NCBI GenBank assembly: GCA_043808095.1
Contig: JAZDFF010000035.1
Location: forward strand, 1 to 57,204
Length of the DNA stretch: 57,204 nucleotides
Source of the DNA: Candidatus Omnitrophota bacterium
Lineage (GTDB): Bacteria > Omnitrophota > Gorgyraeia > JAZDFF01
Direction of reading: 5' to 3'
How positions within the stretch are numbered: the first letter of the stretch is position 1; each line of letters starts with the position of its first letter. The notes beneath the pieces were generated by a model, which saw only the letters and a list, made by a program, of their open reading frames with translations, was not told the origin of the DNA and searched no databases. Below, piece after piece: positions 1 through 57,204 of the stretch. The position numbers were made by a program, and so were the translations under genes.

Positions 1-315
1 GAGCCTTCTTCTGCCATCAAGGCGCGCGTCAATAAAGCAAGGGCGATTCAGGGAAAGAGATTTTCCGGGATGAAGATATTTTCTAACAGCCAGATGGCCC
101 ATAAAGAGATAAGAAAATTCTGCACCTTGACTAAGGAGGCAGAGGGGCTCCTTAAGATGGCTATAAACGAACTGGGGTTTTCCGCGCGGGCCTATGATAA
201 GATTTTAAAGGCAAGCCGCACCATTGCAGACCTGGCGGGTTCAGAAGAAATCCTCGTAGAATACGTCTCTGAGGCGATTCAATACAGGAGTCTGGATAGA
301 CAGCTGTGGGGATAG
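1..315 (+). CDS. comM: YifB/ComM Mg-chelatase-like AAA+ ATPase, C-terminal part (5' end outside window)
   Basis: Frame open from base 1 (EPSSAIKARVNKARAIQ...); typical C-terminus LGFSARAYDKILKASRTIADL...EAIQYRSLD. Confidence 0.9.
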   Translation, partial: EPSSAIKARVNKARAIQGKRFSGMKIFSNSQMAHKEIRKFCTLTKEAEGLLKMAINELGFSARAYDKILKASRTIADLAGSEEILVEYVSEAIQYRSLDRQLWG

Positions 316-350
316 GTTGGTATGGAGGTTAATGGCTTCGGAGCCAGGAA

Positions 351-593
351 TTACCTTAACATTAACCGGTAGTATTTATTTATGGAACGCAGGGAATCAA
401 CCATCATAACTACCAATAAATAGGTTAAGATAGCTATGATTACGCTGATAATTATCTTTTTTCGCGGGCTAAAATGAGGGTTACACCAGACCAGCGGTAA
501 CATAAACGGCCCCACACACAAAAATGCGATAATCAGGGTCGGGGTCCTAAAATACCATTTACCTTTTGGTTTATTATCTAAGACGTCCTGCAT
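351..593 (-). CDS. Small membrane protein (2 TM)
   Basis: 80 aa ORF with hydrophobic segments; KWYFR...PLVW...FS..KII motif. Confidence 0.7.
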   Translation of the reverse strand: MQDVLDNKPKGKWYFRTPTLIIAFLCVGPFMLPLVWCNPHFSPRKKIIISVIIAILTYLLVVMMVDSLRSINKYYRLMLR

Positions 594-643
594 CAGGCTA
601 TAACTTCGTCCTTTCTTAAACCCCTTCGATCGAGGGATTAAAA

Positions 644-1201
644 TTATTTTATATTTTGTTTATCCTTATTTTTGATTTTGAGGCTGCCTGGTTTTTGCCC
701 GGATTTATTTTCTGCCTGTTCCTCTTTTTCAGAGTCATTCTTTATATATTTATTTAATGCATCCTGCAATGCCCTTATCCTGGCTTCCTCTTTCTGCTCT
801 GCTATAGCTTCCAGATTATCTATTTTTTCTCTGTATTTTGGGTCTTTTTCATATTTGTTATAAGAGATTGCCACAAACGGCATCTTAAAAACTCCGATAA
901 TCATATTACCCCAGAGTTTAAAATAATCCACAAAATACATCTTAAAAGGGCTGTCAATATAGCCCATCTTCCCGTAATAATATTTAACCATGCCTTTACG
1001 CCGGTTAAAACGTTGTTTTGCTAAATCCAGGTCTTTGGGCGCCTGTTGGTCTTGATCAACGGTGTATTCGGGGATTAAGCGCTCATTTCTTTTCATACAA
1101 TAGCCGCCGCCATAAGATTTGGCAGAACTTTCAAACTTATAAGTTGCACAGCCAATCTGCATAAAAACCATAATAAATATCAGTCCTGAATATTTTTTCA
1201 T
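644..1201 (-). CDS. Hypothetical lipoprotein
   Basis: Start moved to ATG 1201 (MKKYSG, hydrophobic stretch, IG-C lipobox); GAGG upstream. Confidence 0.65.
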   Translation of the reverse strand: MKKYSGLIFIMVFMQIGCATYKFESSAKSYGGGYCMKRNERLIPEYTVDQDQQAPKDLDLAKQRFNRRKGMVKYYYGKMGYIDSPFKMYFVDYFKLWGNMIIGVFKMPFVAISYNKYEKDPKYREKIDNLEAIAEQKEEARIRALQDALNKYIKNDSEKEEQAENKSGQKPGSLKIKNKDKQNIK

Positions 1202-1214
1202 AACGAGCCTCGTT

Positions 1215-1580
1215 TCACGGGTTATTGGCAAGTTCCGTTTTTGTCTTTTCATGCCTTTCTTGCCTGCCGATGTTAGCGAAAAATTCCTGAAGCCTCATTT
1301 TAATGAATAAATTGTGCAGCCAGCTTTCTTCTGCCGATCCCTGTAATTTTAAATTATCCTTAAAATCTTCAAGGCGCGCATCTATCTTGTTAACGGCCGA
1401 GGTATAGTTTTGCGGGCCCATTTTTACATTCGCTTTGACAGAATTATTGCCGAAGAGCTTCGGAGTAATCTTTGAATTAACAATCCCCCCTATTATAAGC
1501 AAAATTAAACCCGTAACCAGAAAAGAAACCTGAAGTATCGTAAATCTTTTTTTTATTTTATTGAAGTCCCTGGCTAACAT
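1215..1580 (-). CDS. Hypothetical single-TM protein
   Basis: 121 aa ORF with N-terminal TM, tightly packed in operon. Confidence 0.55.
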   Translation of the reverse strand: MLARDFNKIKKRFTILQVSFLVTGLILLIIGGIVNSKITPKLFGNNSVKANVKMGPQNYTSAVNKIDARLEDFKDNLKLQGSAEESWLHNLFIKMRLQEFFANIGRQERHEKTKTELANNP

Positions 1581-1589
1581 TTGTTCATT

Positions 1590-1853
1590 TCATTCAATAA
1601 ATTTATTAACCGTAAAACTTATTAAAAAACCTATTGCCCAGAAGATAAAAATTATCAATGCAAATTTTAACCAGTAGTTCTCAGCCGTCAAATTATTATA
1701 GAATAAATAACCGGGCAGCCATTTAAGCCAGCTTTCTATTGCCAGGTCCGAGGCCTTGGCAAGATACGGCTTGATAACGACGAGCAAACAAAGAAAAAAC
1801 CTAAAGACCGCGAAAAATATCCAGCCTATAAGTATATAGGATAAATGCCTCAT
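1590..1853 (-). CDS. Hypothetical membrane protein
   Basis: 87 aa, two hydrophobic helices, operon spacing. Confidence 0.55.
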   Translation of the reverse strand: MRHLSYILIGWIFFAVFRFFLCLLVVIKPYLAKASDLAIESWLKWLPGYLFYNNLTAENYWLKFALIIFIFWAIGFLISFTVNKFIE

Positions 1854-1857
1854 GGAA

Positions 1858-2199
1858 TTATTGGACTTCTGATAAAACTGAGATAGAAGTAGCCATCCGG
1901 TTACCGTCTTTATCCTTATTATAACTGAGAAAAATTTTATAACCGACTTTAAGGTCAGCGAGTTTTAAAACCGCGTCATCTTTTTTAATTCCCGTTGAAT
2001 CATCGATTTTAATGGTTTTATAATACCTTCTGTCCTGGCCGACAAAATGCTCTATCTCGATACTAGAATCTGCTTGATTAACAGAGATGATTTTTGCCTT
2101 AAAATCATAGAACTCATCTTCTGATATAGCAACTGCGGTATGAAAAAACAAAGACGAAAGAAATACAATAACGATACCGAGTTTTAAAATTTTTTGCAT
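1858..2199 (-). CDS. Secreted small beta-barrel (OB-fold-like) protein
   Basis: Signal peptide (AVA), T.I.KD...LKLADLKVG..I.LSY pattern, AGGAG RBS. Confidence 0.65.
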   Translation of the reverse strand: MQKILKLGIVIVFLSSLFFHTAVAISEDEFYDFKAKIISVNQADSSIEIEHFVGQDRRYYKTIKIDDSTGIKKDDAVLKLADLKVGYKIFLSYNKDKDGNRMATSISVLSEVQ

Positions 2200-2215
2200 T
2201 TGGTCTCCTTTTTAA

Positions 2216-2803
2216 CTAAAATTTTCGGGATAAGACCTTAAACAGGATAATTACTGTTACAGTAAAAATAACGGCTAAAAACCTGATCCAATTTTTTAAA
2301 AGGTTGAGTTTTATCTCGATTGAGTGCATATGCCCGGACGGATTAGAAATTTCTCTCTTAGGAAAGGTTAAAATAAAATACATCCTTGCCACAACGGCTA
2401 GACTGGAAAGTGCGATAAAACAAAGAAAGGTCTTTTTGTCAAAGGCCAAAGCCACGATTATTGCTAAAACGATAACAAGGCCCATAATAAATCTATCCTT
2501 GACATAAGGCTTGTGGGGTAAAAAAAATTCCTGAAATTTTTTAACCGCCTTGAATCTTCTTGATAATAATTTTAAGATGGGAAAGTAAAGCGCAAGGCAT
2601 AGAGGTAGAAAGATAATTAAAAGGATGTATTCAGTGGTAATCAGGTATTCTGGGATGTTGCCTGCGCTGTTTGATTCTAAGGTCATCCTTAATAATCCCC
2701 ACCACAGGATAACAGGCGTGGATAAAAGTCCTACGGAAAGAATCAGTAATATTATTAAATTTAATCCGATTAAATAAACCTTTTTATAATAATCAAGCTG
2801 CAT
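2216..2803 (-). CDS. Hypothetical polytopic membrane protein
   Basis: 195 aa with about 5 hydrophobic segments, follows folE by 4 nt. Confidence 0.6.
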   Translation of the reverse strand: MQLDYYKKVYLIGLNLIILLILSVGLLSTPVILWWGLLRMTLESNSAGNIPEYLITTEYILLIIFLPLCLALYFPILKLLSRRFKAVKKFQEFFLPHKPYVKDRFIMGLVIVLAIIVALAFDKKTFLCFIALSSLAVVARMYFILTFPKREISNPSGHMHSIEIKLNLLKNWIRFLAVIFTVTVIILFKVLSRKF

Positions 2804-2807
2804 AATC

Positions 2808-3365
2808 TTAGGTCTTGATTAGCGCCAGGGTCTCGGCGCGCGTCTTCTCATTCTCTTTAAAAATTCCCCTTACTGCACTGGTCACGGTTAAGACACCTGG
2901 TTTCTTTACTCCTCTCATTGACATGCAAAGGTGCTCCGCCTCAATCACAACCATTACACCTAAAGGTTTGAGTTTCTTCATAATAATCTCGGCAATCTGA
3001 GTGGTGAGGCGTTCTTGAACCTGAGGCCTCTTGGATAATATATCTACTACCCTGGCCAACTTACTCAAACCTGTGACCCGACCGCCCTTAGGAATATAAG
3101 CAATGTGGGCCTTACCAATAAATGGAAGCAGATGGTGCTCACAGATCGAATAGAGGGGAATCCCTTTTAAAAGCACAATCTCGTTGTGTTTCTGTTCCAA
3201 AACTACTTCCAGCGCCTCTTTAGGGTCTTGCCTGATGCCAGAAAAAATCTCTTCATACATATCCGCAACCCGGGAGGGAGTCTCCTCTAAATCTTTTCTC
3301 TTGGGATTTTCTCCGATTGCCTCTAAGATTTCCCTAACTGCCTTTTCAATCTTTTTCTTATCCAC
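2808..3365 (-). CDS. folE: GTP cyclohydrolase I
   Basis: [30 protein letters not shown] motifs; start moved to GTG 3365 with GGAG 6 nt upstream (the ORF-track ATG 3386 lies inside a repeat). Confidence 0.96.
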
Positions 3366-3375
3366 TTTTTTCTCC

Positions 3376-3522
3376 AAAGAGCACATAACTTATGGAACCT
3401 TTGATTAACTGAAGCGACGTAAGTTATATGTGCGAATTGGACCCTTGACATCGAAGATGTCAAGAGGTAAATTCGTGCAAACAATTTACGTTCACTATCG
3501 TTCCATAAATTGTGCACTCATT
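3376..3522. repeat. Multi-stem palindromic element, AATGAG/CTCATT family, copy 1
   Basis: Shares blocks GCGAATTG, cttgacat...atgtcaag, TAAATTCG, cactatcgttcc(a/g)taaattgtg with 24249-24547 and 34449-34672. Confidence 0.75.
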
Positions 3523-4973
3523 TACTTCCCAATGCAAAACTCCCCAAAAATTCTATCTAATATATCTTCGCTAGTCGTCTCGCCGGTTATCTCGCCTAAG
3601 GAGTCGAGTGAGCCTTTAAGGCAATAAGCAATCAGTTCTAAAGACTGCCTATTTTTGATCAAGTCTGCCGCTTCCTGTAAGTCCAAAAGCGCCCTTTTTA
3701 AGGCATCAATGTGCCGCGCGTTAGAAACCAGGGCCTCATCAGTAGCTATTATATCACCTTGCCAGATTTTTTTAAGTATTTGTTTTCTTAAATTATCCAG
3801 GCCTTTTCTTTCTAGAATAGATACACGCACTACCTGTTTAAATATCTCCCTTATTTTTTCGGGGTTGATTTTTTGCGTAAGGTCAATCTTATTAATCAGG
3901 GGGATAGTCTGTTTGTCCTTGGTCCTTTCTATAAGAAGGTAATCATCTTTAGATAATCTTTGGCTACCATCGAACAATAAAAGGACTAGGTCCGCCTCAT
4001 TTAATGATTTCTGGCTTTTTTGCACTGCCTTTTTCTCGATTAAATCCCGAGGCTCAAGAACGCCGGCAGTATCAGTTATCTTTAAAGGCACGCCTTCTAA
4101 GTTTATGACCTCTTCAATCACATCGCGGGTAGTCCCGGCGATAGGCGTTACAATGGCCCTGTCTTCTCCTAAAAGGGCATTTAAAAGCGAGGACTTACCG
4201 ACATTGGGTTTTCCGCAGATGACCGCGCTTATCCCCTCACGAAGGATCTTGCCTTGTTGGCCAGAGTCAATCAGGCCAGTTAATAATTTTTCCTTTTTTT
4301 CTATTTGCTTTAATATTTTTTGCCTTGGAAAGGATTCAATATCCTCATCGGGAAAATCTATTAGGGCCTCGAGGCGGGAAAGTATATAAAGGACCTCCTC
4401 TTTAGCCTCTTTTATTTTAAAGGATAAGGCGCCGCTTAGTTGATTGTAACCCACTTTCAAAGAGGCCTCGGTCTTGGCGCGGATAATATCTAAGACCGAC
4501 TCTGCCTGAACCAGGTCAATCCGGCCATTTAGAAATGCCCTCTTGGTAAATTCACCCGGTTCGGCAAGGCGCGCGCCATGGCCTAATACCAACTCCAGAA
4601 TCTTTCTTAAAGGAACGATCCCGCTGTGACAATTTATCTCTACAATATCCTCTTTGGTATAGCTCTTGGGCGAGCGCATTATTGTCAAAATAACCTCATC
4701 AATAATATCAGTCGATGGTCGATGGTCTATAGTCCGTCGTTTTTTATTTTTTTTCTGGTTTCTGTACTCTGGTTTCTGGTTTCTATCAATAATCCTTCCA
4801 TAATGCGTGGTATAGGTCTTAAACTCTGAAGGCCTGTTTCCGTTTCTGCCCACAAAAATTTCATCGGCAATCGCCAGGCTTTTTTTACCGCTGAGTCTCA
4901 CTATCCCAATACCCGCCTGTCCAATAGGGGTTGAAATCGCGGCAATAGTATCGTTTAAATCAATTTTTTTCAT
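3522..4973 (-). CDS. mnmE: tRNA modification GTPase MnmE (TrmE)
   Basis: DTIAAISTP, GEFTKRAFLNG, GKPNVGKSS, GTTRD, DTAG, NKID, C-terminal FCIGK. Confidence 0.97.
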   Translation of the reverse strand: MKKIDLNDTIAAISTPIGQAGIGIVRLSGKKSLAIADEIFVGRNGNRPSEFKTYTTHYGRIIDRNQKPEYRNQKKNKKRRTIDHRPSTDIIDEVILTIMRSPKSYTKEDIVEINCHSGIVPLRKILELVLGHGARLAEPGEFTKRAFLNGRIDLVQAESVLDIIRAKTEASLKVGYNQLSGALSFKIKEAKEEVLYILSRLEALIDFPDEDIESFPRQKILKQIEKKEKLLTGLIDSGQQGKILREGISAVICGKPNVGKSSLLNALLGEDRAIVTPIAGTTRDVIEEVINLEGVPLKITDTAGVLEPRDLIEKKAVQKSQKSLNEADLVLLLFDGSQRLSKDDYLLIERTKDKQTIPLINKIDLTQKINPEKIREIFKQVVRVSILERKGLDNLRKQILKKIWQGDIIATDEALVSNARHIDALKRALLDLQEAADLIKNRQSLELIAYCLKGSLDSLGEITGETTSEDILDRIFGEFCIGK

Positions 4974-6396
4974 TTCTAAATTCTCCTACCACAAATAATG
5001 ACCCGGTAACTAAAATCAAACCTTCTTTTTGCACAATCTCCCGGGCCTTGATTTTAGCCTCTTTTACAGTACTGGTTATAAAAACCTCTTTTCCTTTAAA
5101 ATATTGGGCCAAGTCACAAGGTGCACTTGCCCGAGGATTGTCCGCCTGAGTCAAAATCACTTTATCTGCCAAATCATAAAGCTCTTTACATATCCCTTCT
5201 ATATCTTTGTCATTGGAAATGCCTAAAACTAGAATTAGTTTTTTATATCCTCTGCCTCTGGCAGATCCGCCTTCGGCGGAAAAATTATCCCTGATTGCTT
5301 TTTTTAATACGGAGCTAGAGGCAATATTCTGTGCGCCGTCTAAAATGACTAAGGGGTCTTTTGAAATAACCTCGCATCTGGCCGGCCAGACAGTATTATA
5401 AAGTCCAGCTCTTATAAAATCAATGCCTACCTTAATATTGTGGCGCCTTAATGCCTCGATGACGGAAGCGGCTACTGTTGCATTAATAATTTGATGCTCG
5501 CCTAAGAGCCTTATTTTTAAATCTTTATATTCACCCATAATGCCTTTTACATTAAACCCTTCTTTTTTCTTCTGATAAGTTATATCTGTGCCTACCTCAT
5601 ATAATTTTGCACCAATCTCCTGACACTTATTTCTAATTACTTCAGCTACATCCTTTTCTTGAGGCGCGCTTATCACAATTGCCTGATATCCTGATATCCT
5701 GCGACCGAAGGGAGTCCCGAGTCCCTCGACTTCGCTCGGGATAAACTCCGTCGAGGGAGAACCTTTTATTATCCCTGCTTTCTCCGTCGCAATCTCTCTT
5801 AGAGTATTGCCTAATTTTTGGGTATGCTCATAACTTATAGGAGTGATGGCCGAGATCAAAGGATAAACTACATTAGTAGCATCGAGCCTTCCGCCTAAAC
5901 CAGTCTCTAAAACCACAAGGTCAACCTTTTTTTCTTTAAAATAAATGAAGGCTAAAGACGTATAGACCTCAAAAAAAGAAAGCGGTCCGTATTGAGAAGT
6001 TTTATTATAGGTTTCGATCTTAGGTCTTAGTCTTTCGACCAAATCCGCTAATTCGCCTTCAGAAATCATCCCTTCAAAATCTAATCTGGAATCTGGCATC
6101 TGGAATCTAGGATCTAAAATTCTAATCCTCTCCCTAAAATCCGCTAAATGCGGCGAGGTATAAAGACCGGTTTTATAGCCTGCCTCTCTTAGAATATAGG
6201 CGCAGAAAGCGCATGTTGAACCTTTGCCTTTGGTACCGGCGATATGTATACAGCGTAAATTATCTTGAGGATTATCTAATCTGGCCAAGAAACCCATGAT
6301 ACGCTCTAATTTCAAAGACTCCTCGTAAGACCAGGCAGGGATATTTTCGTAGTTAATGAAGGATTCTAAATATTGGATTACTTCTGGGTAGGCCAT
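4960..6396 (-). CDS. folC: Folylpolyglutamate synthase/dihydrofolate synthase
   Basis: HIAGTKGKGST, YTSPHL, ETGLGGRLDATN, EKAGIIK, TGSLF; start moved to ATG 6396 (upstream extension is repeat sequence). Confidence 0.95.
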   Translation of the reverse strand: MAYPEVIQYLESFINYENIPAWSYEESLKLERIMGFLARLDNPQDNLRCIHIAGTKGKGSTCAFCAYILREAGYKTGLYTSPHLADFRERIRILDPRFQMPDSRLDFEGMISEGELADLVERLRPKIETYNKTSQYGPLSFFEVYTSLAFIYFKEKKVDLVVLETGLGGRLDATNVVYPLISAITPISYEHTQKLGNTLREIATEKAGIIKGSPSTEFIPSEVEGLGTPFGRRISGYQAIVISAPQEKDVAEVIRNKCQEIGAKLYEVGTDITYQKKKEGFNVKGIMGEYKDLKIRLLGEHQIINATVAASVIEALRRHNIKVGIDFIRAGLYNTVWPARCEVISKDPLVILDGAQNIASSSVLKKAIRDNFSAEGGSARGRGYKKLILVLGISNDKDIEGICKELYDLADKVILTQADNPRASAPCDLAQYFKGKEVFITSTVKEAKIKAREIVQKEGLILVTGSLFVVGEFRNEKN

Positions 6397-6402
6397 TATT
6401 TT

Positions 6403-6475
6403 TACACCGCAAAGGCGCAAAAGTCCGCAAAGGCGCAAAATTTTATAATCAAATTCTTTGCGTTTTTGCGGCAAT
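6403..6475. repeat. Inverted array of degenerate ~9-nt CGCAAA repeats
   Basis: acaccgcaaaggcgcaaaagtccgcaaaggcgcaaaa...ctttgcgtttttgcgg; homologs at 20668-20790 and 25207-25472. Confidence 0.7.
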
Positions 6476-6550
6476 TTTGTGCCCGCCTTCGTTGAAACTT
6501 CGGCGGGCTGTTCTTCGAAGCTCTAGCGAAGGAAAACGGTTTAGTGGTAT

Positions 6551-8092
6551 TTAATGCCTGAAATGCCTCATCCCGGTGAGGACCATAACAATGCCGGCTT
6601 TCTGCGCAACTTTTATAATCTCGCCGTCGGCGATTGAACCGCCTGGATGAATTATAGCTTTTACCCCAGCCTTAATTGCCATCACAACCGCGTCTTCTTT
6701 GGGGAAAAATGCGTCTGAGGCTAAACAAGAACCTTTTACTTTACTGCCTGCTTTTTTTACGGCAATATGAACGCTGTCTACGCGGCTCATTTGGCCGGCA
6801 CCGATTCCTACGGTAGTGCTGCCTTTAGTTAGAATTATGGCGTTGGATTTAGTATGTTTTGCCGCCTTCCAGGCCAACAACAAATCCTGCCATTGTTTTT
6901 TGGTAGGCTTTTTATCTGTAACTATCTTTATATCCTCTTCTTTAAAATCCTGGATATTTTTATCCTGAACGAGCATACCTCCGGAAACTTTCTTGTAATC
7001 AAGCTCCGCGATTTTTGTCGTATCGGTCATCAGCATGACCCGCACATTTTTTTTCTGTCTAAATAACTTAAGCGCGCCTTTATCGAAACCAGGGGCGATG
7101 ATACATTCGATAAAACCCATCTTTGAGACTGCCCTTGCCGTGATGAGATTGACTTTGCGATTTAGGGCAATAATCCCGCCAAATGCAGATAATTTATCGC
7201 AGGCCCAGGCCTCTTTAAAGGCCTTATCCACGGTCTTGGCCACTGCCACGCCGCAAGGGTTATTGTGTTTTAGAATGACGCAGGCGGGTTCATTAAATTC
7301 AATAACTAATTCCCAGGCGCTATTTAAATCCAGGATATTATTAAAAGACAATTCCTTGCCCTGAAGCTGCTTAGCCCCTGAAATCCCCGGCGTCTTACTT
7401 AATATATCTTTATAAAATGCTGCCTTCTGGTGGGGATTTTCTCCGTAACGCAAATCCTGAACCTTCTCAAGATCCACCCTTAACATCAAGGGGTATCCGC
7501 TGACTTTTCCTTTTAGATATTCATAGATAATGCTGTCGTAGCGGGAGGTAAGTTTAAATGTCTCTACAGCTAAATTTTTTAGTATTGAATCGGGCAATAT
7601 GCAGGCATTGCGGGTTAATTCCTCTAATATCTCTTTATATTTTATAGGATTAGAGACCGGGGCAACAAATCTAAAATTTTTGGCGGCCGAGCGCAGCATC
7701 GAAGGCCCGCCAATATCAATATTCTCAATCGCCTCTTCCAAGGCGACATCGGGTTTTGCGATTGTCTTCTCGAAAGGATAGAGATTAACCACGACCATAT
7801 CAATCAAACCAATGCCATGGTCTTTTAAACTCTTAAGGTGCTTGGGATTGTCCCTGACCGCCAGAAGTCCTCCGTGGATCTTGGGATGCAAGGTCTTAAC
7901 CCTTCCGTCAAGCATCTCGGGAAATTCTGTATAACTTGAAACTTCAACCACAGGTATACCTGATTCTTTTAATAAAGAGGCGGTGCCGCCGGTTGAAATA
8001 ATCCCAATGCCCAGCCGATGGAGCCCCTTGGCAAATTCAACAATTCCTGTTTTATCTGATACGCTGATTAGTGCCCTTTTTATTCTTACCAT
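6551..8092 (-). CDS. purH: Bifunctional AICAR transformylase/IMP cyclohydrolase
   Basis: ALISVSDKTG, GRVKTLHP, IDIGGP, LRYGENPHQ, KHNNPCG, ASDAFFP, RHFRH. Confidence 0.98.
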   Translation of the reverse strand: MVRIKRALISVSDKTGIVEFAKGLHRLGIGIISTGGTASLLKESGIPVVEVSSYTEFPEMLDGRVKTLHPKIHGGLLAVRDNPKHLKSLKDHGIGLIDMVVVNLYPFEKTIAKPDVALEEAIENIDIGGPSMLRSAAKNFRFVAPVSNPIKYKEILEELTRNACILPDSILKNLAVETFKLTSRYDSIIYEYLKGKVSGYPLMLRVDLEKVQDLRYGENPHQKAAFYKDILSKTPGISGAKQLQGKELSFNNILDLNSAWELVIEFNEPACVILKHNNPCGVAVAKTVDKAFKEAWACDKLSAFGGIIALNRKVNLITARAVSKMGFIECIIAPGFDKGALKLFRQKKNVRVMLMTDTTKIAELDYKKVSGGMLVQDKNIQDFKEEDIKIVTDKKPTKKQWQDLLLAWKAAKHTKSNAIILTKGSTTVGIGAGQMSRVDSVHIAVKKAGSKVKGSCLASDAFFPKEDAVVMAIKAGVKAIIHPGGSIADGEIIKVAQKAGIVMVLTGMRHFRH

Positions 8093-8125
8093 ATTAATAC
8101 CTCCTTAATCGCTTCCCGCTCAGGA

Positions 8126-8256
8126 GCGGGATCCCGCCGTCTCGGAAAACACAGAGCGGGAAAACCGCAAAATCACTTTATCAAATATTTACACCGCTAA
8201 ACCGCCATAGCGGGATCCCGCCTTTTTGTAAATACAGAGCGGGAAAACCGCAAAAT
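8126..8256. repeat. Two copies of GCGGGATCCCGC-[variable]-GCGGGAAAACCGCAAAAT unit
   Basis: Direct repeats at ~8126 and ~8209; a third copy at ~25262. Confidence 0.7.
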
Positions 8257-8279
8257 TTATTTTTGCGCGCAGCCTAATG

Positions 8280-10244
8280 TTATTCCAGATCTTCTTCCTT
8301 TTGATCTTTCTTAGACTGGGCGATAATGGTTGCGGAGATTTTTGCAGGGATCTCTTCGTAATGAGAAAATTTCATGGTGTACATTCCCCGGCCGCCGGTT
8401 ATTGAACGCAGGTCATTGGCATACTTAAACATTTCAGATAAAGGAACCTGGGCCTTTAGGACCTGGAGTTTGCCTTTTACATCCATGCCCATAATCCTTC
8501 CGCGACGGGAATTGATATCTCCGGAAATAGGGCCCATATAGTCTTCGCTTACTATAACATCAACATCCATAATCGGCTCAAGTAGAACCGGGCCTGCCTC
8601 AAACACTGCCTTTCTTAGAGCCATTCTTCCGGCAATCTGAAAGGCGATATCGGATGAGTCGACATCATGATATGAACCGTCAACCAAAGTCACTTTTAAA
8701 TTTACCAGGGGATAACCCGCTACTACCCCTTGAATACATGCATTTCTTACGCCTTTTTCAACCGAAGGAATAAAATTTCTGGGAATCGCCCCGCCGAAAA
8801 TCTTATCCACAAATTCAAATTCAGAATCTTTAGAAAGAGGCTCTATCTCAAGCCAGACATCGCCGTATTGTCCGCGGCCGCCTGACTGCTTTTTATATTT
8901 GCCCTGAACCCTGGTGGTCTTTTTAATCGTCTCTTTATAAGCTACCTTGGGAGTGCCAAGTTCAACCTCAACCCCGAATCTTTTGCGCATGCGGCCGACC
9001 ATAATCTCAAGATGCAGATCGCCCATTCCCGAGACAAGTTGCTCCTTGGTCTGGGGATCGCGATTAACCAGGAATGTCGGGTCTTCAATGGCTAATTTAG
9101 ATAAACTCTGGGAGATTTTTTCCTCATCCTGGCGCGACTTGGGTTTTATGGAGGCGGAAATGACTGTCTGGGGGAAAATTATAGGATTAAAGAGAATGGT
9201 TTTGCTGTTGTCGGTCATTGTATCTGAGGTAGAAGTATCTTTTAATTTGGCTAAGGCCGCGATATCGCCGCAAGAAACTTCATCAACCGGTCTTTGTTCC
9301 TTGCCAAAGAGAAAATACAACTGGCCGATGCGCTCTTTTACCTCCTTGTTGGTATTATAAAATTCTGTATTTGAAGATAATTTTCCGGAAAATACCCGAA
9401 AGACAGTTAATTGTCCTACGTATGCATCATAAATTGTCTTAAAGACAAATCCCGCAAGCGGCCCATCAGAAGCGGGCTTTAAGATCTTTTCCTTCTTGGC
9501 TACAGGGTCAAGGCCTTTTAGCGGTTGTCTTTCTAAAGGCGAGGCTAGATAATTTATTATTGCCTCAAGGAGCTTATCTACACCCTGGTCATTAATGGCG
9601 CTTCCTGAAAGTATTGGATAGACCTTGCCCTGGATAATTGCGCCTCTTAAGGCCTGTCTGATTTCATCTTCGGTAAACTCTTTTCCTTCGAGGTACTTTT
9701 CAAGGAGCGCATCCTGGGTCTCAGCTACTGCCTCAACAAGGGCCTTATCAAAAGGCTCATTGATAGGAAGGCACTTCTTAGAAAGGTTCTCGCGGATATC
9801 CTTTATGCATTTATTTAGGTCAGCGTTTTCTTTATCAAGCTTATTTATAAAAATTATCCGCGGCACATTTGCCTCTTCCAATAACTCCCAGACCATTTCT
9901 GTGCTTACTTCGATTCCGTTTACTGCATCCACTATTAATACGGCATTATCTGCGGCATGCAGGCAAGATATAACCTCCCCGAGAAAATCCATATATCCGG
10001 GCGTATCAATAAATTGAATCTGATGGCCTTTAAAATTACAGGTTAAGACGCTGGCATTTACCGAAGACCTTCTCTCAATCTCATCCGGGCTATAATCGGA
10101 AATGGTATTGCCTTCAGCCACTGAGCCTCTACGGGTAGTAGCGCCTGTCTTAAACAAAACAGCCTCAGAAAGGGTGGTCTTGCCGGCCTGGGCATGGGAT
10201 AATAGGACAAAATTACGTTTTTTTGATGCATCTTGTTTTGCCAT
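8280..10244 (-). CDS. fusA: Elongation factor G paralog (EF-G2-like)
   Basis: GKTT, DTPGY, NKLD, GMGDLHL, KQSGGRGQYG, LLEPIM; ATG 10244 with GGAGG RBS. Confidence 0.92.
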   Translation of the reverse strand: MAKQDASKKRNFVLLSHAQAGKTTLSEAVLFKTGATTRRGSVAEGNTISDYSPDEIERRSSVNASVLTCNFKGHQIQFIDTPGYMDFLGEVISCLHAADNAVLIVDAVNGIEVSTEMVWELLEEANVPRIIFINKLDKENADLNKCIKDIRENLSKKCLPINEPFDKALVEAVAETQDALLEKYLEGKEFTEDEIRQALRGAIIQGKVYPILSGSAINDQGVDKLLEAIINYLASPLERQPLKGLDPVAKKEKILKPASDGPLAGFVFKTIYDAYVGQLTVFRVFSGKLSSNTEFYNTNKEVKERIGQLYFLFGKEQRPVDEVSCGDIAALAKLKDTSTSDTMTDNSKTILFNPIIFPQTVISASIKPKSRQDEEKISQSLSKLAIEDPTFLVNRDPQTKEQLVSGMGDLHLEIMVGRMRKRFGVEVELGTPKVAYKETIKKTTRVQGKYKKQSGGRGQYGDVWLEIEPLSKDSEFEFVDKIFGGAIPRNFIPSVEKGVRNACIQGVVAGYPLVNLKVTLVDGSYHDVDSSDIAFQIAGRMALRKAVFEAGPVLLEPIMDVDVIVSEDYMGPISGDINSRRGRIMGMDVKGKLQVLKAQVPLSEMFKYANDLRSITGGRGMYTMKFSHYEEIPAKISATIIAQSKKDQKEEDLE

Positions 10245-10297
10245 ATTCAGAACCTCCCAAGAGAACCGCAAAGCGCGGGCCAAAATTTGAGAGATAT

Positions 10298-10326
10298 ATT
10301 ATATGGGAAAAAAAATAGGAAGTCAA
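10298..10326 (-). promoter_or_regulatory. Sigma70-type promoter for the EF-G paralog operon
   Basis: TTGACT-N17-TATAAT on - strand. Confidence 0.75.
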
Positions 10327-10471
10327 GTAAGGATTAAAAAGAAGGGGTAAAGAGGATTTAAGGCTGAAAAAGGAGTCAAAGGGGAAAAATGCGTAAGATT
10401 ATATAAAAGAAAGGGTTTTATCTCTGTTTTAATCAATCTTTTGATAAAACTCAGGATTAATTGTGATCAGG

Positions 10472-10665
10472 TCTAGATGCTCGTCTCTAGTTATCCCCGC
10501 CTGCCGGCGGGCAGGGATGCTGGTATCGTCCTTCGACAGGCTCAGGACGATATCCTGAGTGCAATCGAAGGATATCGAAACTAGATTCTTGAAGCTGGGA
10601 ATTATAATATTAATATATTTAAACTAGCTTCGATACGAGCATCCATACCGAAAGCCGAGTTTCTA
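10472..10665. repeat. Degenerate heptamer inverted array with nested REP-like hairpins
   Basis: cccgcctgccggcgggcaggg and ccttcgacaggctcagg...cctgagtgcaatcgaagg embedded in gatgct/aaactag-type repeats. Confidence 0.6.
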
Positions 10666-10765
10666 AACTAAAGAAGATATTAACTTGACCTTGGATAGAA
10701 AATTAACTTTAAACTCAAAATGATTTATTGGTAACGGGTATGTGTGAAGACGAATAGAAGGAGGA

Positions 10766-11953
10766 TTATTCCTGGTAGGTAAAAATCTTGTCTTCGTAGT
10801 TTCGGATGGTGTATTTATCTTTATCCTGGGACATGAGATAATTGGGGGCAACCGGAACCTTCCCGCCGCCGCCCGGGGCATCTATAACATAGGTAGGAAC
10901 GGCATAGCCTGAGGTATGGCCCCGTAGTTTTTCCATAATATTGATGCCCACGGCCACCGGAGTCCTGAAATGGGCTGTACCCCTTACCGGATCGCACTGG
11001 TATATGTAATAAGGCCGCACGCGTATCTTAAGGAGCTCATGCATCAGTCTTTTCATAGTCGAAGGCCGGTCATTTATGCCTTTTAAAAGCACGGTCTGGC
11101 TGCCTAAAGGTATACCACTGTCAACCAAAAAGTCACAGGCCTGCTTGGTGAGTTTAGTGATCTCCTTGGGATGGTTAAAATGTATGCTCATCCAGATAGG
11201 CGAGTATTTTTTAAGCATGTTCACAAACTTAGGGGTAATACGCATAGGAAGGTTTACCGGTACGCGCGTTCCGATGCGCAAGAATTCAACATGAGGAATG
11301 GCTTTAACCGCCTTAATAATCTCCTCAAGCGCCTCATCCTCAAGCATCAGGGGATCTCCTCCGGAAATTAATACATCGCGCACCTTTTTGTTTGATTTTA
11401 TATAATCTAAGGCCAGGTCTATCCTTTTTAAATTGGTCTCTTTTTCTCCTACCAGGCGCCTTCGCGTACAATGGCGGCAATACATCGCGCATTGTTCGGT
11501 GGCCAAAAGAAGTATGCGATCCGGATAACGATGCACCAGGCCCGGAACCGGAGAATCCTTGTCTTCGGCACAAGGATCATCCATCTCCTGTTCATAGCTG
11601 TTAAATTCGGATATGGTCGGTACAGCCTGACGGCGCAGGGGACAGTTCGGGTCCTGGGGGTCCATTAACAAGGCCCAGTAAGGTGTAATGGCAAGGGCAA
11701 GCCTGCCGCTTGATCTTTTTATACCTGCCTCTTCTTCTTCGGTGAGGTTGATGATTTGGGCAAGTTGTTCTCTTTTAGTAATACGGTTTTTTACCTGCCA
11801 ACGCCAGTCATACCATTTTTCCGGAATAAGGTCATCCCAGAGTTGCACCCGCTTATAATCGAGGGCAGATTGAATCTTTTTCGGTATAGGAATTATTTCC
11901 AGGTCTTGTTCGTTTTTCTGCGTTTCTTTAGTCTGCGTTGTTTCGCCGGCCAA
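10766..11953 (-). CDS. kamA: KamA-family radical SAM enzyme (lysine 2,3-aminomutase-like)
   Basis: HRYPDR, CAMYCRHCTRRR, SGGDPL, PYYIYQCD, YVIDAPGGGGK (PLP lysine). Confidence 0.9.
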   Translation of the reverse strand: MAGETTQTKETQKNEQDLEIIPIPKKIQSALDYKRVQLWDDLIPEKWYDWRWQVKNRITKREQLAQIINLTEEEEAGIKRSSGRLALAITPYWALLMDPQDPNCPLRRQAVPTISEFNSYEQEMDDPCAEDKDSPVPGLVHRYPDRILLLATEQCAMYCRHCTRRRLVGEKETNLKRIDLALDYIKSNKKVRDVLISGGDPLMLEDEALEEIIKAVKAIPHVEFLRIGTRVPVNLPMRITPKFVNMLKKYSPIWMSIHFNHPKEITKLTKQACDFLVDSGIPLGSQTVLLKGINDRPSTMKRLMHELLKIRVRPYYIYQCDPVRGTAHFRTPVAVGINIMEKLRGHTSGYAVPTYVIDAPGGGGKVPVAPNYLMSQDKDKYTIRNYEDKIFTYQE

Positions 11954-11954
11954 G

Positions 11955-12962
11955 TTATTCTCCTGATTTTTTTAGGTTATACCTTTCTAAGGCATAATCC
12001 AGGATTCTGTTTACCATCTGATTATAAGTCTCGCCCATAAGCTCGGCTTCAAACCTAAAGACATCTTCAACAGATAATGACGGCAGAGGATTTATCTCAA
12101 GGACATAGGGATTGCCTTTTTCATCCACGCGAAAATCTACCCGGCCAAAATCCCGGCATTCTACTGCCTTATAAGTAACCAAGGCCATCTTTTTAAGATG
12201 GCCTTCTAGCTCTTTATCAATCTTGGCAGGGCAGACATATTTTACCTTGTCTGAATGGATCCGATCATAAGTATAAATCAAATCACCCAGTTTTAATTTT
12301 CCGTCGATCTCGGTCTGGACTATCTCCAAAACAAGCGGAGGGTCATTTCCGATAATCGGAACAGTAAATTCATATCCGCTGATGAACTCTTCAACTAATG
12401 CAGATTGTTTATAAACTTCATTGACAAACCGGATCTGTTCAATAAGGCGGTCTCTATTTTCTACCCGCGATTTATCGGATACGCCTTTAGACGAACCTTC
12501 ATAGCGGGGTTTAACCATCATGGGAAAGTCAAAGGGCAGTCCGTTAAGGCTGCCGGCAGTGGTTGCCTCAAAAAACCGCGGGGTCGGTAGACCCGTATAA
12601 CTAATCACCTTTTTGGTCAGGATCTTATCCAGGGTAAGAGCCAAGGTCAGACCATCCGAGCCGACAAAAGGTACATTCATCGCCTCAAGAATTACCGGCA
12701 CCTGCGACTCGCGGTTTCTGCCGATAAGGCCTTCTGAAATATTAAATACGATATCGACTTTCTGTAAAATATCAAGGTTGCGCAATAAATTCTGGGCATT
12801 GCCGATTTTTATAACTTCGTGGCCCCCGGAGGCGATGGCATTATTTACCTGCTCAATAGTAGAATCCTGGTCAAATTCCGCAACAATATCCTCAGGATCG
12901 GTTTTTTTGGACCTATATTGGCTTTTTACGTCATAAGTAAGCCCGACAATCTTTTTTTTCAT
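11955..12962 (-). CDS. D-Ala-D-Ala ligase-like ATP-grasp protein
   Basis: FNISEG, VPFVGSD, KPRYEGSSKG, EEFISGYEFTV, RVDFR, LEINPLP. Confidence 0.88.
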   Translation of the reverse strand: MKKKIVGLTYDVKSQYRSKKTDPEDIVAEFDQDSTIEQVNNAIASGGHEVIKIGNAQNLLRNLDILQKVDIVFNISEGLIGRNRESQVPVILEAMNVPFVGSDGLTLALTLDKILTKKVISYTGLPTPRFFEATTAGSLNGLPFDFPMMVKPRYEGSSKGVSDKSRVENRDRLIEQIRFVNEVYKQSALVEEFISGYEFTVPIIGNDPPLVLEIVQTEIDGKLKLGDLIYTYDRIHSDKVKYVCPAKIDKELEGHLKKMALVTYKAVECRDFGRVDFRVDEKGNPYVLEINPLPSLSVEDVFRFEAELMGETYNQMVNRILDYALERYNLKKSGE

Positions 12963-12969
12963 CGCTTTT

Positions 12970-13008
12970 TAAAAGAAAAAGGGGCCTTTAAAAAATAAAA
13001 GGCCCCTT
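12970..13008 (-). terminator. Intrinsic terminator-like hairpin in leader of the ATP-grasp/kamA operon
   Basis: - strand aaggggcctttt...aaaggcccctt followed by T-rich tract. Confidence 0.5.
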
Positions 13009-13097
13009 AAAAAATCAACCCTGCACTCCTCTATGTCTTTCCAATTTTTTATTCTACCCTCTCTTTGATTGTTTAAAAACTTTTCTTTCTTACTATT

Positions 13098-13126
13098 AAA
13101 TTAACACAAAATTATACCGTTGTCAA
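13098..13126 (-). promoter_or_regulatory. Sigma70-type promoter
   Basis: TTGACA-N17-TAATTT with extended TG. Confidence 0.55.
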
Positions 13127-13298
13127 TAAAATTTTAACTAAATTCTAAAAAATAAAACCTGATTCTTCGCATTTTTACCTTGATTCTACGTCGACAAAAT
13201 GGAAGATTATAAAAAATTATTTTTTGATTTTAATTCTGTATAAATATGCGTGCATCTTCCGATAATTAAAATTATTTTCTAGAATCGTACGGAAAAAC

Positions 13299-13480
13299 GC
13301 CTGCCTGTTGACAGGCAGGCAGAAAATCTATACATTCGCGGCCAAAAAACTGGCATTTGGTTCGACTGCGCTCACCACCCCGAGCGGAGCCGAAGGACAG
13401 ACTGAGAATGAACGATTGAGCCACTCAGTCCTTCGATTAGACTCAGGACTGAGTACTGAGCGAAGTCGAACGTACTCAGT
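13299..13480. repeat. Cluster of REP-like palindromes (TTCGAC-n-GCTCA / TGAGCG-n-AGTCGAA and CCTGCCTG..CAGGCAGG)
   Basis: Same family at 5723, 10530, 15319, 39833, 49153. Confidence 0.75.
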
Positions 13481-13524
13481 ATCAATTTTAAATAAACTTC
13501 TATTTTCGGACAAGAGAAATTGGT

Positions 13525-14541
13525 TTAACAGATCCTTGGTATGGGATCTGAAGTCAACATATCTAAAATTCTCTCGCCGCCAACGCAAGTATTTAAAATT
13601 GCCTTGCCTTTATACCTTTTATTAAGTTCGCCGATTATGCAACTATCTTTGCCATCGGGAAGTCTCTTCATGATATCTAAAGCCATATTTACGTAATTTT
13701 TATCAATTACCAGAACAACTTTGCCTTCATTGGCAATGTATAAAGGATCCAAACCTAAAATATTACAGGCCGCCCTTACTGACTTATTGACAGGTATGGA
13801 ATTTTCATCCAGGATGATGCCCAAATCAGTTGACTGCGCTATCTCATTTAATACCGTAGCCAATCCTCCTCTTGTAGGATCGCGCATAAATTTGATTGCA
13901 CCACTATCCCGCCTCATTTTCCCTAATAAGCCTAAAACCAGATTATTCAATGGGGCGGAGTCGCTTTTAATCCTAAAATCAAAATTTAATTCTTGCCTTT
14001 GACCTAAAATCGCCAGGCCATGATCACCGACAGGGCCATTTATGATTATTTTGTCAGACGGCCGGATAGACTTCGCCGAAAGCCTGATCCCTTTAATAAT
14101 CTCGCCTATCCCGGAGGTATTAATAAATATCTTATCCGCTTCGTTTTTACCGACCACCTTGGTATCGGCAGCAACAATTTCTACCTCGGCTTGTTTGGCT
14201 GCCCGGGAGGCCGAGGCGGTAATCTTATTTAATAAATTAATAGGAAACCCCTCTTCGATAATAAGGCCAAGCGATACCGCCTGCGGCCTTGCGCCCATCA
14301 TCAAGAGATCATTCACTGTGCCGAATACGGAAAGACTTCCGATATCTCCTCCGGGAAAAAACAGGGGTTTTACCACATAAGAATCAGTAGTAAAGGCAAA
14401 TGATTTATTGCCGATTTTTATCCTGGCAGCGTCAGTCAATTCATTCAAGGCCGGGCTTAAAAGATGCTTTAAGAATACGCCTTTGATTAAATCTTGAGTA
14501 AGCCTGCCGCCGCTACCATGGCCGATTTGGATTCTTTCCAT
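13525..14541 (-). CDS. hypE: Hydrogenase maturation carbamoyl dehydratase HypE
   Basis: HGSGG, TTDSYVV.PLFFPGGDIG, GTVND, RDPTRGG, NEGK, C-terminal PRIC. Confidence 0.96.
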   Translation of the reverse strand: MERIQIGHGSGGRLTQDLIKGVFLKHLLSPALNELTDAARIKIGNKSFAFTTDSYVVKPLFFPGGDIGSLSVFGTVNDLLMMGARPQAVSLGLIIEEGFPINLLNKITASASRAAKQAEVEIVAADTKVVGKNEADKIFINTSGIGEIIKGIRLSAKSIRPSDKIIINGPVGDHGLAILGQRQELNFDFRIKSDSAPLNNLVLGLLGKMRRDSGAIKFMRDPTRGGLATVLNEIAQSTDLGIILDENSIPVNKSVRAACNILGLDPLYIANEGKVVLVIDKNYVNMALDIMKRLPDGKDSCIIGELNKRYKGKAILNTCVGGERILDMLTSDPIPRIC

Positions 14542-14548
14542 AAATTGT

Positions 14549-15247
14549 TTATCTGGATTTTACCACCCCAACCCTCTTACAATACCCTCTAATCTTACAT
14601 TGCGAACACAAAGGGGAAACAGGCCTGCAGATATTCTGCCCAAAGGCCACCAATATTGGATTATACACCTTAAAGAAACGCCGGGGTAATATTTTTCTCA
14701 GGCTCATCTCAGTGCCAAATGCATCCTTGGTCTTAATTAAACCTAAGCGATTAGAAATCCTGTGCACATGCGTATCAACACAGATGCCGTATTTATTAAA
14801 ACCTTCAGTCAAAACAAGGTTTGCTGTTTTTCTGCCTACGCCCTTTAGGCTAAGGAGCCCTTCTAAGGTATATGGGACCTTGCCTTTAAACCTATCGATG
14901 ATTGTAGATGAAATCTCCTTGATATTTCTCGCCTTGGTATAATAAAAACCAACCGGATAAATTGCCTTTTCAATATCCCGAAGAGCAAGTTTTAAAATTC
15001 CCGACGGTGTATGGGCCTTTCTAAATAATCTTTCTGAGGCAGCATGAGTAGTTGCATCCTGGGTGCGCAGACTTAAGATACAGGATATCAAAACAATAAA
15101 AGGGTCTTTTTTAAAATCAAGCGCTACCCTGCTGACTGAAGGCATAGGCCAGGCCTTTGATTCTTCTTTTAAAATCGGAATAATCTTGGTGAAAATATCC
15201 TTTTGGCTCAAACCTTTATCCCCATATAAATAATCACAGATGTCCAC
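14549..15247 (-). CDS. nth: Endonuclease III
   Basis: LSLRTQD, HhH LKGVGRKTANLVL, VDTHVHRISNRLG, C-x6-C-x2-C-x5-C; start uncertain. Confidence 0.94.
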   Translation of the reverse strand: MDICDYLYGDKGLSQKDIFTKIIPILKEESKAWPMPSVSRVALDFKKDPFIVLISCILSLRTQDATTHAASERLFRKAHTPSGILKLALRDIEKAIYPVGFYYTKARNIKEISSTIIDRFKGKVPYTLEGLLSLKGVGRKTANLVLTEGFNKYGICVDTHVHRISNRLGLIKTKDAFGTEMSLRKILPRRFFKVYNPILVAFGQNICRPVSPLCSQCKIRGYCKRVGVVKSR

Positions 15248-15402
15248 AGATTATCCCACACCAAAATAAAAAAATCCAGCGGGATCCCGCTTGTGAGCGG
15301 GAAAAGATGCAGATTAGTCCTTCGACTACGCTCAGGACTAATGGTGAGCGAAGTCGAACCATTAGCACAGATGTCGTTGGCAATATCTGTGCCCATCTGT
15401 GT
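15234..15402. repeat. CACAGAT/ATCTGTG inverted array with nested GCGGGATCCCGC and CTTCGAC-GCTCAGG hairpins
   Basis: cacagat units left, atctgtg units right, two different hairpin families inside. Confidence 0.7.
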
Positions 15403-15419
15403 AAGGTAAGATATTCTAT

Positions 15420-16046
15420 TTATAACTTGATTCCTAGAGAGAAAAGATCCCTCTTTAATTTAGCCGCATTTTTAAAATGCAGGCTGTTAATCGATAATTT
15501 CGCTGCCGCATCAGTCAGTTCCTTACGATCATCGATATAGACAACTTCCTGCGGTCTTAATTTATAAATTTTTAATGCCTTTTTATAAATCAGAGGGTTG
15601 GGTTTAATAAAACCTATCTTATAAGAGAGGATGGCTTTAGAAAATATTTTTAAAACTTGTGGAAATTTTTTTCTTATATATCCAAAATGAAGCCTGTTTA
15701 TATTCGATAAAAGCGCTATTCGGTAGTTTCTTTTTAGAAATCTTGCAAATCTATGGACTTTTCTATTTTGGGGGCTAACAAAGAAAATCTCATTCCAGAC
15801 AGGTACAAAATCTCTGTAACTAATATTTAAGTTGAGCCTTCTCTTTAAGAGCGAAAAAAATCGATAGCCGGTAAGTTTTCCTGCCTCGAATTTTTGGGTG
15901 AGACCTGAATCAAAAAGAAAATTATAGACTTCCTTTAAATCGGCATGCGTAAAATTTAAAAGGCGCCTGGTGGCGATCCAGTGGTCGAAATCAATTACTA
16001 CATTGCCTAAATCGAAGATGATTAATTTATATCTTGTCTTACCCAT
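15420..16046 (-). CDS. HAD-superfamily phosphatase (YihX-like)
   Basis: FDLGNV, LLSN, KP...IY, YIDD. Confidence 0.9.
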   Translation of the reverse strand: MGKTRYKLIIFDLGNVVIDFDHWIATRRLLNFTHADLKEVYNFLFDSGLTQKFEAGKLTGYRFFSLLKRRLNLNISYRDFVPVWNEIFFVSPQNRKVHRFARFLKRNYRIALLSNINRLHFGYIRKKFPQVLKIFSKAILSYKIGFIKPNPLIYKKALKIYKLRPQEVVYIDDRKELTDAAAKLSINSLHFKNAAKLKRDLFSLGIKL

Positions 16047-16109
16047 GAATATATTTTTAAAATGCGGGTTTAAGGTTTGACTTAAGGCGGGAATTATACA
16101 CAGACTCTT

Positions 16110-17081
16110 TCAATTGTCCTTTTTCTCTATCTGTTTAAAAAGGTCTAAGAATCTGTCTTCGTATTCTTTATAAATATTCCATTTATCTAATTCTATCTTT
16201 AACTCATTTGCCTTTTTGATATCTTTTTTTGCATGTTCGAAAAGCTCTTCGATCTTGGCCTTAGCGGATTCGGGAAGTTTTGTGTAAGACTCGAGGCTCT
16301 TCTTGATACGTTCTATCTCCTCTTCGCCAATGGGCCCTTGAGTTTCTCCCGAGACCTTTAAATAATCGATTAATCTCTCGATCTCTTCTTCCATCGTTTT
16401 GGCCTGTTTTTTAAGATCGGCAAAGTCAAGGTCTACCTTAAGCAATTTCGAAAGCGCCTCCAGAACTATTAAAGATGCCTTGGGATTTTCAATCTGGATA
16501 GTATATAAAGGTACCTCACCTAAAATACAATAGCCGCTCATCTTTTTTTCTTTGGCTACCGCAAGCAAAAGACCATTCATGCCGCTGATTTGGCCTGCCT
16601 TCATCATCTGTATACCCTGGCTATTAAACCAAGTTGCACTATTTTTTTCGGTAGCCGCGGCTAAGACTTTCGGAGCAGTCAAGTGATCAATGGCAACCGG
16701 CATAGCGGCAAAGGTAAAAACCTTTTTTACCTTAAAAGCTTCGGCCAGGTTTAATATCTCCCGGGCATAGTTATAGCCCTTTTCAAAACCGGGCTGGGCT
16801 TCTGAGATAAATATGATAATATCATTTACTGCCTTTTTGTCCTTATAGAAATAAAATCTTCCCTTGGGAAACCAGGGTTTTGAGATTATGCCCTCATCCA
16901 CAAAGGCCTCCTGGGGAAAAAAGTACCCCTCGCAGTCAAAGCTTGCGAATTCCTGAGCCGCTAATTTATCCTTTAAATAGACTGCTGCCCTTATAGCCAC
17001 ATTGCCCATACCCGGCCAGCCGGCAATCAAAACAGGGTTTTTAAATTTCAATTTTTTATCAATCTTAATTTTTGTTTTCAT
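16110..17081 (-). CDS. PAC2 (proteasome assembly chaperone) family protein
   Basis: PVLIAGWPGMGNVA, ISGMNGLLL, ENPKAS; helical C-terminal extension. Confidence 0.85.
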   Translation of the reverse strand: MKTKIKIDKKLKFKNPVLIAGWPGMGNVAIRAAVYLKDKLAAQEFASFDCEGYFFPQEAFVDEGIISKPWFPKGRFYFYKDKKAVNDIIIFISEAQPGFEKGYNYAREILNLAEAFKVKKVFTFAAMPVAIDHLTAPKVLAAATEKNSATWFNSQGIQMMKAGQISGMNGLLLAVAKEKKMSGYCILGEVPLYTIQIENPKASLIVLEALSKLLKVDLDFADLKKQAKTMEEEIERLIDYLKVSGETQGPIGEEEIERIKKSLESYTKLPESAKAKIEELFEHAKKDIKKANELKIELDKWNIYKEYEDRFLDLFKQIEKKDN

Positions 17082-17171
17082 ATTTTTATGATTCCGGAGA
17101 TTCTAATTATGATTACAGTGATTATGCTTGATAAAAATATCATAAAAATGCTCCCAAGTCAACTCCGGAAT

Positions 17172-17429
17172 TTATAATTCCGGCAGATAAGTTGAAACCG
17201 CCTCAGAAATCGCCTTCCATTTATCAGAACTGTGGATATTAAACTTCTGTTTCCTTTTCCAGCCGTCTTTTTTTTTCTGCCAGAGATATACGCCGATTGA
17301 TTTTCTGCCCCAGGATTCAAACAAGACCACCGCCATCCACCACCCTGCTTTCTTGGTAACCGTAGTGGATTTTAAGACATTCAAAGGTGGGGCTATGGGC
17401 ATTTTTTCTTCGCTAATGCTGTCTGTCAT
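17172..17429 (-). CDS. Small hypothetical protein, possibly PC4-like nucleic-acid-binding fold
   Basis: 85 aa, GGAGG RBS, aromatic/basic beta pattern (IGVYLWQKKKDGWKRKQKF). Confidence 0.6.
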   Translation of the reverse strand: MTDSISEEKMPIAPPLNVLKSTTVTKKAGWWMAVVLFESWGRKSIGVYLWQKKKDGWKRKQKFNIHSSDKWKAISEAVSTYLPEL

Positions 17430-17447
17430 GCCGGCCTCCTTGCCTTA

Positions 17448-18359
17448 TTATGCAAACCCCCTCTGCAACCCCAATTCTCTTGCCATCTCTATTACCTTAT
17501 TATACTCCTCTTCTGTAAGTCGTCGACTCAATTCTGGGTAGCTTAAGGCCTGGAACTGCGGCCGATACTGGTCCATAATGTTTACGTAAGCATCTTTGGA
17601 AATCTCCTCGGCAATAAACTCTAAGACCTTTTTTGAGCCGGCTAAGTCATTGGGTAAAACTAAGTGCCTGATAAGTAAGCCTCTCTCTGCGATTCCATCA
17701 ATAACCTCTAAATCGCCCACCTGCCTATACATCTCTAAGACCGCCTCTTTCGCGTGTTCAAAATAATCCGGCGCCTTTGAGAATTTTTCTGCCGGCTCTT
17801 TTTGACTATATTTTATATCCGGCATATAGATATCAACAATGCCATCCAATAATTTGACCGTCTCAACATTTTCATATCCTCCGCAGTTATAGACAATGGG
17901 CAGTCGAAGCCCAAGTTCAATGGCAAACTTTATTGCCTTTACTAATTGCGGGCTAAAATGCGTGGGTGTAACTAAATTGATATTATGACAACCCAGCTTT
18001 TGTAGACGAAGCATATTTTTCGCCAATTCTTTTTCTGAAATCGCCTGACCTTCTCCTAAATGGCTAATCTCATAATTCTGGCAATATAAACAGCCCAAGT
18101 TACATCGGCTTAAAAATATAGTTCCTGAACCGCCAGAGCCGACCAATTCACTCTCTTCGCCGAAATGCGGATAAATACTTAAGACCACCAACTCATCAGT
18201 GGCGCCACAAAATCCTTTTTCTTTTTTTAGGCGATTGACACGACAATTGCGCGGGCAGAGCGTACAGTTTTCTAAAATCTTATACAATTTATCTATCCGC
18301 TCATCAAAGAGGCCGCTTGAATTTAATTTTAAATAGGCGAGCTTATAATTGATTTTCAT
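17448..18359 (-). CDS. pflX: PflX-like radical SAM protein
   Basis: CTLCPRNC.VNR, HFGEE, CNLGCLYCQN, DIYMPDIKY, IRHLVLP. Confidence 0.88.
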   Translation of the reverse strand: MKINYKLAYLKLNSSGLFDERIDKLYKILENCTLCPRNCRVNRLKKEKGFCGATDELVVLSIYPHFGEESELVGSGGSGTIFLSRCNLGCLYCQNYEISHLGEGQAISEKELAKNMLRLQKLGCHNINLVTPTHFSPQLVKAIKFAIELGLRLPIVYNCGGYENVETVKLLDGIVDIYMPDIKYSQKEPAEKFSKAPDYFEHAKEAVLEMYRQVGDLEVIDGIAERGLLIRHLVLPNDLAGSKKVLEFIAEEISKDAYVNIMDQYRPQFQALSYPELSRRLTEEEYNKVIEMARELGLQRGFA

Positions 18360-18518
18360 TAAAAAAATTGCGATACACAGATGGGCACAGACTAAGATAA
18401 AGTAGAGAGTATAAAGTAGCGAGAAAAAATTAAAAAATCTCTCTATTCTCTGCTATCTCCTCGCTACTCTTAATAATCTGTTATTGTCTGTGTAATATTA
18501 ATAATTTTGTTGTATCAA

Positions 18519-19652
18519 TCAGATACAGGCATTGTTAAAATTCTTTAAAAACTCTACCAAAACCCTTGCACCCCGATAGAGATCATCAATCCTTGCATAT
18601 TCGTCTGTGGCATGACTGGTGCCTTTGGCGCCAAAACCCGTTGCAATCGCCGGAATATTCATTTTTTTAAAGAAGGTGATAACTGTAGCTCCCTCAGAGC
18701 CTTTAAGACGGGATTTCGCTTTTATATTTTTTGCTGCCTTAATCAACCCCCTAACCAAGGGATTATCCTTATTTATCTCATAAGGATCTTGCATGCTCTC
18801 TATCTCAATTTTAAACTTCCCGGCATATCGCAAGATAATATTTTTTATTTCTTTTAGAATTTTATCCCGGCTCATCCCGGGTAAAAATCTTAGGTCAACG
18901 CTGAATTCGCAGAAGTCCGCAACCATATTCACCTTATCCCCTCCGACAATTGTCCCGATATTTATCGTCGGGCCGCGAAGCAGTTTATGGGCTTTGTATT
19001 TAAATTTTAACCTTTTTAAGTCATTAATTATTCTTGAGGCGATTTCTATCGCATTTACGCCGAGCCACGGATAAGCGCCGTGGGCCTTCTTGCCGGAAAT
19101 ATTTATCTTAAAATGAATCAGGCCTTTCTGGGCTACAATGATATCAAAAGAGCTGGCATCTAAGATAAGCGCAAAGTCCGGCCTTAAGAGTATCCTCTTT
19201 AATAAGGGTATGATTCCATATTTAGAACTCGCCTCCTCGTCAGCCGTAGCGGCAAAGATAAGATTATAATTTAGTTTTATCCCATCTTCAACAAGGCTTC
19301 TTATCGCCTCAAGGCAGGAAGAAAGATTTCCTTTACAATCAGTTGCGCCCCGGCCGTAAATTTTCCCTTTTATAATTTTTGCCGAATAAGGATTGTATTT
19401 CCAGCCGCCTCCTGCTGGCACAGTATCCAGATGCGGGGTTAAAAGCAGAGAACATCGCGCAGATTCTGCTTTTAATATACCAACGACATTGGGCCGTTTC
19501 TCTAAGAAGGAATAGGTCTTAACTTCAAGCCCAAGGGATCCTAATTCTTTTTTTACCTCCATGGCAATCTCGTACTCTTCGCCAGGCGGATTTTCGGATT
19601 TAATGCGCAGCAATCTTTGGGTAAGGCTTATTAACCTTTTTTTATTAACCAT
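18519..19652 (-). CDS. M20 family metallopeptidase (ArgE/DapE-like)
   Basis: HLDTVP, YGRGATDCKG, ADEE, GKKAHG, H..DE. Confidence 0.9.
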   Translation of the reverse strand: MVNKKRLISLTQRLLRIKSENPPGEEYEIAMEVKKELGSLGLEVKTYSFLEKRPNVVGILKAESARCSLLLTPHLDTVPAGGGWKYNPYSAKIIKGKIYGRGATDCKGNLSSCLEAIRSLVEDGIKLNYNLIFAATADEEASSKYGIIPLLKRILLRPDFALILDASSFDIIVAQKGLIHFKINISGKKAHGAYPWLGVNAIEIASRIINDLKRLKFKYKAHKLLRGPTINIGTIVGGDKVNMVADFCEFSVDLRFLPGMSRDKILKEIKNIILRYAGKFKIEIESMQDPYEINKDNPLVRGLIKAAKNIKAKSRLKGSEGATVITFFKKMNIPAIATGFGAKGTSHATDEYARIDDLYRGARVLVEFLKNFNNACI

Positions 19653-19734
19653 ACTGCTCTGTTAACTAAATAATACTACTGTTTTTCCCGCCAAAAGTTT
19701 TCTATGGGGCGGGATCCCGCTTTTGCGGGAAAAT

Positions 19735-20102
19735 TTAAATATCAAAAAGCAAACATCAAAATGACATATCAAAATTCAAAAAATTAAATAAAAAAGATGA
19801 ATGGAAAAAGATAAAGAGTATTAAAATTTTTAATTTTACATTGTCCCGAATGTCGCTATTCTTAGTAGTGTAACTTCGGGATCCCGTCCCGAATGAATCA
19901 ACCGCTTCTGTATAGCTTCGGGATCCCGATGATTTACTTCTACGAATGGCTTCTTTCGGGAAAGAATAACCTAAGAAATTACTACATTCGGGATAATTTT
20001 GATCTTTGCCCTGAGAAATTCGCAGAATTTCCAGGACTAAGTCTCTGAAATTGCCTGCCCGCAGGGCGAGCAATTTCTAGGGGCACTTTGATTTTTACAT
20101 TG
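19735..20102. repeat. Heptamer-type inverted array (atcaaaa/ttttgat) with two nested insertions
   Basis: Left arm 19735-19782; right arm interrupted by 19843-19994 and ~20009-20083. Confidence 0.7.
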
Positions 20103-20136
20103 AAGCGTTATTTATTTGCAAGGCGCATAATATCTT

Positions 20137-20652
20137 CTACCAATGTTCCCAGCGGACAATTTCGCCTAAGGCCTTTCTTGATTGTCTCTCTCCTTGGCCG
20201 CCGGCCTTGGCATAGCCTAAGGCAAGTAGCTCGACCACGCGCACATCGCCAGGAATCCCCAAGACCTCTTTGACAGGGTCTTCATAAAATGCGCCAACCC
20301 AGCAAGACCCTATGCCTAATTCTGTAGCCTCTAAGCTCATATGGGTAATGGCAATAGCCAGGTCTATGGGATAAGCCAATTGCCCGCAGGTCATTTTATA
20401 GTCAGTGACGGTTGCGCAACAGGCAATTACTACAGGGGCCTCTGCCACAAAGGCCTGGTTTTTGGCTACCTGCATTAACTTTTGACGGGTAAGCTTATCT
20501 TTTACCGCCACAAAAACCCATTCCTGGATATTTTTCGCTGAAGGCGCAAGACGCCCTGCCTCAAGAATTAATTTGAGTTTATCCTCTCCAATTGGTTTGT
20601 CCAAAAAATTACGCACACTCATCCTTTTTCTTATGGCTTCTATAACGTCCAT
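20137..20652 (-). CDS. Nitroreductase family protein
   Basis: R.SVRNF, APSAKN.Q.W, LGIGSCWVG, LALGY. Confidence 0.93.
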   Translation of the reverse strand: MDVIEAIRKRMSVRNFLDKPIGEDKLKLILEAGRLAPSAKNIQEWVFVAVKDKLTRQKLMQVAKNQAFVAEAPVVIACCATVTDYKMTCGQLAYPIDLAIAITHMSLEATELGIGSCWVGAFYEDPVKEVLGIPGDVRVVELLALGYAKAGGQGERQSRKALGEIVRWEHW

Positions 20653-20762
20653 TCTAATTTGCTCCTTTAATCGCCAAGACGCAAAAATTGATTTAATAAT
20701 TTATACACCGCCAAGACGCAAAATTTTTCTTTTGCGTTTTTGCGGTATCTTTAATAGTTACC

Positions 20763-22313
20763 TTATTTTGCGTTCTTTGCGGTTACCTTTTTAGTAATTT
20801 TATATAACCTCTCTGCATAAAAGCTCGAATACAAGCTCTTATTTCCAAGAATCAAATCTTGTGTAAATAGATAAGGCACGACTGTCGTGTGATGCCATGT
20901 CTCATTTATACAAGAGGCTACGGTATCAATCTTGTATTTTTTAGATATCTCTCTTTCCAATAAACCGCAATGGTCATAGGCAAAAGTCGAATCAACGATA
21001 TAAACCTCATTCTTTTTGCTTAGTTGATTATCTATCTCATCAACGAGAAACTGCCGGATCTCTTTCCTATTACAAGTTACGGGGGCAATTATGGAATGCC
21101 TTTCGGTATAATAACCCAAAAATAGTCTTTCGTCCTGGGCAATAATAAGGGATGTATCCGCAGTCTTTGCCGCAACCAGTTTTGCGAATTCTTCCTGCAG
21201 GCAATATTCATGCCTTAATTTTAAAACTGGGTACATCACTAAAAACATATTTAACAAAATAAAGGCAAATAAAAGGGAGCAGGCAACGCGGTTTTGGGTA
21301 AACAGTCGACTAAGCTCATACCCCTCGTATACAATCAGGGGCAAAACTGCCAAGATTAAATACCTGGCATCAAAATTAGCTAAATTTCCATAAAAAAGAT
21401 ATAAACTCAAAAACCAGATGACGAGAAAGAAAAAGACCCGCCTCTGGTATTTAAATAAAGTGGCCATACCGACAAAGGAGATAATAAAGCTGACATAGGT
21501 AAACATATAAACTGTATATCGGGCGCTGGTAGCAAGCATCCTGCTTATAGGACCAAGGTAGTTAGCCTGCCTTAGAAGATACAATGACTGGGTTGTTCCG
21601 GTGGTAAATATCATATAGATATAAAAAATTAGCGGCAGGCAAATGAGGGCAAGAAATAACAGATAGCGCATTAAAACAGACTTATCAAAACATAATCTTC
21701 CTTTCTTAAGGTCTCTGTGGCAGACAAAAAAGATTAAAGAAACCGGCAGGATTATCAATGTATCTTGAGGCCGAGACAGGCCCTGTAAACCCAGAAATAG
21801 GCCGCAGTAAACTAAATTTTTAAGCCGGTAATTTTTTGTATAAATCACCAACTGATTAACCGACAATAGCACAAACATTATCGAAAGACAATGGCTGTTG
21901 CCGAAGGTCGAAACAGATAAAAATGCAGGGAATAGACTGAAGATTAAAGAACTAAATAATGCGCATCTTGCATTGATTAAATTCTTCACTAAAAAGTAGA
22001 AAATAACAACGTCTACAGAACTGATAAAGACACTCAGAAAATTTACGCTTAAAATCGGGTCAACAATTCCCAGCAGCCGAAAAACAAAAATAAATATCGC
22101 GCTTAAGATTATAGTCAGGGGATAGCCGAAGGCACGGTGATAATGCAGCCTTAAACTAAGAAGAGAGTCGCTGGCTAATTGCGCCTGCAACACGGTATCA
22201 AAATGAAACGGGCCTTTAGATATAAAGGCAAGGCGAAGCCAAAAACTAAATACAAAAATCAACAAAACTATCAGGAATTCTTTTATCCTACTGCTTTTAA
22301 AAGCCGAGTTCAT
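20763..22313 (-). CDS. GT-C (ArnT/PMT-like) membrane glycosyltransferase
   Basis: About 11 TM, LRL..I...P..FD loop, RP and RY motifs; ORF-track start lies in a repeat, so ATG 22313 preferred. Confidence 0.7.
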   Translation of the reverse strand: MNSAFKSSRIKEFLIVLLIFVFSFWLRLAFISKGPFHFDTVLQAQLASDSLLSLRLHYHRAFGYPLTIILSAIFIFVFRLLGIVDPILSVNFLSVFISSVDVVIFYFLVKNLINARCALFSSLIFSLFPAFLSVSTFGNSHCLSIMFVLLSVNQLVIYTKNYRLKNLVYCGLFLGLQGLSRPQDTLIILPVSLIFFVCHRDLKKGRLCFDKSVLMRYLLFLALICLPLIFYIYMIFTTGTTQSLYLLRQANYLGPISRMLATSARYTVYMFTYVSFIISFVGMATLFKYQRRVFFFLVIWFLSLYLFYGNLANFDARYLILAVLPLIVYEGYELSRLFTQNRVACSLLFAFILLNMFLVMYPVLKLRHEYCLQEEFAKLVAAKTADTSLIIAQDERLFLGYYTERHSIIAPVTCNRKEIRQFLVDEIDNQLSKKNEVYIVDSTFAYDHCGLLEREISKKYKIDTVASCINETWHHTTVVPYLFTQDLILGNKSLYSSFYAERLYKITKKVTAKNAK

Positions 22314-22342
22314 ATCTTTATTGATAATGGCAAAACCAATGG

Positions 22343-22440
22343 AACACGAATGAACACTAATCATACACGAATAAACACGAATTTGTCATCGGAATTTATT
22401 CGTGAGAATTGGTATGCAATTCGTGAGAATTCGTGCATTA
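22343..22440. repeat. ACACGAAT / ATTCGTG inverted array
   Basis: 4 acacgaa-type units, then 4 attcgtg-type units. Confidence 0.75.
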
Positions 22441-22460
22441 GTTATGCAAAGATTAATAGG

Positions 22461-23384
22461 TTATGGGCTATACCCCAATAATTTTAGGACGCCGGGGTCC
22501 TGACGCCATTTCTCTTGGGTCTTAACCGATAAATCAAGGTAGACTTTTTTTGAAAAATATTCCTCTAATTCCTGACGGGCCTTTGTGCCGGCTGACTTCA
22601 AGACCGAGCCGTCTTTACCGATAATGATCTTACGCTGGCTGTCTCTTTCAATAAGGATGCTGGCCTTAACATAGACCAAATTATTAGGACGTTGCTTGAT
22701 CTCCTCCACCAACACGGCTAAAGAGTGCGGAACTTCCTGGCGCATGCAGGCAAAAAGTTTTTCACGGATGATATCTGCGATATATATATTTTGTGGTTCA
22801 TCTCTGGTTATATCCGGAGGATAATACGCGGGGCTTTTGGGTAATTTTAAAAATATGACATCAAGGAGTTTATCTACATTAGTTCCCTTAAGGCTTGAAA
22901 GCGGCAAGACAGTTATAGAATCTACTAACTGCGCGATTGGTTTTCCTTTAATCCTCTCATAGAGCTCGATATATTGAGTGGTAAATTTTGCTCCTAGGTC
23001 TATTTTATTTAACCCTAAGATTAGATGGGTTTTTATATGCGCCAAATTCTTGGCTATCATATTTTCTTCCGGGCCTACAGGTTTGCTTGAATCCACCAGA
23101 TGCAATACTAAATCCACTCCTTCCTGGGCGCTTTTTGCAGTAACATTCATATATTTACCAAGCCTGTCCTTGGCTAAATGAAGGCCAGGGGTATCTACAA
23201 AGACAACCTGACCTCTCTTGTCATTCAATATACCCCTTACAATAAATCTGGTTGTCTGAGGGACCTTTGAGACAATGGCAACTTTTTCTTGAATAATATA
23301 ATTAAGAAGGCTTGATTTACCTACATTGGGCCTGCCTACTATAGCTACAATGCCGCAATTTAAATTACTATTTTCATCTCGCAT
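22461..23384 (-). CDS. era: GTPase Era
   Basis: GRPNVGKSS, QTTR, DTPG, NKID, EVPHS, KH domain IIGK.G. Confidence 0.96.
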   Translation of the reverse strand: MRDENSNLNCGIVAIVGRPNVGKSSLLNYIIQEKVAIVSKVPQTTRFIVRGILNDKRGQVVFVDTPGLHLAKDRLGKYMNVTAKSAQEGVDLVLHLVDSSKPVGPEENMIAKNLAHIKTHLILGLNKIDLGAKFTTQYIELYERIKGKPIAQLVDSITVLPLSSLKGTNVDKLLDVIFLKLPKSPAYYPPDITRDEPQNIYIADIIREKLFACMRQEVPHSLAVLVEEIKQRPNNLVYVKASILIERDSQRKIIIGKDGSVLKSAGTKARQELEEYFSKKVYLDLSVKTQEKWRQDPGVLKLLGYSP

Positions 23385-23541
23385 CGCTAATAATATTATT
23401 TAATTACTTTAGTGGTGGAATACTTTATTCTTTTACTTATCTTGATGAGGAGGTTTTTATTTTTTAGGATTCTCGTGGGGGAATTCGGCTGAGTAAATTT
23501 ATGCGCAAGATTCTGGCGATTATTTATTTGCCGCATAAAGC

Positions 23542-23763
23542 CTATTTAATTATTTCGACGAGTTTATTGCGGGAATGCCTGCCTTTTGTGATTTCTAAAT
23601 TCTTTATTTTTACACCAAGGAATTCAGCCAATAACTCAAGCATTGCCTTGTTTGCCTCGTCTTTTAAAGCTGGTTTAGTTACGTAAATCTTAAAATTTCC
23701 CGCGGTTACTTCTTTTATTTGAGCCTTCTTGGCTTTCGGAATAACCTTTACCGAAACAATCAT
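23542..23763 (-). CDS. DUF167/YggU family protein
   Basis: VKVIPKAKK, P....ANKA..ELLAEFL, G..SRNK. Confidence 0.88.
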   Translation of the reverse strand: MIVSVKVIPKAKKAQIKEVTAGNFKIYVTKPALKDEANKAMLELLAEFLGVKIKNLEITKGRHSRNKLVEIIK

Positions 23764-23776
23764 TTGACGAAGCTGG

Positions 23777-24235
23777 TTAGGAGGTCTGGGTTTTTGTTAA
23801 GGCCTTTTTTACTAACTCACTTACCAGGCTGCCGTCTGCCTGAGACTTAGTTTTCGATATAACCTCTTTTATAACCATGCCCATCGACTTTATATCCTTT
23901 GCGCCGGTGGAATTAAGTGCCTCCTGAATTATTGGAAGTAGTTCTGCCTCGGTCAGTTGTTTAGGCAGGTAGGATTTTAGGATCTGAAGTTCTTTCGTCT
24001 CTTTCTCAACCAGATCTAGGCGGTTTCCTTTCTTAAATTGTTCAATCGAATCCTGACGTTCTTTTACCTGGCGTTTCAAAATCGAAATCACATCGGAATC
24101 TTCAAGGCTCTTTTTTCTCTTTTCAATGGCCGCATTTATTAATGCCGCCCTCAAAAAACTTAGGGTCGAGGCCATGATTTGGTCTTTTTGTTTTCTTGCC
24201 TCATTAAAATCTTTTAAGATTTTTTCTTCTAACAT
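23777..24235 (-). CDS. yqeY: GatB/YqeY domain protein
   Basis: K.RQDSIEQF.KGNR.DL, YLPKQL, MG.V, ADG; ATG 24235 with AAGGAG. Confidence 0.92.
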   Translation of the reverse strand: MLEEKILKDFNEARKQKDQIMASTLSFLRAALINAAIEKRKKSLEDSDVISILKRQVKERQDSIEQFKKGNRLDLVEKETKELQILKSYLPKQLTEAELLPIIQEALNSTGAKDIKSMGMVIKEVISKTKSQADGSLVSELVKKALTKTQTS

Positions 24236-24248
24236 TTTATACTCCTTC

Positions 24249-24547
24249 AATGAGCAGATAATTTATGGAGTTTGCAGAACGACATAAATTATAGGACGTT
24301 AGTCCGTCTGCGAATTGAATCCCCACACCAACTTTTGTAATAAGGCTAGAGGTATAGAATTAGTTTTAATTACAAAATTAACCTTCTAACTGAAACCCCA
24401 TACCCTTTCAAAAGTTGGTGTGGGGGTAAATTCGACCAGCAAACTTACGTTTCCGCCTACGCTTAAAATCAGCTTCGGCGAGATCTCGCCAAAATTGCTT
24501 TAAGCAATTTTGGCGGACACTATCGTTCCGTAAATTGTGTCTTCATT
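24249..24547. repeat. Multi-stem palindromic element, AATGAG/CTCATT family, copy 2
   Basis: Terminal aatga/tcatt, long central stem ccccacaccaactttt/aaaagttggtgtgggg, nested TCCGCC/GGCGGA hairpin. Confidence 0.8.
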
Positions 24548-25196
24548 TGACATAACGAATGTCATCTAAATAGAATGCGGCTCCTTCGGGATTAACATCG
24601 AGATTTGTCGACCAGCAAAAACCGCCTATTATATGCGAGAGGTCTTTTCCCGTAAGATCAATTTCATACCGCTTCCAATCTTTTTCTAAAACTACCGGGC
24701 CGATGCCGGCTGCATCCGAATCAGAAAACTCTCCCGTAATGCCCCCGACTTTAAACTCCTCGATGCGTTCTCCTCTATTATGGCCTCTTGCCCAGAAGGT
24801 AAGCTTTGTATAACCGGAGAGATTAAAACCTCCGCGAATATTACCCCAATTATTGGCCGGTTCCTGCCAATACATCCCTACCCAGCGTGCCCCGGAGGTG
24901 GCTTTGTTGGAATAGGTTATTTTAATACAGGTCGAACCGCCATGAGGATTATCCATCCAGGCATCATTAAAATTAACGTCTTGGTAATCTCCCATCCAGC
25001 CCGAAGGAATGAAGTGGTTATCCGGAGATCTTTTGTCTTGGTATACATTAAATACTTTAATTTCTTTGGCAGATGAGACATCTTTCATGTCTTGAGCTGG
25101 TTCAGATGGCACAGCTGTTGATTTCTCTGTAGTAGATTTCTGGCAGCCAAATAAAAATAAGAACATTAGCATAAAATACAAAACTTTTTTCATCAC
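24543..25196 (-). CDS. Lipoprotein with carbohydrate-binding-like (beta-sandwich) domain
   Basis: LFG-C lipobox; PSGWMGD, LTFWARG, W..YEIDL, FYLDDIRY. Confidence 0.75.
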   Translation of the reverse strand: MMKKVLYFMLMFLFLFGCQKSTTEKSTAVPSEPAQDMKDVSSAKEIKVFNVYQDKRSPDNHFIPSGWMGDYQDVNFNDAWMDNPHGGSTCIKITYSNKATSGARWVGMYWQEPANNWGNIRGGFNLSGYTKLTFWARGHNRGERIEEFKVGGITGEFSDSDAAGIGPVVLEKDWKRYEIDLTGKDLSHIIGGFCWSTNLDVNPEGAAFYLDDIRYVK

Positions 25197-25206
25197 TACC
25201 TCCTTT

Positions 25207-25472
25207 TTAATCGCTAAAGCGCAAAATCAGTTTTGGCAATACCTACACCGCTTCCCGCCGTAGCGGGATCCCGTCTCGTTGTAAAATGCAGAACGGGAAA
25301 ACCACAAAAAAATCTTTGCGAACTTTGCGGTGTTTTTAATAGTTATCTACTTTTGCGTTCTTTGCGGTTCACTTTTTTAATCGCCAAAGCGCAAAAACGT
25401 AGTTTAAAGATAATCACACCGCCAAGACGCCAAAATTTTAGCGTTTTAGCGGGTTTTTGCGGTTTTGGCGGT
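25207..25472. repeat. Tandem CGCAAA-type inverted arrays with nested GCGGGATCCCG unit
   Basis: Blocks shared with 20668-20790 (taatcgc..a.cgcaaaa, taatagtta, ttttgcgttctttgcggtt). Confidence 0.75.
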
Positions 25473-25514
25473 AACAGATGTTGTCATGTTAAATCTAAGT
25501 TTTGTAACGCCATA

Positions 25515-25856
25515 TTATATCTCTGTCTTTTTGACTAATTGCCTGTAATATTCAATGCATCTATGGCAGGTTTTTTGATCCTCTTTCCATTGAGGGTGAT
25601 CTTTTTTAATCAGACCCAACAGGTATTCCTCTGCCTTGACATGGGCAAGGGCAACGTTTTCATCGATTTCTCTATCGCATATCTGGCACCTGTATTTGCC
25701 TTTTCTGGCTCCCTGAATCGGCGGCGCGCTTTTCTGGCCCTCGCATTTATTGCAGGTATCAGAACCCTGACTCGAGACCCTTACCTTAAATAGACTGCGA
25801 GCAATATTACCTAAGATGCCTTCTAATGGGACATTGCAAATTTTGCATCTGCGCAT
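25515..25856 (-). CDS. Small protein with four CxxC motifs (two putative Zn sites)
   Basis: CKIC...CNKC and CQIC...CHRC; ATG 25856 with GAGGAG. Confidence 0.7.
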   Translation of the reverse strand: MRRCKICNVPLEGILGNIARSLFKVRVSSQGSDTCNKCEGQKSAPPIQGARKGKYRCQICDREIDENVALAHVKAEEYLLGLIKKDHPQWKEDQKTCHRCIEYYRQLVKKTEI

Positions 25857-25903
25857 TTTTATCTCCTCAAATGAGCCCCTACGCATCGTCGGGGTAATGC
25901 ATT

Positions 25904-27037
25904 TTATTTTCTCTTATTTTTTGCTTTCTTCACTGAATCTGCGCTTTTAATTATCTCTTTAAGATAATTTATGGGTACGGCGAAATTTAAATTTTGGACA
26001 AACCCCCAGCTGGCTAAGGTAGCAATCCCAATAACTTCACCAAATTTATTAAAAATCGGGCCTCCGGAATTTCCGGCGGAAAGTGCGGCGGTTATCTGAA
26101 ACAATTTCATTTTACCTTTACTTCTGATCGCGCTGATCAGCCCTTCTGAAATGGATAACTCAAGACCCATGGGATTTCCTATGGCAAAAATCCTTTCACC
26201 CGCCTCGGATTCATCCGAATCTCCGATAAATAGAGGCATGAGTTCTTTAGCTTCAACTTTTAAGACCGCTATATCCTGCTCAGGGACCCCCTTCACCAGA
26301 AACGCATTTATATAGGTATCATTATTGATCTTTACCTTAATCGAATAGGCATCCTGGATAACGTGAAAATTCGTAACAATAAAACCATTGTTGTTAACCA
26401 CAAATCCGCTTCCTAATCCGAGCTGTTCGTTATTCTTATCATAGGTGTTAATGGTGAGAATTCCTTTGCTAAAATTTTTAATAATTTCCGGGGCTTTTAA
26501 TTCTCTTCTTGATCTTTTATTTAAGACTGAAAGCCTCGCTTCTTCTAATAATGACTGCGGCAATTTTGAAATATAGGTAGTCCTCCTGGGCTGGTTGATC
26601 ATCTCATAAATCCTATCTACTGCCGGACGGCTAACCAGTTTAATATAACTTTTCTTAACAATTACAGGGATAATTAAGAAAGTGGCTCCAAAGACAACAG
26701 TCAATATAATCTTGGTAGAGCGTGAAAATCTTGCGCCCATCCAAAGAAGAATAATACCCAAAGGCGGCACAAATACTAATAAAAGCGAAACCACCCATCT
26801 TCTGAAAAACCATTTAATCTTTTTTTCTTTAAATACCTGTGTCAAGAATATAAAAATAAACCAACCTGCCACGGCAAATAAACTTAGCCAAATTAAATCT
26901 TTGTATGACCGGTCTAAAGAAAATGCGGTTTCAATTAGACCCCTGAGCCAGTAAAAAAATACCAGGCCGCTCATTATGGGATGCTCAAGGATCTTTCTTT
27001 TTAGCCAAGACGCATGTCTTTTCAGTGCCCTTCTCAT
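25904..27037 (-). CDS. Membrane-anchored trypsin-like (S1C) serine protease, no PDZ
   Basis: GSGF, TNFHV, DIAVL, GNSGGP; 4 N-terminal TM. Confidence 0.9.
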   Translation of the reverse strand: MRRALKRHASWLKRKILEHPIMSGLVFFYWLRGLIETAFSLDRSYKDLIWLSLFAVAGWFIFIFLTQVFKEKKIKWFFRRWVVSLLLVFVPPLGIILLWMGARFSRSTKIILTVVFGATFLIIPVIVKKSYIKLVSRPAVDRIYEMINQPRRTTYISKLPQSLLEEARLSVLNKRSRRELKAPEIIKNFSKGILTINTYDKNNEQLGLGSGFVVNNNGFIVTNFHVIQDAYSIKVKINNDTYINAFLVKGVPEQDIAVLKVEAKELMPLFIGDSDESEAGERIFAIGNPMGLELSISEGLISAIRSKGKMKLFQITAALSAGNSGGPIFNKFGEVIGIATLASWGFVQNLNFAVPINYLKEIIKSADSVKKAKNKRK

Positions 27038-27139
27038 CTTTAATATATCGGGGTATCGTTGGTATCCCGCAGATTACCAAGAGTAGCGAGAAAAATCTCT
27101 CTACTTTATTTTACTCTGCGATCATCTGCGTAAGAATTA

Positions 27140-27454
27140 TTACGGACTTAAAAAAGAATAATAGATAAAAGACACGACAATAAAAAAGTAAGTGAAAAAT
27201 CTGATTAATGTGGCAATGGTGCCTTCTTCTGTATCTATAGAGTAATTTAATAACAAGAGTTTTATAGCATTATACAATATTAAAGTCATTACGACAACGA
27301 TGGAGAACGAACATGTCTTTTTAGCTCCCCAGCGGATAAATAAAAGCACGAATATAACCAAGCATGCTACTGCTATGGCTAGCTCACTTCTTGAAGAAAG
27401 CGTTGTATTTAACATTGAGATTAATTCATGAAGTTTACCCGGGATGTTCTCCAT
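27140..27454 (-). CDS. Hypothetical membrane protein (3 TM)
   Basis: 104 aa hydrophobic ORF. Confidence 0.6.
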   Translation of the reverse strand: MENIPGKLHELISMLNTTLSSRSELAIAVACLVIFVLLFIRWGAKKTCSFSIVVVMTLILYNAIKLLLLNYSIDTEEGTIATLIRFFTYFFIVVSFIYYSFLSP

Positions 27455-27491
27455 ATCTTTTTATGCTTAAAATTCCCTCTTTTAAAAAATC

Positions 27492-27836
27492 TTATCTGGC
27501 CATTTGACTTCGCATTTTCTTGGCCTCCCTTGCGGCCAAAAAATCCTGTGCATCCTTCTTGAGCTGGATAAGCCTAATCCTTTCGTCTTTGAGCCGTTTT
27601 AGATTTTCAAGGTACATTCTTTTCAATCCTTCTATCTTATAAGCAATGGACCGTTTCAGGGCCTTAACCTTTTGGCCATATTCATTTTTTATCTTTGCGG
27701 TGTCGTTTCTATTTCGCTCTAATTGAGACTGGAGATACGAAAGGTCTGAATCAACATCTGCCCTTATATTGCCACAACAAAAAAATACGGCAGCAATTAG
27801 CGAAAGATAAATTAGGACAAGTTTTTTATTCATCAT
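27492..27836 (-). CDS. Secreted coiled-coil hypothetical protein
   Basis: ATGA overlap with upstream stop; signal peptide followed by heptad-rich helix. Confidence 0.6.
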   Translation of the reverse strand: MMNKKLVLIYLSLIAAVFFCCGNIRADVDSDLSYLQSQLERNRNDTAKIKNEYGQKVKALKRSIAYKIEGLKRMYLENLKRLKDERIRLIQLKKDAQDFLAAREAKKMRSQMAR

Positions 27837-28525
27837 CCAAACAGAGAATAATTTTCTTGACACCTCGCCTGGACCAGACCGCAGTACTCGCAATTTACGG
27901 CGGACTTAGGTATAGTCCCGCACAAGGTATTTAGCGCATCTTTTATGACCTTCAGGGCATTCTCGGGATTAGTCGTAACTTCAAATACTTCGATGTTAAA
28001 AGAAACCAGTCCGTTCTCACTGACTTTCTTGGGATAATAATATACCAGATAAGCAAGGCCCTTGAGTTTATAGCCTTTTGATTTAAGCATAAGGCAATAA
28101 CAGTCAAGTTGAAGCTGATAATACTTACGCGGGTCTTCCTTGACAGCAAAGCCTCTGGTCTTGTAATCAAGCGGAGAATATAAGTTATCTTCAACAATAC
28201 AATCATCCAGCGCCCCCGAAAGCTCAACGCCTAAAGCATCGTCTCGGTACTTTAAATCGGTCGACCTCCAATCCCGCCATTTATTTAAGAGGCTAAAATC
28301 CCCCAAGAGCTTGCCTCGGACTTTGCCTTCTAATTCTGGAGGAAGCAAACCATTCCTTCGGTGTTTATCAAAATAATCCTTAATTACCGCATCCATTCCG
28401 CTGGGTAACGACGGAAATATACCGCGGGGTCGCCTGATATTTTTATTCATTAAAAGCCAGAAGCAACGCGGGCAGTTTACGAAGATATTCAGCGTAGAAG
28501 GGGAGAGTTTTATAATTTTTGGCAT
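27833..28525 (-). CDS. PD-(D/E)XK nuclease (Cas4/RecB-like)
   Basis: LSPS..., CPRCFW, GALDD, DYKT, YQLQL..Y, C-terminal CEYC-x6-C. Confidence 0.88.
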   Translation of the reverse strand: MPKIIKLSPSTLNIFVNCPRCFWLLMNKNIRRPRGIFPSLPSGMDAVIKDYFDKHRRNGLLPPELEGKVRGKLLGDFSLLNKWRDWRSTDLKYRDDALGVELSGALDDCIVEDNLYSPLDYKTRGFAVKEDPRKYYQLQLDCYCLMLKSKGYKLKGLAYLVYYYPKKVSENGLVSFNIEVFEVTTNPENALKVIKDALNTLCGTIPKSAVNCEYCGLVQARCQENYSLFG

Positions 28526-29343
28526 TATGCGCTCTTTCTCATTAGAAATAAACCTATAATTAAACCCGCCAGAATTAATCTATATATCACAAATACCTTA
28601 AAATTATGCCTCTTTAAGAAGCCCAAAAGGAAATGTATAGAAATTATCCCGGAAATAAAAGAAGCCAAGAACCCCCCTAATAAGACTATCCTGGGCATTG
28701 AAAGGTCTTGATGAAAGATATCTTTTAACTCTACTAAACTTGCGCTCAGAATAATTGGCGCAGATAACAAAAACGAAAACCGCGCAGCCTCTTCTCTTTT
28801 TAAATTCAAGAATAGCCCTGCGCTCATCGTCGCTGCCGAGCGAGAAATGCCCGGGATAAAGGCGAGCGCCTGGCACAAGCCGATCAAGACAGAATCTTTT
28901 AAGCTAAGGTCTTTAATATATCTTTTATGATTACCCAAAATCTCCGCGATATAAATTACAATACTGAATATTCCTATTGCCGCAGCCACAGAAATCACAG
29001 ATCTAAACGTAGCCTCAAATTTATCTTTAAAGACGGCCCCTAATAGCGCAGCCGGGATCGTAGCAATTACGATGTATAAAAGCATCTTCCTTTCTATGGA
29101 TACCCGTTGGCCTCTTTTGGGCAGTTGGAGGAGGCCGATTTTTAACAGGCGCTGCCAATCACTGCGAAAATAAATCAATAAGGCCAGGAGACTGCCGGCA
29201 TGCAGCATCACATCAAAGCTTAAGGCATGCTCCTGCCACCCTAAAAACCAAGGGACGATGATGAGGTGCCCTGAACTGCTTATCGGCAGAAACTCGGTGA
29301 CACCCTGGATAATACCTAAGACTACCGACTGGAAAATACTCAT
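28525..29343 (-). CDS. uppP: Undecaprenyl-diphosphate phosphatase
   Basis: QGVTEFLPISSSGHL, PGISRS, RFSFLLS.P, YR. Confidence 0.96.
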   Translation of the reverse strand: MSIFQSVVLGIIQGVTEFLPISSSGHLIIVPWFLGWQEHALSFDVMLHAGSLLALLIYFRSDWQRLLKIGLLQLPKRGQRVSIERKMLLYIVIATIPAALLGAVFKDKFEATFRSVISVAAAIGIFSIVIYIAEILGNHKRYIKDLSLKDSVLIGLCQALAFIPGISRSAATMSAGLFLNLKREEAARFSFLLSAPIILSASLVELKDIFHQDLSMPRIVLLGGFLASFISGIISIHFLLGFLKRHNFKVFVIYRLILAGLIIGLFLMRKSA

Positions 29344-29367
29344 AGTAAACCGTTTAAATTATACAGA

Positions 29368-29503
29368 TAAATCCTAAACCCAAAACCCTAAATTCTAAAT
29401 AACTCCAAAATCCTAAATCTAAAATTATTCTTATTGTTGAGTTTTAAGCTTTGGGTTTGGAACATTTGAATTTATTTAGGGCTTAGAGTTTAAGATTTAG
29501 GGT
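29368..29503. repeat. Heptamer inverted array (aatccta/tttagg)
   Basis: aaatcctaaa...ccctaaattctaaat left arm; atttgaatttatttagggcttagagtttaagatttagg right arm. Confidence 0.75.
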
Positions 29504-29589
29504 CTTCCCTCGTTATTTAAGACCTAACCTAATTACCATACCTGCCTCACCGGTGAGGCAGGCTGGATTCTTTACCCTAGCCTAACAAC

Positions 29590-30003
29590 CTAATCATTCT
29601 TCTTTTCTACTCTTACGCATTTAGCCTGGGCATCGGCGTAAATCACGCCCTCGGCGTCTTGGACAGAGGAACGGGTATAAATAATTCTTTTATCCTCTTT
29701 CTCTATCCAACCAGTAAATTCCAAATCTTTCTCAACCGGACATGGCTTTCTAAGCCTGACGTTAAACTCGGCGCTTATTGCTCTTATATTTAACTTCCAG
29801 AGCAAATTGACCATGACCTCATCCAAAACCAAACCTATTAATCCACCATGAACAATATCTTTAAACCCCTGATGAATTTTCAAAAACCTAAATTTTGTCT
29901 TTAAGGTCTTTCCTTCTAAGATAAATTGTAATTTAAGGCCGGCGGAATTTCTGGTTCCGCAGGCAAAACACATCTTGTCATCTTCTAAAATAAGTCCGGG
30001 CAT
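29590..30003 (-). CDS. PaaI/hotdog thioesterase
   Basis: CFACG..N..GL, HQG...VHGG....LDE. Confidence 0.9.
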   Translation of the reverse strand: MPGLILEDDKMCFACGTRNSAGLKLQFILEGKTLKTKFRFLKIHQGFKDIVHGGLIGLVLDEVMVNLLWKLNIRAISAEFNVRLRKPCPVEKDLEFTGWIEKEDKRIIYTRSSVQDAEGVIYADAQAKCVRVEKKND

Positions 30004-30018
30004 TTTTTATGGAAGGGG

Positions 30019-30222
30019 CTAAATCTGGCGCTCAAGGCGGACAATAAGTTTTCTCAATTGTCTCTCTACATATTTCCAGCTCTTGAGGCTCTGTTTTAAT
30101 TGGCGCGGAAAGGCAACCTTCTCTGCGAGAGGATCAGTTAACCTCTTTCTGATTTTGAATATTATGGCCTGAACTTTTTCTAATTGAATTTCTAATTTTT
30201 CTAATTCTTCGATCTCATTCAT
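30019..30222 (-). CDS. Small helical hypothetical protein
   Basis: 67 aa, AAGGAG RBS. Confidence 0.6.
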   Translation of the reverse strand: MNEIEELEKLEIQLEKVQAIIFKIRKRLTDPLAEKVAFPRQLKQSLKSWKYVERQLRKLIVRLERQI

Positions 30223-30256
30223 AGTCTGGCTCCTTAGAAAACGCTATTTCGTTTAT

Positions 30257-30673
30257 TTATAAATCCTTCTTCGGTTTAGTAAAAAAATGTAATACAGAGC
30301 GGATTATGTTATCCGCCTCATAAAAATCTTTAGTCTTATCAAAAAATGCGAAGGCATTAAGTTTATAGGCCTCATTGCGCTTTTCTTCGTCTCCGTGGGC
30401 GGTAATCATGACTACGGGCAGGTCCTTATTAAAGGCCCGGATCTGGCGCAACGTCTCAATACCGTCCATCTGCGGCATCATGATATCTAAAAATACCACA
30501 TTGGGGGTTTTGCCCTTTAAAAACCTTATGGCCTCCATGCCGCTTGAAACCGTCTCAACTTTATATCCTTGAGATTTAAGCCAGAATTCCATTGTGGCCA
30601 AAAAATCCCCCTCATCATCCACAAGTAATACTTGAATATTATTGTTCGCCTTAATCTTGTTTTCGTCATCCAT
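30257..30673 (-). CDS. Single-domain response regulator
   Basis: LLVDDE, FLDIMMP.MDG, MITA, K. Confidence 0.93.
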   Translation of the reverse strand: MDDENKIKANNNIQVLLVDDEGDFLATMEFWLKSQGYKVETVSSGMEAIRFLKGKTPNVVFLDIMMPQMDGIETLRQIRAFNKDLPVVMITAHGDEEKRNEAYKLNAFAFFDKTKDFYEADNIIRSVLHFFTKPKKDL

Positions 30674-32936
30674 TTTGACCTCCTTTAGGAATAATAAAAA
30701 TAAACTTACTGCCTTTATTTATTTGGCTCTCAACCCAGATATGACCCTTGTGCAGTTCCACGATCTCTTTACAAATGGTAAGCCCAAGGCCAGTTCCGCC
30801 TATACCGGATTGTTGAGTTTGGCTCACCTGTTCAAATTTATTAAATACGCGCGTTAAATCATCCTGTTGTAAGCCAATGCCGGTATCAGAGATCTCTACC
30901 TGCACAAATTCCCCGGGAACGCCTTGTTCTGTTTTAGTCAATTGTTTTGCCTCAACTGTAATACTGCCTCCTGAAGGCGTAAATTTAATGGCGTTGCCGA
31001 TTATATTAGTCATAAGCTGAACAATCCTGTCCTTATCGGCATTTACTGTAATATCCTGGGGCGTAATTTTTAATTCCAAACTTAAGCCTTTTTCTTTAGC
31101 CCAGTTGTCCAGAGTATTTCCGACTTCTTGAATAACTTCATTTATATTAAATAACGAGGGGGCCAAATCCAATTTGTGAGCCTCGATCTTAGACATATCC
31201 AAGATATTATTTATCAAACGAAACAGCCTTTGTAAATTAGAGTTTGCGATATTTAAAAATTTCTCCTGATCCGGGTTAAGTTCGCCTGTGTTTTTGCCCA
31301 GGATCAAAGACAAGGATTTTTGCATAGCCACAATGGGTGTACGTAGCTCATGAGAGACGTGGGCAACGAAATTTGACTTCATCTTTTCAAGTTCTTTTTC
31401 CCGGGTAATATCGCTTAAGACCGAAACCATACCTACGGTCTTACCGGCCTGGTTCTCTACCACCGCGCTACTGGCTCTTAATACCCTTTTAGTGGTCTCA
31501 TCCTGACTCATCAGCTCTATCTCTTTGGTAATGTGCTCTCCCTTATCGTCTAGAGGCCCTTTGGCCATGGCCAATAGGTGTTCTTCTTTAATTCCGTCCA
31601 ACAAAGGTTTCCCCACCTGATTTTTTGCCTCAACGGAAAGCAATTTTTCCGCGGCGGGGTTCATCATATTGACGTTGCCATCTTTATCAACAACCACAAG
31701 GCCATCGGCTAGATTTCTTATAACCGTATCAACCCGTTCTTTTTCATCTTTCAGCCTTCTATTTAGCTTCTGGTATTCTTCGCTGACTTGTTTAATTCTC
31801 TTATCTAACTCCTCGTTAAACTCTTTAGATTTTTTAAGCAGGTCTTCGTATTCCGTCTTTGAGATACTGACCTTTTCCTTGTCCCCTTCTAAGCCTTTCA
31901 AAAACAGGTTGTATTCTTCGCTGGTTATACCTCTCTGTCTTAATTTTTCCTCTAAGAGAGGCAGGATCTCGGATTTATCTTCTTTTTTAATTAAAAATTT
32001 ACCTGCGATCTGACTTAATTTCTTTAAGTCCTTCTTTTCGCTATAAGAATTGACCAAGGCCTCGAGCCTTAAACTATTGCTGTATTCGGAAAATAAAGGC
32101 GGCGCTAAAGATATCTCAGATTTTATATTTTCAGGAAGCGAAGGGTCATGGCTATGCTTTTTTATCTCTTTCTCTAATCCCAAAAGCAGCTTTGCGGGGT
32201 CTTTTTTCTTTTTAATTAAATCGTCTATGGCATTATCCAAAAGCCACTGGCAAAATTTGGATATTAGCTCTTTAAGCGAACCTGATTTCTTGGCGATCTC
32301 TAAGATAAGCCCGGCAATTACCCGGGGGTTTTTATCAAGCTGGTTGAAAATAGATTCTTTGCCAATGAGTATTTCGCGCACCTGGCCGCTTAAAAGATCC
32401 TGGAATTGTTCCGAAACTTCTTGGGGGAGAGGTTCCTTTTGGGCAACTTCTTGCCGAGAAACTTGAGGCTGGTCTAAATCCGAAGAAACTACTTTTTGGC
32501 CTTCGCTAACCTGTTCATAGCGGACTTTGTTTATCTTGATATGTTCTGAGCCGTTTTTTATGATTTTTTCTCTCGAGGGACCCTTGGTTGCGGCAGACTC
32601 TTTTTTCTTGGAAAGGGCGTAGATAAAATTAAAAAGCTCATCCAGCCTCACTTGTTTATCTACGCTGAAACTATCGACCTTCAGTTCTCTTAGCCTGGCA
32701 TTCAACTCTCTGACCCCCAGAAATTTCTCTTCGAGGATGGTGCCATTTATAATCAATTGATTCGATCCCAGGGCCACGGTCATCTTGCCTTCCTGGCTCA
32801 AAATTTCTTGAAAAAGTCCGTAGACCTTCTCGGAGGACTCTTTAACAACAGGGTGTTCGAAGGAATACAAAGAGATTCGATTGAGGGTAAGGAGGAGGAA
32901 TTTGACGGTATCTCTATAGAGTTGTTCCTTGGTCAT
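30666..32936 (-). CDS. Cytoplasmic PAS sensor histidine kinase
   Basis: PAS (DGLVVVD..G....N), VSHELRTP, NAIKFT, DTGIG, GTGLGL; no TM. Confidence 0.93.
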   Translation of the reverse strand: MTKEQLYRDTVKFLLLTLNRISLYSFEHPVVKESSEKVYGLFQEILSQEGKMTVALGSNQLIINGTILEEKFLGVRELNARLRELKVDSFSVDKQVRLDELFNFIYALSKKKESAATKGPSREKIIKNGSEHIKINKVRYEQVSEGQKVVSSDLDQPQVSRQEVAQKEPLPQEVSEQFQDLLSGQVREILIGKESIFNQLDKNPRVIAGLILEIAKKSGSLKELISKFCQWLLDNAIDDLIKKKKDPAKLLLGLEKEIKKHSHDPSLPENIKSEISLAPPLFSEYSNSLRLEALVNSYSEKKDLKKLSQIAGKFLIKKEDKSEILPLLEEKLRQRGITSEEYNLFLKGLEGDKEKVSISKTEYEDLLKKSKEFNEELDKRIKQVSEEYQKLNRRLKDEKERVDTVIRNLADGLVVVDKDGNVNMMNPAAEKLLSVEAKNQVGKPLLDGIKEEHLLAMAKGPLDDKGEHITKEIELMSQDETTKRVLRASSAVVENQAGKTVGMVSVLSDITREKELEKMKSNFVAHVSHELRTPIVAMQKSLSLILGKNTGELNPDQEKFLNIANSNLQRLFRLINNILDMSKIEAHKLDLAPSLFNINEVIQEVGNTLDNWAKEKGLSLELKITPQDITVNADKDRIVQLMTNIIGNAIKFTPSGGSITVEAKQLTKTEQGVPGEFVQVEISDTGIGLQQDDLTRVFNKFEQVSQTQQSGIGGTGLGLTICKEIVELHKGHIWVESQINKGSKFIFIIPKGGQNG

Positions 32937-33007
32937 TGGAAAAGCTAATAGTTAAAGAGGCTTATTGAGTGTATCCGATATAGATGCTATGTTCCCATAT
33001 TTATTTT

Positions 33008-33036
33008 ATTATATCCTCGAATGTTTCTATAGGCAA
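33008..33036 (-). promoter_or_regulatory. Sigma70-type promoter for kinase operon
   Basis: TTGCCT-N17-TATAAT. Confidence 0.65.
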
Positions 33037-33169
33037 GTAAAATTGGTCTGGTTTAACTATCTCAATCTATAGAGCTTCTTAATTTTTTAAGACCGCTTTT
33101 ACCCAGTTTTAATTTAAGGTTATTATACGTTACTAAATCTGCAGCCTCAATTATACCATAAATAATTTA

Positions 33170-33490
33170 CTTACGCCGAATAAGTATTTTCACCTGCCTG
33201 CCGAAGCACGAAGTGCGTAGGCAGAGACATCAAGCAAAAACTAAACACAAGTTTGTAGTGTCCTTGCGCCGCACAAGTCTGTGCGCCTGTCCGCCGAAGC
33301 TAAACACGTTAAGTATTTAGCGAAGGCGGAGCATCAAGAAGAAAATAATAGCTAGTTAGCATTTTCTTGCGTCCTAAAAGTTTTTATGACATCAAGCAAA
33401 ATTTAATCGCCAGTTGGCAAATTTTCTTGCGTCGAAAAAGTATTTTCGACATCAAGCAAAATTTAATCGCCAGTTGGCAAATTTTGCTTG
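33170..33490. repeat. Mosaic array of alternating hairpins (CAAGCAAAA...TTTT(G)CTTG and GTC...GAC), period ~60 bp
   Basis: 38-bp identical unit at 33388 and 33448; inverted homolog at 48877-49010. Confidence 0.8.
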
Positions 33491-33516
33491 ACAAAATTAG
33501 TAAAAACCTCTACTAT
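33488..33516 (+). promoter_or_regulatory. Sigma70-type promoter for cspA
   Basis: TTGACA-N17-TACTAT. Confidence 0.65.
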
Positions 33517-33700
33517 TATACAAGAAATAAGTGATAGTTTTGGACTCGTTTTGTAGTTATTTTAGTATGTTGTGGAGTAACGAACAGGGATGCAAAAGAA
33601 AATTTAAACCGCAAGGTTAAAAACACTCTCCTTGCGGTTTTTATATTCGTCCGCCACTAAATAATGGCGGACTCATTAAAGGAGGTGAATTAAATAAGCA

Positions 33701-33907
33701 ATGAGTAAAGGTAAAGTAAAGTGGTTTAGCAATCAGAAGGGCTTCGGTTTTATCGTCACCGAGGATGGCAAGGATGTATTCGTGCATCATACTGCTATTC
33801 AAGGAGAGGGTTATAAAACTTTGAACGAGGGCGAGGCAGTAGAATTCGAGATCACTCGCGGCCCAAAAGGCGACCAGGCTACCAACGTAGTCAGGTCAGG
33901 TAATTAA
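33701..33907 (+). CDS. cspA: Cold-shock protein
   Basis: GKVKWF, KGFGFI, DVFVH, GPKG.QA.NV; AGGAGG RBS. Confidence 0.96.
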
Positions 33908-33956
33908 TCCTCAAAATATTCTTTTAGGATTTTCGAGGTCTAAGTAAAGCAGAAAG

Positions 33957-34047
33957 TAAACCCTGTTACACCCCGTCTTAAAGGACGGGGATATACTATT
34001 TATTCCCAATATAAAAGAGCGTGGTTTTTTGGGTGTAACAGGGTAAA
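33957..34047. repeat. Palindromic element ccctgttacaccc...gggtgtaacaggg
   Basis: 13-bp terminal inverted repeat with an internal ccccgtc..gacgggg hairpin. Confidence 0.65.
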
Positions 34048-34179
34048 GATTGATCAGAATCCCCGCAGATTTCCTATCATTTAGAAAACTCTGAATCAAA
34101 TCCCACTTTTAAAGTGTTTTTGCTTTTTTAGGGTGAGGTCTTTTTTTCTTCAAAAAGGCTGGCTGAGGGACTCTGTCTT

Positions 34180-34434
34180 TTAGGGGCTGACTTTATAGAC
34201 CTTGTCGTGAGGATGGACTTTCTGTCCTAATTTAATGCCGATGAAATCTCCGGCCTTGGCGTCAGGAACATCTTTATGCTCAATCTGGATTGAGTCTATG
34301 GTCTGGTTAAAGTCTGAGGAATGGCCCTTGATATGGATGGTATCGCCTACCTTTAAGACATCGCTTAATTCAATAATTCCTACATTGATGTGCCCATAAA
34401 AATGGGTGATAGAACCTACTTCTTGTTCTGGCAT
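34180..34434 (-). CDS. Small translation-elongation-factor-like beta-barrel protein
   Basis: VG.ITHFY..I.VG, LKVGD.I.I.G, S.QIEH..V..A..G..IGIK. Confidence 0.85.
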   Translation of the reverse strand: MPEQEVGSITHFYGHINVGIIELSDVLKVGDTIHIKGHSSDFNQTIDSIQIEHKDVPDAKAGDFIGIKLGQKVHPHDKVYKVSP

Positions 34435-34448
34435 ACCCCACCTCCTTT

Positions 34449-34672
34449 AATGAGCAGACGACTTACGCAGTAAAACGACGTAAGTTGTAGTCCCGGCGAT
34501 ACGTCGGGACGTCTGCGAATTAAATTCTTGACATTTACCTAAAAATATTTAATTCAAGGTAGATGTCAAGGATCAAATCCAACCACCAGACTTATGTTTC
34601 CGCCACTAAATATTAGGCGGACCCGCCAATGATTTGTGGCGGGCGCTACGCTCCATAAGTCTGGGTTTCATT
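34449..34672. repeat. Multi-stem palindromic element, AATGAG/CTCATT family, copy 3
   Basis: aatgagcaga...gtctgcgaatt...cttgacat/atgtcaag...tccataag...ttcatt. Confidence 0.8.
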
Positions 34673-34721
34673 TGACCTTTAATAACCCGCTAACTTACTG
34701 GCGGATAAATCCTTAATAATT

Positions 34722-34749
34722 ATTATAACTCTTCTTAAATTCTGGTCAA
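34722..34749 (-). promoter_or_regulatory. Sigma70-type promoter
   Basis: TTGACC-N16-TATAAT. Confidence 0.6.
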
Positions 34750-34765
34750 CCCTTAATTTCTAGTC

Positions 34766-37621
34766 TCAAAATGCCTGGTTTATGCCCAGCCAGAATCTCG
34801 GGCTTTGTTTGGGCTCATTAATCGCTTGAGCACAATCAAAACGCACGACCATTTTCTCTAAGAAAGAGCCGATATTGATATGGAAACGTAATCCTGCCCC
34901 CGCGTCCTTTTTAAAAGGAGTGTCATGAAAATCTCCAAACCAGGCTTTACCTGCGTCAAAAAATAATGCGCCCTGGATATCCGCAAGACGAAATATATTA
35001 TCAAAAAGCCCTATACCTAAATCATCCTTTAAAGGAAAGCGGTATTCAATATTAGCCAACATTGAGCTGCTTCCTTTAATATCCTTTAAATCATAGCCCC
35101 TTAAACCGCGGGAACCGCCTAATTCAAATAAATCCTTATCCTTAGGGCATCCCCAACCAAAGGATAAATTTGTGGCAATCTTTTGCCTGTGTAAAAGTGC
35201 TGTATATTTAGTAAAATCAACCTTATCTCTTAAAAAATATTGCTTACCGCCCAGGAAATGGCCTGCAACTTCCTGATTTAGGGCCAATCTAAACCCGCTT
35301 ACCGGGTCAGGCTCAGGCCCACAGCGCGCAAATTCCAAGGCCAGGCCAACAATAGCCTCCTGGTTTTTGTAATAGTGGGTGTTAGTGATATCTTCAAGAT
35401 CCCCCTTAATTGAAGAGCCAGAAAATTCCCTATTCCGTATTAAATAAAGACTGATGTGGTCGTTTACGGAAGTTAAGTTGTAGGCGGCCGGCCACAGCTC
35501 TCTTCTGAAATAAAGCTTACCTCCGCGTAGATTGTCATTTCCGTCAAGATCCCGGTTATCAAAATACTCAAGGCCCAAACTATTTTGCTGACCAAATATA
35601 TGGTTAATGCGCCAGCCGAATACGGAGTCAACTTTTGCATCATTAAACTCATAATCGCTGCTTAGGTAGAAGACGTTATCATAAGTCCTCTGCAGGCTAG
35701 ATTTCACTCCCAGTCCCGATCCGGAAAATTCCGGCCCGGTAACTAGATTATAGGAACCAAAAGGCGACAATACAGGTATCTCATATATCGGAAGATACAA
35801 TGGCACGAGTTTTGAATAAATCTTTGCAGGATAATAATTATTGGCCTTGTTAATTTCTAAAAGCGAATTTTCCGGATCAATCTGGACAGAATCGAGTTTT
35901 GTATCGGAGGGCAAGGCAATCTCCCTAATTTTAGATTTGCCGTCCCAGCGATCAATAAATTCCTGTCCATCCTTTAATTTTATCTTTGTCTCTACCGGCA
36001 TCTGGATTTGACCGCAATTTTCCAGGATGACCTTTTTATTATCTATGGATTTTACGGCGTAGTCGCATTGTTTAGATGTGTTAAGCCATTCCTGGAAAAA
36101 CCACCTCAAGTCCTCACCGGATTCCTCCTGGCAAATTATCAATAAATCTTCTACCGAGGAATTGCGAAAACTGAATTCTTTAAAATATCTCCTTAACGAA
36201 CGATTAAAGGCATCAGGGCCGATAATATTGGAAAGCATATCCAGAATTACCGAACCCTTGCCATAAGCCAGGGCAAAGATACTCGATGGTTCTTGAAAAC
36301 TCGACAATTCCCCCAGGACAGGCCTGTCCAGGCCGTTTTTGGCCAGCCATATATAGCGGCTGGCCCGGGAAGAACGAAAAGAAAAATTAGGGATGAACCA
36401 ATTAAACGGCCTGGGTAATATCATAACCTGGGCATCTTTACCATATTTTTCTTCAAGGTGCATAAGCACGGTATAGGAATTCAGGCCTTCAACCAGAAAC
36501 ATCTCTTTAAACTCATCAGAGCCTACCAGGTTGTACCACCACTGATGCCCGGTCTCGTGGCTGATTAAAAAATCAAAATATCGGATTAAAAATTTCGGTA
36601 ATTTATAGACCCGCGTATCGATAAAGGCTAAATTAGAAAATTCTTCGCCCGCGTTTCCTAAATATACCGGAACAATACTAAATTCTTTATAAGGGTAAGG
36701 CCCGAAGTTTTTGGTATAATTGGCAATGGTATCTCTGGCGCATTCGGCGGCGGTCTTGGCATAGAATTCATCTTGGGCTAGATAAAACGAATTAATCTTC
36801 GTACCATTAAATTCCAAAGAATGGACTTTAAAATTCGCACTCAGGACAATAGTAAAATCCCTTACCGGCAATTCGGTATTAATATCTATGGTCTTGGTAG
36901 AATCAGGATTTTCTTTTTCGCTTATCTTACTGCCGGTTGAGACAAGTTTAAAATTATCGGGCAGCGTTATCCTTACCTTATATAAAGAGGCATCCGAAAA
37001 ATACGGCCGATGATAAAGATAATATGGGTAATTATGCCAACCGTTTTTGTCTAAAACGGATAAAATAGGATACCAATAGCCAAGGCTTGTTATATCCTTA
37101 TGCCAGCCCAGCCGGCCATAGGCATGAGGGATTAATAAATCAAAATCTAAATTAAGTTTGATAGATTCGCCCGGCTTAAGGTCCGTTCCTAAAATAACCT
37201 TTAAGATAGTCTTATCAGGGCCTTCTATCTTATATGCTAGATCACCGCCAGAGGCATAAACCTTTTTAAGCTTAAATTGGGGGCATTGGAACCCATCCGG
37301 GAAAGGGTTTATCTTAAAATAGCCGGCATAGATATAGAGGAAATTTTTATCACGTTGGCTATATTGGCGGTTAGGATAGATATGAAAATAGACCTCGTTA
37401 ATCGGATTAGAACCGGTATTTGTAAAAATAACCGACTGTTTAACGCTTAAGGAATGGCTCTTAGGATAGAATCTGCAGTCCATTTCATACTCGGGGGCTG
37501 CAGCATAGGCTATGCCCGAAGTTAATAAAACCCAACTAAAAAGTAGGGCTCCCAGGGCTGCGCTATTCCATGGGTAGGGCAGTCCCGCGACTTCCTTCTT
37601 AAAAAGGCATCCAGATATCAT
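34766..37621 (-). CDS. M1 family aminopeptidase fused to C-terminal Omp85/BamA-type beta-barrel
   Basis: Signal peptide; HETGH-x18-E, AYGKG; barrel motifs LGG..GLRGY, FFDAG, GAGLRF, terminal F. Confidence 0.85.
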   Translation of the reverse strand: MISGCLFKKEVAGLPYPWNSAALGALLFSWVLLTSGIAYAAAPEYEMDCRFYPKSHSLSVKQSVIFTNTGSNPINEVYFHIYPNRQYSQRDKNFLYIYAGYFKINPFPDGFQCPQFKLKKVYASGGDLAYKIEGPDKTILKVILGTDLKPGESIKLNLDFDLLIPHAYGRLGWHKDITSLGYWYPILSVLDKNGWHNYPYYLYHRPYFSDASLYKVRITLPDNFKLVSTGSKISEKENPDSTKTIDINTELPVRDFTIVLSANFKVHSLEFNGTKINSFYLAQDEFYAKTAAECARDTIANYTKNFGPYPYKEFSIVPVYLGNAGEEFSNLAFIDTRVYKLPKFLIRYFDFLISHETGHQWWYNLVGSDEFKEMFLVEGLNSYTVLMHLEEKYGKDAQVMILPRPFNWFIPNFSFRSSRASRYIWLAKNGLDRPVLGELSSFQEPSSIFALAYGKGSVILDMLSNIIGPDAFNRSLRRYFKEFSFRNSSVEDLLIICQEESGEDLRWFFQEWLNTSKQCDYAVKSIDNKKVILENCGQIQMPVETKIKLKDGQEFIDRWDGKSKIREIALPSDTKLDSVQIDPENSLLEINKANNYYPAKIYSKLVPLYLPIYEIPVLSPFGSYNLVTGPEFSGSGLGVKSSLQRTYDNVFYLSSDYEFNDAKVDSVFGWRINHIFGQQNSLGLEYFDNRDLDGNDNLRGGKLYFRRELWPAAYNLTSVNDHISLYLIRNREFSGSSIKGDLEDITNTHYYKNQEAIVGLALEFARCGPEPDPVSGFRLALNQEVAGHFLGGKQYFLRDKVDFTKYTALLHRQKIATNLSFGWGCPKDKDLFELGGSRGLRGYDLKDIKGSSSMLANIEYRFPLKDDLGIGLFDNIFRLADIQGALFFDAGKAWFGDFHDTPFKKDAGAGLRFHINIGSFLEKMVVRFDCAQAINEPKQSPRFWLGINQAF

Positions 37622-37637
37622 GTTATCTCTTGAAGAA

Positions 37638-38078
37638 TCAATCTGCGGAATCTAATTCTGGGTCTTTGGGATTTAAGGCAGCGTTTTTTTGACGGTCTCT
37701 TTTTTTAAAGAGGAGGGTGATTTGGCTGTAACTCGGGTCTTTGCGTAAATTCTCTAAATCCGGGTCTTTCTCAATATAATCAAAGTTCCAGTAGCCTAAT
37801 TTTATGGCTGATTTTAACTCTGCCAGGGCCTCTTCGATCTTCCCCGCAAGGGAATAACTGCAGGCAAGATTATATCTTATGGTTTCATCCGCCGGCTTTA
37901 GTTTTGCCAATTTTATGTCGATTAAAAGGCCTTTTTTATATAACCTCTTTTTAGTATAGGCATCGCCTAAGGCAATGAGGGCAGGAATAAAATCAGGATT
38001 CTTTTCAAGCAGCCCTTCGCAGAAACTGATTTCAAGATCTAAGTCTTTAAATTGGCTTTTTTTGTTTTTAGACGCCAT
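37638..38078 (-). CDS. TPR protein
   Basis: ALIALGDAY, YNLACSYSL.G, DPDLENLR.DP. Confidence 0.85.
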   Translation of the reverse strand: MASKNKKSQFKDLDLEISFCEGLLEKNPDFIPALIALGDAYTKKRLYKKGLLIDIKLAKLKPADETIRYNLACSYSLAGKIEEALAELKSAIKLGYWNFDYIEKDPDLENLRKDPSYSQITLLFKKRDRQKNAALNPKDPELDSAD

Positions 38079-39148
38079 CTTTTACCGTAGTGATAATAGA
38101 TATTACACGAACCTTCGGATGAAACCATGCAAGGCCCGATTGGATTTTCGGGCTTACAGGTATTTTTGAATAAACCGCATTCATCCGGATAACTAATCCC
38201 TTTGAGTATTTTATCACAAATACACATTTTGGGAATATCAAAAATGTTTTTTTCTCTAAGGCTGAATTTTCTTACGGCATCAAATTTTTTAAATCTCTTT
38301 TTTAACTTAAGCCCGGAGCCGGGTATTTTACCTAAACCCCGCCAATATACATCGCTGATATCAAATACCTTTTTTATCGCCTTGATTGCCCGGGGATTGC
38401 CATTGGGTCTTACGGCCCAGCGGTATTCGATTTGGGAACTGAATTTATTGTCTTTTATCTGTTTTAAAACCAACCAAATAGATGTCAAAATATCTACGGG
38501 TTCGAATCCGGAGATCACAACCGGTTTCTTGTATTTAGTGGCAATGCTTTCGTAGGGCTTGCTGCCAATAATCGTCGAGACATGACCCGGGGCTATGAAA
38601 CCATCGATTCGGACCTCTTTATCTTCTAAAAGCGCCTGCATTGCCGGAGGTATTAATTTATGCGAACAGATAATGGAAAAATTCCGGGGCGCCTTATTGA
38701 GAAGGACGAGGGCGGTTGTCGGGGCAGTAGTTTCAAAACCGATAGCGCAATGAACAACCTCTTGAGCCGGATTGTTATCTGCGATCTTTAATGCGTCGCT
38801 AATCGAATAAACAACTTTTATTTTTGCGCCCTTTGAGCGCGCCTCAAGTAACGACGTAGTTTTTCCTCTTACCCGGAGCATATCACCAAAAGTGGTAATA
38901 AGGCATCCTCTTTGAGCCAACTCTATAGCCCAGTCAATCTCAAATGCCGGGGTACAGCAGACCGGGCAGCCCGGGCCCGATACGATCTCAAGGTTATCGG
39001 GCAGAAGTTCTCTTAGGCCAAATTGGGCAATAACCTGTTCATGCGTGCCGCAGACATGCATGAGTTTAAAGTGCCTGCCCCGGCTCATCAAGGCAATCTT
39101 ATCAATTAATTTTTGGGTTATCTTTTTGTCTCTTAAGAATTCAAACAT
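38039..39148 (-). CDS. hypD: Hydrogenase maturation protein HypD
   Basis: CGTH, GPGCPVC, GFETT, PGHVS, GPCMVSSEG.C. Confidence 0.96.
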   Translation of the reverse strand: MFEFLRDKKITQKLIDKIALMSRGRHFKLMHVCGTHEQVIAQFGLRELLPDNLEIVSGPGCPVCCTPAFEIDWAIELAQRGCLITTFGDMLRVRGKTTSLLEARSKGAKIKVVYSISDALKIADNNPAQEVVHCAIGFETTAPTTALVLLNKAPRNFSIICSHKLIPPAMQALLEDKEVRIDGFIAPGHVSTIIGSKPYESIATKYKKPVVISGFEPVDILTSIWLVLKQIKDNKFSSQIEYRWAVRPNGNPRAIKAIKKVFDISDVYWRGLGKIPGSGLKLKKRFKKFDAVRKFSLREKNIFDIPKMCICDKILKGISYPDECGLFKNTCKPENPIGPCMVSSEGSCNIYYHYGKRWRLKTKKANLKT

Positions 39149-39220
39149 ATCTTTTAAAATAAAGTAGCGAGAAAAACAAAATCTCTCTACTCTCTACTTG
39201 CTACTCTTAACAATCTGTGT

Positions 39221-39427
39221 TCAAAGGCTCCTTAGAAAGTCCCTGGTTTCTTCGGCCTCTTTTTTATCTACCTTCTGGATAGCAAATCCGGCGTGGATAA
39301 TGACAAAGTCCCCGACGCTTACTTTGGAAACCATCTGGATATTTGCCCGCTGCCTTACTTTATCAAGTTCGACAACGGCAAAATCTCCGTCGATCTTTAT
39401 TATCTTCATAGGGACAGCTAGACACAT
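39221..39427 (-). CDS. hypC: Hydrogenase maturation chaperone HypC
   Basis: MCLAVP, VGDFVIIHAGFAI. Confidence 0.96.
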   Translation of the reverse strand: MCLAVPMKIIKIDGDFAVVELDKVRQRANIQMVSKVSVGDFVIIHAGFAIQKVDKKEAEETRDFLRSL

Positions 39428-39432
39428 CCTAA

Positions 39433-40623
39433 TTATCCTCTTTGATTATTGGCAATAACTGCCTGTCCTAAACAAAGGCTGCTATCCGTGGCAGAAAACG
39501 CAGAATGGACCAATACACGAAAACCGTCTTCTCTCAGGCACCTTCTTCCTTCCTCTTTTAATATCCTGTTCTGAAAAACTCCGCCGCTTAAAACTACAGA
39601 ATTTAATTTAGTTTTTTCGCGGATAATCCTGCATACATCTCTCATCATGCTGATAATCGTATAATGGAATTTTAAGGCAACTTCATTTCTGGAAACTTTT
39701 TTTCTTAAATCCTTAACAATCTCTCTAAACATTGGCTGAGGGCTAATTACATAAACCTCATTAATATAATTTATCTTATAATTATACCCGATAACCCGCC
39801 TGCCTGCCGGTGAGGCAAGATAACCCGCCTGCCCTGAGCGAAGTCGAAGGAATAACCCGATAACTGAAGTAGCTAATTTCTCTAACTTTATCGCTGCCTG
39901 CGCCTCAAAATCAACTCTATCCCCCAGTCCCAAGAGCGAAGAGACGCCATCAAAAAGCCTGCCCATACTCGAAGAGGGCGGACAATTTATTTCTTTTTTA
40001 AGCATCTGTTTAAATATTCCGGTTTCTTTTTTATCCAATCTCTTTACAAAATCGATATTGAGCTTAGAGATTTTATCCTGGTATGTCTTATAAAGCCAGG
40101 CAAAGGCAACCCGTAAAGGCTCTTTTATGGCGGCCTCACCGCCGATAAGGGGGACATATTCAAGATGCGCAATTCTTTTATAGCCTTTTAAATCAGCGAC
40201 TAAAAACTCTGCGCCCCAGAGAGTTCCATCAGCGCCAAAGCCTGTTCCATCAAAACAGATACCTATAACAGGCCCTTTTAAATTATGCTCGAGATAGCAA
40301 CTGGCAATATGCGCATGATGGTGCTGGATACCTATTAGCTTAATTCTCATGTCGGCCTCATGCATGCCTTTGGCTAATTTGGTGGTGAGATATTCAGGAT
40401 GCAGGTCATAGGCAATCACCCTGGGCGTAATTTTTAAGTTTTTTAGTATATTTCTTAAATCCTTCTCGAATAATTCAAGGTTCTTGGGGTCTTCGAGGTC
40501 GCCGAAAGAATTGTTTACAAATAAAGATTTATCTTTGGCAACGCAGAAACCTGCTTTAAGCTGTCCGCCCAAAGCAAGGATGGGTTTTTTAAATCTTATC
40601 TCTGTCTTTATCTTTTTAAGCAT
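39433..40623 (-). CDS. hypF: Truncated HypF (Kae1-like C-terminal domain only)
   Basis: DLHPEY, QHHHAH, DGTGFG.DGT.WG.E, SSMGRLFD, LSGGVFQN; no acylphosphatase, Zn-finger or YrdC domains. Confidence 0.9.
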   Translation of the reverse strand: MLKKIKTEIRFKKPILALGGQLKAGFCVAKDKSLFVNNSFGDLEDPKNLELFEKDLRNILKNLKITPRVIAYDLHPEYLTTKLAKGMHEADMRIKLIGIQHHHAHIASCYLEHNLKGPVIGICFDGTGFGADGTLWGAEFLVADLKGYKRIAHLEYVPLIGGEAAIKEPLRVAFAWLYKTYQDKISKLNIDFVKRLDKKETGIFKQMLKKEINCPPSSSMGRLFDGVSSLLGLGDRVDFEAQAAIKLEKLATSVIGLFLRLRSGQAGYLASPAGRRVIGYNYKINYINEVYVISPQPMFREIVKDLRKKVSRNEVALKFHYTIISMMRDVCRIIREKTKLNSVVLSGGVFQNRILKEEGRRCLREDGFRVLVHSAFSATDSSLCLGQAVIANNQRG

Positions 40624-41457
40624 TTATGAACCCTTAACTAATTCCTGATATCTTTTAATAAGAAGGTTTGTTATCTTCCCGGAGCGTCCGTTATTGACGG
40701 ATTTATTATTTACCCTGGTAACAGGCATAATCTCGATTAAGGAATTAGTCAAAAAGGCCTCATCGGCCTTAAATAATTTACCGGGTTTAACCAATTTTTC
40801 TTCCACCTTAATTTTTTCTTTTTTAGCCAGACCTAAGACGATTGAACGGGTAATCCCGGGCAGGCACCCGCTTTCCAATGAAGGCGTGATGAGAGAATCT
40901 CTCTTAACCAGGAAGATATTAGAATGCGCCCCTTCAGCGAGTAAACCTTTTGAATTTAAAAGAATTGCCTCAAAGGCATTCTTCTTATTGGCTGCTTGCC
41001 GGGCTAATTTATAAAAAAGATAGTTTAGGGATTTTACCCTGCATAACAGGGAGGACTCATTAACTTTAAAATCAGAGATTATCGCCCTAACCCCTCTTTT
41101 ATAGAATTTATCCGGATATTTTTTAAGCGGCTTTATAAAACAGGCAAAATTACAGGAATTTTCCTCCTGCCAGAGATTAAGGCGGATATAGGCCTCTTTT
41201 ATCTTTGATGAGCCGACTGTAATTAAAACCGCCTCTTCGAGCCTGGAATAGGGAGGCGGGTTTTTCAGGCCGATTATCTTTGCGCCTTTCTTTAACCTCT
41301 CAATATGCTGCTTGAGGGCAAAGACTTCTCCCCGGTAAGCGCGCATGGTCTCAAAAAGTCCCCTCGCGTAAAGAAATCCGTCGCAAAAAATCCAAACGCG
41401 GGCTTCTCTTTCGGGGATTAACCTGTCTTTAAAATACACCAACCGGCTCATTGACAA
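40624..41457 (-). CDS. pabC: Class IV aminotransferase / aminodeoxychorismate lyase
   Basis: GLFETMR, H..RL, KSLNY, EG..SNIF, LPGITR, EAFLTNS; adjacent to pabB. Confidence 0.85.
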   Translation of the reverse strand: MSMSRLVYFKDRLIPEREARVWIFCDGFLYARGLFETMRAYRGEVFALKQHIERLKKGAKIIGLKNPPPYSRLEEAVLITVGSSKIKEAYIRLNLWQEENSCNFACFIKPLKKYPDKFYKRGVRAIISDFKVNESSLLCRVKSLNYLFYKLARQAANKKNAFEAILLNSKGLLAEGAHSNIFLVKRDSLITPSLESGCLPGITRSIVLGLAKKEKIKVEEKLVKPGKLFKADEAFLTNSLIEIMPVTRVNNKSVNNGRSGKITNLLIKRYQELVKGS

Positions 41458-42895
41458 AAGATAATGCTTTAAATAACGCGCGTGCCTTAACTAAGGTCTC
41501 CTCATATTCTAATTCCGGGACAGAATCCGCAACTATCCCGCCGCCCACCTGAAAATAGACCTCATCATGTTTCTTGATAATGGTACGGATGGCTATATTT
41601 AAATCCATATTCCCATTAAAACCTATATAACCGACAGCGCCTGTATAGACGGACCTGCGCGTGGGCTCTAATTCCTCGATTATCTGCATGGCCCGGATTT
41701 TAGGGCAGCCCGTTATAGAGCCTCCGGGAAAACAGGCCTTCAAAAGGTCAATGGCATCTTTATCGGGATGAAGATGGCCTGTAATCGAAGAGGTGGTCTG
41801 AAAGACGGTAGCGTAACTTTCTAAATTACGCAGTTTCTTTACCTTAATTGAGCCGTAGCTGCAGACCTTGCCTAGATCATTTCTCTCGAGATCTGCAATC
41901 ATAATCAACTCTGCCTTGTCCTTGGCGCTTTCAAGAAGTTCTTTCCTTAAGGCTGAGTCCTCCCGGGCATCGCGGCCGCGCGGACGGGTCCCTTTCATCG
42001 GCCGCGTCTCTACCACCCCGGAATTTAAATTAAGAAACCTCTCCGGAGAGGAAGAGATAATCTGGAAATCTGCCGCATCAAAATAGGCAGAAAACGGGGA
42101 GGGATTTATCCTGACCAAATTCTTATATAAAGAAAACGGCTCGCCTGGATTGTTAAGGCTAAACCTCTGGGATAAATTTAACTGATATATATCGCCTTTT
42201 TTAATATAATCCTTGGCCTTAACAATAGCCTTTAAGTAAGACTCGTGGCTGAAATTAGAGGCATAACCAGAAGGCTCGATTAATCGAGCCTGCCAGCCTG
42301 ATGCTCCATTTTTAAAAACCCCGGATTCCCATCTATTTAATTTCTCCTCAATCAACTTTAATTTGTACTGCGCCAATTTTTTAGCCAAAGACGTATTCTT
42401 CTCGGGTAATCCGCTTGAGAAGATATGCAATTTCTCCATTTTATGATCATAGATAATAACCGGGTCATAGAATCCTAAAATACAATCAGGCAGGTTCAAA
42501 TCATCTTGCGACCTTAAAGGAATTTTTTCTAAGATGAACCCCAGGTCATAGGCAAAATACCCTACTGCGCCTCCCAGAAATGGTATTGCGTCGATACTTT
42601 CATTGAGCCTGTATTGATTAAGCAACTCTTTTATTGCGGCCAGGGGGTTGCCTATCTTCTTCTTTAAAGACCCGTTTTGCTGTATCTGTAGGTTACGGCC
42701 TTTGGATTTAAAGACTAAGAACGGCGAGCCTCCCAGGAAGGAGAAACGCCCGAGCTCGTTAGACTTAAGCCCGCTATGTAAGAAAAAAGGCAGGTTATCG
42801 TCTTTAAATGCCTCAAATAAATCGACGAGACTGCCTTTATAACTATAAGATTTCAAGCCGTAATATGGCATCAATGCGAAACTGCCTTTCTTCAT
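41429..42895 (-). CDS. pabB: Aminodeoxychorismate synthase component I
   Basis: FLHSG, GDIYQ.NLSQR, SSPERF, PMKGT, FPGGSITGCPK, GGGIVADS; start may be 42871. Confidence 0.9.
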   Translation of the reverse strand: MKKGSFALMPYYGLKSYSYKGSLVDLFEAFKDDNLPFFLHSGLKSNELGRFSFLGGSPFLVFKSKGRNLQIQQNGSLKKKIGNPLAAIKELLNQYRLNESIDAIPFLGGAVGYFAYDLGFILEKIPLRSQDDLNLPDCILGFYDPVIIYDHKMEKLHIFSSGLPEKNTSLAKKLAQYKLKLIEEKLNRWESGVFKNGASGWQARLIEPSGYASNFSHESYLKAIVKAKDYIKKGDIYQLNLSQRFSLNNPGEPFSLYKNLVRINPSPFSAYFDAADFQIISSSPERFLNLNSGVVETRPMKGTRPRGRDAREDSALRKELLESAKDKAELIMIADLERNDLGKVCSYGSIKVKKLRNLESYATVFQTTSSITGHLHPDKDAIDLLKACFPGGSITGCPKIRAMQIIEELEPTRRSVYTGAVGYIGFNGNMDLNIAIRTIIKKHDEVYFQVGGGIVADSVPELEYEETLVKARALFKALSFVNEPVGVF

Positions 42896-43664
42896 TCTTT
42901 AAGTAACAGACCCCCACCAGATAATCCCTACCTCTCTCCTGGAATATCTGGGTAGGCCTGACTTCTCTTTCCGTGACTTCGGATGAGGATCTTGAAAAAT
43001 ACCTAATCTTTAGATTCCTCTCCAGTTTGATTGCCTGTAATATGCAGGCGGACTTTTTAAGGTTGGCCTGGTTTATCAGCTCCAGATTAAAGCCGAAGAG
43101 GTTATGTATATCTTCTAATTTTGTAATCCTTTTTTTCTCTAAGAGCCCCAGGAGGTGTAAGAATATCTTGTAAGTTACAGCCACATCCTCTTTGGCCCGG
43201 TGCAGGAGCGGCGCTTCTATATTCAGGCTGGCGGCGACATTTTTAAGCGAATAGCCGAAAAGGCCGGGCAAGAGTTTTCTTGCCATGATTAAGACATCCA
43301 GGATCGGGGTATTTTCACTGATTTTTTCCCCAATAAAGGACAGCTCCCGGTTTAAGAAACCGAGGTCAAAGCCGGCATTATAAATACAGAGCGTTGAATC
43401 TTTGATAAAATCCAAAAAACCAGGCAGGACTTCTTTTAAGGCAGGCGCATCTTTAATCATGCCTTCATCAATGCGGTTAATCTCATAGGCCTCAATGCTA
43501 AGAGGCCTCTGGGGATTTATAAGAGAGTGGAATTCGCCGATTACCTCGCCTTGCCTGACCTTTATGGCGGCTATCTCGATTATCCTGTCTCCGGACTCGG
43601 GGAAAAGCCCGGTGGTCTCTAAATCCAGGATTACAAAATCTGTTTTATCTAAATCCTTAGGCAT
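42843..43664 (-). CDS. DEDDh 3'-5' exonuclease (DnaQ-like) with C-terminal WYL domain
   Basis: DLETTG, YNAGFD, HRA.ED; C-terminal IRY....TEREVRP....YL.G.C.L..EERQFRID. Confidence 0.88.
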   Translation of the reverse strand: MPKDLDKTDFVILDLETTGLFPESGDRIIEIAAIKVRQGEVIGEFHSLINPQRPLSIEAYEINRIDEGMIKDAPALKEVLPGFLDFIKDSTLCIYNAGFDLGFLNRELSFIGEKISENTPILDVLIMARKLLPGLFGYSLKNVAASLNIEAPLLHRAKEDVAVTYKIFLHLLGLLEKKRITKLEDIHNLFGFNLELINQANLKKSACILQAIKLERNLKIRYFSRSSSEVTEREVRPTQIFQERGRDYLVGVCYLKNEERQFRIDAILRLEIL

Positions 43665-43713
43665 CTCGCGTGGCAGTATAGTAAAATGCTTCTAAAATAA
43701 TTGCTGTATATTC

Positions 43714-43811
43714 CACAGATGGGCACAGATGCCCGCCACAAAGATTAGCGGGTCCGCCAAAGTATTATGGCGGAAAAAGCTCACAGATTAGCACAGATAT
43801 CTGTGCTAATC
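43714..43811 (+). repeat. 98-bp direct repeat, copy 1
   Basis: 95/98 identical to 46263-46360. Confidence 0.9.
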
Positions 43812-43866
43812 TGTGAAAACGTAAGTTTTGAGCACAATCTGTGATAATCTGTGTAAAAATAAAACT

Positions 43867-44772
43867 TTATTTATTTGACGTGGCAATGAAAGACTCGATT
43901 TCACGAAAAGGATGATAGGACAATTTAGTTTTACGTAAATTCATCAGGCCCGAATCATCCATAATATTTATATAATCATAGCCGTCTAACCGGGCGCAAA
44001 ATTCCCTGAAGATAAACTGGCTGATCCCTTTTATCTTAAGGTCGGTGATTTCAAACAGGATGCAGAATATTTCTTTATTCAGCGCATAGCCAAGGGTATA
44101 GCCGTAAATTTTGCCGTCTATTTTTATTACCTTGCCCTCGAGGCCTAATTTAGAAAAGTAATCCATGGCAGTTGTGTGCGTATAAAGGTTATCCTCGATC
44201 ATGGCCTTGTAGACAGGGTCTTTATATTTAGAAAGCCTCTCTTTTTTCCAGCGTTTATACAGCCTCAGGCATTCGTCTTTAAACCCGGGCCTGAAATCTT
44301 CGAAACTAAACCGGTAATTTTTTAAAAAATAGTTTACCAGGGCCCTCTTGGATTTAAATCTTTTCCCGGGAAGCCCCGTGAGTTCGCTTCTTTTACAGAG
44401 ATACTCGCTGTCTTTAGAGATAATTTTAAGGCCCATGGCCTTATAAAAAGGGAGGTCGTTTTTTTCGATATTTTCTATGCGCGAGACATTTGGCGAAACG
44501 TTCAGGCTATCCATTATTTTAAAACATTCAAAGATGGTTTTCTCGAGGACCCTTCCCCCCAGCGGCGGCAGATACATAAAGGCCCCGATTTTATCCCGGG
44601 CGAATATACAGAGGTTATCGTTAATGACTCGATACAAAAACTTAAAGTGCTTCTGCCAGATATAGAGGCTGGGGAATTTATAGCTGGATAATTCATGGGC
44701 CTTTATTGAGGAGTATTTATCTATCCAGGGTTTATCTTTAAGGGAGAGCCTGTTTAACTTCGGGTATTCCAT
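43867..44772 (-). CDS. DUF2156 / phosphatidylglycerol lysyltransferase C-terminal-like protein
   Basis: EYL.....L..L.G..F.SKR...N.F, IN.MDDSG..NLRK.KLSY.P. Confidence 0.8.
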   Translation of the reverse strand: MEYPKLNRLSLKDKPWIDKYSSIKAHELSSYKFPSLYIWQKHFKFLYRVINDNLCIFARDKIGAFMYLPPLGGRVLEKTIFECFKIMDSLNVSPNVSRIENIEKNDLPFYKAMGLKIISKDSEYLCKRSELTGLPGKRFKSKRALVNYFLKNYRFSFEDFRPGFKDECLRLYKRWKKERLSKYKDPVYKAMIEDNLYTHTTAMDYFSKLGLEGKVIKIDGKIYGYTLGYALNKEIFCILFEITDLKIKGISQFIFREFCARLDGYDYINIMDDSGLMNLRKTKLSYHPFREIESFIATSNK

Positions 44773-45310
44773 TATTTTTCTTGATTACCCAATTGGACAA
44801 TTTATCGAGGCTGGCCAGGATAATGATGTCCTCGGTGTAATTACCCACTAATTGAGGATTTTTGGAAATATAATCCAGGGTATGGCTTGAATTTAAGAGA
44901 TTGTTCAGATACTGGATATATCTTGAGAAGTCCAGGTCCTTCTTGAAACTGCCGCTTTCAATTCCTTTAAATATAAAGGGGCATTTTAAGTCTGCGGCCA
45001 GGGATATCTTCTGCCCGTCGCTCGTTAAGACAAAGGGATAAAGCTGGCAATCAAAAGGCCTGAACTCGTAGATCTTGCAGCGGTTGTCTTTTGCCGAAAG
45101 ACAGGGACAGATGTAACCGCCGTCAGAAGATATGAGTTCAAAACCATTGTTGTCAGTGACCTTGATTTTAGCCAGGTCTTTAGCCCTGATTTGTTCTGCC
45201 TCGTCTTTAGAAAGGACCGGCGACCAAACCGTTTCTTTCTCGGGGAAGCGGCAACAGATATCGCATTTTAAACAAACCTTTTCGGGGACAAGCTGTTTTA
45301 GGTCTTGCAT
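44738..45310 (-). CDS. YkgJ family (CxxCxxCC) cysteine cluster protein
   Basis: CLKCDICC, CPCL....NRC.IY..RP..C.LYPF. Confidence 0.85.
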   Translation of the reverse strand: MQDLKQLVPEKVCLKCDICCRFPEKETVWSPVLSKDEAEQIRAKDLAKIKVTDNNGFELISSDGGYICPCLSAKDNRCKIYEFRPFDCQLYPFVLTSDGQKISLAADLKCPFIFKGIESGSFKKDLDFSRYIQYLNNLLNSSHTLDYISKNPQLVGNYTEDIIILASLDKLSNWVIKKNNGIPEVKQALP

Positions 45311-45366
45311 TTGTTATTCTCCTTTAAAAAATAACTACGGTTTCAGAATTATTTTCCAGAGAGTAT

Positions 45367-45483
45367 AAAATGTCTAATTTCCTAATGTCGAATGCCGAAT
45401 AAATTCTTAAATGACTAATTTAAAATTAAGCATTTAATTATTAAAAAATTAATTAGTCATTCGGATTTAGGCATTAGTCATTA
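45367..45483. repeat. Heptamer inverted array (aatgtct/aatgact ... agtcatt)
   Basis: aatgtcta, aatgtcg, aatgccg, aatgact vs agtcatt, aggcatt, agtcatt. Confidence 0.7.
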
Positions 45484-45513
45484 TTTGCTTCTATTAAAGA
45501 CTGAGTTATTAAT

Positions 45514-45930
45514 TTACTCTCCTATAAATTGTACGATAACCTCTCTCTTACGGGGCCGGTTATCAAAATCGATTAAAATTATCTGTTGCCAGGTGCCTAA
45601 GGATAGTTTTGCGTTTATAAAAGGAAACGTTTTCGATGTACCCACGAGCGACGAACGAAGATGCGCATAGCCGTTGGCATCGCCCCAGGTGGCATCATGG
45701 TGGTAAGATTTATTTTTAGGAATTATGTCCTGGAATAATTTCTTTATGTCCTTAACGAGTGCTGGTTCATATTCACAGGTAGTAATCGCCGCAGTTGAGC
45801 CGGCAACTGAGACACTAACCATGCCACTTTTGAGCTTGGAGCGGCTTAAGAGGGACTGTAATTCTTGGGTAATATCAATGATGTCGGTATCACCGGCAGT
45901 TTCTAAACGGATGGAGTTTGTGACAATCAC
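45514..45930 (-). CDS. yjbQ: YjbQ (UPF0047) family protein
   Basis: STAAITT.E, YHHD....N..AHLRSSL.G, LGTWQQI..IDFD. Confidence 0.92.
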   Translation of the reverse strand: MIVTNSIRLETAGDTDIIDITQELQSLLSRSKLKSGMVSVSVAGSTAAITTCEYEPALVKDIKKLFQDIIPKNKSYHHDATWGDANGYAHLRSSLVGTSKTFPFINAKLSLGTWQQIILIDFDNRPRKREVIVQFIGE

Positions 45931-46247
45931 TTTACAATACTGCCTAAAACCATTTCCCGGTCAGGGGAAACTACGGATATACCTTTTTCGTCAGAGGTAG
46001 CAAGGATCATGCCCTGCGACTCTACCCCGCGCAGCATGGCAGGCTCTAAATTATTTACCAATACGACCTGGCGGCCGACTAAGGCCTCTTTTTGATAAGA
46101 ACCCTTTATCCCGGCAACAACCTGCTTAGTAGAATCGCCCGCATCAACCTTAATCACATATAATTTATCCGCATCGGGATGGTCGTTTACCTCAAGGATC
46201 TTAGCTACCTTCATCTCTAATTTCCTAAAGTCATCAATTGTAATCAT
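45927..46247 (-). CDS. Standalone tRNA-binding domain (MetRS C-terminal/CsaA/Trbp111-like)
   Basis: ITIDDF.KL, HPDADKL, NLEPA.LRGVESQGMIL. Confidence 0.9.
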   Translation of the reverse strand: MITIDDFRKLEMKVAKILEVNDHPDADKLYVIKVDAGDSTKQVVAGIKGSYQKEALVGRQVVLVNNLEPAMLRGVESQGMILATSDEKGISVVSPDREMVLGSIVK

Positions 46248-46262
46248 TGGGCCTCCGTTTTA

Positions 46263-46360
46263 CACAGATGAGCACAGATACCCGCCACAAAGATTAGCGG
46301 GTCCGCCAAAGTATTATGGCGGAAAAAGCTCACAGATTAGCACAGATATCTGCGCTAATC
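46263..46360 (+). repeat. 98-bp direct repeat, copy 2
   Basis: 95/98 identical to 43714-43811. Confidence 0.9.
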
Positions 46361-46571
46361 ACTGCCTGCAGGTACTATTAACCAAAATTATTTTGAATAA
46401 ATAGTTAGTAATCTACGTAAATTTTTTGCTCTTACTGAATTATTAAACACTTTTTGGAAGGAAAATATGGGTTGAATAAATAGGACTGCTTATCTTGCTC
46501 TGAAAAGTGTTTCCGCTTACGATTAAAATACCACAGACCGGAAAAAAAATCAAGGATTTTAATTTTGTTAT

Positions 46572-47495
46572 TTATAATCGCTGATAATAATTATAGGCGT
46601 AAAGGGCGACGCGGGAGATAAATGTCTTTGATAACCTGCTGGTAGCCGGGTGTTTGGTCAACACGCTTATAAGGAGGTCGCCTTTTTCGGTAAAAATAAT
46701 CCCCACGTCATGACAGGTATGGCGCTCTAAGCCGGTCTTGTGGGCGACCACGGTCCCGGCAGGGAGCCTTGCGGGGATGCGGTCGTTATACTTCTGGCGC
46801 TCCAGGAGATCAAGGCACTGCCGGGAGGCCTCATTACCCAATAACCGCCTCTTGTAGATGGCTTCCAGGATGTAGGCCATGTCATCGGGAGTGGTATAAT
46901 TTTCTATCCCCTTTCTCCTGTATCTAAAATCCATCATCTTGCGCGAGAGGTTGGTTTTCTCAAGGCCCAAACCCCTGAAATAACGATTGAGGTAATCGAA
47001 CCCTAATAAGTCGATGAGCATATTGGCTGCGGTATTGTCGCTCTGGGTAATCATTAATTCAATCAGCCTGGAAACTGTAATTTTTCTGCCGGCAGGCATA
47101 TTCTTTAAAATTCCCGAGCCGGAGACCTTGGATAATTTCCTGAGCGTAATTTTCTGGTCCAGTTTTATTTTTCCGTCGGCAGCAGCCTGAAAACATGCAG
47201 CCATTATGGGGATCTTGACCAGGCTTGCAGAAGGGAATAACCTGTCTTCGTTAAATGAGATTTTCCAGCCCGTGCGTAAATCTTTAACTACGATTCCGGC
47301 TTCACCTTTATATCTGGCGACCTCTTTTTTTAATTCCTCCCGGAACTCAAGCCAGGATGCCTTTCTCTTATTAAGGACTTCCCTGGCCGCCTTTGCCTGC
47401 TTCAGGTATTGATACTGTTTAGAGCCCGCGGCTACTGCGACTGCCAGCAATACCAATGCCGATGCCGATATCAAAAATATCTTTTTTCTTTTCAC
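46572..47495 (-). CDS. Class A beta-lactamase-like serine hydrolase
   Basis: SASLVK (SxxK), SDN, HKTG; N-terminal signal/anchor. Confidence 0.88.
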   Translation of the reverse strand: MKRKKIFLISASALVLLAVAVAAGSKQYQYLKQAKAAREVLNKRKASWLEFREELKKEVARYKGEAGIVVKDLRTGWKISFNEDRLFPSASLVKIPIMAACFQAAADGKIKLDQKITLRKLSKVSGSGILKNMPAGRKITVSRLIELMITQSDNTAANMLIDLLGFDYLNRYFRGLGLEKTNLSRKMMDFRYRRKGIENYTTPDDMAYILEAIYKRRLLGNEASRQCLDLLERQKYNDRIPARLPAGTVVAHKTGLERHTCHDVGIIFTEKGDLLISVLTKHPATSRLSKTFISRVALYAYNYYQRL

Positions 47496-47508
47496 GGAAT
47501 CCGCTCTT

Positions 47509-47925
47509 TTATAAATCTACGCAATAGGAGTGAATAAATTTCTCAACCGCTCTTACTGCTTCATCCTTAGATTTGGCAGGGCTGCTTGCGACCCAGACTG
47601 CGAATTCATACAATTGCGTCGTATCAACCTTCAGCCATTTTTTATTTAGGAAGAGAAAGGCCAATGTTGTGGTCATGGCAATACGTTTGTTACCGTTCTG
47701 GAAAGGGTGATTCTTAATCATCAGATAAAACATGATTGCCGCCTTAGCCACAAGGCCCGGATATAAAGATTTCTTAGAGAACCTCTGAAACGGAACAGCC
47801 AGGCAGCTCTCTAAGATATTGGGAAAACGCGTAGAAAATTCAGGGATGGGCTCATTAAAATCCATGGTCTCTTTGATTAATCTAAAGACAATGAATTCAA
47901 CTTCCATTACGGAAATGCTTTTCAT
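47509..47925 (-). CDS. doc: Doc-type Fic family toxin
   Basis: HPFQNGNKR motif, ILES.LA.P, Y.....KAA. Confidence 0.88.
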   Translation of the reverse strand: MKSISVMEVEFIVFRLIKETMDFNEPIPEFSTRFPNILESCLAVPFQRFSKKSLYPGLVAKAAIMFYLMIKNHPFQNGNKRIAMTTTLAFLFLNKKWLKVDTTQLYEFAVWVASSPAKSKDEAVRAVEKFIHSYCVDL

Positions 47926-47932
47926 AATGAAA

Positions 47933-48091
47933 TTATGCTCTCCCCAGAAGCCTTAAAGTTTCACCGTACTCTTTAACAGTCTTCTTTACTGCAGCTTCTA
48001 TTCTTTTTTTGTCTTTTTCAGTTAATCCTTTGTTTACCTTATCAAAATTTTTCTTGCAACTTGAGATTCTATTTTTTTCTGGTCTTGTCAT
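47933..48091 (-). CDS. 52-aa putative antitoxin (not in ORF track)
   Basis: Manual translation MTRPEKNRISSCKKNFDKVNKGLTEKDKKRIEAAVKKTVKEYGETLRLLGRA; ATGA overlap with upstream gene, ends 7 nt before doc. Confidence 0.7.
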   Translation of the reverse strand: MTRPEKNRISSCKKNFDKVNKGLTEKDKKRIEAAVKKTVKEYGETLRLLGRA

Positions 48092-48774
48092 TTTTCCCTC
48101 ATAAATTTATCATGTATAATTTTCCCAATTTCTAGCATTTCATCTTTGTCGAAAAAATTACCTTTAATAGAATTACATCTATAGCAACATAAAACAATGT
48201 TATTGATTGTATAACCCAATTTATTATTAATCCTATCTATGGTTAATCTTCGTAATTTTTTGTTTAATTTGTCAGTATCAAATCGTATATTATCAAAATT
48301 TCTTTTACAGTAAAAACATCGTTTTTCTTGATCCTCCCACCATTCAACAAAATCATCTTTCGTAATTGAAACTTCTAGTTTGCGTTTTCTGGCTGAGGCC
48401 ATTAAATGAAAGTAAAAATATATTGGATTTTTATATGAATATTCATATTTTAGTTTTACAATCTGTTTATGCCAACATTCATTACAAGCGCCACGAAAAT
48501 ATACCTTATTTCCTACCTTATATTTGTAAAAAGAATTTGTATCTTTTTTTTCTCCACACTTGATGCAAATCTTGCGAGTTAACAAACTATAGTTTATTTT
48601 TGGCTTCTTAACTATAAGTCCTTTTCGATAATCTACAATCTGTTTATGCCAACATTCATTACAAGCGCCACGAAAATATACCTTATTTCCTACCTTATAT
48701 TTGTAAAAAGAATTTGTATCTTTTTTTTCTCCACACCTAAAACATATCTTGTAATTTGATATATTAGAATCCAC
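48088..48774 (-). CDS. HNH-like endonuclease with duplicated N-terminal Zn finger
   Basis: CFYC...TIDRINN..GY..NNIVLCC..CN..K; two CxxC-x20-CxxC repeats; very AT-rich. Confidence 0.75.
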   Translation of the reverse strand: MDSNISNYKICFRCGEKKDTNSFYKYKVGNKVYFRGACNECWHKQIVDYRKGLIVKKPKINYSLLTRKICIKCGEKKDTNSFYKYKVGNKVYFRGACNECWHKQIVKLKYEYSYKNPIYFYFHLMASARKRKLEVSITKDDFVEWWEDQEKRCFYCKRNFDNIRFDTDKLNKKLRRLTIDRINNKLGYTINNIVLCCYRCNSIKGNFFDKDEMLEIGKIIHDKFMREK

Positions 48775-48853
48775 GATTATAATTTTTATTCTTTAGTTCT
48801 AAATTCAACTCGAATATAACAAAATTTTCTTAGTTACCAGGAAATTACAATAT

Positions 48854-48882
48854 AGATTAACATAAGTTAACTTGAAAGTCAA
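48854..48882 (-). promoter_or_regulatory. Sigma70-type promoter for HNH-antitoxin-doc operon
   Basis: TTGACT-N17-TAATCT with extended TG. Confidence 0.5.
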
Positions 48883-49010
48883 GAAAAAATTGCCAACTGC
48901 CGCTTAATTTTTGGCTTGTGTCATAAATACTTTTATGATCAAGCAAAAACTACAAACTTGTGTTTAGTTTTTGCTTATGCCGAATAAACTTATTCGGCGC
49001 AAGAAGAAAA
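48877..49010. repeat. Inverted homolog of the 33170-33490 hairpin mosaic
   Basis: Reverse complement matches 33371-33430 and 33230-33260. Confidence 0.8.
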
Positions 49011-49343
49011 TTGCCGGCTGGGGCGAAGGGGGATAATTTTTATGCTGATATTATACAATAAAATAAATTAAATTGATATCAAATTTAAAAAACCGCTCTT
49101 GGAGTTAGATTTTCAAATACTTGGGAGATTATTTAGAAAGTGATCGAGTGGTTCCTTCGACTTCGCTCAGGACTCCCTCGGCCTCAAACAAGTTTGAGGG
49201 CCTCGGTCGCGAGTGTTCGGGGTTATAGGGTTTAAGGTTTTCCCTCATTGCATTCAAGACTTCCCTTCGGTCGCAAGGGGTCAAGGTATCGAGGGTTCGA
49301 GGCAAAAAGTGCGTGTCCCCGGAAATAAAGAACAAAATCTAAC

Positions 49344-49991
49344 CTATTTCTTTACTCTATTAAGTAATGTGTCCCCAGAATTCGGGAATTTCCTCCTCCC
49401 ACTTAGTATGCCGAGCAGCGCGAAATATATCTCCCTGCATATCCATGCGTCGGTAGCCGCGTAAACTATCTGCGCGTGCGCAAGCGTCGGCGCGTCCCAG
49501 CGGGAGCACTGCATCTGTTTGGATACCCTGAAACCGAATAGCAGCGCCGCCAGGCCGCGTATGCCTGCGTTCTTTATTCCGGCCTTGGCCGCCATGCCTG
49601 CCAGTTCGATGAAACCTGAGGACCCGAGGGACAATACATCGTTCAGTTTCTTTATATCATTCGACACTCTAATGCCAGTTTTCAGCACATTCTGATTGGC
49701 CAAAATACCGGCAAGCGGTTTATGAGAATTGATACGCCCTATCTGGAATATATATACCCCGTCGCCGGCGGCAAGCTGGAGGATGGACGGCGGATAGGAT
49801 ACGCCCTTCTTAAAAGCGGGCCTCGTCTCCGTATCAAAACCCAAGACCTTCTCTCTGCCGAGAGACCGCACGGCCGCTCTCATCTTCGCGTCCGAATCTA
49901 TCACATGGATAGAGCCGGTGTAATGTTTGAGAGGCAGATCATTTATCTCTTTTTTTGATATAAAATGTCTCTGTAGGGTATGGGTAGGCAA
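49344..49991 (-). CDS. DEDDy 3'-5' exonuclease (RNase D/WRN-like)
   Basis: GFDTET, LQLA, S.W....L...QI.YAATDAW; GC-richer than flanks. Confidence 0.9.
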   Translation of the reverse strand: MPTHTLQRHFISKKEINDLPLKHYTGSIHVIDSDAKMRAAVRSLGREKVLGFDTETRPAFKKGVSYPPSILQLAAGDGVYIFQIGRINSHKPLAGILANQNVLKTGIRVSNDIKKLNDVLSLGSSGFIELAGMAAKAGIKNAGIRGLAALLFGFRVSKQMQCSRWDAPTLAHAQIVYAATDAWICREIYFALLGILSGRRKFPNSGDTLLNRVKK

Positions 49992-50084
49992 TTAAATCCT
50001 CAATATATCACGCGGCCTCTTCTAATATACAAATCATGGGGATACGATACTTAATTCTGAATTATGTAATGTGTCCCCGGCATT

Positions 50085-50219
50085 TTAATCCTCTTCTATC
50101 TCAAAACGGCAGCCGCAGACATTACACTCAAAGATTGACTTCTCATAATGCGGCTCAACAAACCTTGTATCTTTGCTCTTACACTTAGGGCATTCAACGG
50201 GGGCAGACCAGTCAGGCAT
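50085..50219 (-). CDS. Small Zn-ribbon protein
   Basis: CPKC...CNVC; start moved to ATG 50219 to avoid overlap with upstream gene. Confidence 0.55.
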   Translation of the reverse strand: MPDWSAPVECPKCKSKDTRFVEPHYEKSIFECNVCGCRFEIEED

Positions 50220-50268
50220 AATCTTCTCAGGGAGTTCTGACGCGAAATTTTCGAAATTTTTCGAATTT

Positions 50269-50655
50269 TTAATCTTCTGTTTTAAAAATCCCGATAGTAG
50301 TGACGCCTTCTTTGGGGGCATCGGGTTTCTGAAATTCATATGAAGGCTGGGCATAGGTTTTTATTCTATCCCATTGTGCCACTTTACCATCCAAAAATAA
50401 CACTCGGTAATAAGAAGAGGCGATGGGCTTAAATCTTCCTGCCGCGGATTCTTTTACCGGATATTTCCACGCCTCATATTGTTTGCCTTCCATTGTCACT
50501 ATCTTTTCCGCTACCGGCGCTCCTATTATTTTTACAACTTCCTCTTTACTCATCCCGGGCATAATGCCCTCAAGGCGCCGGTCATCAATACTTTGGAATC
50601 CAATAGCGCATCCGGTAAGGCCTATAAATAAAACTAAAATTATTAATTTTTTCAT
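50269..50655 (-). CDS. BamE/SmpA-like lipoprotein
   Basis: LTG-C lipobox; PGMSKEEV..IIG.P....W.Y....F.DGKV. Confidence 0.75.
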   Translation of the reverse strand: MKKLIILVLFIGLTGCAIGFQSIDDRRLEGIMPGMSKEEVVKIIGAPVAEKIVTMEGKQYEAWKYPVKESAAGRFKPIASSYYRVLFLDGKVAQWDRIKTYAQPSYEFQKPDAPKEGVTTIGIFKTED

Positions 50656-50675
50656 CCCTTCCTCCTTTTTCGAAA

Positions 50676-51956
50676 CTAAAATTGTTTTTTAAATTTAATA
50701 GTCACTTTATCGTCGGCCTTTTCTTTTTCTTGCGCCTGGCCAGTTTTGTTCTCTTGCTTTAATTCTTTTTCTCCTCCTATAGAAACATCTTCTGTGATTT
50801 TGTATTCACCTCCTACTTTCTGAGTTGTCTTTGGGATTTTGTCTTTTGTCTGAGACTGCTCAATGCCATAACTTGCTTCTGCTTTATCAGATACCTCTTT
50901 CTTGATCCCGATCCCTTTTGTCTCGCTCTCAAATCTTACCGAAATATCGCTTATTCCAAACTTTTCAGCAATTTTACCGCCTGAACCGGCAAAGACAAAA
51001 TAATCTATAAAATCTGCGGCTAAATCCGGCGATACCCTTTTCTGGCCAAGCGAGGCCTCAGTGCCCTTCCAGCTTTTTCCGGTTGCCAGCATAACTAACA
51101 GCCGTTCTTGAGCCATGGGTGGTTCTGAGGTCAGCTTCAAATCAGGCGCATCCATAGTACCTTTTACCACTATATTAATTTTAACTCTTTCAATATGAGA
51201 ATCCCCTTTAAGGTCAAGGCGGGGCCTCTTGGGATCACCGGAAAAATAAATTCTACTCTGCTGGAGCTTAACGGTAGTTTTACGCGCTGAAATTGTGCCG
51301 CCCTTGGCAGTTATCTCGCCTTTTACCTTAAGCTTGTCTTTAATATCTTTAAGCGTTATTGTAAATAGTCCGGGACAATCGATTATTGAAAAACCATTGC
51401 GCGAAAGCCTCTTAATCCGGAATTTCCCTGTTAATTCCGGTTCTAAAAATGAACCTTTAACATAAACGTCTAAATCGCTTATTTCACCTGAAATATTTTC
51501 CAAACTTTCAGTTTTTGTAAATAAATCAAAAAGCCCCCTGATATCAACATATCTTGAATATGCGTTAAGATCTAAAGAGCCGTTTTTGTAGGTACCGTCA
51601 AAATAAATTAGTTCTGAGTTAGGCAAATTTAACCTGCCGTTACCGATCTTAACATTAAGTCCTTCGGGACTGAAAGAGGCAAAATAAACTTCCAGTCTTT
51701 GAATTTTCAGGATACTGCCTTTGGGTAATCCTTTTGGATCCTTAATTTCGATACCTTTAAATAATAATCTATCTGACAGACTTCCTTCTGTCTTTTGGAT
51801 ATCTATGTCTTTGGACTCAACATATTTAGAAAGAACTGTCTTTGTAATGAAACCGGAACCCGTCGATGTAAAGAAAAAATAATAACTCAAAGTAAAGCCT
51901 ATTGCAAGAATGAAAACAACTATTACAAATAAAAAAACAATTTTTCTTCTTATCAT
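50676..51956 (-). CDS. Short TamB/DUF490-like (AsmA superfamily) protein
   Basis: N-terminal TM; F.GDP..P.LDL, I.V.G....P.L.LTSEP.M.Q..LL..L..G; terminal F. Confidence 0.8.
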   Translation of the reverse strand: MIRRKIVFLFVIVVFILAIGFTLSYYFFFTSTGSGFITKTVLSKYVESKDIDIQKTEGSLSDRLLFKGIEIKDPKGLPKGSILKIQRLEVYFASFSPEGLNVKIGNGRLNLPNSELIYFDGTYKNGSLDLNAYSRYVDIRGLFDLFTKTESLENISGEISDLDVYVKGSFLEPELTGKFRIKRLSRNGFSIIDCPGLFTITLKDIKDKLKVKGEITAKGGTISARKTTVKLQQSRIYFSGDPKRPRLDLKGDSHIERVKINIVVKGTMDAPDLKLTSEPPMAQERLLVMLATGKSWKGTEASLGQKRVSPDLAADFIDYFVFAGSGGKIAEKFGISDISVRFESETKGIGIKKEVSDKAEASYGIEQSQTKDKIPKTTQKVGGEYKITEDVSIGGEKELKQENKTGQAQEKEKADDKVTIKFKKQF

Positions 51957-51966
51957 AAGAAATTGC

Positions 51967-53031
51967 CTAAATCCATCCCTTTCTCTTAAAATAAATCAGC
52001 ATTCCCAAGATAACTCCTGCCATGATAGTTAAAGCGCCGAAGTAACCCCAGTGCCATCCTAACTCCGGCATATATTTAAAATTCATCCCGTAAACTCCTG
52101 CAATAAAAGTTATAGGAATGAATATTGTAGCTATAATAGTTAAGACCTTCATTACCTCATTCATCCTGTTGCTTATACTGGATAGATAAATATCAAGCAT
52201 TCCGGAGACCATATCCCGGGAAGTCTCAATTGTATCTATTACCTGGACCGTATGGTCATAGACGTCTCTCAAATATATTCGAGTCGATTCCTGGATTAGT
52301 TTGGATTCCGATCTCACTAATCCGCTGATTAATTCTCTTAATGGCCATACTGACTTACGTAAAAATATAATGTCGCCTTTTAAGCCATAGATTATCTTTA
52401 AATTCTTAGGGTTGGGGTTAATAATAACTGCCCCCTCTATACTTTCTATTCCCTCGCCTATCTTTTCCAAAATACTATAATAGCTATCGACTATTGCATC
52501 CACCAAGGCATACACAAGATAATCAGCTGCCATTTTTCTTATGCGGCCCTTGGCGTTTCTTATCCGTTCTCTAACGGGCTCAAACACGTCACCCGGGCGT
52601 TCCTGAAAGGAAATAACGCTATTTGCCCCTAAAATTAAACTTACCTGTTCTGCGTTAATCTCATTGTTTTTTTCATCGAAGTAAAGCATTTTTAAAACAA
52701 TATAGCTATAATCTTCGAATTCCTCATATTTTGGGCGTTGACTGGTATTGGCAATATCCTCTAACGTAAGAGGGTGCATATTAAAATGATTGCCTATTTT
52801 CTCTATAATCTCGAGTTCGTGTAAGCCATCAATGTTTATCCACGTTACTGTGGGCTTATCTTTGAAGGGAAAACATTCCTCGACTTTGTTTAATTCCTTT
52901 TCTTGAAACCGTGTTTCATCGTAATCAATTATTGTAATCTTTGCCCTTTCAGTCTTCTTTTCCCCTATATGAATTAATGTTCCGGGAGCTAATCCGGCTG
53001 TTCTTGATATTTTCTTAATAATTTTAGGCAT
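51967..53031 (-). CDS. corA: Magnesium/cobalt transporter CorA
   Basis: WINIDGL, HPLTLEDI, QRPK, YGMNF, MPEL. Confidence 0.96.
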   Translation of the reverse strand: MPKIIKKISRTAGLAPGTLIHIGEKKTERAKITIIDYDETRFQEKELNKVEECFPFKDKPTVTWINIDGLHELEIIEKIGNHFNMHPLTLEDIANTSQRPKYEEFEDYSYIVLKMLYFDEKNNEINAEQVSLILGANSVISFQERPGDVFEPVRERIRNAKGRIRKMAADYLVYALVDAIVDSYYSILEKIGEGIESIEGAVIINPNPKNLKIIYGLKGDIIFLRKSVWPLRELISGLVRSESKLIQESTRIYLRDVYDHTVQVIDTIETSRDMVSGMLDIYLSSISNRMNEVMKVLTIIATIFIPITFIAGVYGMNFKYMPELGWHWGYFGALTIMAGVILGMLIYFKRKGWI

Positions 53032-53379
53032 GTTTAGCCTCCTCTTATTTTCTTTAATTATACCACTTTCATTTCTAAAAGGTAAGGGATTTAGATTATA
53101 CTAAAAAGACGGCGACGGCCGTTTTCTTTCGGCATGAATTTTGTGTTGTGCGAACCAAGATTCTCGTGTGACAGGATTGTGACAGGGGAAAGGCTCCTCG
53201 CTTCTGACAGTTTGAATGGTGGAGGCTCGGAGTTAGTGAATTCCAGAATTCCGGGGACACGTACTTTTTTAATTGCGGAGTTGAGAGATGAGATTGTGAT
53301 TGGTGTACAATACTTGTTAAGCTCTGGCTCGGGCGGAGCCTCGCCAGAGCCCGTTGTTTCTTACCTTATCGCAAGTAGA

Positions 53380-53546
53380 AGGCACTACGTTCGCTATTTT
53401 GCTTGTCGCAAAATTACGCTCGCTTTAGTGCCGTTTTAATTTTCCTTGTCGGCACGTAGCAGGCACCAAGCTCACTGCTCGGCTTGTCGCCTCGCGACGT
53501 TCGCCTTGGTGCCGTTAAATTTTTCCTTGTCGGAAAAATTTAACGG
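53380..53546. repeat. Two imperfect ~81-bp units of hairpins with CTTGTCG loops
   Basis: cttgtcg at 53402, 53445, 53483, 53526; ggcac...gtgcc stems. Confidence 0.7.
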
Positions 53547-53619
53547 GGACGAGGGGATTTGAACCCCCGATCTTCAGATCGACAATCTGACGCGTTAAAC
53601 CAGACTACGCCACGTCCCC
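53544..53619 (-). tRNA. tRNA-Asp(GTC), CCA not encoded
   Basis: Cloverleaf: GGGGACG/CGTCCCC acceptor, TCAGA-TTGTCGA-TCTGA anticodon arm, GGTTCAAATCC, discriminator G. Confidence 0.93.
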
Positions 53620-53644
53620 TGAAATTTTGCAAAGTAAAATTTCA

Positions 53645-53718
53645 TGGGCGGAACAGGACTTGAACCTGCGACCTTTTGAATGTAAATCAAACGTTCTATC
53701 CAGCTGAACTATCCGCCC
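53645..53718 (-). tRNA. tRNA-Val(TAC), CCA not encoded
   Basis: GGGCGGA/TCCGCCC acceptor, TTTGA-TTTACAT-TCAAA anticodon arm, GGTTCAAGTCC, discriminator A. Confidence 0.93.
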
Positions 53719-53846
53719 GAAAAATATTTCTAACCTCCGCCAAAGGCGAATCTCATGCCTAAGGCGGATCTCATGCCGAAGGCAGATTAGCCTCTGGCTG
53801 AAGCCTTCGGCTGAAACTGCGCCAACCGCCCTGAAAGGCTTGAAGT

Positions 53847-53875
53847 ATTATAAAGAACAAAATATCTTAAGTCAA
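53847..53875 (-). promoter_or_regulatory. Sigma70-type promoter of tRNA operon
   Basis: TTGACT-N17-TATAAT. Confidence 0.8.
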
Positions 53876-53879
53876 GGGG

Positions 53880-54503
53880 CTATTGCTGGGATTTTTGTTC
53901 GCCGAATATATTAAAAAGGTTACCCTCGATTAACCTATCTTCCACCCTCTCAAGCAGCCTCTTTGAAGAGCGCGTAAACCCCTGAAGGTCATCAGTAACT
54001 GCGATCATTCTTTTGGTTAAATCCGTAAAATAACGGGTGGTATCGCTAAAATCGTCGGCTAAGTTTTTTATATCAAGCGGGTCGTGGCCGATAATGTAAT
54101 TACCCTGCCTGACAACCACAGTGGCTCCCTGTGTCTGGGGCAATTCGATATCTACAAGTTTATCGCCCAATAGCCCTTCAGTCTTTATGGTATAGGCTGT
54201 ACAGCGCTCAACATCCTGTCTGAATTTCTTTAAAATACCCAGACTCACCTTTACCTGTTTATTGCCGACAGCAGGATCTTTAAGAAATGCGATATCCACA
54301 ACCGTGCCCACGTCCACTCCGGCAAGCCGCACCGGCGCGCCTATCCTTAAGCCGCCTACGTCGCTAAAAATCACTTCCTGGTAGTATTTGGCCTCGCCAA
54401 AACCGGTCTTTGCCCCCAGGACAAATATAATCACGATAACAAATATGATGCCGCTTGAAATAAACATCCCCGCAATAACCTCTTTATCAATTTTTAGTTT
54501 CAT
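53880..54503 (-). CDS. mlaD: MCE/MlaD family protein
   Basis: N-terminal TM, F.DVGGL.IGAPVRLAGV.VG.V, TEGLLGDK. Confidence 0.9.
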   Translation of the reverse strand: MKLKIDKEVIAGMFISSGIIFVIVIIFVLGAKTGFGEAKYYQEVIFSDVGGLRIGAPVRLAGVDVGTVVDIAFLKDPAVGNKQVKVSLGILKKFRQDVERCTAYTIKTEGLLGDKLVDIELPQTQGATVVVRQGNYIIGHDPLDIKNLADDFSDTTRYFTDLTKRMIAVTDDLQGFTRSSKRLLERVEDRLIEGNLFNIFGEQKSQQ

Positions 54504-54534
54504 GTTAGACTCCTGGTATAATTTCAGGTATAAA

Positions 54535-54690
54535 ACTTAAGAATTATACCTGATTACAGTGATTTATTTTTGAGATTACAGAGATTAAATCATTAATCCG
54601 AAGATTTTTCATGTTATCTGCCTGTAAATGGGTTTTATAATCACTTCCTTTAATCTCAGTAATCTATTTTTTAATCGTTGTAATCAGACA
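54535..54690. repeat. GATTACAG / GTAATC-type ~9-mer inverted array
   Basis: gattacagtgatt, gagattacagagatt vs taatcac, taatctcagtaatc, tgtaatcag; related short copy at 17098-17125. Confidence 0.65.
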
Positions 54691-54704
54691 TCCTGTTTTT
54701 CTAT

Positions 54705-55433
54705 TTATCGGATGTCTTTTAAAAGAAATCTTTTCACCGACGGCTCTTGGGACTTCTCAATATCCTCTTTCCTACCCAGGGCGACAATCCTGCCCTGTTC
54801 GATTATAGCGATCCTGTCGGCGATATTAAAAAAATTATTTACATCATGGGAAACGACCACTGTCGTCGTATGCAGTTGCCGGCAGAGTTTTAAAATCAGG
54901 CGCGCAATAGCCAGGCCCGTTGCCGGGTCAAGCCCGGCTGTGGGCTCATCGCAGAAAAGAATCTTTGGCTTTAAGATTATTGCCCGGGCAAGGTTTACCC
55001 TCTTTTTCATGCCTCCGCTTAATTCCTGGGTCGACTTATGCTCTATGCCCTTTAACTCGACTTCCTCTAAGGCCGTATTAATCAAGGCGCTTATTTCGTC
55101 TTCGCTTTTTTTGGTATGTTCTCTAATGGGCAGGGCCAGGTTATCATAGACATCCATAAAATCGAATAAGGTATCTTCCTGAAACAGATACCCGAAATTG
55201 CGGCGGATTAAAAGAAGCTGGCTTTCGTTAAACCCGGCGATATCTTTACCTTCGATATTCACAGAGCCGGAATCCGGCTTTAACAGCCCGATTAAATGTT
55301 TTAAAAACACGGTCTTGCCCTGACCGCTTGCGCCCATCAGGCAGAAAAATTCTGCGTCTTTTATCTGGAGGCTGATGCCGTCTAATATCTTATGGTGGTT
55401 AAAAGATTTCGTGAGGTTTTCAATCCTAATCAT
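54705..55433 (-). CDS. mlaF: MlaF-like ABC transporter ATPase
   Basis: GASGQGKT, LSGGMKKR, FCDEPTAGLDP, VSHD; start moved to ATG 55433 (MIRIENL). Confidence 0.92.
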   Translation of the reverse strand: MIRIENLTKSFNHHKILDGISLQIKDAEFFCLMGASGQGKTVFLKHLIGLLKPDSGSVNIEGKDIAGFNESQLLLIRRNFGYLFQEDTLFDFMDVYDNLALPIREHTKKSEDEISALINTALEEVELKGIEHKSTQELSGGMKKRVNLARAIILKPKILFCDEPTAGLDPATGLAIARLILKLCRQLHTTTVVVSHDVNNFFNIADRIAIIEQGRIVALGRKEDIEKSQEPSVKRFLLKDIR

Positions 55434-55869
55434 TCGTTTCTTTTTGCTTAAACATGCGATAACGGTGATTGCCAAATTTGGAGTAAATACGGTCAAACGG
55501 CTTAATCTGCCTTTTCTCCACGTAAAAAGGCACGTTTTTATAAACTCCCATAAGGTCCATCTCGGAATCAAGCAGGATCTCAATATCCTCTGTAGGGTGC
55601 CAGGGCTTATTTTCAAAGATTAGGGGTTCGCCCTCTCTAATCCAGCTGTCCTCTTTGACGGGAAAATCGCCCCTGAATTTACCCGGGGCATAACTTACAC
55701 AGCCAAAAATCACAAGGCCTAAAAATATAATGGAGCCCACCCGGGCTAAAGCCCGGAGTTCCAAAGGCGGAATACTCAAGCGGCCACATCTTATCCGCGC
55801 CCTGAAGGGCGCGGTTTTCAGGCCGCGGAGTATAAAGCCGATTTTAACTAAGGTATTTAAGTATTTCAT
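55426..55869 (-). CDS. Lipoprotein with palindromic insertion in signal peptide
   Basis: IFG-C lipobox; operon position between mlaE and mlaF. Confidence 0.7.
   Translation of the reverse strand: MKYLNTLVKIGFILRGLKTAPFRARIRCGRLSIPPLELRALARVGSIIFLGLVIFGCVSYAPGKFRGDFPVKEDSWIREGEPLIFENKPWHPTEDIEILLDSEMDLMGVYKNVPFYVEKRQIKPFDRIYSKFGNHRYRMFKQKETND
55731..55831 (-). mobile_element. ~100-bp IS200/IS605-like non-autonomous palindromic element, in frame
   Basis: Two subterminal hairpins ccgcgccc-ttca-gggcgcgg and ccgggc-ttta-gcccgg, preceded by TTAT on - strand. Confidence 0.6.
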
Positions 55870-55872
55870 CTT

Positions 55873-56646
55873 TTACCCCCATAAGGTAATGATTAGTTTG
55901 GTCAAAATAAAATTTGAGACAATGATTATAATTGTGCAGAGCGCTACTGCCTCGGTAGTGTATTTGCCTACGCCGACAGAGCCGCCTTTGGCGTTAAAAC
56001 CTTTATAACAGCAGATTATTCCCACGACCAGGGCGAAAAACAGGGTCTTTGCCATCCCACCGAAGAAATCCACCAGGCGCAGGGAATTATAAGTCTCATT
56101 AAGATAAGAAAATGCCGTTACGTTCTCCTGGAACATCGAAATTACCAGGCCTCCGAAAATCCCTATGACCTCTGACCAAAAGACTAAAATCGGAAGGACA
56201 ATCAGGCAGGCAAGCACGCGGGAGGTCGTAAAAAGGTCCATAGGGTTAATCCCTAAGGTGCGCGTGGCTAAAAGCTGCTCATTGACACTCATTGCCCCTA
56301 TCTCAGCTGAAATCCTGGCTCCGGATTTACCCACAAAGATAATGCTCCCTAAAACCGGCCCGAGCTCTCTTACCAGGGCCAGGGCCACCAGCCGGGAGAT
56401 ATACTGCCTGCCACCGAATCGGGTCAAGACCACTGCCGCCTGTACCGCAAGGACCATGCCTGTTGCCAGGGCGGTCAAAGAGATAATCGGAAAGGCCTCT
56501 ACCCCTAATTCATAGACCTGCCTGGCTAATTCCTTCATCCGGATCTTGCCGCGTAATAGAAGGCTGAAGGTCTCAATGAAAAATATAAAAATCTGACCGG
56601 TAATTCTTAAAAAATAAATTAATCTCTTGCCTAATTGCTTTAACAT
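55873..56646 (-). CDS. mlaE: MlaE-like ABC permease
   Basis: RELGPVL, AEIGAM.V.EQ, G..A.GG..GVG..TT..V. Confidence 0.93.
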   Translation of the reverse strand: MLKQLGKRLIYFLRITGQIFIFFIETFSLLLRGKIRMKELARQVYELGVEAFPIISLTALATGMVLAVQAAVVLTRFGGRQYISRLVALALVRELGPVLGSIIFVGKSGARISAEIGAMSVNEQLLATRTLGINPMDLFTTSRVLACLIVLPILVFWSEVIGIFGGLVISMFQENVTAFSYLNETYNSLRLVDFFGGMAKTLFFALVVGIICCYKGFNAKGGSVGVGKYTTEAVALCTIIIIVSNFILTKLIITLWG

Positions 56647-56649
56647 GTC

Positions 56650-56934
56650 TTAGCCCACAAATTTGGCGCCGTTAAAATATCCTTTACCCAGGTGGTCGCT
56701 AAATGCCTGCGACCAGACCACCTTTGCCTTGATTTTCCTTAAAGAGAGGCGCGGCTCATTATAAAGATTTATCCTGATGACCCTGCCGGGCCTGAGTTCT
56801 TTCTCGGAGAAAAAGCACATTCCGGTAAGGCTGAGATCCCGGGTAAAACTCTCCATTCGGGCGCTGAAAGATTTATCCCGATATTGCAGGGGATTGGCGA
56901 TTTTTTCGCGTTTACATATCCTTCGTTCTTCCAT
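56650..56934 (-). CDS. PilZ domain protein
   Basis: ERR...R, DLS.TG, AKVVW, GAKF; ATG 56934 with AAGGAG. Confidence 0.85.
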   Translation of the reverse strand: MEERRICKREKIANPLQYRDKSFSARMESFTRDLSLTGMCFFSEKELRPGRVIRINLYNEPRLSLRKIKAKVVWSQAFSDHLGKGYFNGAKFVG

Positions 56935-56950
56935 GCTAAGCTCCTTCTTC

Positions 56951-57156
56951 AATGAGCCCCGACGATACGTCGGGGCGAATTGACCCTGCACTTATTTCAC
57001 TTTCGATGCCGGATTATTTTTATATATTAGTTTATCCCGTTAACTCCTATTCTTTAAAATCGAAACTTTTTATTGAAATAAGTGCTGGGTAGGTTCGGAC
57101 AAATAAGTTATGTCACTTAAATTCTTAATATAGGGTTCCATAACTTATGTCCTCGC
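56951..57156. repeat. Multi-stem palindromic element, AATGAG/CTCATT family, copy 4
   Basis: aatgag-ccccgacg..cgtcgggg-cgaattga, cacttatttc/gaaataagtg stem, gttccataactt. Confidence 0.7.
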
Positions 57157-57204
57157 CTATTTTTTTACCGATTCAACTATCTTTCTAAAAGTTGTAGGAT
57201 CTTC

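Follow-up and report, generated by a model that had tools for sequence, protein, structure and literature searches.

The window analysed here, a stretch of 57,204 nt from a Candidatus Omnitrophota bacterium, contains three kinds of inverted-repeat element: word-array hairpins, in which tandem 7-10-mers are followed by the inverted complement of the same words; long three-tier palindromes (LPEs); and small hairpins of 20-60 nt, which comprise the CCTGCC, GGATCC double, TCCGCC/CCCGCC double and CGACG hairpins and the CTTCGAC loop element. An inverted-repeat scan returned 98 pairs in the window, and TRF reported arrays at 6408-6439, 18397-18423, 19737-19782, 22342-22435, 29368-29423 and 39183-39207. 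All of the families named in the first-pass annotation were found again at or near the places it had given them, whereas its statement that nearly every intergenic gap holds such an element proved somewhat overstated: most gaps fold strongly (z < -2 in 15 of 23 window gaps of 60-300 nt, compared with 105 of 150 other gaps and 19 of 100 coding controls), although these z values are noisy because they rest on eight mononucleotide shuffles per sequence. Matches to repeats elsewhere in the genome cover 3115 of 8639 crude intergenic bases in the window and 1567 of 48565 coding bases; these counts are approximate because the gene map is a crude longest-ORF map.

Words of the CGCAAA family form hairpins at 6399-6470, 5' of the true folC start (TRF, repeat matches); at 20665-20750, with its end at the downstream gene's ribosome-binding site; and at 25207-25470, where three of them are accompanied by a nested GGATCC double hairpin at about 25247-25300 (TRF, inverted-repeat scan). 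Nested in the CACAGAT array hairpin at 15235-15401 are both a GGATCC double hairpin (15257-15304) and a double-loop element of the CTTCGAC family (15318-15365, X = ATTAG); this composite was found at at least eight loci with 79-92% identity, and AGATTAGCACAGAT occurs uninterrupted 37 times. At 18376-18497 a CACAGAT hairpin surrounds a AGTAGAGAG hairpin (18397-18470; TRF, inverted-repeat scan), the same composite returns at 27068-27130 as a CGCAGAT outer hairpin around a AGTAGCGAG inner hairpin, and at 39160-39219 a AGTAGAGAG hairpin is followed by a CACAGAT word (TRF). The CACAGAT arrays at 43711-43860 (fold z -13.7; up to 23 repeat matches per base) have a CCCGCC/TCCGCC double hairpin between words (43732-43774) and a perfect 18+18-nt palindrome at 43781-43816, and a near-copy of this composite, again with CACAGAT words and a double hairpin (46281-46323), lies at 46259-46360.

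Other word families are represented more sparsely. A composite repeat of the GATGCTCG family (10474-10672, up to 14 repeat matches per base) holds a CCTGCC-type palindrome of 20 nt (10496-10515) as well as a double-loop element of the CTTCGAC family (10526-10576, X = TATCG). Words of the GATTACAG family lie within an imperfect inverted repeat at 17053-17137 and form an array hairpin at 54535-54690 (both by inverted-repeat scan), and ACACGAAT words form one at 22343-22438 (TRF, inverted-repeat scan). Three adjoining elements occupy 19683-19993 (TRF, inverted-repeat scan, repeat matches), namely a GGATCC double hairpin (19683-19732), a AAATATCAAAA word array (19735-19782) and an inverted repeat (19825-19980) whose 62-nt arms are made of CTTCGGGATCCCGA and CATTCGGGA units; the 105-aa ORF called there has no Pfam match and is probably not a gene. 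At 29368-29562 a TAAATCC heptamer array with its inverted complement (29368-29499) precedes a CCTGCC hairpin (29541-29562; TRF, inverted-repeat scan), and at 33193-33671 CATCAAGCAAAA units carry CCTGCC- and TCCGCC-type hairpin inserts, together with a 60-nt tandem repeat in 2.2 copies (33361-33490) and a TCCGCC hairpin (33650-33671; TRF, repeat matches). A AATGNCNAAT-type word hairpin at 45367-45482 has 13 repeat matches.

Four LPE copies, all detected by the inverted-repeat scan, are gene-less shells of a GIY-YIG cassette. The first (3376-3522, fold z -9.5) fills the entire gap from the mnmE stop to the folE start and shares its shell with the GIY-YIG cassette at C1:157630 (C denotes contigs of the same genome). 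In the second (24251-24542, fold z -11.7), which has a TCCGCC hairpin nested at 24451-24520, the inner hairpin CCCCACACCAAC / GTTGGTGTGGGG (24321-24425) encloses a loop of 65 nt at the position that the GIY-YIG gene occupies in cassettes, and its shell is common to six homologous cassettes in other genomes. The third (34435-34680) contains a CGACG hairpin (34493-34507), a TTGACAT inner hairpin (34519-34578) and a TCCGCC/CCCGCC double hairpin (34599-34643), and the fourth (56959-57204), with a CGACG hairpin at 56959-56973, is cut by the contig end. The shell was present in 6 of the 11 GIY-YIG homologues inspected.

Small hairpins sit in word arrays, in LPEs, in one another and, in frame, inside genes. 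A GGATCC double hairpin (TTCCCGC..GCGGGA, TCCCGC..GCGGGAA) lies at 8115-8160 and a second one, inside a CGCAAA word array, at 8199-8256, and a CCTGCC hairpin at 13298-13323 is terminator-like on the minus strand because a T-run follows it, as is the case for few elements. Two CTTCGAC-family units occupy 13358-13479 (inverted-repeat scan), of which 13429-13479 is a double-loop element (X = ACTCAG), and a CTTCGAC-loop composite at 49153-49326 precedes a single copy of the RAYT-type repeat (GTGTCCCCGG, 49313-49320). In the CTTCGAC family the loop is conserved and the stem is copied from the target. Nesting of one family inside another, as the first-pass annotation had proposed, is real at 8210-8256, 10496-10515, 15257-15304, 15318-15365, 18397-18470 and 43732-43774, and several of these have intact paralogous sites. 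We found the joined flanks of nested hairpins uninterrupted elsewhere in six clear CCTGCC, four GGATCC and six CTTCGAC cases: those of the 8199-8256 insert at C31:44867, those of the 10496-10515 palindrome on C1 and C17, and those of the CTTCGAC copy at C1:95186, a paralogue of the one at 10526-10576, at C11:17496; for the context of 33193-33671 the intact site is at C8:791, compared with C42. Together with composites that carry the same insert at at least eight unrelated loci, the intact sites bear out the proposed layered population of non-coding elements.

The families named in the first-pass annotation are also the top over-represented 12- and 14-mers of the 1.64-Mb genome. Counted on both strands in the genome and in the window, with chance expectation from first-order Markov shuffles, there are 265 and 6 CCTGCC hairpins (1.6 in shuffles), 80 and 8 GGATCC cores (0.8), 106 and 8 TCCGCC (0.8), 134 and 20 CCCGCC (5.8), 60 and 7 CTTCGAC (4), 96 and 8 CACAGAT pairs (0), 73 and 8 CGCAAA pairs (2), 28 and 2 ACACGAAT (0), 91 and 3 GATTACAG (0), and 80 and 8 AGTAGAGAG matches, the last being the weakest family (13.2). 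Crude intergenic space amounts to 11% of the genome but holds between 67 and 90% of family matches.

No mobilising enzyme was found in the window, as already noted at first pass: searches with Y1_Tnp, S23p, GIY-YIG and GxxExxY match other contigs only. The genome has eight S23p, five GxxExxY and three small GIY-YIG cassette genes, and the earlier guess that the window holds empty forms of such cassettes is upheld, given that all 16 are bracketed by repeats and that word families match cassettes. Among them, 14 have inverted arrays or hairpins, and two GIY-YIG genes inserted at tRNAs have a duplicated tRNA segment and a hairpin. The CACAGAT, CGCAAA and ACACGAAT words go with GxxExxY, AGTAGAGAG with S23p and LPEs with GIY-YIG genes: the CGCAAA words of 6399-6470 also bracket GxxExxY genes at C31:56098 and C15:15528, the ACACGAAT words of 22343-22438 enclose the GxxExxY gene at C15:63051 as well as homologues L153, L157 and L158, and AGTAGAGAG words lie on both sides of the S23p gene at C39:9405-9770. 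In 13 of 26 cassettes, compared with 10 of 1473 crude ORFs, a 7-mer occurs two or more times per side in inverted orientation. For GATTACAG, the word family with the most copies, this 95%-complete genome contains no cognate gene; its words bracket GxxExxY homologues in relatives, and words matching 54535-54690 do so at L165, L166, L171-L173 and L176 in other genomes. The CCTGCC, CGACG and CTTCGAC families were linked to no enzyme.

Among GxxExxY homologues in other genomes of the class, all 21 inspected have inverted-array brackets, and the array word tracks protein similarity. The word is CACAGAT or CGCAGAT in homologues at 72-74% identity, CACGAAT in four at 50-60%, CGCAGAT or CGCGAAT in others at 44-54%, and mostly of GATTAC type at 36-44%. 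None of the sequences compared comes from a close relative: the nearest genomes represent different families of the class, and metagenome loci reach at most 60% protein identity. Syntenic gene junctions measure 2-92 nt in these metagenome relatives, compared with 63-482 nt in the window, and relative L120 has a 180-nt LPE at a site where L132 has 15 nt. A single sequencing run contained related DNA, in the form of short contigs that end at repeats. Copies of the 20-nt palindrome CCTGCCTGCCGGCAGGCAGG, most of them exact, are present in 33 of 101 class genomes belonging to different families (one genome for the reversed control), and the TTCGAC loop in 96 of 201 (three control matches). This spread points to active, sequence-specific propagation.

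We consider it likely that the window is a stretch of genome-wide, multi-layered, non-coding selfish DNA elements comprising arrays, LPEs and small hairpins. The repeat status of the elements, their nesting with intact paralogous sites, the match of word families to cassettes and the conservation across the class are direct observations, and the spread of the palindrome and the TTCGAC loop counts in favour of the same reading. The correlation between word and protein is open to a different account, as it could result from common descent of whole cassettes and not from recognition.

A reversed derivation, which we regard as unlikely, would make the word-array hairpins the primary dispersed repeats, with the small nuclease genes acting as homing genes: each nuclease would cleave an empty hairpin at its centre, and the gene would be written in when repair uses a filled copy as template, so that empty copies would be landing pads rather than decayed cassettes. 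Many empty copies indeed lack any gene remnant and are perfect palindromes whose loop measures 0-14 nt (e.g. 43781-43816), and no fragments of S23p, GxxExxY or GIY-YIG genes were found in the window at E <= 0.01. Empty copies also far outnumber filled ones (96 CACAGAT motif matches on both strands compared with two genes), and the GIY-YIG proteins, whose nearest solved relatives are UPF0213 and SLX1, resemble SLX1-type structure-specific nucleases. However, the arrival of arrays at new loci is left unexplained, S23p cassettes share the architecture yet lack a nuclease, and in many cassettes the gene's stop codon merges into the first word downstream (TAATCTGTG...), which fits a co-evolved unit better than repeated capture.

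It is improbable that the elements are selected signals serving the host (terminators, mRNA stabilisers or RNase III sites) and spread by recombination, not by element-specific enzymes. They are indeed located between genes of the same direction and end at ribosome-binding sites, T-tails are present on a few (13298-13323, 15278-15291 and 43780-43817), and RNase III excises S23p elements of 23S rRNA at a 28-bp stem, according to one report (PMC4990558). Nevertheless, the window has 82 terminator-like sites, with 62.5 expected, most elements have no T-run, Rfam gave no match even at E <= 1 on 10250-15450, orthologous junctions of relatives do without the elements, and copies occur within one another. 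With respect to the co-directional genes that flank them, the elements show balanced orientations (14:11, 15:14 and 21:19), and this, together with the in-frame copies in mnmE, folC and hypF, indicates that the elements do not have a strand-specific RNA function, which again favours selfish elements.

Very improbable is a classical REP/BIME (REPIN) system in which a single genomic RAYT moves all hairpin families; the first-pass annotation had cited REP/BIME elements and their RAYT transposases as the established case. The only RAYT-like gene (C31:73693-74316) encodes a 207-aa Y1 transposase that scores 58 bits against PF01797; its best NCBIfam match is 'REP-associated tyrosine transposase', but at a score of 60, under the cut-off of 80. 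Of 201 class genomes, 162 have Y1_Tnp genes, and a perfect 16-nt inverted repeat flanks the gene here; this repeat, GGGGACACGTAC, is however a separate family with 13 matches on both strands, and none of the 10 listed families flanks the gene. Further RAYT-type repeat copies in the window are at 50071-50078 and 53253-53260. Among 12 parsed RAYT-like ORFs (the genome's own and 11 from ten other class genomes), 10 have flanking inverted repeats of at least 11 nt that are GGGGAC- or GGGAC-like, and none has a TTCGAC loop within 160 nt. The TTCGAC motif persists in 12 of 39 Y1-negative genomes, one of which is 95% complete and has 14 copies, and GTAG and CGTC tags are absent. The layers and empty cassettes proposed at first pass stand, and the REP/BIME-RAYT frame does not fit.

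Palindromic mini-elements in frame within protein-coding genes, as found here, are known from Rickettsia palindromic elements and Methanocaldococcus MJRE repeats, whose sequences are probably unrelated to the Omnitrophota hairpins. The small dispersed repeats (SDR) of Nostocaceae, reportedly described with tandem heptamers by Elhai and colleagues in 2008, are said to be hairpins of 20-30 nt that lie within one another and within heptamer arrays, as do those in Omnitrophota; no enzyme is known for them. They differ in phylum and sequence, and the Omnitrophota arrays are tied to small-gene cassettes. One account records no SDR outside Nostocaceae (PMC5861425). REP/BIME and REPIN elements, as described in two reports (PMC3116915, PMC3733652), are likewise short extragenic palindromes in tens to hundreds of copies, often paired and some intragenic, and the Omnitrophota genome shares with them a RAYT-like gene with its own flanking repeat; unlike them, it lacks the GTAG and CGTC tags, its abundant families lie away from the RAYT flanks, and several unrelated families coexist nested in one another. 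The Ssn proteins (Chenal et al. 2025, PMC11893778) are single-strand nucleases of the GIY-YIG type that are associated with NTS/SRM hairpin repeats; that paper likewise describes a tiny single-domain GIY-YIG gene between hairpin repeats that also exist as many gene-less copies, a repeat of its own for each nuclease, and a likeness to insertion sequences remarked on by its authors. In contrast to the Ssn hairpin of about 30 nt, the Omnitrophota shell is a three-tier palindrome of 130-300 nt, and the SRM search motif, as given there, is not enriched in the genome (5 matches, compared with 2-5 in shuffles). The 23S rRNA intervening sequence of Coxiella burnetii, described as a selfish element (PMC4990558), similarly has an S23p (PF05635) ORF between terminal inverted repeats with a long stem. 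Unlike such intervening sequences as described there, the Omnitrophota cassettes lie between protein genes, have arms of tandem word arrays, and include eight S23p paralogues, each with different words, as well as many gene-less copies.

If the window is composed of selfish elements, the word-array hairpins would be gene-less miniatures of cassettes of about 0.5 kb, with the arrays as terminal inverted repeats and a GxxExxY PD-(D/E)XK nuclease or S23p four-helix-bundle protein gene in the parent. LPEs would form a second layer, as GIY-YIG nuclease cassette shells without the gene, and the small hairpins a third, inserting into the first two, into one another and, in frame, into genes. Since S23p lacks a nuclease fold, it cannot mobilise its cassette unaided; nucleases specific for hairpins or single strands, with genes elsewhere in the genome, may move or maintain the gene-less forms in trans, and each word may serve one nuclease subfamily as its recognition unit. 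The elements would be tolerated because of where they are sited, either in protein loops or in the space from a stop codon to the next ribosome-binding site.

The window makes up the whole of C35, one of 42 contigs of a 1.636-Mb genome that is 95% complete and has ~41% G+C. Its genes, nearly all on the - strand, are an ordinary housekeeping set of a diderm cell. Two tRNAs are its sole Rfam matches above gathering thresholds; Rfam found no rRNA in the window, and a search at E <= 1 over 10250-15450 gave no relevant match. Every gap of the window was read, and the inverted-repeat families named in the first-pass annotation are present at or near the positions it cited. The same families head the whole-genome 12- and 14-mer lists in an unbiased k-mer count (for example CCTGCCTGCCGGCAGGCAGG, GCGGGATCCCGC, TCGGGATCCCGA, GATTACAGTGATT, CACAGATTAGCACAGAT, TGAGCGAAGTCGAA and GGCGGACCCGCC). 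In genome-wide pattern counts most families are 20- to 100-fold or more above Markov shuffles, with a smaller excess for CTTCGAC (~15-fold) and AGTAGAGAG (~6-fold, 80 versus 13). By a crude ORF map, from which all our coding and intergenic figures follow, 67-90% of pattern matches are intergenic, the density of these families' 9-mers in intergenic space exceeds that in ORFs 5- to 49-fold, and 36% of the window's intergenic bases have a repeat match elsewhere in the genome, versus 3% of coding bases. The further claim that nearly every gap holds an inverted-repeat element stood in part: most gaps are structured, but some are unoccupied. Folding far better than shuffles was found for 15 of 23 window gaps of 60-300 nt and for 105 of 150 gaps elsewhere in the genome, versus 19 of 100 coding controls, in a test that is noisy (8 mononucleotide shuffles per sequence, on a sample of gaps). 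Intrinsic-terminator-like sites number 82 across the window against 62.5 expected, and few of the elements are of this kind.

We distinguish three layers of repeats: word-array hairpins, long palindromes and small hairpins. A word-array hairpin is a run of a 7-10-nt word, a loop of 0-15 nt and then an inverted run. Small genes bracketed by repeats, here called cassettes, comprise eight S23p (PF05635), five GxxExxY (TIGR04256 / PF13366, of the PD-(D/E)XK fold) and three small GIY-YIG genes in this genome. Repeats bracket all 16, in 14 cases as inverted arrays or hairpins; the other two are GIY-YIG genes inserted in tRNAs, with a duplicated tRNA segment and a hairpin. The bracketing words are those of the window's own families: CACAGAT at the GxxExxY genes at C31:57006 and C39:8059, CGCAAA at those at C31:56098 and C15:15528, ACACGAAT at the one at C15:63051, and AGTAGAGAG at the S23p gene at C39:9405 (contig:position). 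This supports the suggestion that the window holds empty forms of cassettes that carry small nuclease-like genes elsewhere. As had been noted, no mobilising enzyme lies in the window itself: the S23p, GxxExxY and small GIY-YIG genes and the REP-associated Y1 transposase (RAYT) are all on other contigs.

Under a strict definition of bracketing (a 7-mer at least twice on each side of the gene, inverted), 13 of 26 cassettes are bracketed versus 10 of 1473 crude ORFs. Other ORFs flanked by inverted repeats were considered as new cargo and rejected: they encode familiar proteins such as HPr, YggS and HisH and simply stand between two gaps carrying the same repeat family. GxxExxY homologues were found in 39 of 201 class genomes, from other families of the class, and inverted tandem words bracket the gene in 5/5 cases here and in all 21 homologues inspected in other genomes, where the first downstream word is often fused with the stop codon. 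Moreover, the word tracks protein similarity: it is CACAGAT or CGCAGAT at 72-74% identity, CACGAAT in four homologues at 50-60%, CGCAGAT or CGCGAAT in others at 44-54%, and mostly GATTAC(A/G)CAGATTA or ATCACTGTAATC at 36-44%. The ATCACTGTAATC words of these distant homologues are the window's GATTACAG family, for which no cassette gene was found in this 95%-complete genome.

Because cassettes are bracketed by the same words, the relation of gene-less hairpins to cassettes resembles that of MITEs to insertion sequences; like MITEs, they share terminal inverted repeats with a gene-bearing element and have no coding capacity. The S23p-bearing intervening sequences of 23S rRNA likewise consist of a PF05635 ORF between terminal inverted repeats, as do 8/8 S23p genes here, but those intervening sequences sit in a helix of the 23S rRNA, from which RNase III excises them, whereas the cassette flanks in this genome read as protein genes or tRNA. 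Neither GxxExxY nor S23p has a PDB sequence relative at E <= 0.01.

The second layer consists of long palindromic elements (LPEs) with a common three-tier palindrome, at 3376-3522, 24251-24542, 34435-34680 and 56959-57204; in all four, the palindrome runs up to the ribosome-binding site of the gene that follows. At C1:157630-157884 an 84-aa GIY-YIG gene is enclosed in an LPE shell, and of 11 other genomes inspected, 6 have a homologous gene (49-79% identity) in such a shell. One metagenome relative carries an LPE-type element at a junction where another has 15 nt. The arrangement matches that of the Ssn/SRM systems, in which a small single-domain GIY-YIG gene has flanking hairpin repeats that also occur gene-less; the published degenerate SRM motif is not enriched in this genome (5 matches versus 2-5 in five shuffles). 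Ssn proteins belong to CDD family cd10448 and cleave single-stranded DNA at specific sites; the PDB relatives of the GIY-YIG protein here are UPF0213 and SLX1 (E = 1e-4 to 4e-3). Small GIY-YIG genes, present in 82 of 101 class genomes, are too common for phyletic discrimination. The GxxExxY and GIY-YIG nucleases are natural candidates for the movers of the first two layers.

The tRNA-inserted GIY-YIG genes, with their duplicated tRNA segment, lie at C5:44966-45220 and C40:9765-9980 in this genome and at two loci (L221 and L222) in another genome, and the duplication seems to leave an intact copy of the tRNA in place. At L221/L222 the duplicated tRNA half carries two tandem CCTGCC palindromes, which were rejected as the cognate repeat of these genes because they are nested inside that half.

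The first-pass annotation had placed the repeats in the frame of REP/BIME elements mobilised by RAYTs, with which the present families share short extragenic palindromes at high copy number. This frame was not borne out. The single RAYT-like Y1 transposase of the genome (C31:73693-74316) is flanked by perfect inverted copies of TTCCGGGGACACGTAC, part of a minor repeat (GGGGACACGTAC / TTCCGGGGACACGTAC) with 13 genome matches, four in the window by a shorter pattern, and by none of the ten families first recognised. RAYT-like genes in ten other genomes have GGGGAC- or GGGAC-like inverted repeats, and TTCGAC loops were found near 0 of 12 RAYT-like genes. The TTCGAC motif occurs in 84 of 162 Y1-positive versus 12 of 39 Y1-negative genomes, a weak association among genomes that are not independent, and some Y1-negative genomes still carry many copies. 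The terminal GTAG or CGTC tag of REPs (Di Nocera 2013) is largely missing (7/265, 16/106, 1/134, 2/80, 4/48 and 0/14 instances).

The third layer, the small hairpins, had been described as inserted in the arrays and in each other. We excised each hairpin, joined its flanks and sought the resulting 22-mer elsewhere in the genome. Intact paralogous sites recovered in this way confirm the nesting: they were found for six clear CCTGCC copies (including 10496-10515), four GGATCC double hairpins (including 8199-8256) and two CTTCGAC elements, with four more of the last by a relaxed search. A composite of a CACAGAT array and a GGATCC insert at 15235-15317 recurs at 8 or more other loci with 79-92% identity, and the array therefore still spread after it was invaded. 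Where the genes on both sides run in the same direction, small hairpins point either way without preference. In-frame copies also occur within mnmE, hypF and, twice, folC, and the Pfam alignments of these proteins contain corresponding extra residues.

In mnmE (3522-4973, - strand), arrays of GTCGATG (x2.4) and TTTCTGG (x4.7) at 4711-4784 fall within the N-terminal TrmE domain, keep the reading frame and encode ~25 extra residues (RNQKPEYRNQKKNKKRRTIDHRPST), with 143 residues on 117 Pfam model positions. The folC-like ORF (4960-6393, - strand) has two in-frame insertions, at about 5650-5730 and 6083-6115; one is a CTTCGAC-like hairpin with CCTGATAT words, encoding ..SPSTEFIPSEVEGLGTPFGRRISGYQ.., and the other consists of AATCTGG words, encoding ..DPRFQMPDSRLD... 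The start annotated for this ORF, a TTG at 6474, is probably incorrect, as the sequence MAYPEV.. begins near 6393. In the C-terminal half of hypF (39433-40623, - strand), a CTTCGAC loop and a CCTGCC hairpin are inserted in frame at about 39800-39870, between GTTATCGGGTTAT direct repeats, adding ~26 residues (..SVIGLFLRLRSGQAGYLASPAGRRVIG..).

Several other repeats of the window were recorded. A 60-nt tandem repeat (33361-33490, 2.2 copies, 91% identity) precedes a cold-shock gene on the + strand (about 33705-33900); CATCAAGCAAAA units related to it, both close by and on other contigs, have been invaded by CCTGCC and TCCGCC hairpins. At 53739-53783, just upstream of tRNA-Val and tRNA-Asp, stands an 18-nt tandem repeat (GCCAAAGGCGAATCTCAT, 2.5 copies), and 53330-53560 is rich in hairpins. 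The G+C-rich hairpin composite at 55725-55840 (GGGCTAAAGCCC.., GCGCCCTGAAGGGCGC..), with up to 8 genome repeat matches per base, overlaps a 147-aa ORF without a Pfam match. The 16-mer CTCATTAAAGGAGGTG occurs at 33672-33687 and 34439-34454, ahead of two divergently oriented genes, and many elements terminate in ..ATTAAAGGAG; these look like the organism's preferred ribosome-binding-site context.

Target-site duplication, a further trait of MITEs, gave a mixed picture: a flanking repeat of 4-6 nt accompanies 17 of 19 CTTCGAC elements, and CCTGCC insertions mostly have none. The conserved part of the CTTCGAC family is a ~19-nt loop, (T/C)CC-TTCGACnnnGCTCA-GG(A/G), and the flanking stem differs between copies, both here and in eight other genomes. 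Complementarity of the stem arms at positions 4-11 averages 3.5 and 4.1 of 8, versus 2.3 and 2.5 for permuted partners, a level reached by none of the permutations. Full copies run X, loop, X', second loop on the opposite strand, X, where X is 4-8 nt long and X' is its complement; the flanking X repeat is present in 17 of 19 full copies, the central X' in 15 of those 17, and X is single in the intact sites. The middle bases of an element's two loops are not mutually complementary, and the loops therefore look like independent units. At one locus in another genome (L082), a copy is nested within the loop of another.

One speculative and rather unlikely reading is that CTTCGAC is a new type of mobile unit, in which the loop is carried and the stem is rebuilt from the target at each insertion. 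A staggered break would leave X overhangs, and a ~19-nt loop unit would be joined to each 3' end; each end would then fold back and copy X from the overhang, after which the two new tails would pair and be filled in. Alternatively, a guide mechanism similar to that of IS200/IS605 may operate. We know of no earlier description of the family, insertion chemistry of the first kind would be new among bacterial mini-elements, and the motif strings did not occur in the literature searched.

Comparison genomes belong to other families of the same class, with orthologous proteins 45-70% identical. The 20-nt palindrome CCTGCCTGCCGGCAGGCAGG is nevertheless present in 33 of 101 class genomes, of different families and mostly letter for letter (one genome matched the reversed control), and TTCGACNNNGCTCAGG occurs in 96 of 201, with up to 41 copies (three control matches). 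Such identity of 20-mers, set against that of the orthologues, points to ongoing sequence-specific propagation or transfer and not to neutral survival. Syntenic junctions measure 2-92 nt in metagenome relatives versus 63-482 nt in the window, a comparison of junction sizes only, with relatives of <=60% protein identity. One DNA sequencing run holds 11% of sampled words, and no RNA run is listed as a holder; the contigs of that DNA run are short (345-880 nt), diverge from the window by 2-10% and stop at repeats, and none bridges an intergenic gap. Beyond the class, CCTTCGACNNNGCTCAGG was matched at at least 124 loci against ~1100 chance matches expected in 596 Gb, which is near chance level; among the matches listed, 11 of 133 have hairpin flanks versus 1.7 expected, and the motif may extend to other phyla.

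Taken together, the system is a variation on known types (REP/MITE-like repeats, Ssn-type pairs and S23p intervening sequences), with one possibly new insertion logic. We found no literature on palindromic intergenic repeats in Omnitrophota, and nothing on repeats in that on PDDEXK_3 / PF13366 / TIGR04256 / TIGR02436; the function of PDDEXK_3/GxxExxY was given as unknown in a 2012 superfamily survey (PMC3424549). In practical terms, the repeats break assemblies, as related contigs end there, and spawn spurious ORFs. One such gene call is probably the 105-aa ORF at 19756-20073, which has no Pfam match and consists almost entirely of repeat units, including an inverted repeat with 62-nt arms. 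Should every word prove to be what its own small nuclease recognises, Omnitrophota would harbour a natural collection of nuclease-word pairs with differing specificities, the nucleases of 84-130 aa and the words of 7-10 nt, and Ssn-type pairing would extend to the uncharacterised PDDEXK_3/GxxExxY family. The S23p-bearing intervening sequences of 23S rRNA would be explained as cassettes of a wider family that landed at one particular site. The system would also show how a streamlined 1.6-Mb genome bears a heavy load of selfish DNA, which would be confined to the space between stop codon and ribosome-binding site and to protein loops.

What the first reader, a model, noticed from the sequence alone, without database searches (positions are those of the whole stretch)
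5248..6118. FolC carries three independent in-frame insertions from three repeat families
Seen: (1) 5248-5280, twin hairpin tctgcctctggcaga-tccgccttcggcgga, encoding SAEGGSARGRG; same family as the tRNA leader at 53735-53815. (2) ~5680-5762, encoding GSPSTEFIPSEVEGLGTPFGRRISGYQ right after KAGIIK. It is built from cctgatat 8-mers plus a CCCTCGAC..CTCGGGACTCCCTTCGGTCGC element whose free intergenic homolog is at 49153-49275. (3) 6084-6118, atctgga x5, encoding LDPRFQMPDSRL after RERIRI. Established: analogous to Rickettsia palindromic elements that add peptide segments to proteins. Inference: ongoing repeat-driven protein loop expansion, or removal at the RNA level.
Basis: partly seen in the sequence, partly recalled or inferred. 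Interest (0 to 1): 0.75.

Follow-up and report, generated by a model that had tools for sequence, protein, structure and literature searches.

The report
Repeat-built extra loops in Omnitrophota FolC
An intact folate enzyme gene (folC) of an uncultured Omnitrophota bacterium carries three stretches of the genome's own tiny repeat DNA read in frame as floppy extra loops, one example of a little-described habit of this group in which the same protein loops are refilled with new repeats again and again.

Summary
folC (window 4960-6396, minus strand) is a full-length FolC/FPGS with three in-frame extras absent from solved FolC structures: a twin 15-nt mini-hairpin (5251-5280, 10 aa), a GC-rich hairpin module beside an 8-mer array (5677-5763, about 24 aa extra) and a heptamer array (6079-6117, about 13 aa). 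All three are predicted coil. Inserts 1 and 2 belong to dispersed, mostly intergenic repeat families of this genome.

The reading needs correction. Across 123 distinct Omnitrophota folC genes these are three recurrent slots. Slot 3 is old and filled in nearly all close relatives, with at least 32 different 7-8-nt words. Slot 2 runs from empty, to +3 units, to an array with a nested hairpin. Slot 1 holds single, twin or nested hairpins in 20 of 106. Contents turn over much faster than the protein, and two relatives carry one cassette in both slots.

Every gene stays in frame, which argues for translation and against RNA removal. No RNA data exist. The closest analogues are Rickettsia RPEs, cyanobacterial SDR/STRR repeats and heptameric SSRs. 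This scan had already noted the same habit in other Omnitrophota genes (pyrK, dapF, hisF, miaB, rsmA, alaS). The writing mechanism is unknown. The clade lacks MutS/MutL.

The parts
4960..6396 (-). folC (folylpolyglutamate synthase/dihydrofolate synthase), 478 aa, intact
   Evidence: Translation. Pfam Mur_ligase_M and Mur_ligase_C. PDB 1o5z E 5.9e-56. Omnitrophota orthologues at 61-69% identity.
5251..5280 (-). Insert 1 (slot 1, residues 373-382, SAEGGSARGR): two tandem 15-nt mini-hairpins, each a 6-bp stem with a 3-nt loop
   Evidence: 10-residue gap against 1o5z. Folds with z -3.3/-4.4. pLDDT below 50 at residues 375-381, coil. The same site is empty in 95 of 116 related loci and filled with single, twin or nested hairpins in 21. 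Family counts.
5677..5763 (-). Slot 2 (residues 212-240, GSPSTEFIPSEVEGLGTPFGRRISGYQAI): composite of GC-rich modules plus the remnant of an 8-mer array. About 24 aa more than the empty state.
   Evidence: Unaligned between the two HMMER domains against 1o5z. pLDDT below 50 at residues 215-236, coil. Orthologue states run from 4-6 aa, to 12-13 aa, to 19 aa or more.
5682..5701 (+). 8-mer tandem array CCTGATAT x2.5 inside slot 2
   Evidence: TRF. This word occurs only here in the genome.
5703..5758 (+). Dispersed GC-rich modules (GACCGAAGGGAGTCCCGAG; CCCTCGACTTCGCTCGGGA) and the closing arm of a 9-bp hairpin
   Evidence: blastn 60 nt at 95% to C12:32219-32278. 10 and 21 genome copies at up to 2 mismatches against 0 simulated. 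Hairpin. Core 5714-5758 occurs in many other contigs of three groundwater runs, with unrelated flanks.
6079..6117 (-). Slot 3 (residues 94-106, LDPRFQMPDSRLD): decayed heptamer array, unit ATCTGGA on the + strand
   Evidence: TRF period 7, 3.7 copies, at 6083-6108. 13-residue gap against 1o5z. Coil with block-mean pLDDT 65-79. Slot filled in 39 of 44 GTDB relatives with other words.
49153..49275 (.). Intergenic composite holding diverged copies of the slot-2 modules
   Evidence: Sequence. Only a 14-nt exact BLAST match. No ORF overlaps it.
53725..53830 (-). Run of GCC-N3-GGC mini-hairpins upstream of tRNA-Val, the same design class as insert 1
   Evidence: Sequence. tRNA-Val at 53645-53718. 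Fold z -3.6.

Best explanation
folC is a working gene. Three of its tolerant loops have been filled with the genome's own very small repeat DNA, and the filling is translated as disordered loop.

Two kinds of DNA are involved:
- (a) Short 'word' arrays, typically about four tandem copies of a 7- or 8-nt unit (about 28-32 nt).
- (b) Small GC-rich hairpin modules of 15-30 nt. These sit inside such arrays or in an AT-rich palindromic target (TTT^AAA at slot 1), and can themselves duplicate or nest.

Shown here:
- The extras are absent from canonical FolC.
- They are coil with low confidence in the model.
- Inserts 1 and 2 are copies of dispersed, mainly intergenic families.
- The same three loop positions are reused across the clade with different contents.
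- Contents change far faster than the protein.
- One cassette can occupy two slots of one gene.
- The frame is always kept.

Inferred: new arrays or modules are written by a copy-and-paste or template-switching process at DNA level. Selection then keeps only in-frame, stop-free copies in loops that tolerate them, which explains the steps of +3 units. The inserts are neutral or nearly neutral passengers in the manner of RPE/SDR elements, not functional domains. The enzyme that writes them is not identified. The clade's lack of MutS/MutL and a single RAYT-like Y1 transposase are candidate contributors only.
For: - Extras relative to solved FolC: gaps of 13 and 10 residues, and residues 213-241 unaligned.
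- Predicted loops: DSSP coil at residues 95-109, 212-239 and 373-386; pLDDT below 50 at 215-236 and 375-381.
- Dispersed families well above chance: 20 vs 2, 10 vs 0, 21 vs 0 and 92 vs 2 copies in the real vs the simulated genome. Most are intergenic, although ORFs cover 86% of the genome.
- The module core occurs in many other metagenome contigs.
- Slot reuse in 123 distinct folC genes:
  - Slot 3: 115 scored, lengths peak at 13 aa (48) and 15 aa (30); 34 carry arrays of at least 2.6 copies, with 32 different words.
  - Slot 2: 113 scored, 52 at 4-6 aa, 44 at 12-13 aa (= +21 or +24 nt), 11 at 19 aa or more.
  - Slot 1: 20 of 106 filled.
- Nested and expanded hairpin states at slot 1.
- Fast turnover: sisters L007 and L025 carry different words. 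Pairs at 87-93% protein identity have unrelated slot contents, while pairs at 96.6% or more have identical contents.
- Before/after case: L091 has a bare GTGTCAAA array in slot 2. L105 (91% identical) has the same array with a 26-nt hairpin nested in it, and the same array plus hairpin in slot 3 as well.
- L036 carries a 28-nt unit in both slots, with 10 copies in its genome and 0 in its sister's.
- Frame kept in all 45 GTDB loci. The one truncated gene, L009, has a point nonsense codon outside the slots.
- The same habit in other housekeeping genes of this genome: gltB, pheT, valS, mnmA, dapA, an AMP-ligase, an RnfC-like gene, a HypF-C-like gene and mnmE.
Against: - No expression or peptide data. 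No RNA run is listed, so translation of the inserts is inferred from frame conservation only.
- Surface exposure was not measured; only coil and low pLDDT are available.
- Some words are not dispersed. CCGACAA x4 occurs only at folC in two genomes, and the 8-mer of slot 2 occurs only here. At least some arrays may therefore arise in place and not be pasted in.
- Insert 3 on its own has no significant BLAST match elsewhere.
- The slot-2 composite is not more stable than shuffles (z about -1).
- No target-site duplication or terminal signature that would prove transposition was found.
- The tree used for gain/loss counts is weakly resolved: 16 of 42 inner branches are open, and FastTree was used.
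Confidence: 0.75

Rival explanations
1. Purely local origin. The arrays and mini-hairpins arise in place by replication slippage and hairpin-templated strand switching in a lineage without mismatch repair, with no mobile or copied element involved. Similar sequences at different loci would be convergent.
For: - Some words are unique to folC in their genome.
- Slot 1 sits in a native TTT|AAA palindrome that the hairpin simply extends.
- Slot-1 states look like stepwise word duplication.
- G000 lacks MutS_V and MutL domains at 95% completeness.
- 0 of 44 folC-relative genomes have a canonical MutS.
- 10 of 10 MutS-bearing Omnitrophota sampled have all three slots empty.
Against: - 60 nt of slot 2 is 95% identical to a copy on another contig, and the modules recur 10-21 times.
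- Identical 26-nt and 28-nt cassettes sit in two slots of one gene and at other loci of the same genome.
- The same TCCGCC/GGCGGA hairpin sits at slot 1 in FolCs only 49% identical.
- From recall: bacterial MutS corrects loops of up to about 4 nt, so its loss does not obviously favour 7-8-nt units.
- MutS-less L044, L047 and L051 have empty slots 2 and 3.
- The MutS contrast is confounded by phylogeny.
Confidence: 0.15
2. The inserts are selected, functional additions to FolC, for example flexible linkers, interaction or regulatory loops, or hairpins that act in the mRNA.
For: - The slots are kept filled over long times: slot 3 in 39 of 44 relatives.
- Slot 3 length is constrained around 13-15 aa.
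- The twin hairpin is unusually stable.
Against: - Sequence in the slots is not conserved at all: 32 and 35 different words.
- Contents are replaced between close relatives.
- Deep relatives and MutS-bearing Omnitrophota do without them.
- The same DNA fills unrelated enzymes and intergenic spacers.
- The inserts are predicted disordered.
Confidence: 0.06
3. The segments are removed before or after translation (an intervening-sequence-like excision from mRNA, or protein splicing), so the mature enzyme lacks them.
For: Hairpin-rich inserts could be RNase III-type substrates, as in rRNA intervening sequences (recalled). No RNA data exclude it.
Against: - Excision would lift the need for frame and stop-free sequence, yet every one of 45 GTDB loci and all the metagenome genes read keep the frame through slots of 4 to 36 aa.
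- Slot 2 grows in steps of exactly 3 units.
- Slot 3 has no structure to guide cleavage.
- Cutting an mRNA would not rejoin it.
- No intein motifs: Pfam finds only the Mur ligase domains.
Confidence: 0.03
4. Assembly artefact: repeats wrongly joined into folC when the metagenome-assembled genome was built.
For: Short-read contigs of the likely source run break at inserts 1 and 2 (records 1 and 2).
Against: - One independent contig spans insert 3 with a single difference (record 6).
- Record 2 runs about 50 nt into slot 2.
- The inserts are exactly in frame.
- Dozens of independently assembled relatives carry homologous fillings at the same codons.
Confidence: 0.01

Closest known systems
Rickettsia palindromic elements (RPE; Ogata et al. 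2000, recalled; described in the MITE review PMC10969869, passages read)
   Same: Dispersed palindromic repeat DNA found both between genes and inserted in frame in unrelated metabolic genes. It adds a peptide segment without destroying the protein.
   Different: RPEs are about 150 bp and fall into ten families with conserved peptides. Here the units are 15-60 nt, built from 6-9-nt words. They sit in recurrent slots whose contents are replaced, and they are accompanied by tandem heptamer/octamer arrays. No sequence relationship was tested or is expected.
Small dispersed repeats (SDR1-8) and STRR heptamer repeats of Nostoc/Anabaena (Elhai et al. 2008, Genome Res; recalled, since the paper is not held)
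   Same: Hairpin elements of about 21-27 nt embedded within tandem heptamer or octamer arrays, nested in one another, and present or absent between orthologous loci. This matches L091/L105, L004, L018 and L118 and the slot-1 states.
   Different: These are cyanobacterial and, as I recall, mostly outside coding sequence. Here they lie in frame inside housekeeping enzymes of Omnitrophota. Family identity was not tested.
Heptameric simple-sequence repeats of bacteria (Rehm et al. 2015, PMC4692102, passages read, which cite the 2007 survey by Mrazek and colleagues)
   Same: Period 7 is the dominant tandem-repeat class: 238 arrays in G000 against 53 simulated. [quoted passage not shown] Sequence and length vary between close relatives at the same locus.
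   Different: In Xanthomonas and Nostoc the repeats are G-rich, of one or two word types, and under-represented in coding regions. Here there are 202 distinct 7-8-nt words in one genome, and many arrays are read in frame.
REP/BIME elements with RAYT transposases (PMC3733652, abstract seen in the listing)
   Same: Small GC-rich extragenic palindromes in high copy number. G000 has one Y1-transposase gene flanked by inverted copies of a dispersed 17-nt word.
   Different: The flanking word (GGGGACACGYAC, 12 copies) is a different family from the folC modules. The protein scores below NCBIfam's RAYT cut-off (60.4 vs 80 bits). GTAG/CGTC tags were not examined across the copies. The folC hairpins begin TCCGCC or TCTGCC.

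Membership tests
FolC / FPGS-DHFS (Mur ligase superfamily) | Mur ligase middle and C-terminal domains | tested here: met
   PF08245 at 1.3e-10 and PF02875 at 5.2e-13, both above their cut-offs.
FolC / FPGS-DHFS (Mur ligase superfamily) | Full-length similarity to solved FolC/FPGS, including the P-loop GTKGKGS | tested here: met
   1o5z E 5.9e-56 and 1fgs E 1e-41. The GTKGKGS motif is aligned, and G54-T61 are invariant in 32 orthologues.
FolC / FPGS-DHFS (Mur ligase superfamily) | Enzymatic activity | not testable with these tools
   The reading frame is intact and all invariant columns are kept. No assay was possible.
Rickettsia palindromic elements | Element of about 100-150 bp with a family-specific conserved peptide | tested here: not met
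   Inserts are 30, about 72 and 39 nt. Slot peptides are not conserved. RPE size taken.
Rickettsia palindromic elements | Dispersed copies both intergenic and in frame in unrelated housekeeping ORFs | tested here: met
Rickettsia palindromic elements | Insertion at loops compatible with the fold | tested here: inconclusive
   Coil with low pLDDT between secondary-structure elements. Solvent exposure was not computed.
SDR-type small dispersed repeats within heptamer arrays | Hairpin element of 30 nt or less embedded in a tandem 7-8-nt array | tested here: met
   In relatives: L004, L018, L105 and L118. In the window: modules next to the 8-mer array in slot 2.
SDR-type small dispersed repeats within heptamer arrays | Presence/absence between orthologous loci, with the array intact in the empty state | tested here: met
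   L091 (bare array) against L105 (array plus 26-nt hairpin) at 91% protein identity.
SDR-type small dispersed repeats within heptamer arrays | Sequence membership in SDR1-8 | not tested
   The paper and its sequences are not held.
REP/RAYT system | RAYT gene flanked by inverted REPs of the family it mobilises | tested here: inconclusive
   A Y1_Tnp gene is flanked by an inverted 17-mer. It is below the NCBIfam RAYT cut-off. The flanking word is not the folC module family.
Heptameric SSR / LSSR | Tandem 7-nt units over-represented against a composition-matched model | tested here: met
   238 vs 53 arrays of period 7. Arrays of 3.5 copies or more: 132 real, none simulated.

The most novel reading that the evidence does not exclude
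In the MutS/MutL-less Omnitrophota there may be an active, enzyme-driven process that writes cassettes of about 28-30 nt (word arrays, with or without a nested hairpin) into fixed landing pads, including loops of essential enzymes, and overwrites older fillings. That would be a class of ultra-small mobile or templated DNA elements. It would make protein loops evolve orders of magnitude faster than the rest of the protein. It would also explain why arrays appear in quantised blocks of about four units, and why one cassette can appear in two slots of one gene at once.
Probability: 0.3. Interest if true: 0.8.

Novelty: new variant of a known kind. Interest (0 to 1): 0.6.

Why it matters
It shows that an essential-pathway enzyme can carry about 47 residues (10% of its length) of selfish or slippage-made repeat DNA in three loops, and that the same loops are refilled again and again across a phylum. 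This is a natural map of insertion-tolerant sites in FolC and other enzymes.

It is also a warning for annotation, alignment and phylogeny of Omnitrophota proteins, because slot columns are not homologous.

Finally, it gives a concrete system (L091/L105, L029/L036) for finding out how sub-30-nt repeats move. That question has been open since the cyanobacterial SDR/STRR and heptamer-SSR reports.

Four of my literature searches bear on this. Only the two that included the term 'Omnitroph' test it directly, and their listings showed no paper describing this habit in Omnitrophota.

Tried and rejected
- **RNA evidence.** The look-up of sequencing runs listed no RNA holder, so expression and RNA-level removal could not be tested.
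- **Read laying on three groundwater DNA runs.**
  - It gave only short contigs. No contig joined across an insert-free form.
  - The many 'skips' are low-similarity pieces of other organisms, and I do not use them.
  - Parts without cover are not evidence.
- **'Genome-wide word' idea.** I tested whether slot words are the genome's common words, and the result was mixed.
  - CCGACAA x3 occurs only at folC in G001 and G002.
  - The window's 8-mer is unique.
  - ATCTGGA has 7 loci.
  - The L036 unit has 10 copies.
- **Compensatory change in hairpin 2 (TCTGCC/GGCAGA vs TCCGCC/GGCGGA).** Rejected as evidence of selection on structure, because CTGCC..GGCAG hairpins are a family of their own in the genome and also occur in L095.
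- **MutS loss as sufficient cause.** Rejected, because MutS-less L044, L047 and L051 have empty slots 2 and 3.
- **Regex extraction of slots from distant FolCs** failed and was replaced by an alignment.
- **The Elhai 2008 paper** could not be fetched.
- **Structure library search and complex prediction** were not run, since they would not change the reading.
Full report
**The gene.** Window 4960-6396 on the minus strand encodes a 478-residue protein. It has Mur ligase middle and C-terminal domains. Its best solved relatives are T. maritima FolC 1o5z (E 5.9e-56) and L. casei FPGS 1fgs (E 1e-41). The closest database proteins are FolC of Candidatus Omnitrophota at 61-69% identity and 438-515 residues long. 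The window is contig C35 of a 1.64-Mb, 41% GC, 42-contig genome that is 95% complete. The longest ORF starts at a TTG at 6474, but all orthologues start at the position of the ATG at 6396.

**The three extras are real.**
- Against 1o5z the protein has a 13-residue gap after RERIRI. Residues 213-241 are left unaligned between two HMMER domains, where the T. maritima chain has about four residues. There is a 10-residue gap after NFS.
- In window coordinates the segments are 6079-6117 (slot 3), 5677-5763 (slot 2) and 5251-5280 (slot 1).
- An AlphaFold2 model built on 32 orthologues (mean pLDDT 78) shows all three as coil between regular elements. pLDDT is below 50 at residues 215-236 and 375-381, and block means are 65-79 around 95-109.
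- I did not compute solvent exposure.

**What the DNA is: insert 1.**
- It is two adjacent 15-nt hairpins, each with a 6-bp stem and a 3-nt loop. They fold as predicted, with z -3.3 and -4.4 against shuffles.
- The TCCGCC-N3-5-GGCGGA hairpin occurs 20 times in the genome against 2 in an order-3 Markov copy. The looser CYGCC..GGCRG class occurs 158 times against 38.
- Twin arrangements recur at five other places, including inside dapA.
- A 21-nt exact copy of the folC junction lies in an intergenic stretch of C29.
- Five of the six coding copies are read in the same frame, as S-A-x-G-G.

**What the DNA is: slot 2.**
- It holds an 8-mer array (CCTGATAT x2.5) and two 19-nt GC-rich modules. The modules recur 10 and 21 times at up to 2 mismatches, against 0 simulated.
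- A 60-nt stretch is 95% identical to C12:32219-32278. That copy lies at the 5' edge of the lnt ORF, before its first Pfam-matched residue, so its coding status is unresolved.
- The core 5714-5758 is present, with unrelated flanks, in many contigs of three groundwater runs.

**What the DNA is: slot 3.** It is a decayed heptamer array (period 7, 3.7 copies) with no secondary structure. Related arrays of the same word occur at six other loci.

**The genome is saturated with such DNA.**
- TRF finds 963 arrays against 363 in the simulated genome. Period 7 leads, at 238 against 53.
- Period-7 arrays of 3.5 copies or more number 132, against none simulated. [quoted passage not shown]
- There are 202 distinct 7-8-nt words.

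**The slots across relatives.**
- I took 45 folC loci from species-representative genomes and 80 from metagenomes, which gave 123 distinct genes.
- Slot 3:
  - Three deep relatives (L044, L047, L051, 44-50% identity) have the canonical short form, two are short, and 39 of 44 carry 11 aa or more.
  - In the larger set, lengths peak at 13 aa (48 of 115) and 15 aa (30).
  - 34 carry clear arrays: 32 of period 7 and 2 of period 8, with 32 different words.
- Slot 2:
  - 52 of 113 are 'empty' (4-6 aa).
  - 44 are 12-13 aa, that is +21 or +24 nt, or three extra 7- or 8-nt units.
  - 11 are 19 aa or more, with a GC-rich hairpin nested in the array.
- Slot 1:
  - 20 of 106 distinct genes are filled.
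  - The states are single hairpin, twin, hairpin nested in the loop of another, triple, or a different CCTGCC..GGCAGG-type palindrome between two hairpins.
  - The position is always between the F and K/R-Y codons, in a native TTT|AAA.
- On a FastTree of 120 genes with gappy columns removed, slot-1 presence needs at least 14 changes (label shuffles give 16-21), and slot-2 filling needs at least 26 (shuffles give 30-47). The tree is weakly resolved, so these are rough upper-leaning counts.

**Turnover and copying.**
- Pairs at 96.6% protein identity or more have identical slots. At 87-93% identity the slots are often unrelated in sequence and length.
- Sisters L007 and L025 (SH-aLRT 99) have CCGACAA x4 and AGTCACA x4 in slot 3.
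- L091 has a bare GTGTCAAA array in slot 2. L105, 91% identical, has the same array with a 26-nt hairpin nested in it, and the same array plus hairpin in slot 3 too. L091 has something else in slot 3.
- L036 has a 28-nt unit three times in slot 2 and twice in slot 3. Its genome holds ten copies at four or five loci, and its sister's genome holds none.
- Against simple dispersal, CCGACAA x3 occurs only at folC in the two genomes that carry it.

**Are the inserts translated?** No RNA run is listed. The argument is indirect.
- All 45 GTDB loci keep one frame through both variable slots. The only truncated gene, L009, has a point nonsense codon elsewhere.
- Slot 2 grows in steps of three units.
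- A segment removed from the RNA would be free of both constraints.

**Other genes of this genome.** The same modules sit in frame in gltB (two places), pheT, valS, mnmA, dapA, an AMP-dependent ligase, an RnfC-like gene, a HypF-C-like gene of the window, and mnmE next to folC.

**Candidate causes (inferred).**
- G000 has no MutS_V or MutL domain.
- None of 44 folC-relative genomes has a canonical MutS. 37 of 81 sampled Omnitrophota do have one, mostly in other families.
- In 10 of 10 MutS-bearing genomes examined, all three FolC slots are empty.
- Relatives are not independent, and three MutS-less genomes also have empty slots 2 and 3, so this is context and not proof.
- G000 has one Y1 transposase gene. 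It is above the Pfam cut-off but below the NCBIfam RAYT cut-off. It is flanked by inverted copies of a 17-nt word that has 12 genome copies, but this is a different family from the folC modules.

**What is known.**
- RPEs are the functional analogue but are about 150 bp.
- Heptameric SSRs with a four-unit preference are described for Xanthomonas and Nostoc, where they avoid coding regions.
- Hairpin SDRs nested in heptamer arrays are, as I recall, described for Nostoc, but that paper was not available.
- My two searches that included the term 'Omnitroph' listed no paper describing this habit in Omnitrophota.
- Earlier notes of this scan report the same habit in other Omnitrophota genes and word-built palindromes in this genome.

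**Verdict.** The RPE-like reading is right in spirit. The new points are slot reuse, quantised arrays and cassette sharing between slots. I rate it a new variant of a known kind.

Noticed in passing
window 4711-4784 (inside mnmE, 3525-4973 minus strand): mnmE carries its own in-frame filling: a TTTCTGG x4.7 array and a GTCGATG x2.4 array. Together they give about 24 extra residues in the N-terminal domain relative to solved MnmE (query 42-81 against chain 44-59 of 3geh). The TTTCTGG word forms 9 arrays in the genome.
   Followed up: partly
window 6404-6510 (folC-purH spacer): By eye, the spacer holds opposed arrays of an 8-mer (CGCAAAGG, then its complement) followed by a separate GC-rich hairpin. 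It looks like a word-built palindrome of the kind earlier notes describe for this genome.
   Followed up: no
window 39797-39851 (inside a HypF-C/Kae1-like gene, 39433-40623 minus strand): An in-frame CCTGCC..GGCAGG-type palindrome plus a CGAAGTCGAAGG module at about residue 268. The Pfam domain match spans 267 residues against a 241-position profile.
   Followed up: partly
G000 C31:73693-74316 (L057 1471-2094); also window 53246-53264: A single Y1-transposase (RAYT-like) gene flanked by inverted copies of a 17-nt word (core GGGGACACGTACC). The word GGGGACACGYAC has 12 copies in the genome, and a closely similar stretch lies in the window.
   Followed up: partly
G000 whole genome; 44 relatives: No MutS_V or MutL domain in G000 (95% complete), and no canonical MutS in any of 44 genomes holding a close FolC. 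37 of 81 sampled Omnitrophota have MutS, concentrated in a few families.
   Followed up: partly
L016, L115, L136, L141 (folC of relatives): A 57-nt element with 14-15-nt terminal inverted repeats, read in frame as NPVRNT..ISNGV. It sits after the HNI motif of FolC. The protein alignment shows the same peptide at a second position in another orthologue (P0027).
   Followed up: partly
alignment A1, C-termini of P0008, P0027, P0037, P0063, P0082 and others: Several orthologues replace the last few residues (FRNxK) with unrelated tails such as RELF.. or RTLFKSAG. This suggests repeat insertions at or near the stop codon.
   Followed up: no
L009 (folC) and G075:C14:54609-55313: Two otherwise intact folC orthologues each contain one in-frame TAG. 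In L009 it lies at the YFK*KK position, outside the slots. It could be a sequencing error, a pseudogene or recoding.
   Followed up: no
window 53725-53830: The leader upstream of tRNA-Val is a run of five GCC-N3-GGC mini-hairpins in an 18-nt period. It is strongly structured (z -3.6).
   Followed up: partly

Follow-up and report, generated by a model that had tools for sequence, protein, structure and literature searches.

Several families of short, structured repeats and small mobile elements of bacteria invite comparison with the elements analysed here. The REP, BIME and REPIN systems are known from Enterobacteria and Pseudomonas; BIMEs are mosaics with conserved linkers that lie between the genes of operons, much as our elements do, and REP/BIME repeats are hot spots for specific insertion sequences, with a targeting of the IS1397 type that recalls the behavior of an IS200-type guest described below. 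IS200/IS605 elements and PATEs resemble our elements in their hairpin-based ends and in the absence of target duplication, and a further likeness lies in the cleavage rules of IS608, which is cut beside a short specific motif. The Correia/NEMIS repeats of Neisseria and the ERIC sequences are structured, tolerated in operons and able to alter expression. Classical MITEs carry the long terminal inverted repeats of an identifiable insertion sequence and a fixed-length target duplication. Two more families are taken here from the sections of a single source that treat them. MIRUs are intercistronic in polycistronic operons, have ends that overlap the adjacent stop and start codons and are found at both filled and empty orthologous sites; their direct-repeat units measure 40-100 bp, are often tandem and contain small ORFs, and filled sites show tetranucleotide direct repeats (PMC3184786). 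Chunjie, a MITE of Geobacter, has 21-bp TIRs and 9-bp direct repeats, and the operon MITEs that it stands for are like our elements in being non-coding, highly structured, co-transcribed, tolerated in operons and able to supply or alter expression signals (PMC3184786).

The repeat family of this locus, whose unit we call the arm, is closest to REP/BIME/REPIN sequences in its behavior and closest to MIRUs in its placement. With REPs and REPINs it shares short palindromic units, tens of dispersed copies, inverted pairs around a spacer and no target duplication. It departs from them in its unrelated sequence and different phylum, in pentamers and an inner box that are conserved across a phylum and not within one species group, in an exact placement from a stop codon to the Shine-Dalgarno sequence (SD) or start of the next gene, and in the presence of nested GIY-YIG genes. 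Like MIRUs, the elements have ends that overlap the flanking stop and start, and at one locus (L050) they provide a new stop and a new start; unlike MIRUs, they are dyad-symmetric, multi-hairpin mosaics of 125-310 bp with no visible duplication. Their terminal repeats measure only 5-7 nt, and the elements fail the classical MITE test because they show neither long terminal repeats nor duplication. We give a probability of roughly 0.6 to the reading that the elements described below represent a palindromic mobile DNA repeat, non-autonomous and of the REP/BIME/REPIN type. The literature, supplementary files excepted, yielded no description of the arm family, nor of GIY-YIG-associated palindromic repeats in bacteria.

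The window, by which we mean the whole stretch of 57,204 nucleotides that was analysed, is contig C35 of a 1,636,259-bp genome in 42 contigs with 41% G+C (G000, the host genome), and its genes lie mostly on the minus strand. The initial annotation had placed four long and two short copies of a branched palindrome in it, each ending directly before an SD. Re-read on the sequence, these coordinates are exact, and all six CTCATT-type ends stand 0-4 nt ahead of an SD-like motif. On the minus strand, which is the mRNA-sense strand, the four long copies follow one common scaffold: a stop-proximal AAATGA(G/A) terminus, the hairpin H1, CGAATT, H2, AATTCG, H3 and CTCATT. The two short forms are one hairpin followed by CTCATT. 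The upstream end, on which the initial annotation needs correcting, is equally precise, with the terminus of the element overlapping or touching the stop codon of the preceding gene. A long copy is a near-palindrome, with CTCATT facing outward at both ends and H1 resembling the reverse complement of H3, so that orientation specificity cannot be judged from full copies. Each window copy is a palindromic mosaic with no tandem unit.

Element B (24249..24547, minus strand) lies between an unnamed 217-aa gene and yqeY. Read from its start-side end, it comprises the CTCATT terminus (24249-24254), H3 (24255-24310), the junction with the minus-strand reading AATTCG (24311-24316), the long-looped H2 (24321-24426), the second junction (24429-24434), H1 with small hairpins nested inside it (24435-24541) and the stop-proximal terminus (24542-24547), which includes the TGA stop of the 217-aa gene (24543-24545), all on the minus strand. 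Element A (3376..3522, minus) separates mnmE from folE; its terminus overlaps the TAA stop of mnmE (3522-3524, minus), and its start-side end is indeed the variant CTCTTT that had been noticed ahead of the folE GTG (3376-3381, minus), followed directly by GGAG and the GTG start. Element C (34449..34672, minus) lies upstream of an 84-aa gene with its start at 34434; it has CTCATT at 34449-34454 (minus), and its other terminus reads TTCATT on the plus strand (34667-34672). Element D (56951..57156, minus) precedes the PilZ gene; its start-side arm (56951-56981) is canonical, its center long and AT-rich, and its far arm degenerate. Short form E (25870..25903, minus) follows the TAA stop of a protease gene (25904-25906) and begins with a palindromic AATGCATT remnant; its hairpin (25876-25894) and CTCATT (25870-25875) are followed downstream by an SD (25863-25868) and an ATG (25854-25856), all on the minus strand. 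Short form F (33645..33677, plus) is a solo arm in the cspA leader, made of ATTCG (33645-33649), a hairpin (33650-33671) and CTCATT (33672-33677) on the plus strand, with an SD next and the ATG of cspA at 33701. Pfam bears out the names that had been given to four of the downstream genes (GTP cyclohydrolase I for folE, YqeY, PilZ and the cold-shock domain for cspA); the 84-aa gene matches EF-Tu domain 2 only below the cut-off, and Pfam returned no family for the 112-aa downstream gene. In the mechanical list of open reading frames, folE and the 25515 gene begin with ATGs internal to the repeat (3384-3386 and 25884-25886); the SD-preceded starts, GTG at about 3368 for folE and ATG at 25856 for the 25515 gene, are more likely.

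The arm consists of the pentamers AATTC and TCATT around a hairpin, and a full element is a dyad-symmetric mosaic of two inverted arms around a variable central hairpin. The closing pair and outer stem of the arm hairpin vary freely, and the inner stem keeps an A(A/C)(C/T)TTA(C/T)G box. Searching for AATTC...TCATT plus a simple hairpin test recovers 58 arms in the genome versus 2 in the reversed genome; an exact 12-nt motif plus hairpin gives 34 versus 1 in the control. A strict regular expression for the full element finds only three, and pairing arms by exact motifs fails because stop-side arms are variant. Among the 58 arms, the bases just inside the two pentamers, following AATTC and preceding TCATT, covary (G..C 34, C..G 11, A..T 8, non-pairs 5). 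A fixed 5'/3' polarity, in which CGAATT versus TGAATT would reflect a U·G wobble, was considered and ruled out: the difference is this same covariation of the closing pair, and two elements have their variant arm on the SD side. The fillers of the hairpins are a handful of recurrent modules, exchanged among copies and nested in one another. The suggestion that internal stems are swapped or extended with compensation holds, modules being combined differently from copy to copy throughout the genome.

The arm family occurs across Omnitrophota. A 16-base one-arm pattern is present in 205 of the 301 genomes sampled from the class, often with 10-45 matches per genome versus 0-2 for the reversed pattern (27 in the host genome, 42 in G016 and 45 in G071), and in 162 of 251 genomes sampled from the phylum, other classes included (49 matches in G380). 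With a narrower pattern, at least 114 stretches were found in a set holding one genome per species of all bacteria and archaea. Among 80 listed public contigs, 65 are titled Omnitrophota, Omnitrophica or Ca. Kappaea, and the other 15 bear depositor labels such as 'uncultured Planctomycetia' or 'bacterium'. Such a phylum-wide conservation of flanking pentamers and inner box is unusual for REP-like repeats, and could reflect a function for the host.

Copies of the element have been gained or lost at orthologous sites. The comparison genomes include none from the family of the host besides the host itself, its nearest relatives being members of the same class, and seven element-bearing loci were compared between congeneric genomes, with flanks 73-85% identical. 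At five of the seven, the site is filled in one genome and empty or collapsed in the other, four being filled versus empty (L026, L030 and L050 against G055; L032 against G073) and one full versus collapsed. The empty site of L026 is a TAA stop, three bases and an ATG, and the filled one has 167 nt from TAA to ATG, with no SD in either state. At L050 the stop and the start overlap in a 4-nt TTGA when the site is empty; in the filled state the element stands between TGT and TG, leaving AAA-TAA upstream and supplying the A of a new ATG downstream. At L032 the preceding gene ends on one side of the element and a pre-existing AAGGAGG follows on the other; L030 has a partial element, composed of H2 and one arm, with TAAA before it and GGAG after it. 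L033 holds a full element in G073 and a single hybrid hairpin in G041, in which the 5' half of H1 is joined to the 3' half of H3 at their common TTACG box. The element is present in both genomes at L036, and at L028 the arm element of G041 is matched in G073 (L244, G073:C1, about 324016-324180) by an unrelated 165-nt word-array repeat, which likewise ends at the SD of the neighboring gene. The four filled/empty pairs show no consistent target duplication and the four empty sites no clear common target sequence, and in 23 full elements the left flank is independent of the right one. Public sequencing runs were matched as well (no RNA run, one weak DNA match, with a share of 0.15, plus two runs of the same study), and the groundwater metagenome contigs of these three runs hold short pieces of repeat modules and mosaic joints, with no clean empty site.

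The SD was also considered as a part of the element, which is ruled out: it is already there in the empty orthologous sites, and thus belongs to the flank. Copies occupy the stop-to-start junction of tightly packed genes, with a stop codon at one terminus and a pre-existing SD or start at the other. In the host genome, the ends of the 58 arms adjoin an SD plus start in 28 cases, a start without SD in 7, an incoming stop codon in 8 and something other in 15; the same classifier applied to 4000 random intergenic-like positions returned 24, 89, 185 and 3702, respectively. That is, 35 of 58 arms adjoin a start region, versus 2.8% of random intergenic positions. In the sample of other genomes (76 arms, after leaving out 9 of the 85 found that were too near the end of a locus) the corresponding counts are 31, 16, 5 and 24. 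Some of the ends classed as other adjoin tRNA ends, in the host genome and in the other-genome sample, where these are tRNA 3' ends. Where the preceding gene runs in the same direction and ends no more than 700 nt away, its stop codon often lies inside or against the far terminus, which then reads TAAATGAG, AAATGAAG or TAAGTGAGG, with TAA or TGA stops falling within terminus words such as AAATGA and AAGTGA.

These data separate two ideas that the initial annotation had joined, a mobile element that targets ribosome-binding sites and an orientation-specific targeting. The former is favored by the existence of filled and empty sites and by a frequency of copies at gene starts that far exceeds chance, and is qualified in so far as many contexts are SD-less starts, stops or tRNAs and the SD is flank. 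Orientation specificity is not borne out in its strict form and is reduced to a statistical polarity: the canonical motif is kept by the start-side arm in 35 cases versus 8 for the stop-side arm among the 58 arms of the genome, and in 47 versus 5 among the 76 arms of other genomes. We attribute this polarity to selection for in-frame stops at the upstream end, and a start-side arm that is more canonical than the stop-side one would also fit a role in RNA.

The preferred reading of a mobile DNA repeat offers a plausible account of why copies end next to an SD. In a nearly spacer-free genome, the insertions that survive would be those that keep the stop of the upstream gene and leave the start signals of the next one intact, and TAA/TGA-rich termini could themselves supply the upstream stop; some targeting of the stop/start junction may be involved too. 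Once co-transcribed, the insert would fold on itself and leave the SD single-stranded. Smaller hairpin modules, a GIY-YIG gene or an IS200-type element can nest inside a full element. As to movement, the absence of duplication, the TTAC box, the TTACG joint of the collapsed site and covariation restricted to Watson-Crick pairs hint that copies might move as single-stranded hairpin DNA, through an HUH/Y1-type enzyme acting in trans.

Another explanation is that of a functional intercistronic RNA, co-transcribed with the operon, whose multi-hairpin fold would either shield the flanking cistrons from RNases or draw the stop of the upstream gene close to the start of the next, with terminating ribosomes re-initiating in a shunt-like coupling across 150-300 nt. 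Much of the material above could be read that way: the element reaches precisely from the stop codon to the SD or start, the arm motif persists over the phylum, the start-side arm is better kept than the stop-side one, and downstream genes can be SD-less with or without an insert, as at L026 and L050 and at the SD-less starts of 7/58 and 16/76 arms. In addition, the termini can pair (AAATGAG with CTCATTT) and one strand of the arm hairpin carries a tandem G-A/G-A motif. It is in the nature of the pairing that this explanation meets a difficulty. We aligned 109 distinct arms from other genomes as a two-helix hairpin; the pattern used to find them constrained the termini and a portion of the inner box and left the covarying columns free. 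Stem covariation is strong, as had been proposed for this element: 98.2% of 1417 stem cells are paired, versus 83.5% in shuffles (reached by 0 of 500) and 21-35% in slid controls, and 247 cells are changed on both sides, versus 85.5 in shuffles (again 0 of 500). Were the constraint on an RNA read from a single strand, G·U intermediates should be tolerated and A·C ones should not. In these 1417 cells, pooled over transcription directions, G·U occurs 18 times and A·C 19 times, a near equality that fits a constraint on DNA pairing and disfavors an RNA motif. The arms of the host genome, with their two classes summed, show 32 G·U on the mRNA-sense strand versus 20 on the other, a weak and mixed signal, and in both classes the strand running from AATGA to GAATT is the more stable one.

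Other observations go in the same direction. The strand with the tandem G-A motif is antisense in 47 of the 76 sampled arms; the pairing between the two junctions is left uncompensated when one side varies (for instance GAACTT versus AATTC); and copies are dispensable at orthologous sites and occur at tRNA ends and in other contexts. At gathering score, Rfam 15 matches only two tRNAs in the window, and at E up to 1 it finds nothing on the four long copies, which agrees with the earlier view that no known RNA family is involved. The view that the family is a structured 5'-UTR RNA motif is not supported, since the copies are intercistronic, number in the tens, are dyad-symmetric, come and go between congeners and show no G·U excess. 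A functional intercistronic RNA is, in our opinion, unlikely. A sub-threshold match to the Rfam cspA thermoregulator (61.5 bits against a gathering score of 78) covers 33565-33935 on the plus strand of the window, spanning the leader and the gene of cspA and overlapping short form F.

A second explanation would turn the relationship between repeat and guest around, the elements being gene-less derivatives of a GIY-YIG cassette whose nuclease drives a homing-like spread, and the copies in the window having lost the gene. Three complete cassettes exist, each with a GIY-YIG gene of 88-90 aa, preceded by an SD of its own, in the H2 loop between two arms. The one in the host genome (G000:C1:157518-157970) has arms on both sides and an H2 stem of the CCCACACCAA type, which is also that of element B; the one in G039 (L192) encodes a protein close to it and has the same H2 stem; and the one in G073 (L029) lies upstream of clpP, with a reading frame that continues through the junction into H3. 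Each of the 61 genomes searched moreover has small GIY-YIG genes, often more than one. None of the six window copies contains such a gene, and of 29 high-scoring small GIY-YIG loci in the class a single one has arms on both sides, many others lying just after tRNA genes or in other repeats. This rarity, together with the fact that arms are found solo and with several unrelated types of H2, makes the nuclease look like a further invader of the central hairpin, and we regard a descent from the cassette as rather doubtful. Two more small GIY-YIG genes of the host genome were seen outside the arm family (G000:C5:44966-45178 and G000:C40:9765-9980), one between two tRNA-like copies and the other between direct repeats of about 85 nt.

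A bolder proposal would make of the arms the recognition modules of a phylum-wide system that places DNA into stop/start junctions, splitting 4-nt overlaps and rebuilding both stop and start, with the folded insert acting as an mRNA 'shunt' for SD-less re-initiation across 150-300 nt. We hold this to be improbable.

We come back to the mobile repeat and to the enzymes that may act on it. The only assembled Y1 gene of the host genome (G000:C31:73723-74064, L001) is a single 217-aa RAYT-like gene flanked by inverted copies of a different repeat, of the AATTCCGGGGACACG type, which is also found at two contig ends. Among the Y1-transposase loci of the class, 0 of 30 have arms on both sides, with one single, chance-like match; the absence of an arm-flanked RAYT sets the family apart from REPIN-RAYT systems. 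Taking together the 30 Y1 loci and the 29 small GIY-YIG loci of the class, no mobilising enzyme could be tied to the arms.

The relationship of the arms with IS200-type elements is of another kind. Many contig ends of the host genome are ends of a multicopy IS200-type insertion sequence that is internally unassembled (for example at the 5' ends of C17, C19, C26, C31 and C33, and at those of C15, C23, C24, C27 and C38). At no fewer than seven contig ends its right end (a hairpin, then …TTTAC) is followed by TTCG, H3 and CTCATT, with a gene start after CTCATT in six of the seven and, at C25, 170 bases that stop inside H3. At no fewer than nine, H2 and GG(N)T(Y)(Y)AA stand ahead of its left end. 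From these contexts, with H2 and AA on the left and TTCG on the right, the insertion falls between the AA and the TTCG of the arm junction, and the element is co-oriented with the next gene. The same arrangement is found in a genome of another family, G026 (L218, on G026:C35); eight other IS200-type copies of the class sit elsewhere (L214-L217, L219-L222). The resident insertion sequence ends in TTTAC and the inner stem of the arm has TTAC, which is a point of likeness, and the collapsed site is joined exactly at TTACG; its left and right end hairpins are unlike those of the arms, and it sits in the arm junction as a guest. That the arms are instead landing pads, kept by the host or by insertion sequences as a protected and harmless IS200-type target, seems to us very improbable, because the at least nine left and seven right ends at arm junctions and their counterpart in G026 would account for the insertion sequence and not for where the repeats come from, how many there are or why they sit at junctions, most arms are without it, the other copies of the class lie elsewhere, and G073 has 13 arm matches yet no Y1 match at E 1e-10.

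Genomes of Omnitrophota are small and densely packed, yet tens of these repeats per genome sit where inserts are tolerable. The arm family explains the 'structured' look of many of their intergenic gaps, and, left unmasked, arm repeats will lead searches for regulatory RNAs astray and bias the calling of gene starts. Junctions in both states, SD-less ones included, constitute a natural experiment on the amount of structured RNA that can be absorbed by a translationally coupled pair of genes. The three nested layers of arms, GIY-YIG gene and IS200-type element are concrete substrates for finding the enzyme that recognises the hairpins.

Other repeats share these genomes with the arm family. A second multicopy insertion sequence occupies many contig ends of the host genome (for example C2, C3, C12 and C37, and C6, C8, C11 and C42), with a transposase fragment that we take to be a DDE-type C-terminus; its ends adjoin arrays of short ATTAGG-like words, which form a separate repeat family. 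A repeat made of ATTCGTG-type words and ending in TTCATT, outside the arm family, lies at 22349-22382 of the window, with further copies in the host genome at G000:C2:602-705, C15:4388-4421, C20:68483-68585 and C20:75573-75678. Finally, 19737-19782 and 29369-29418 of the window show depth spikes and many loose ends in the groundwater metagenome contigs, which points to further short dispersed repeats.
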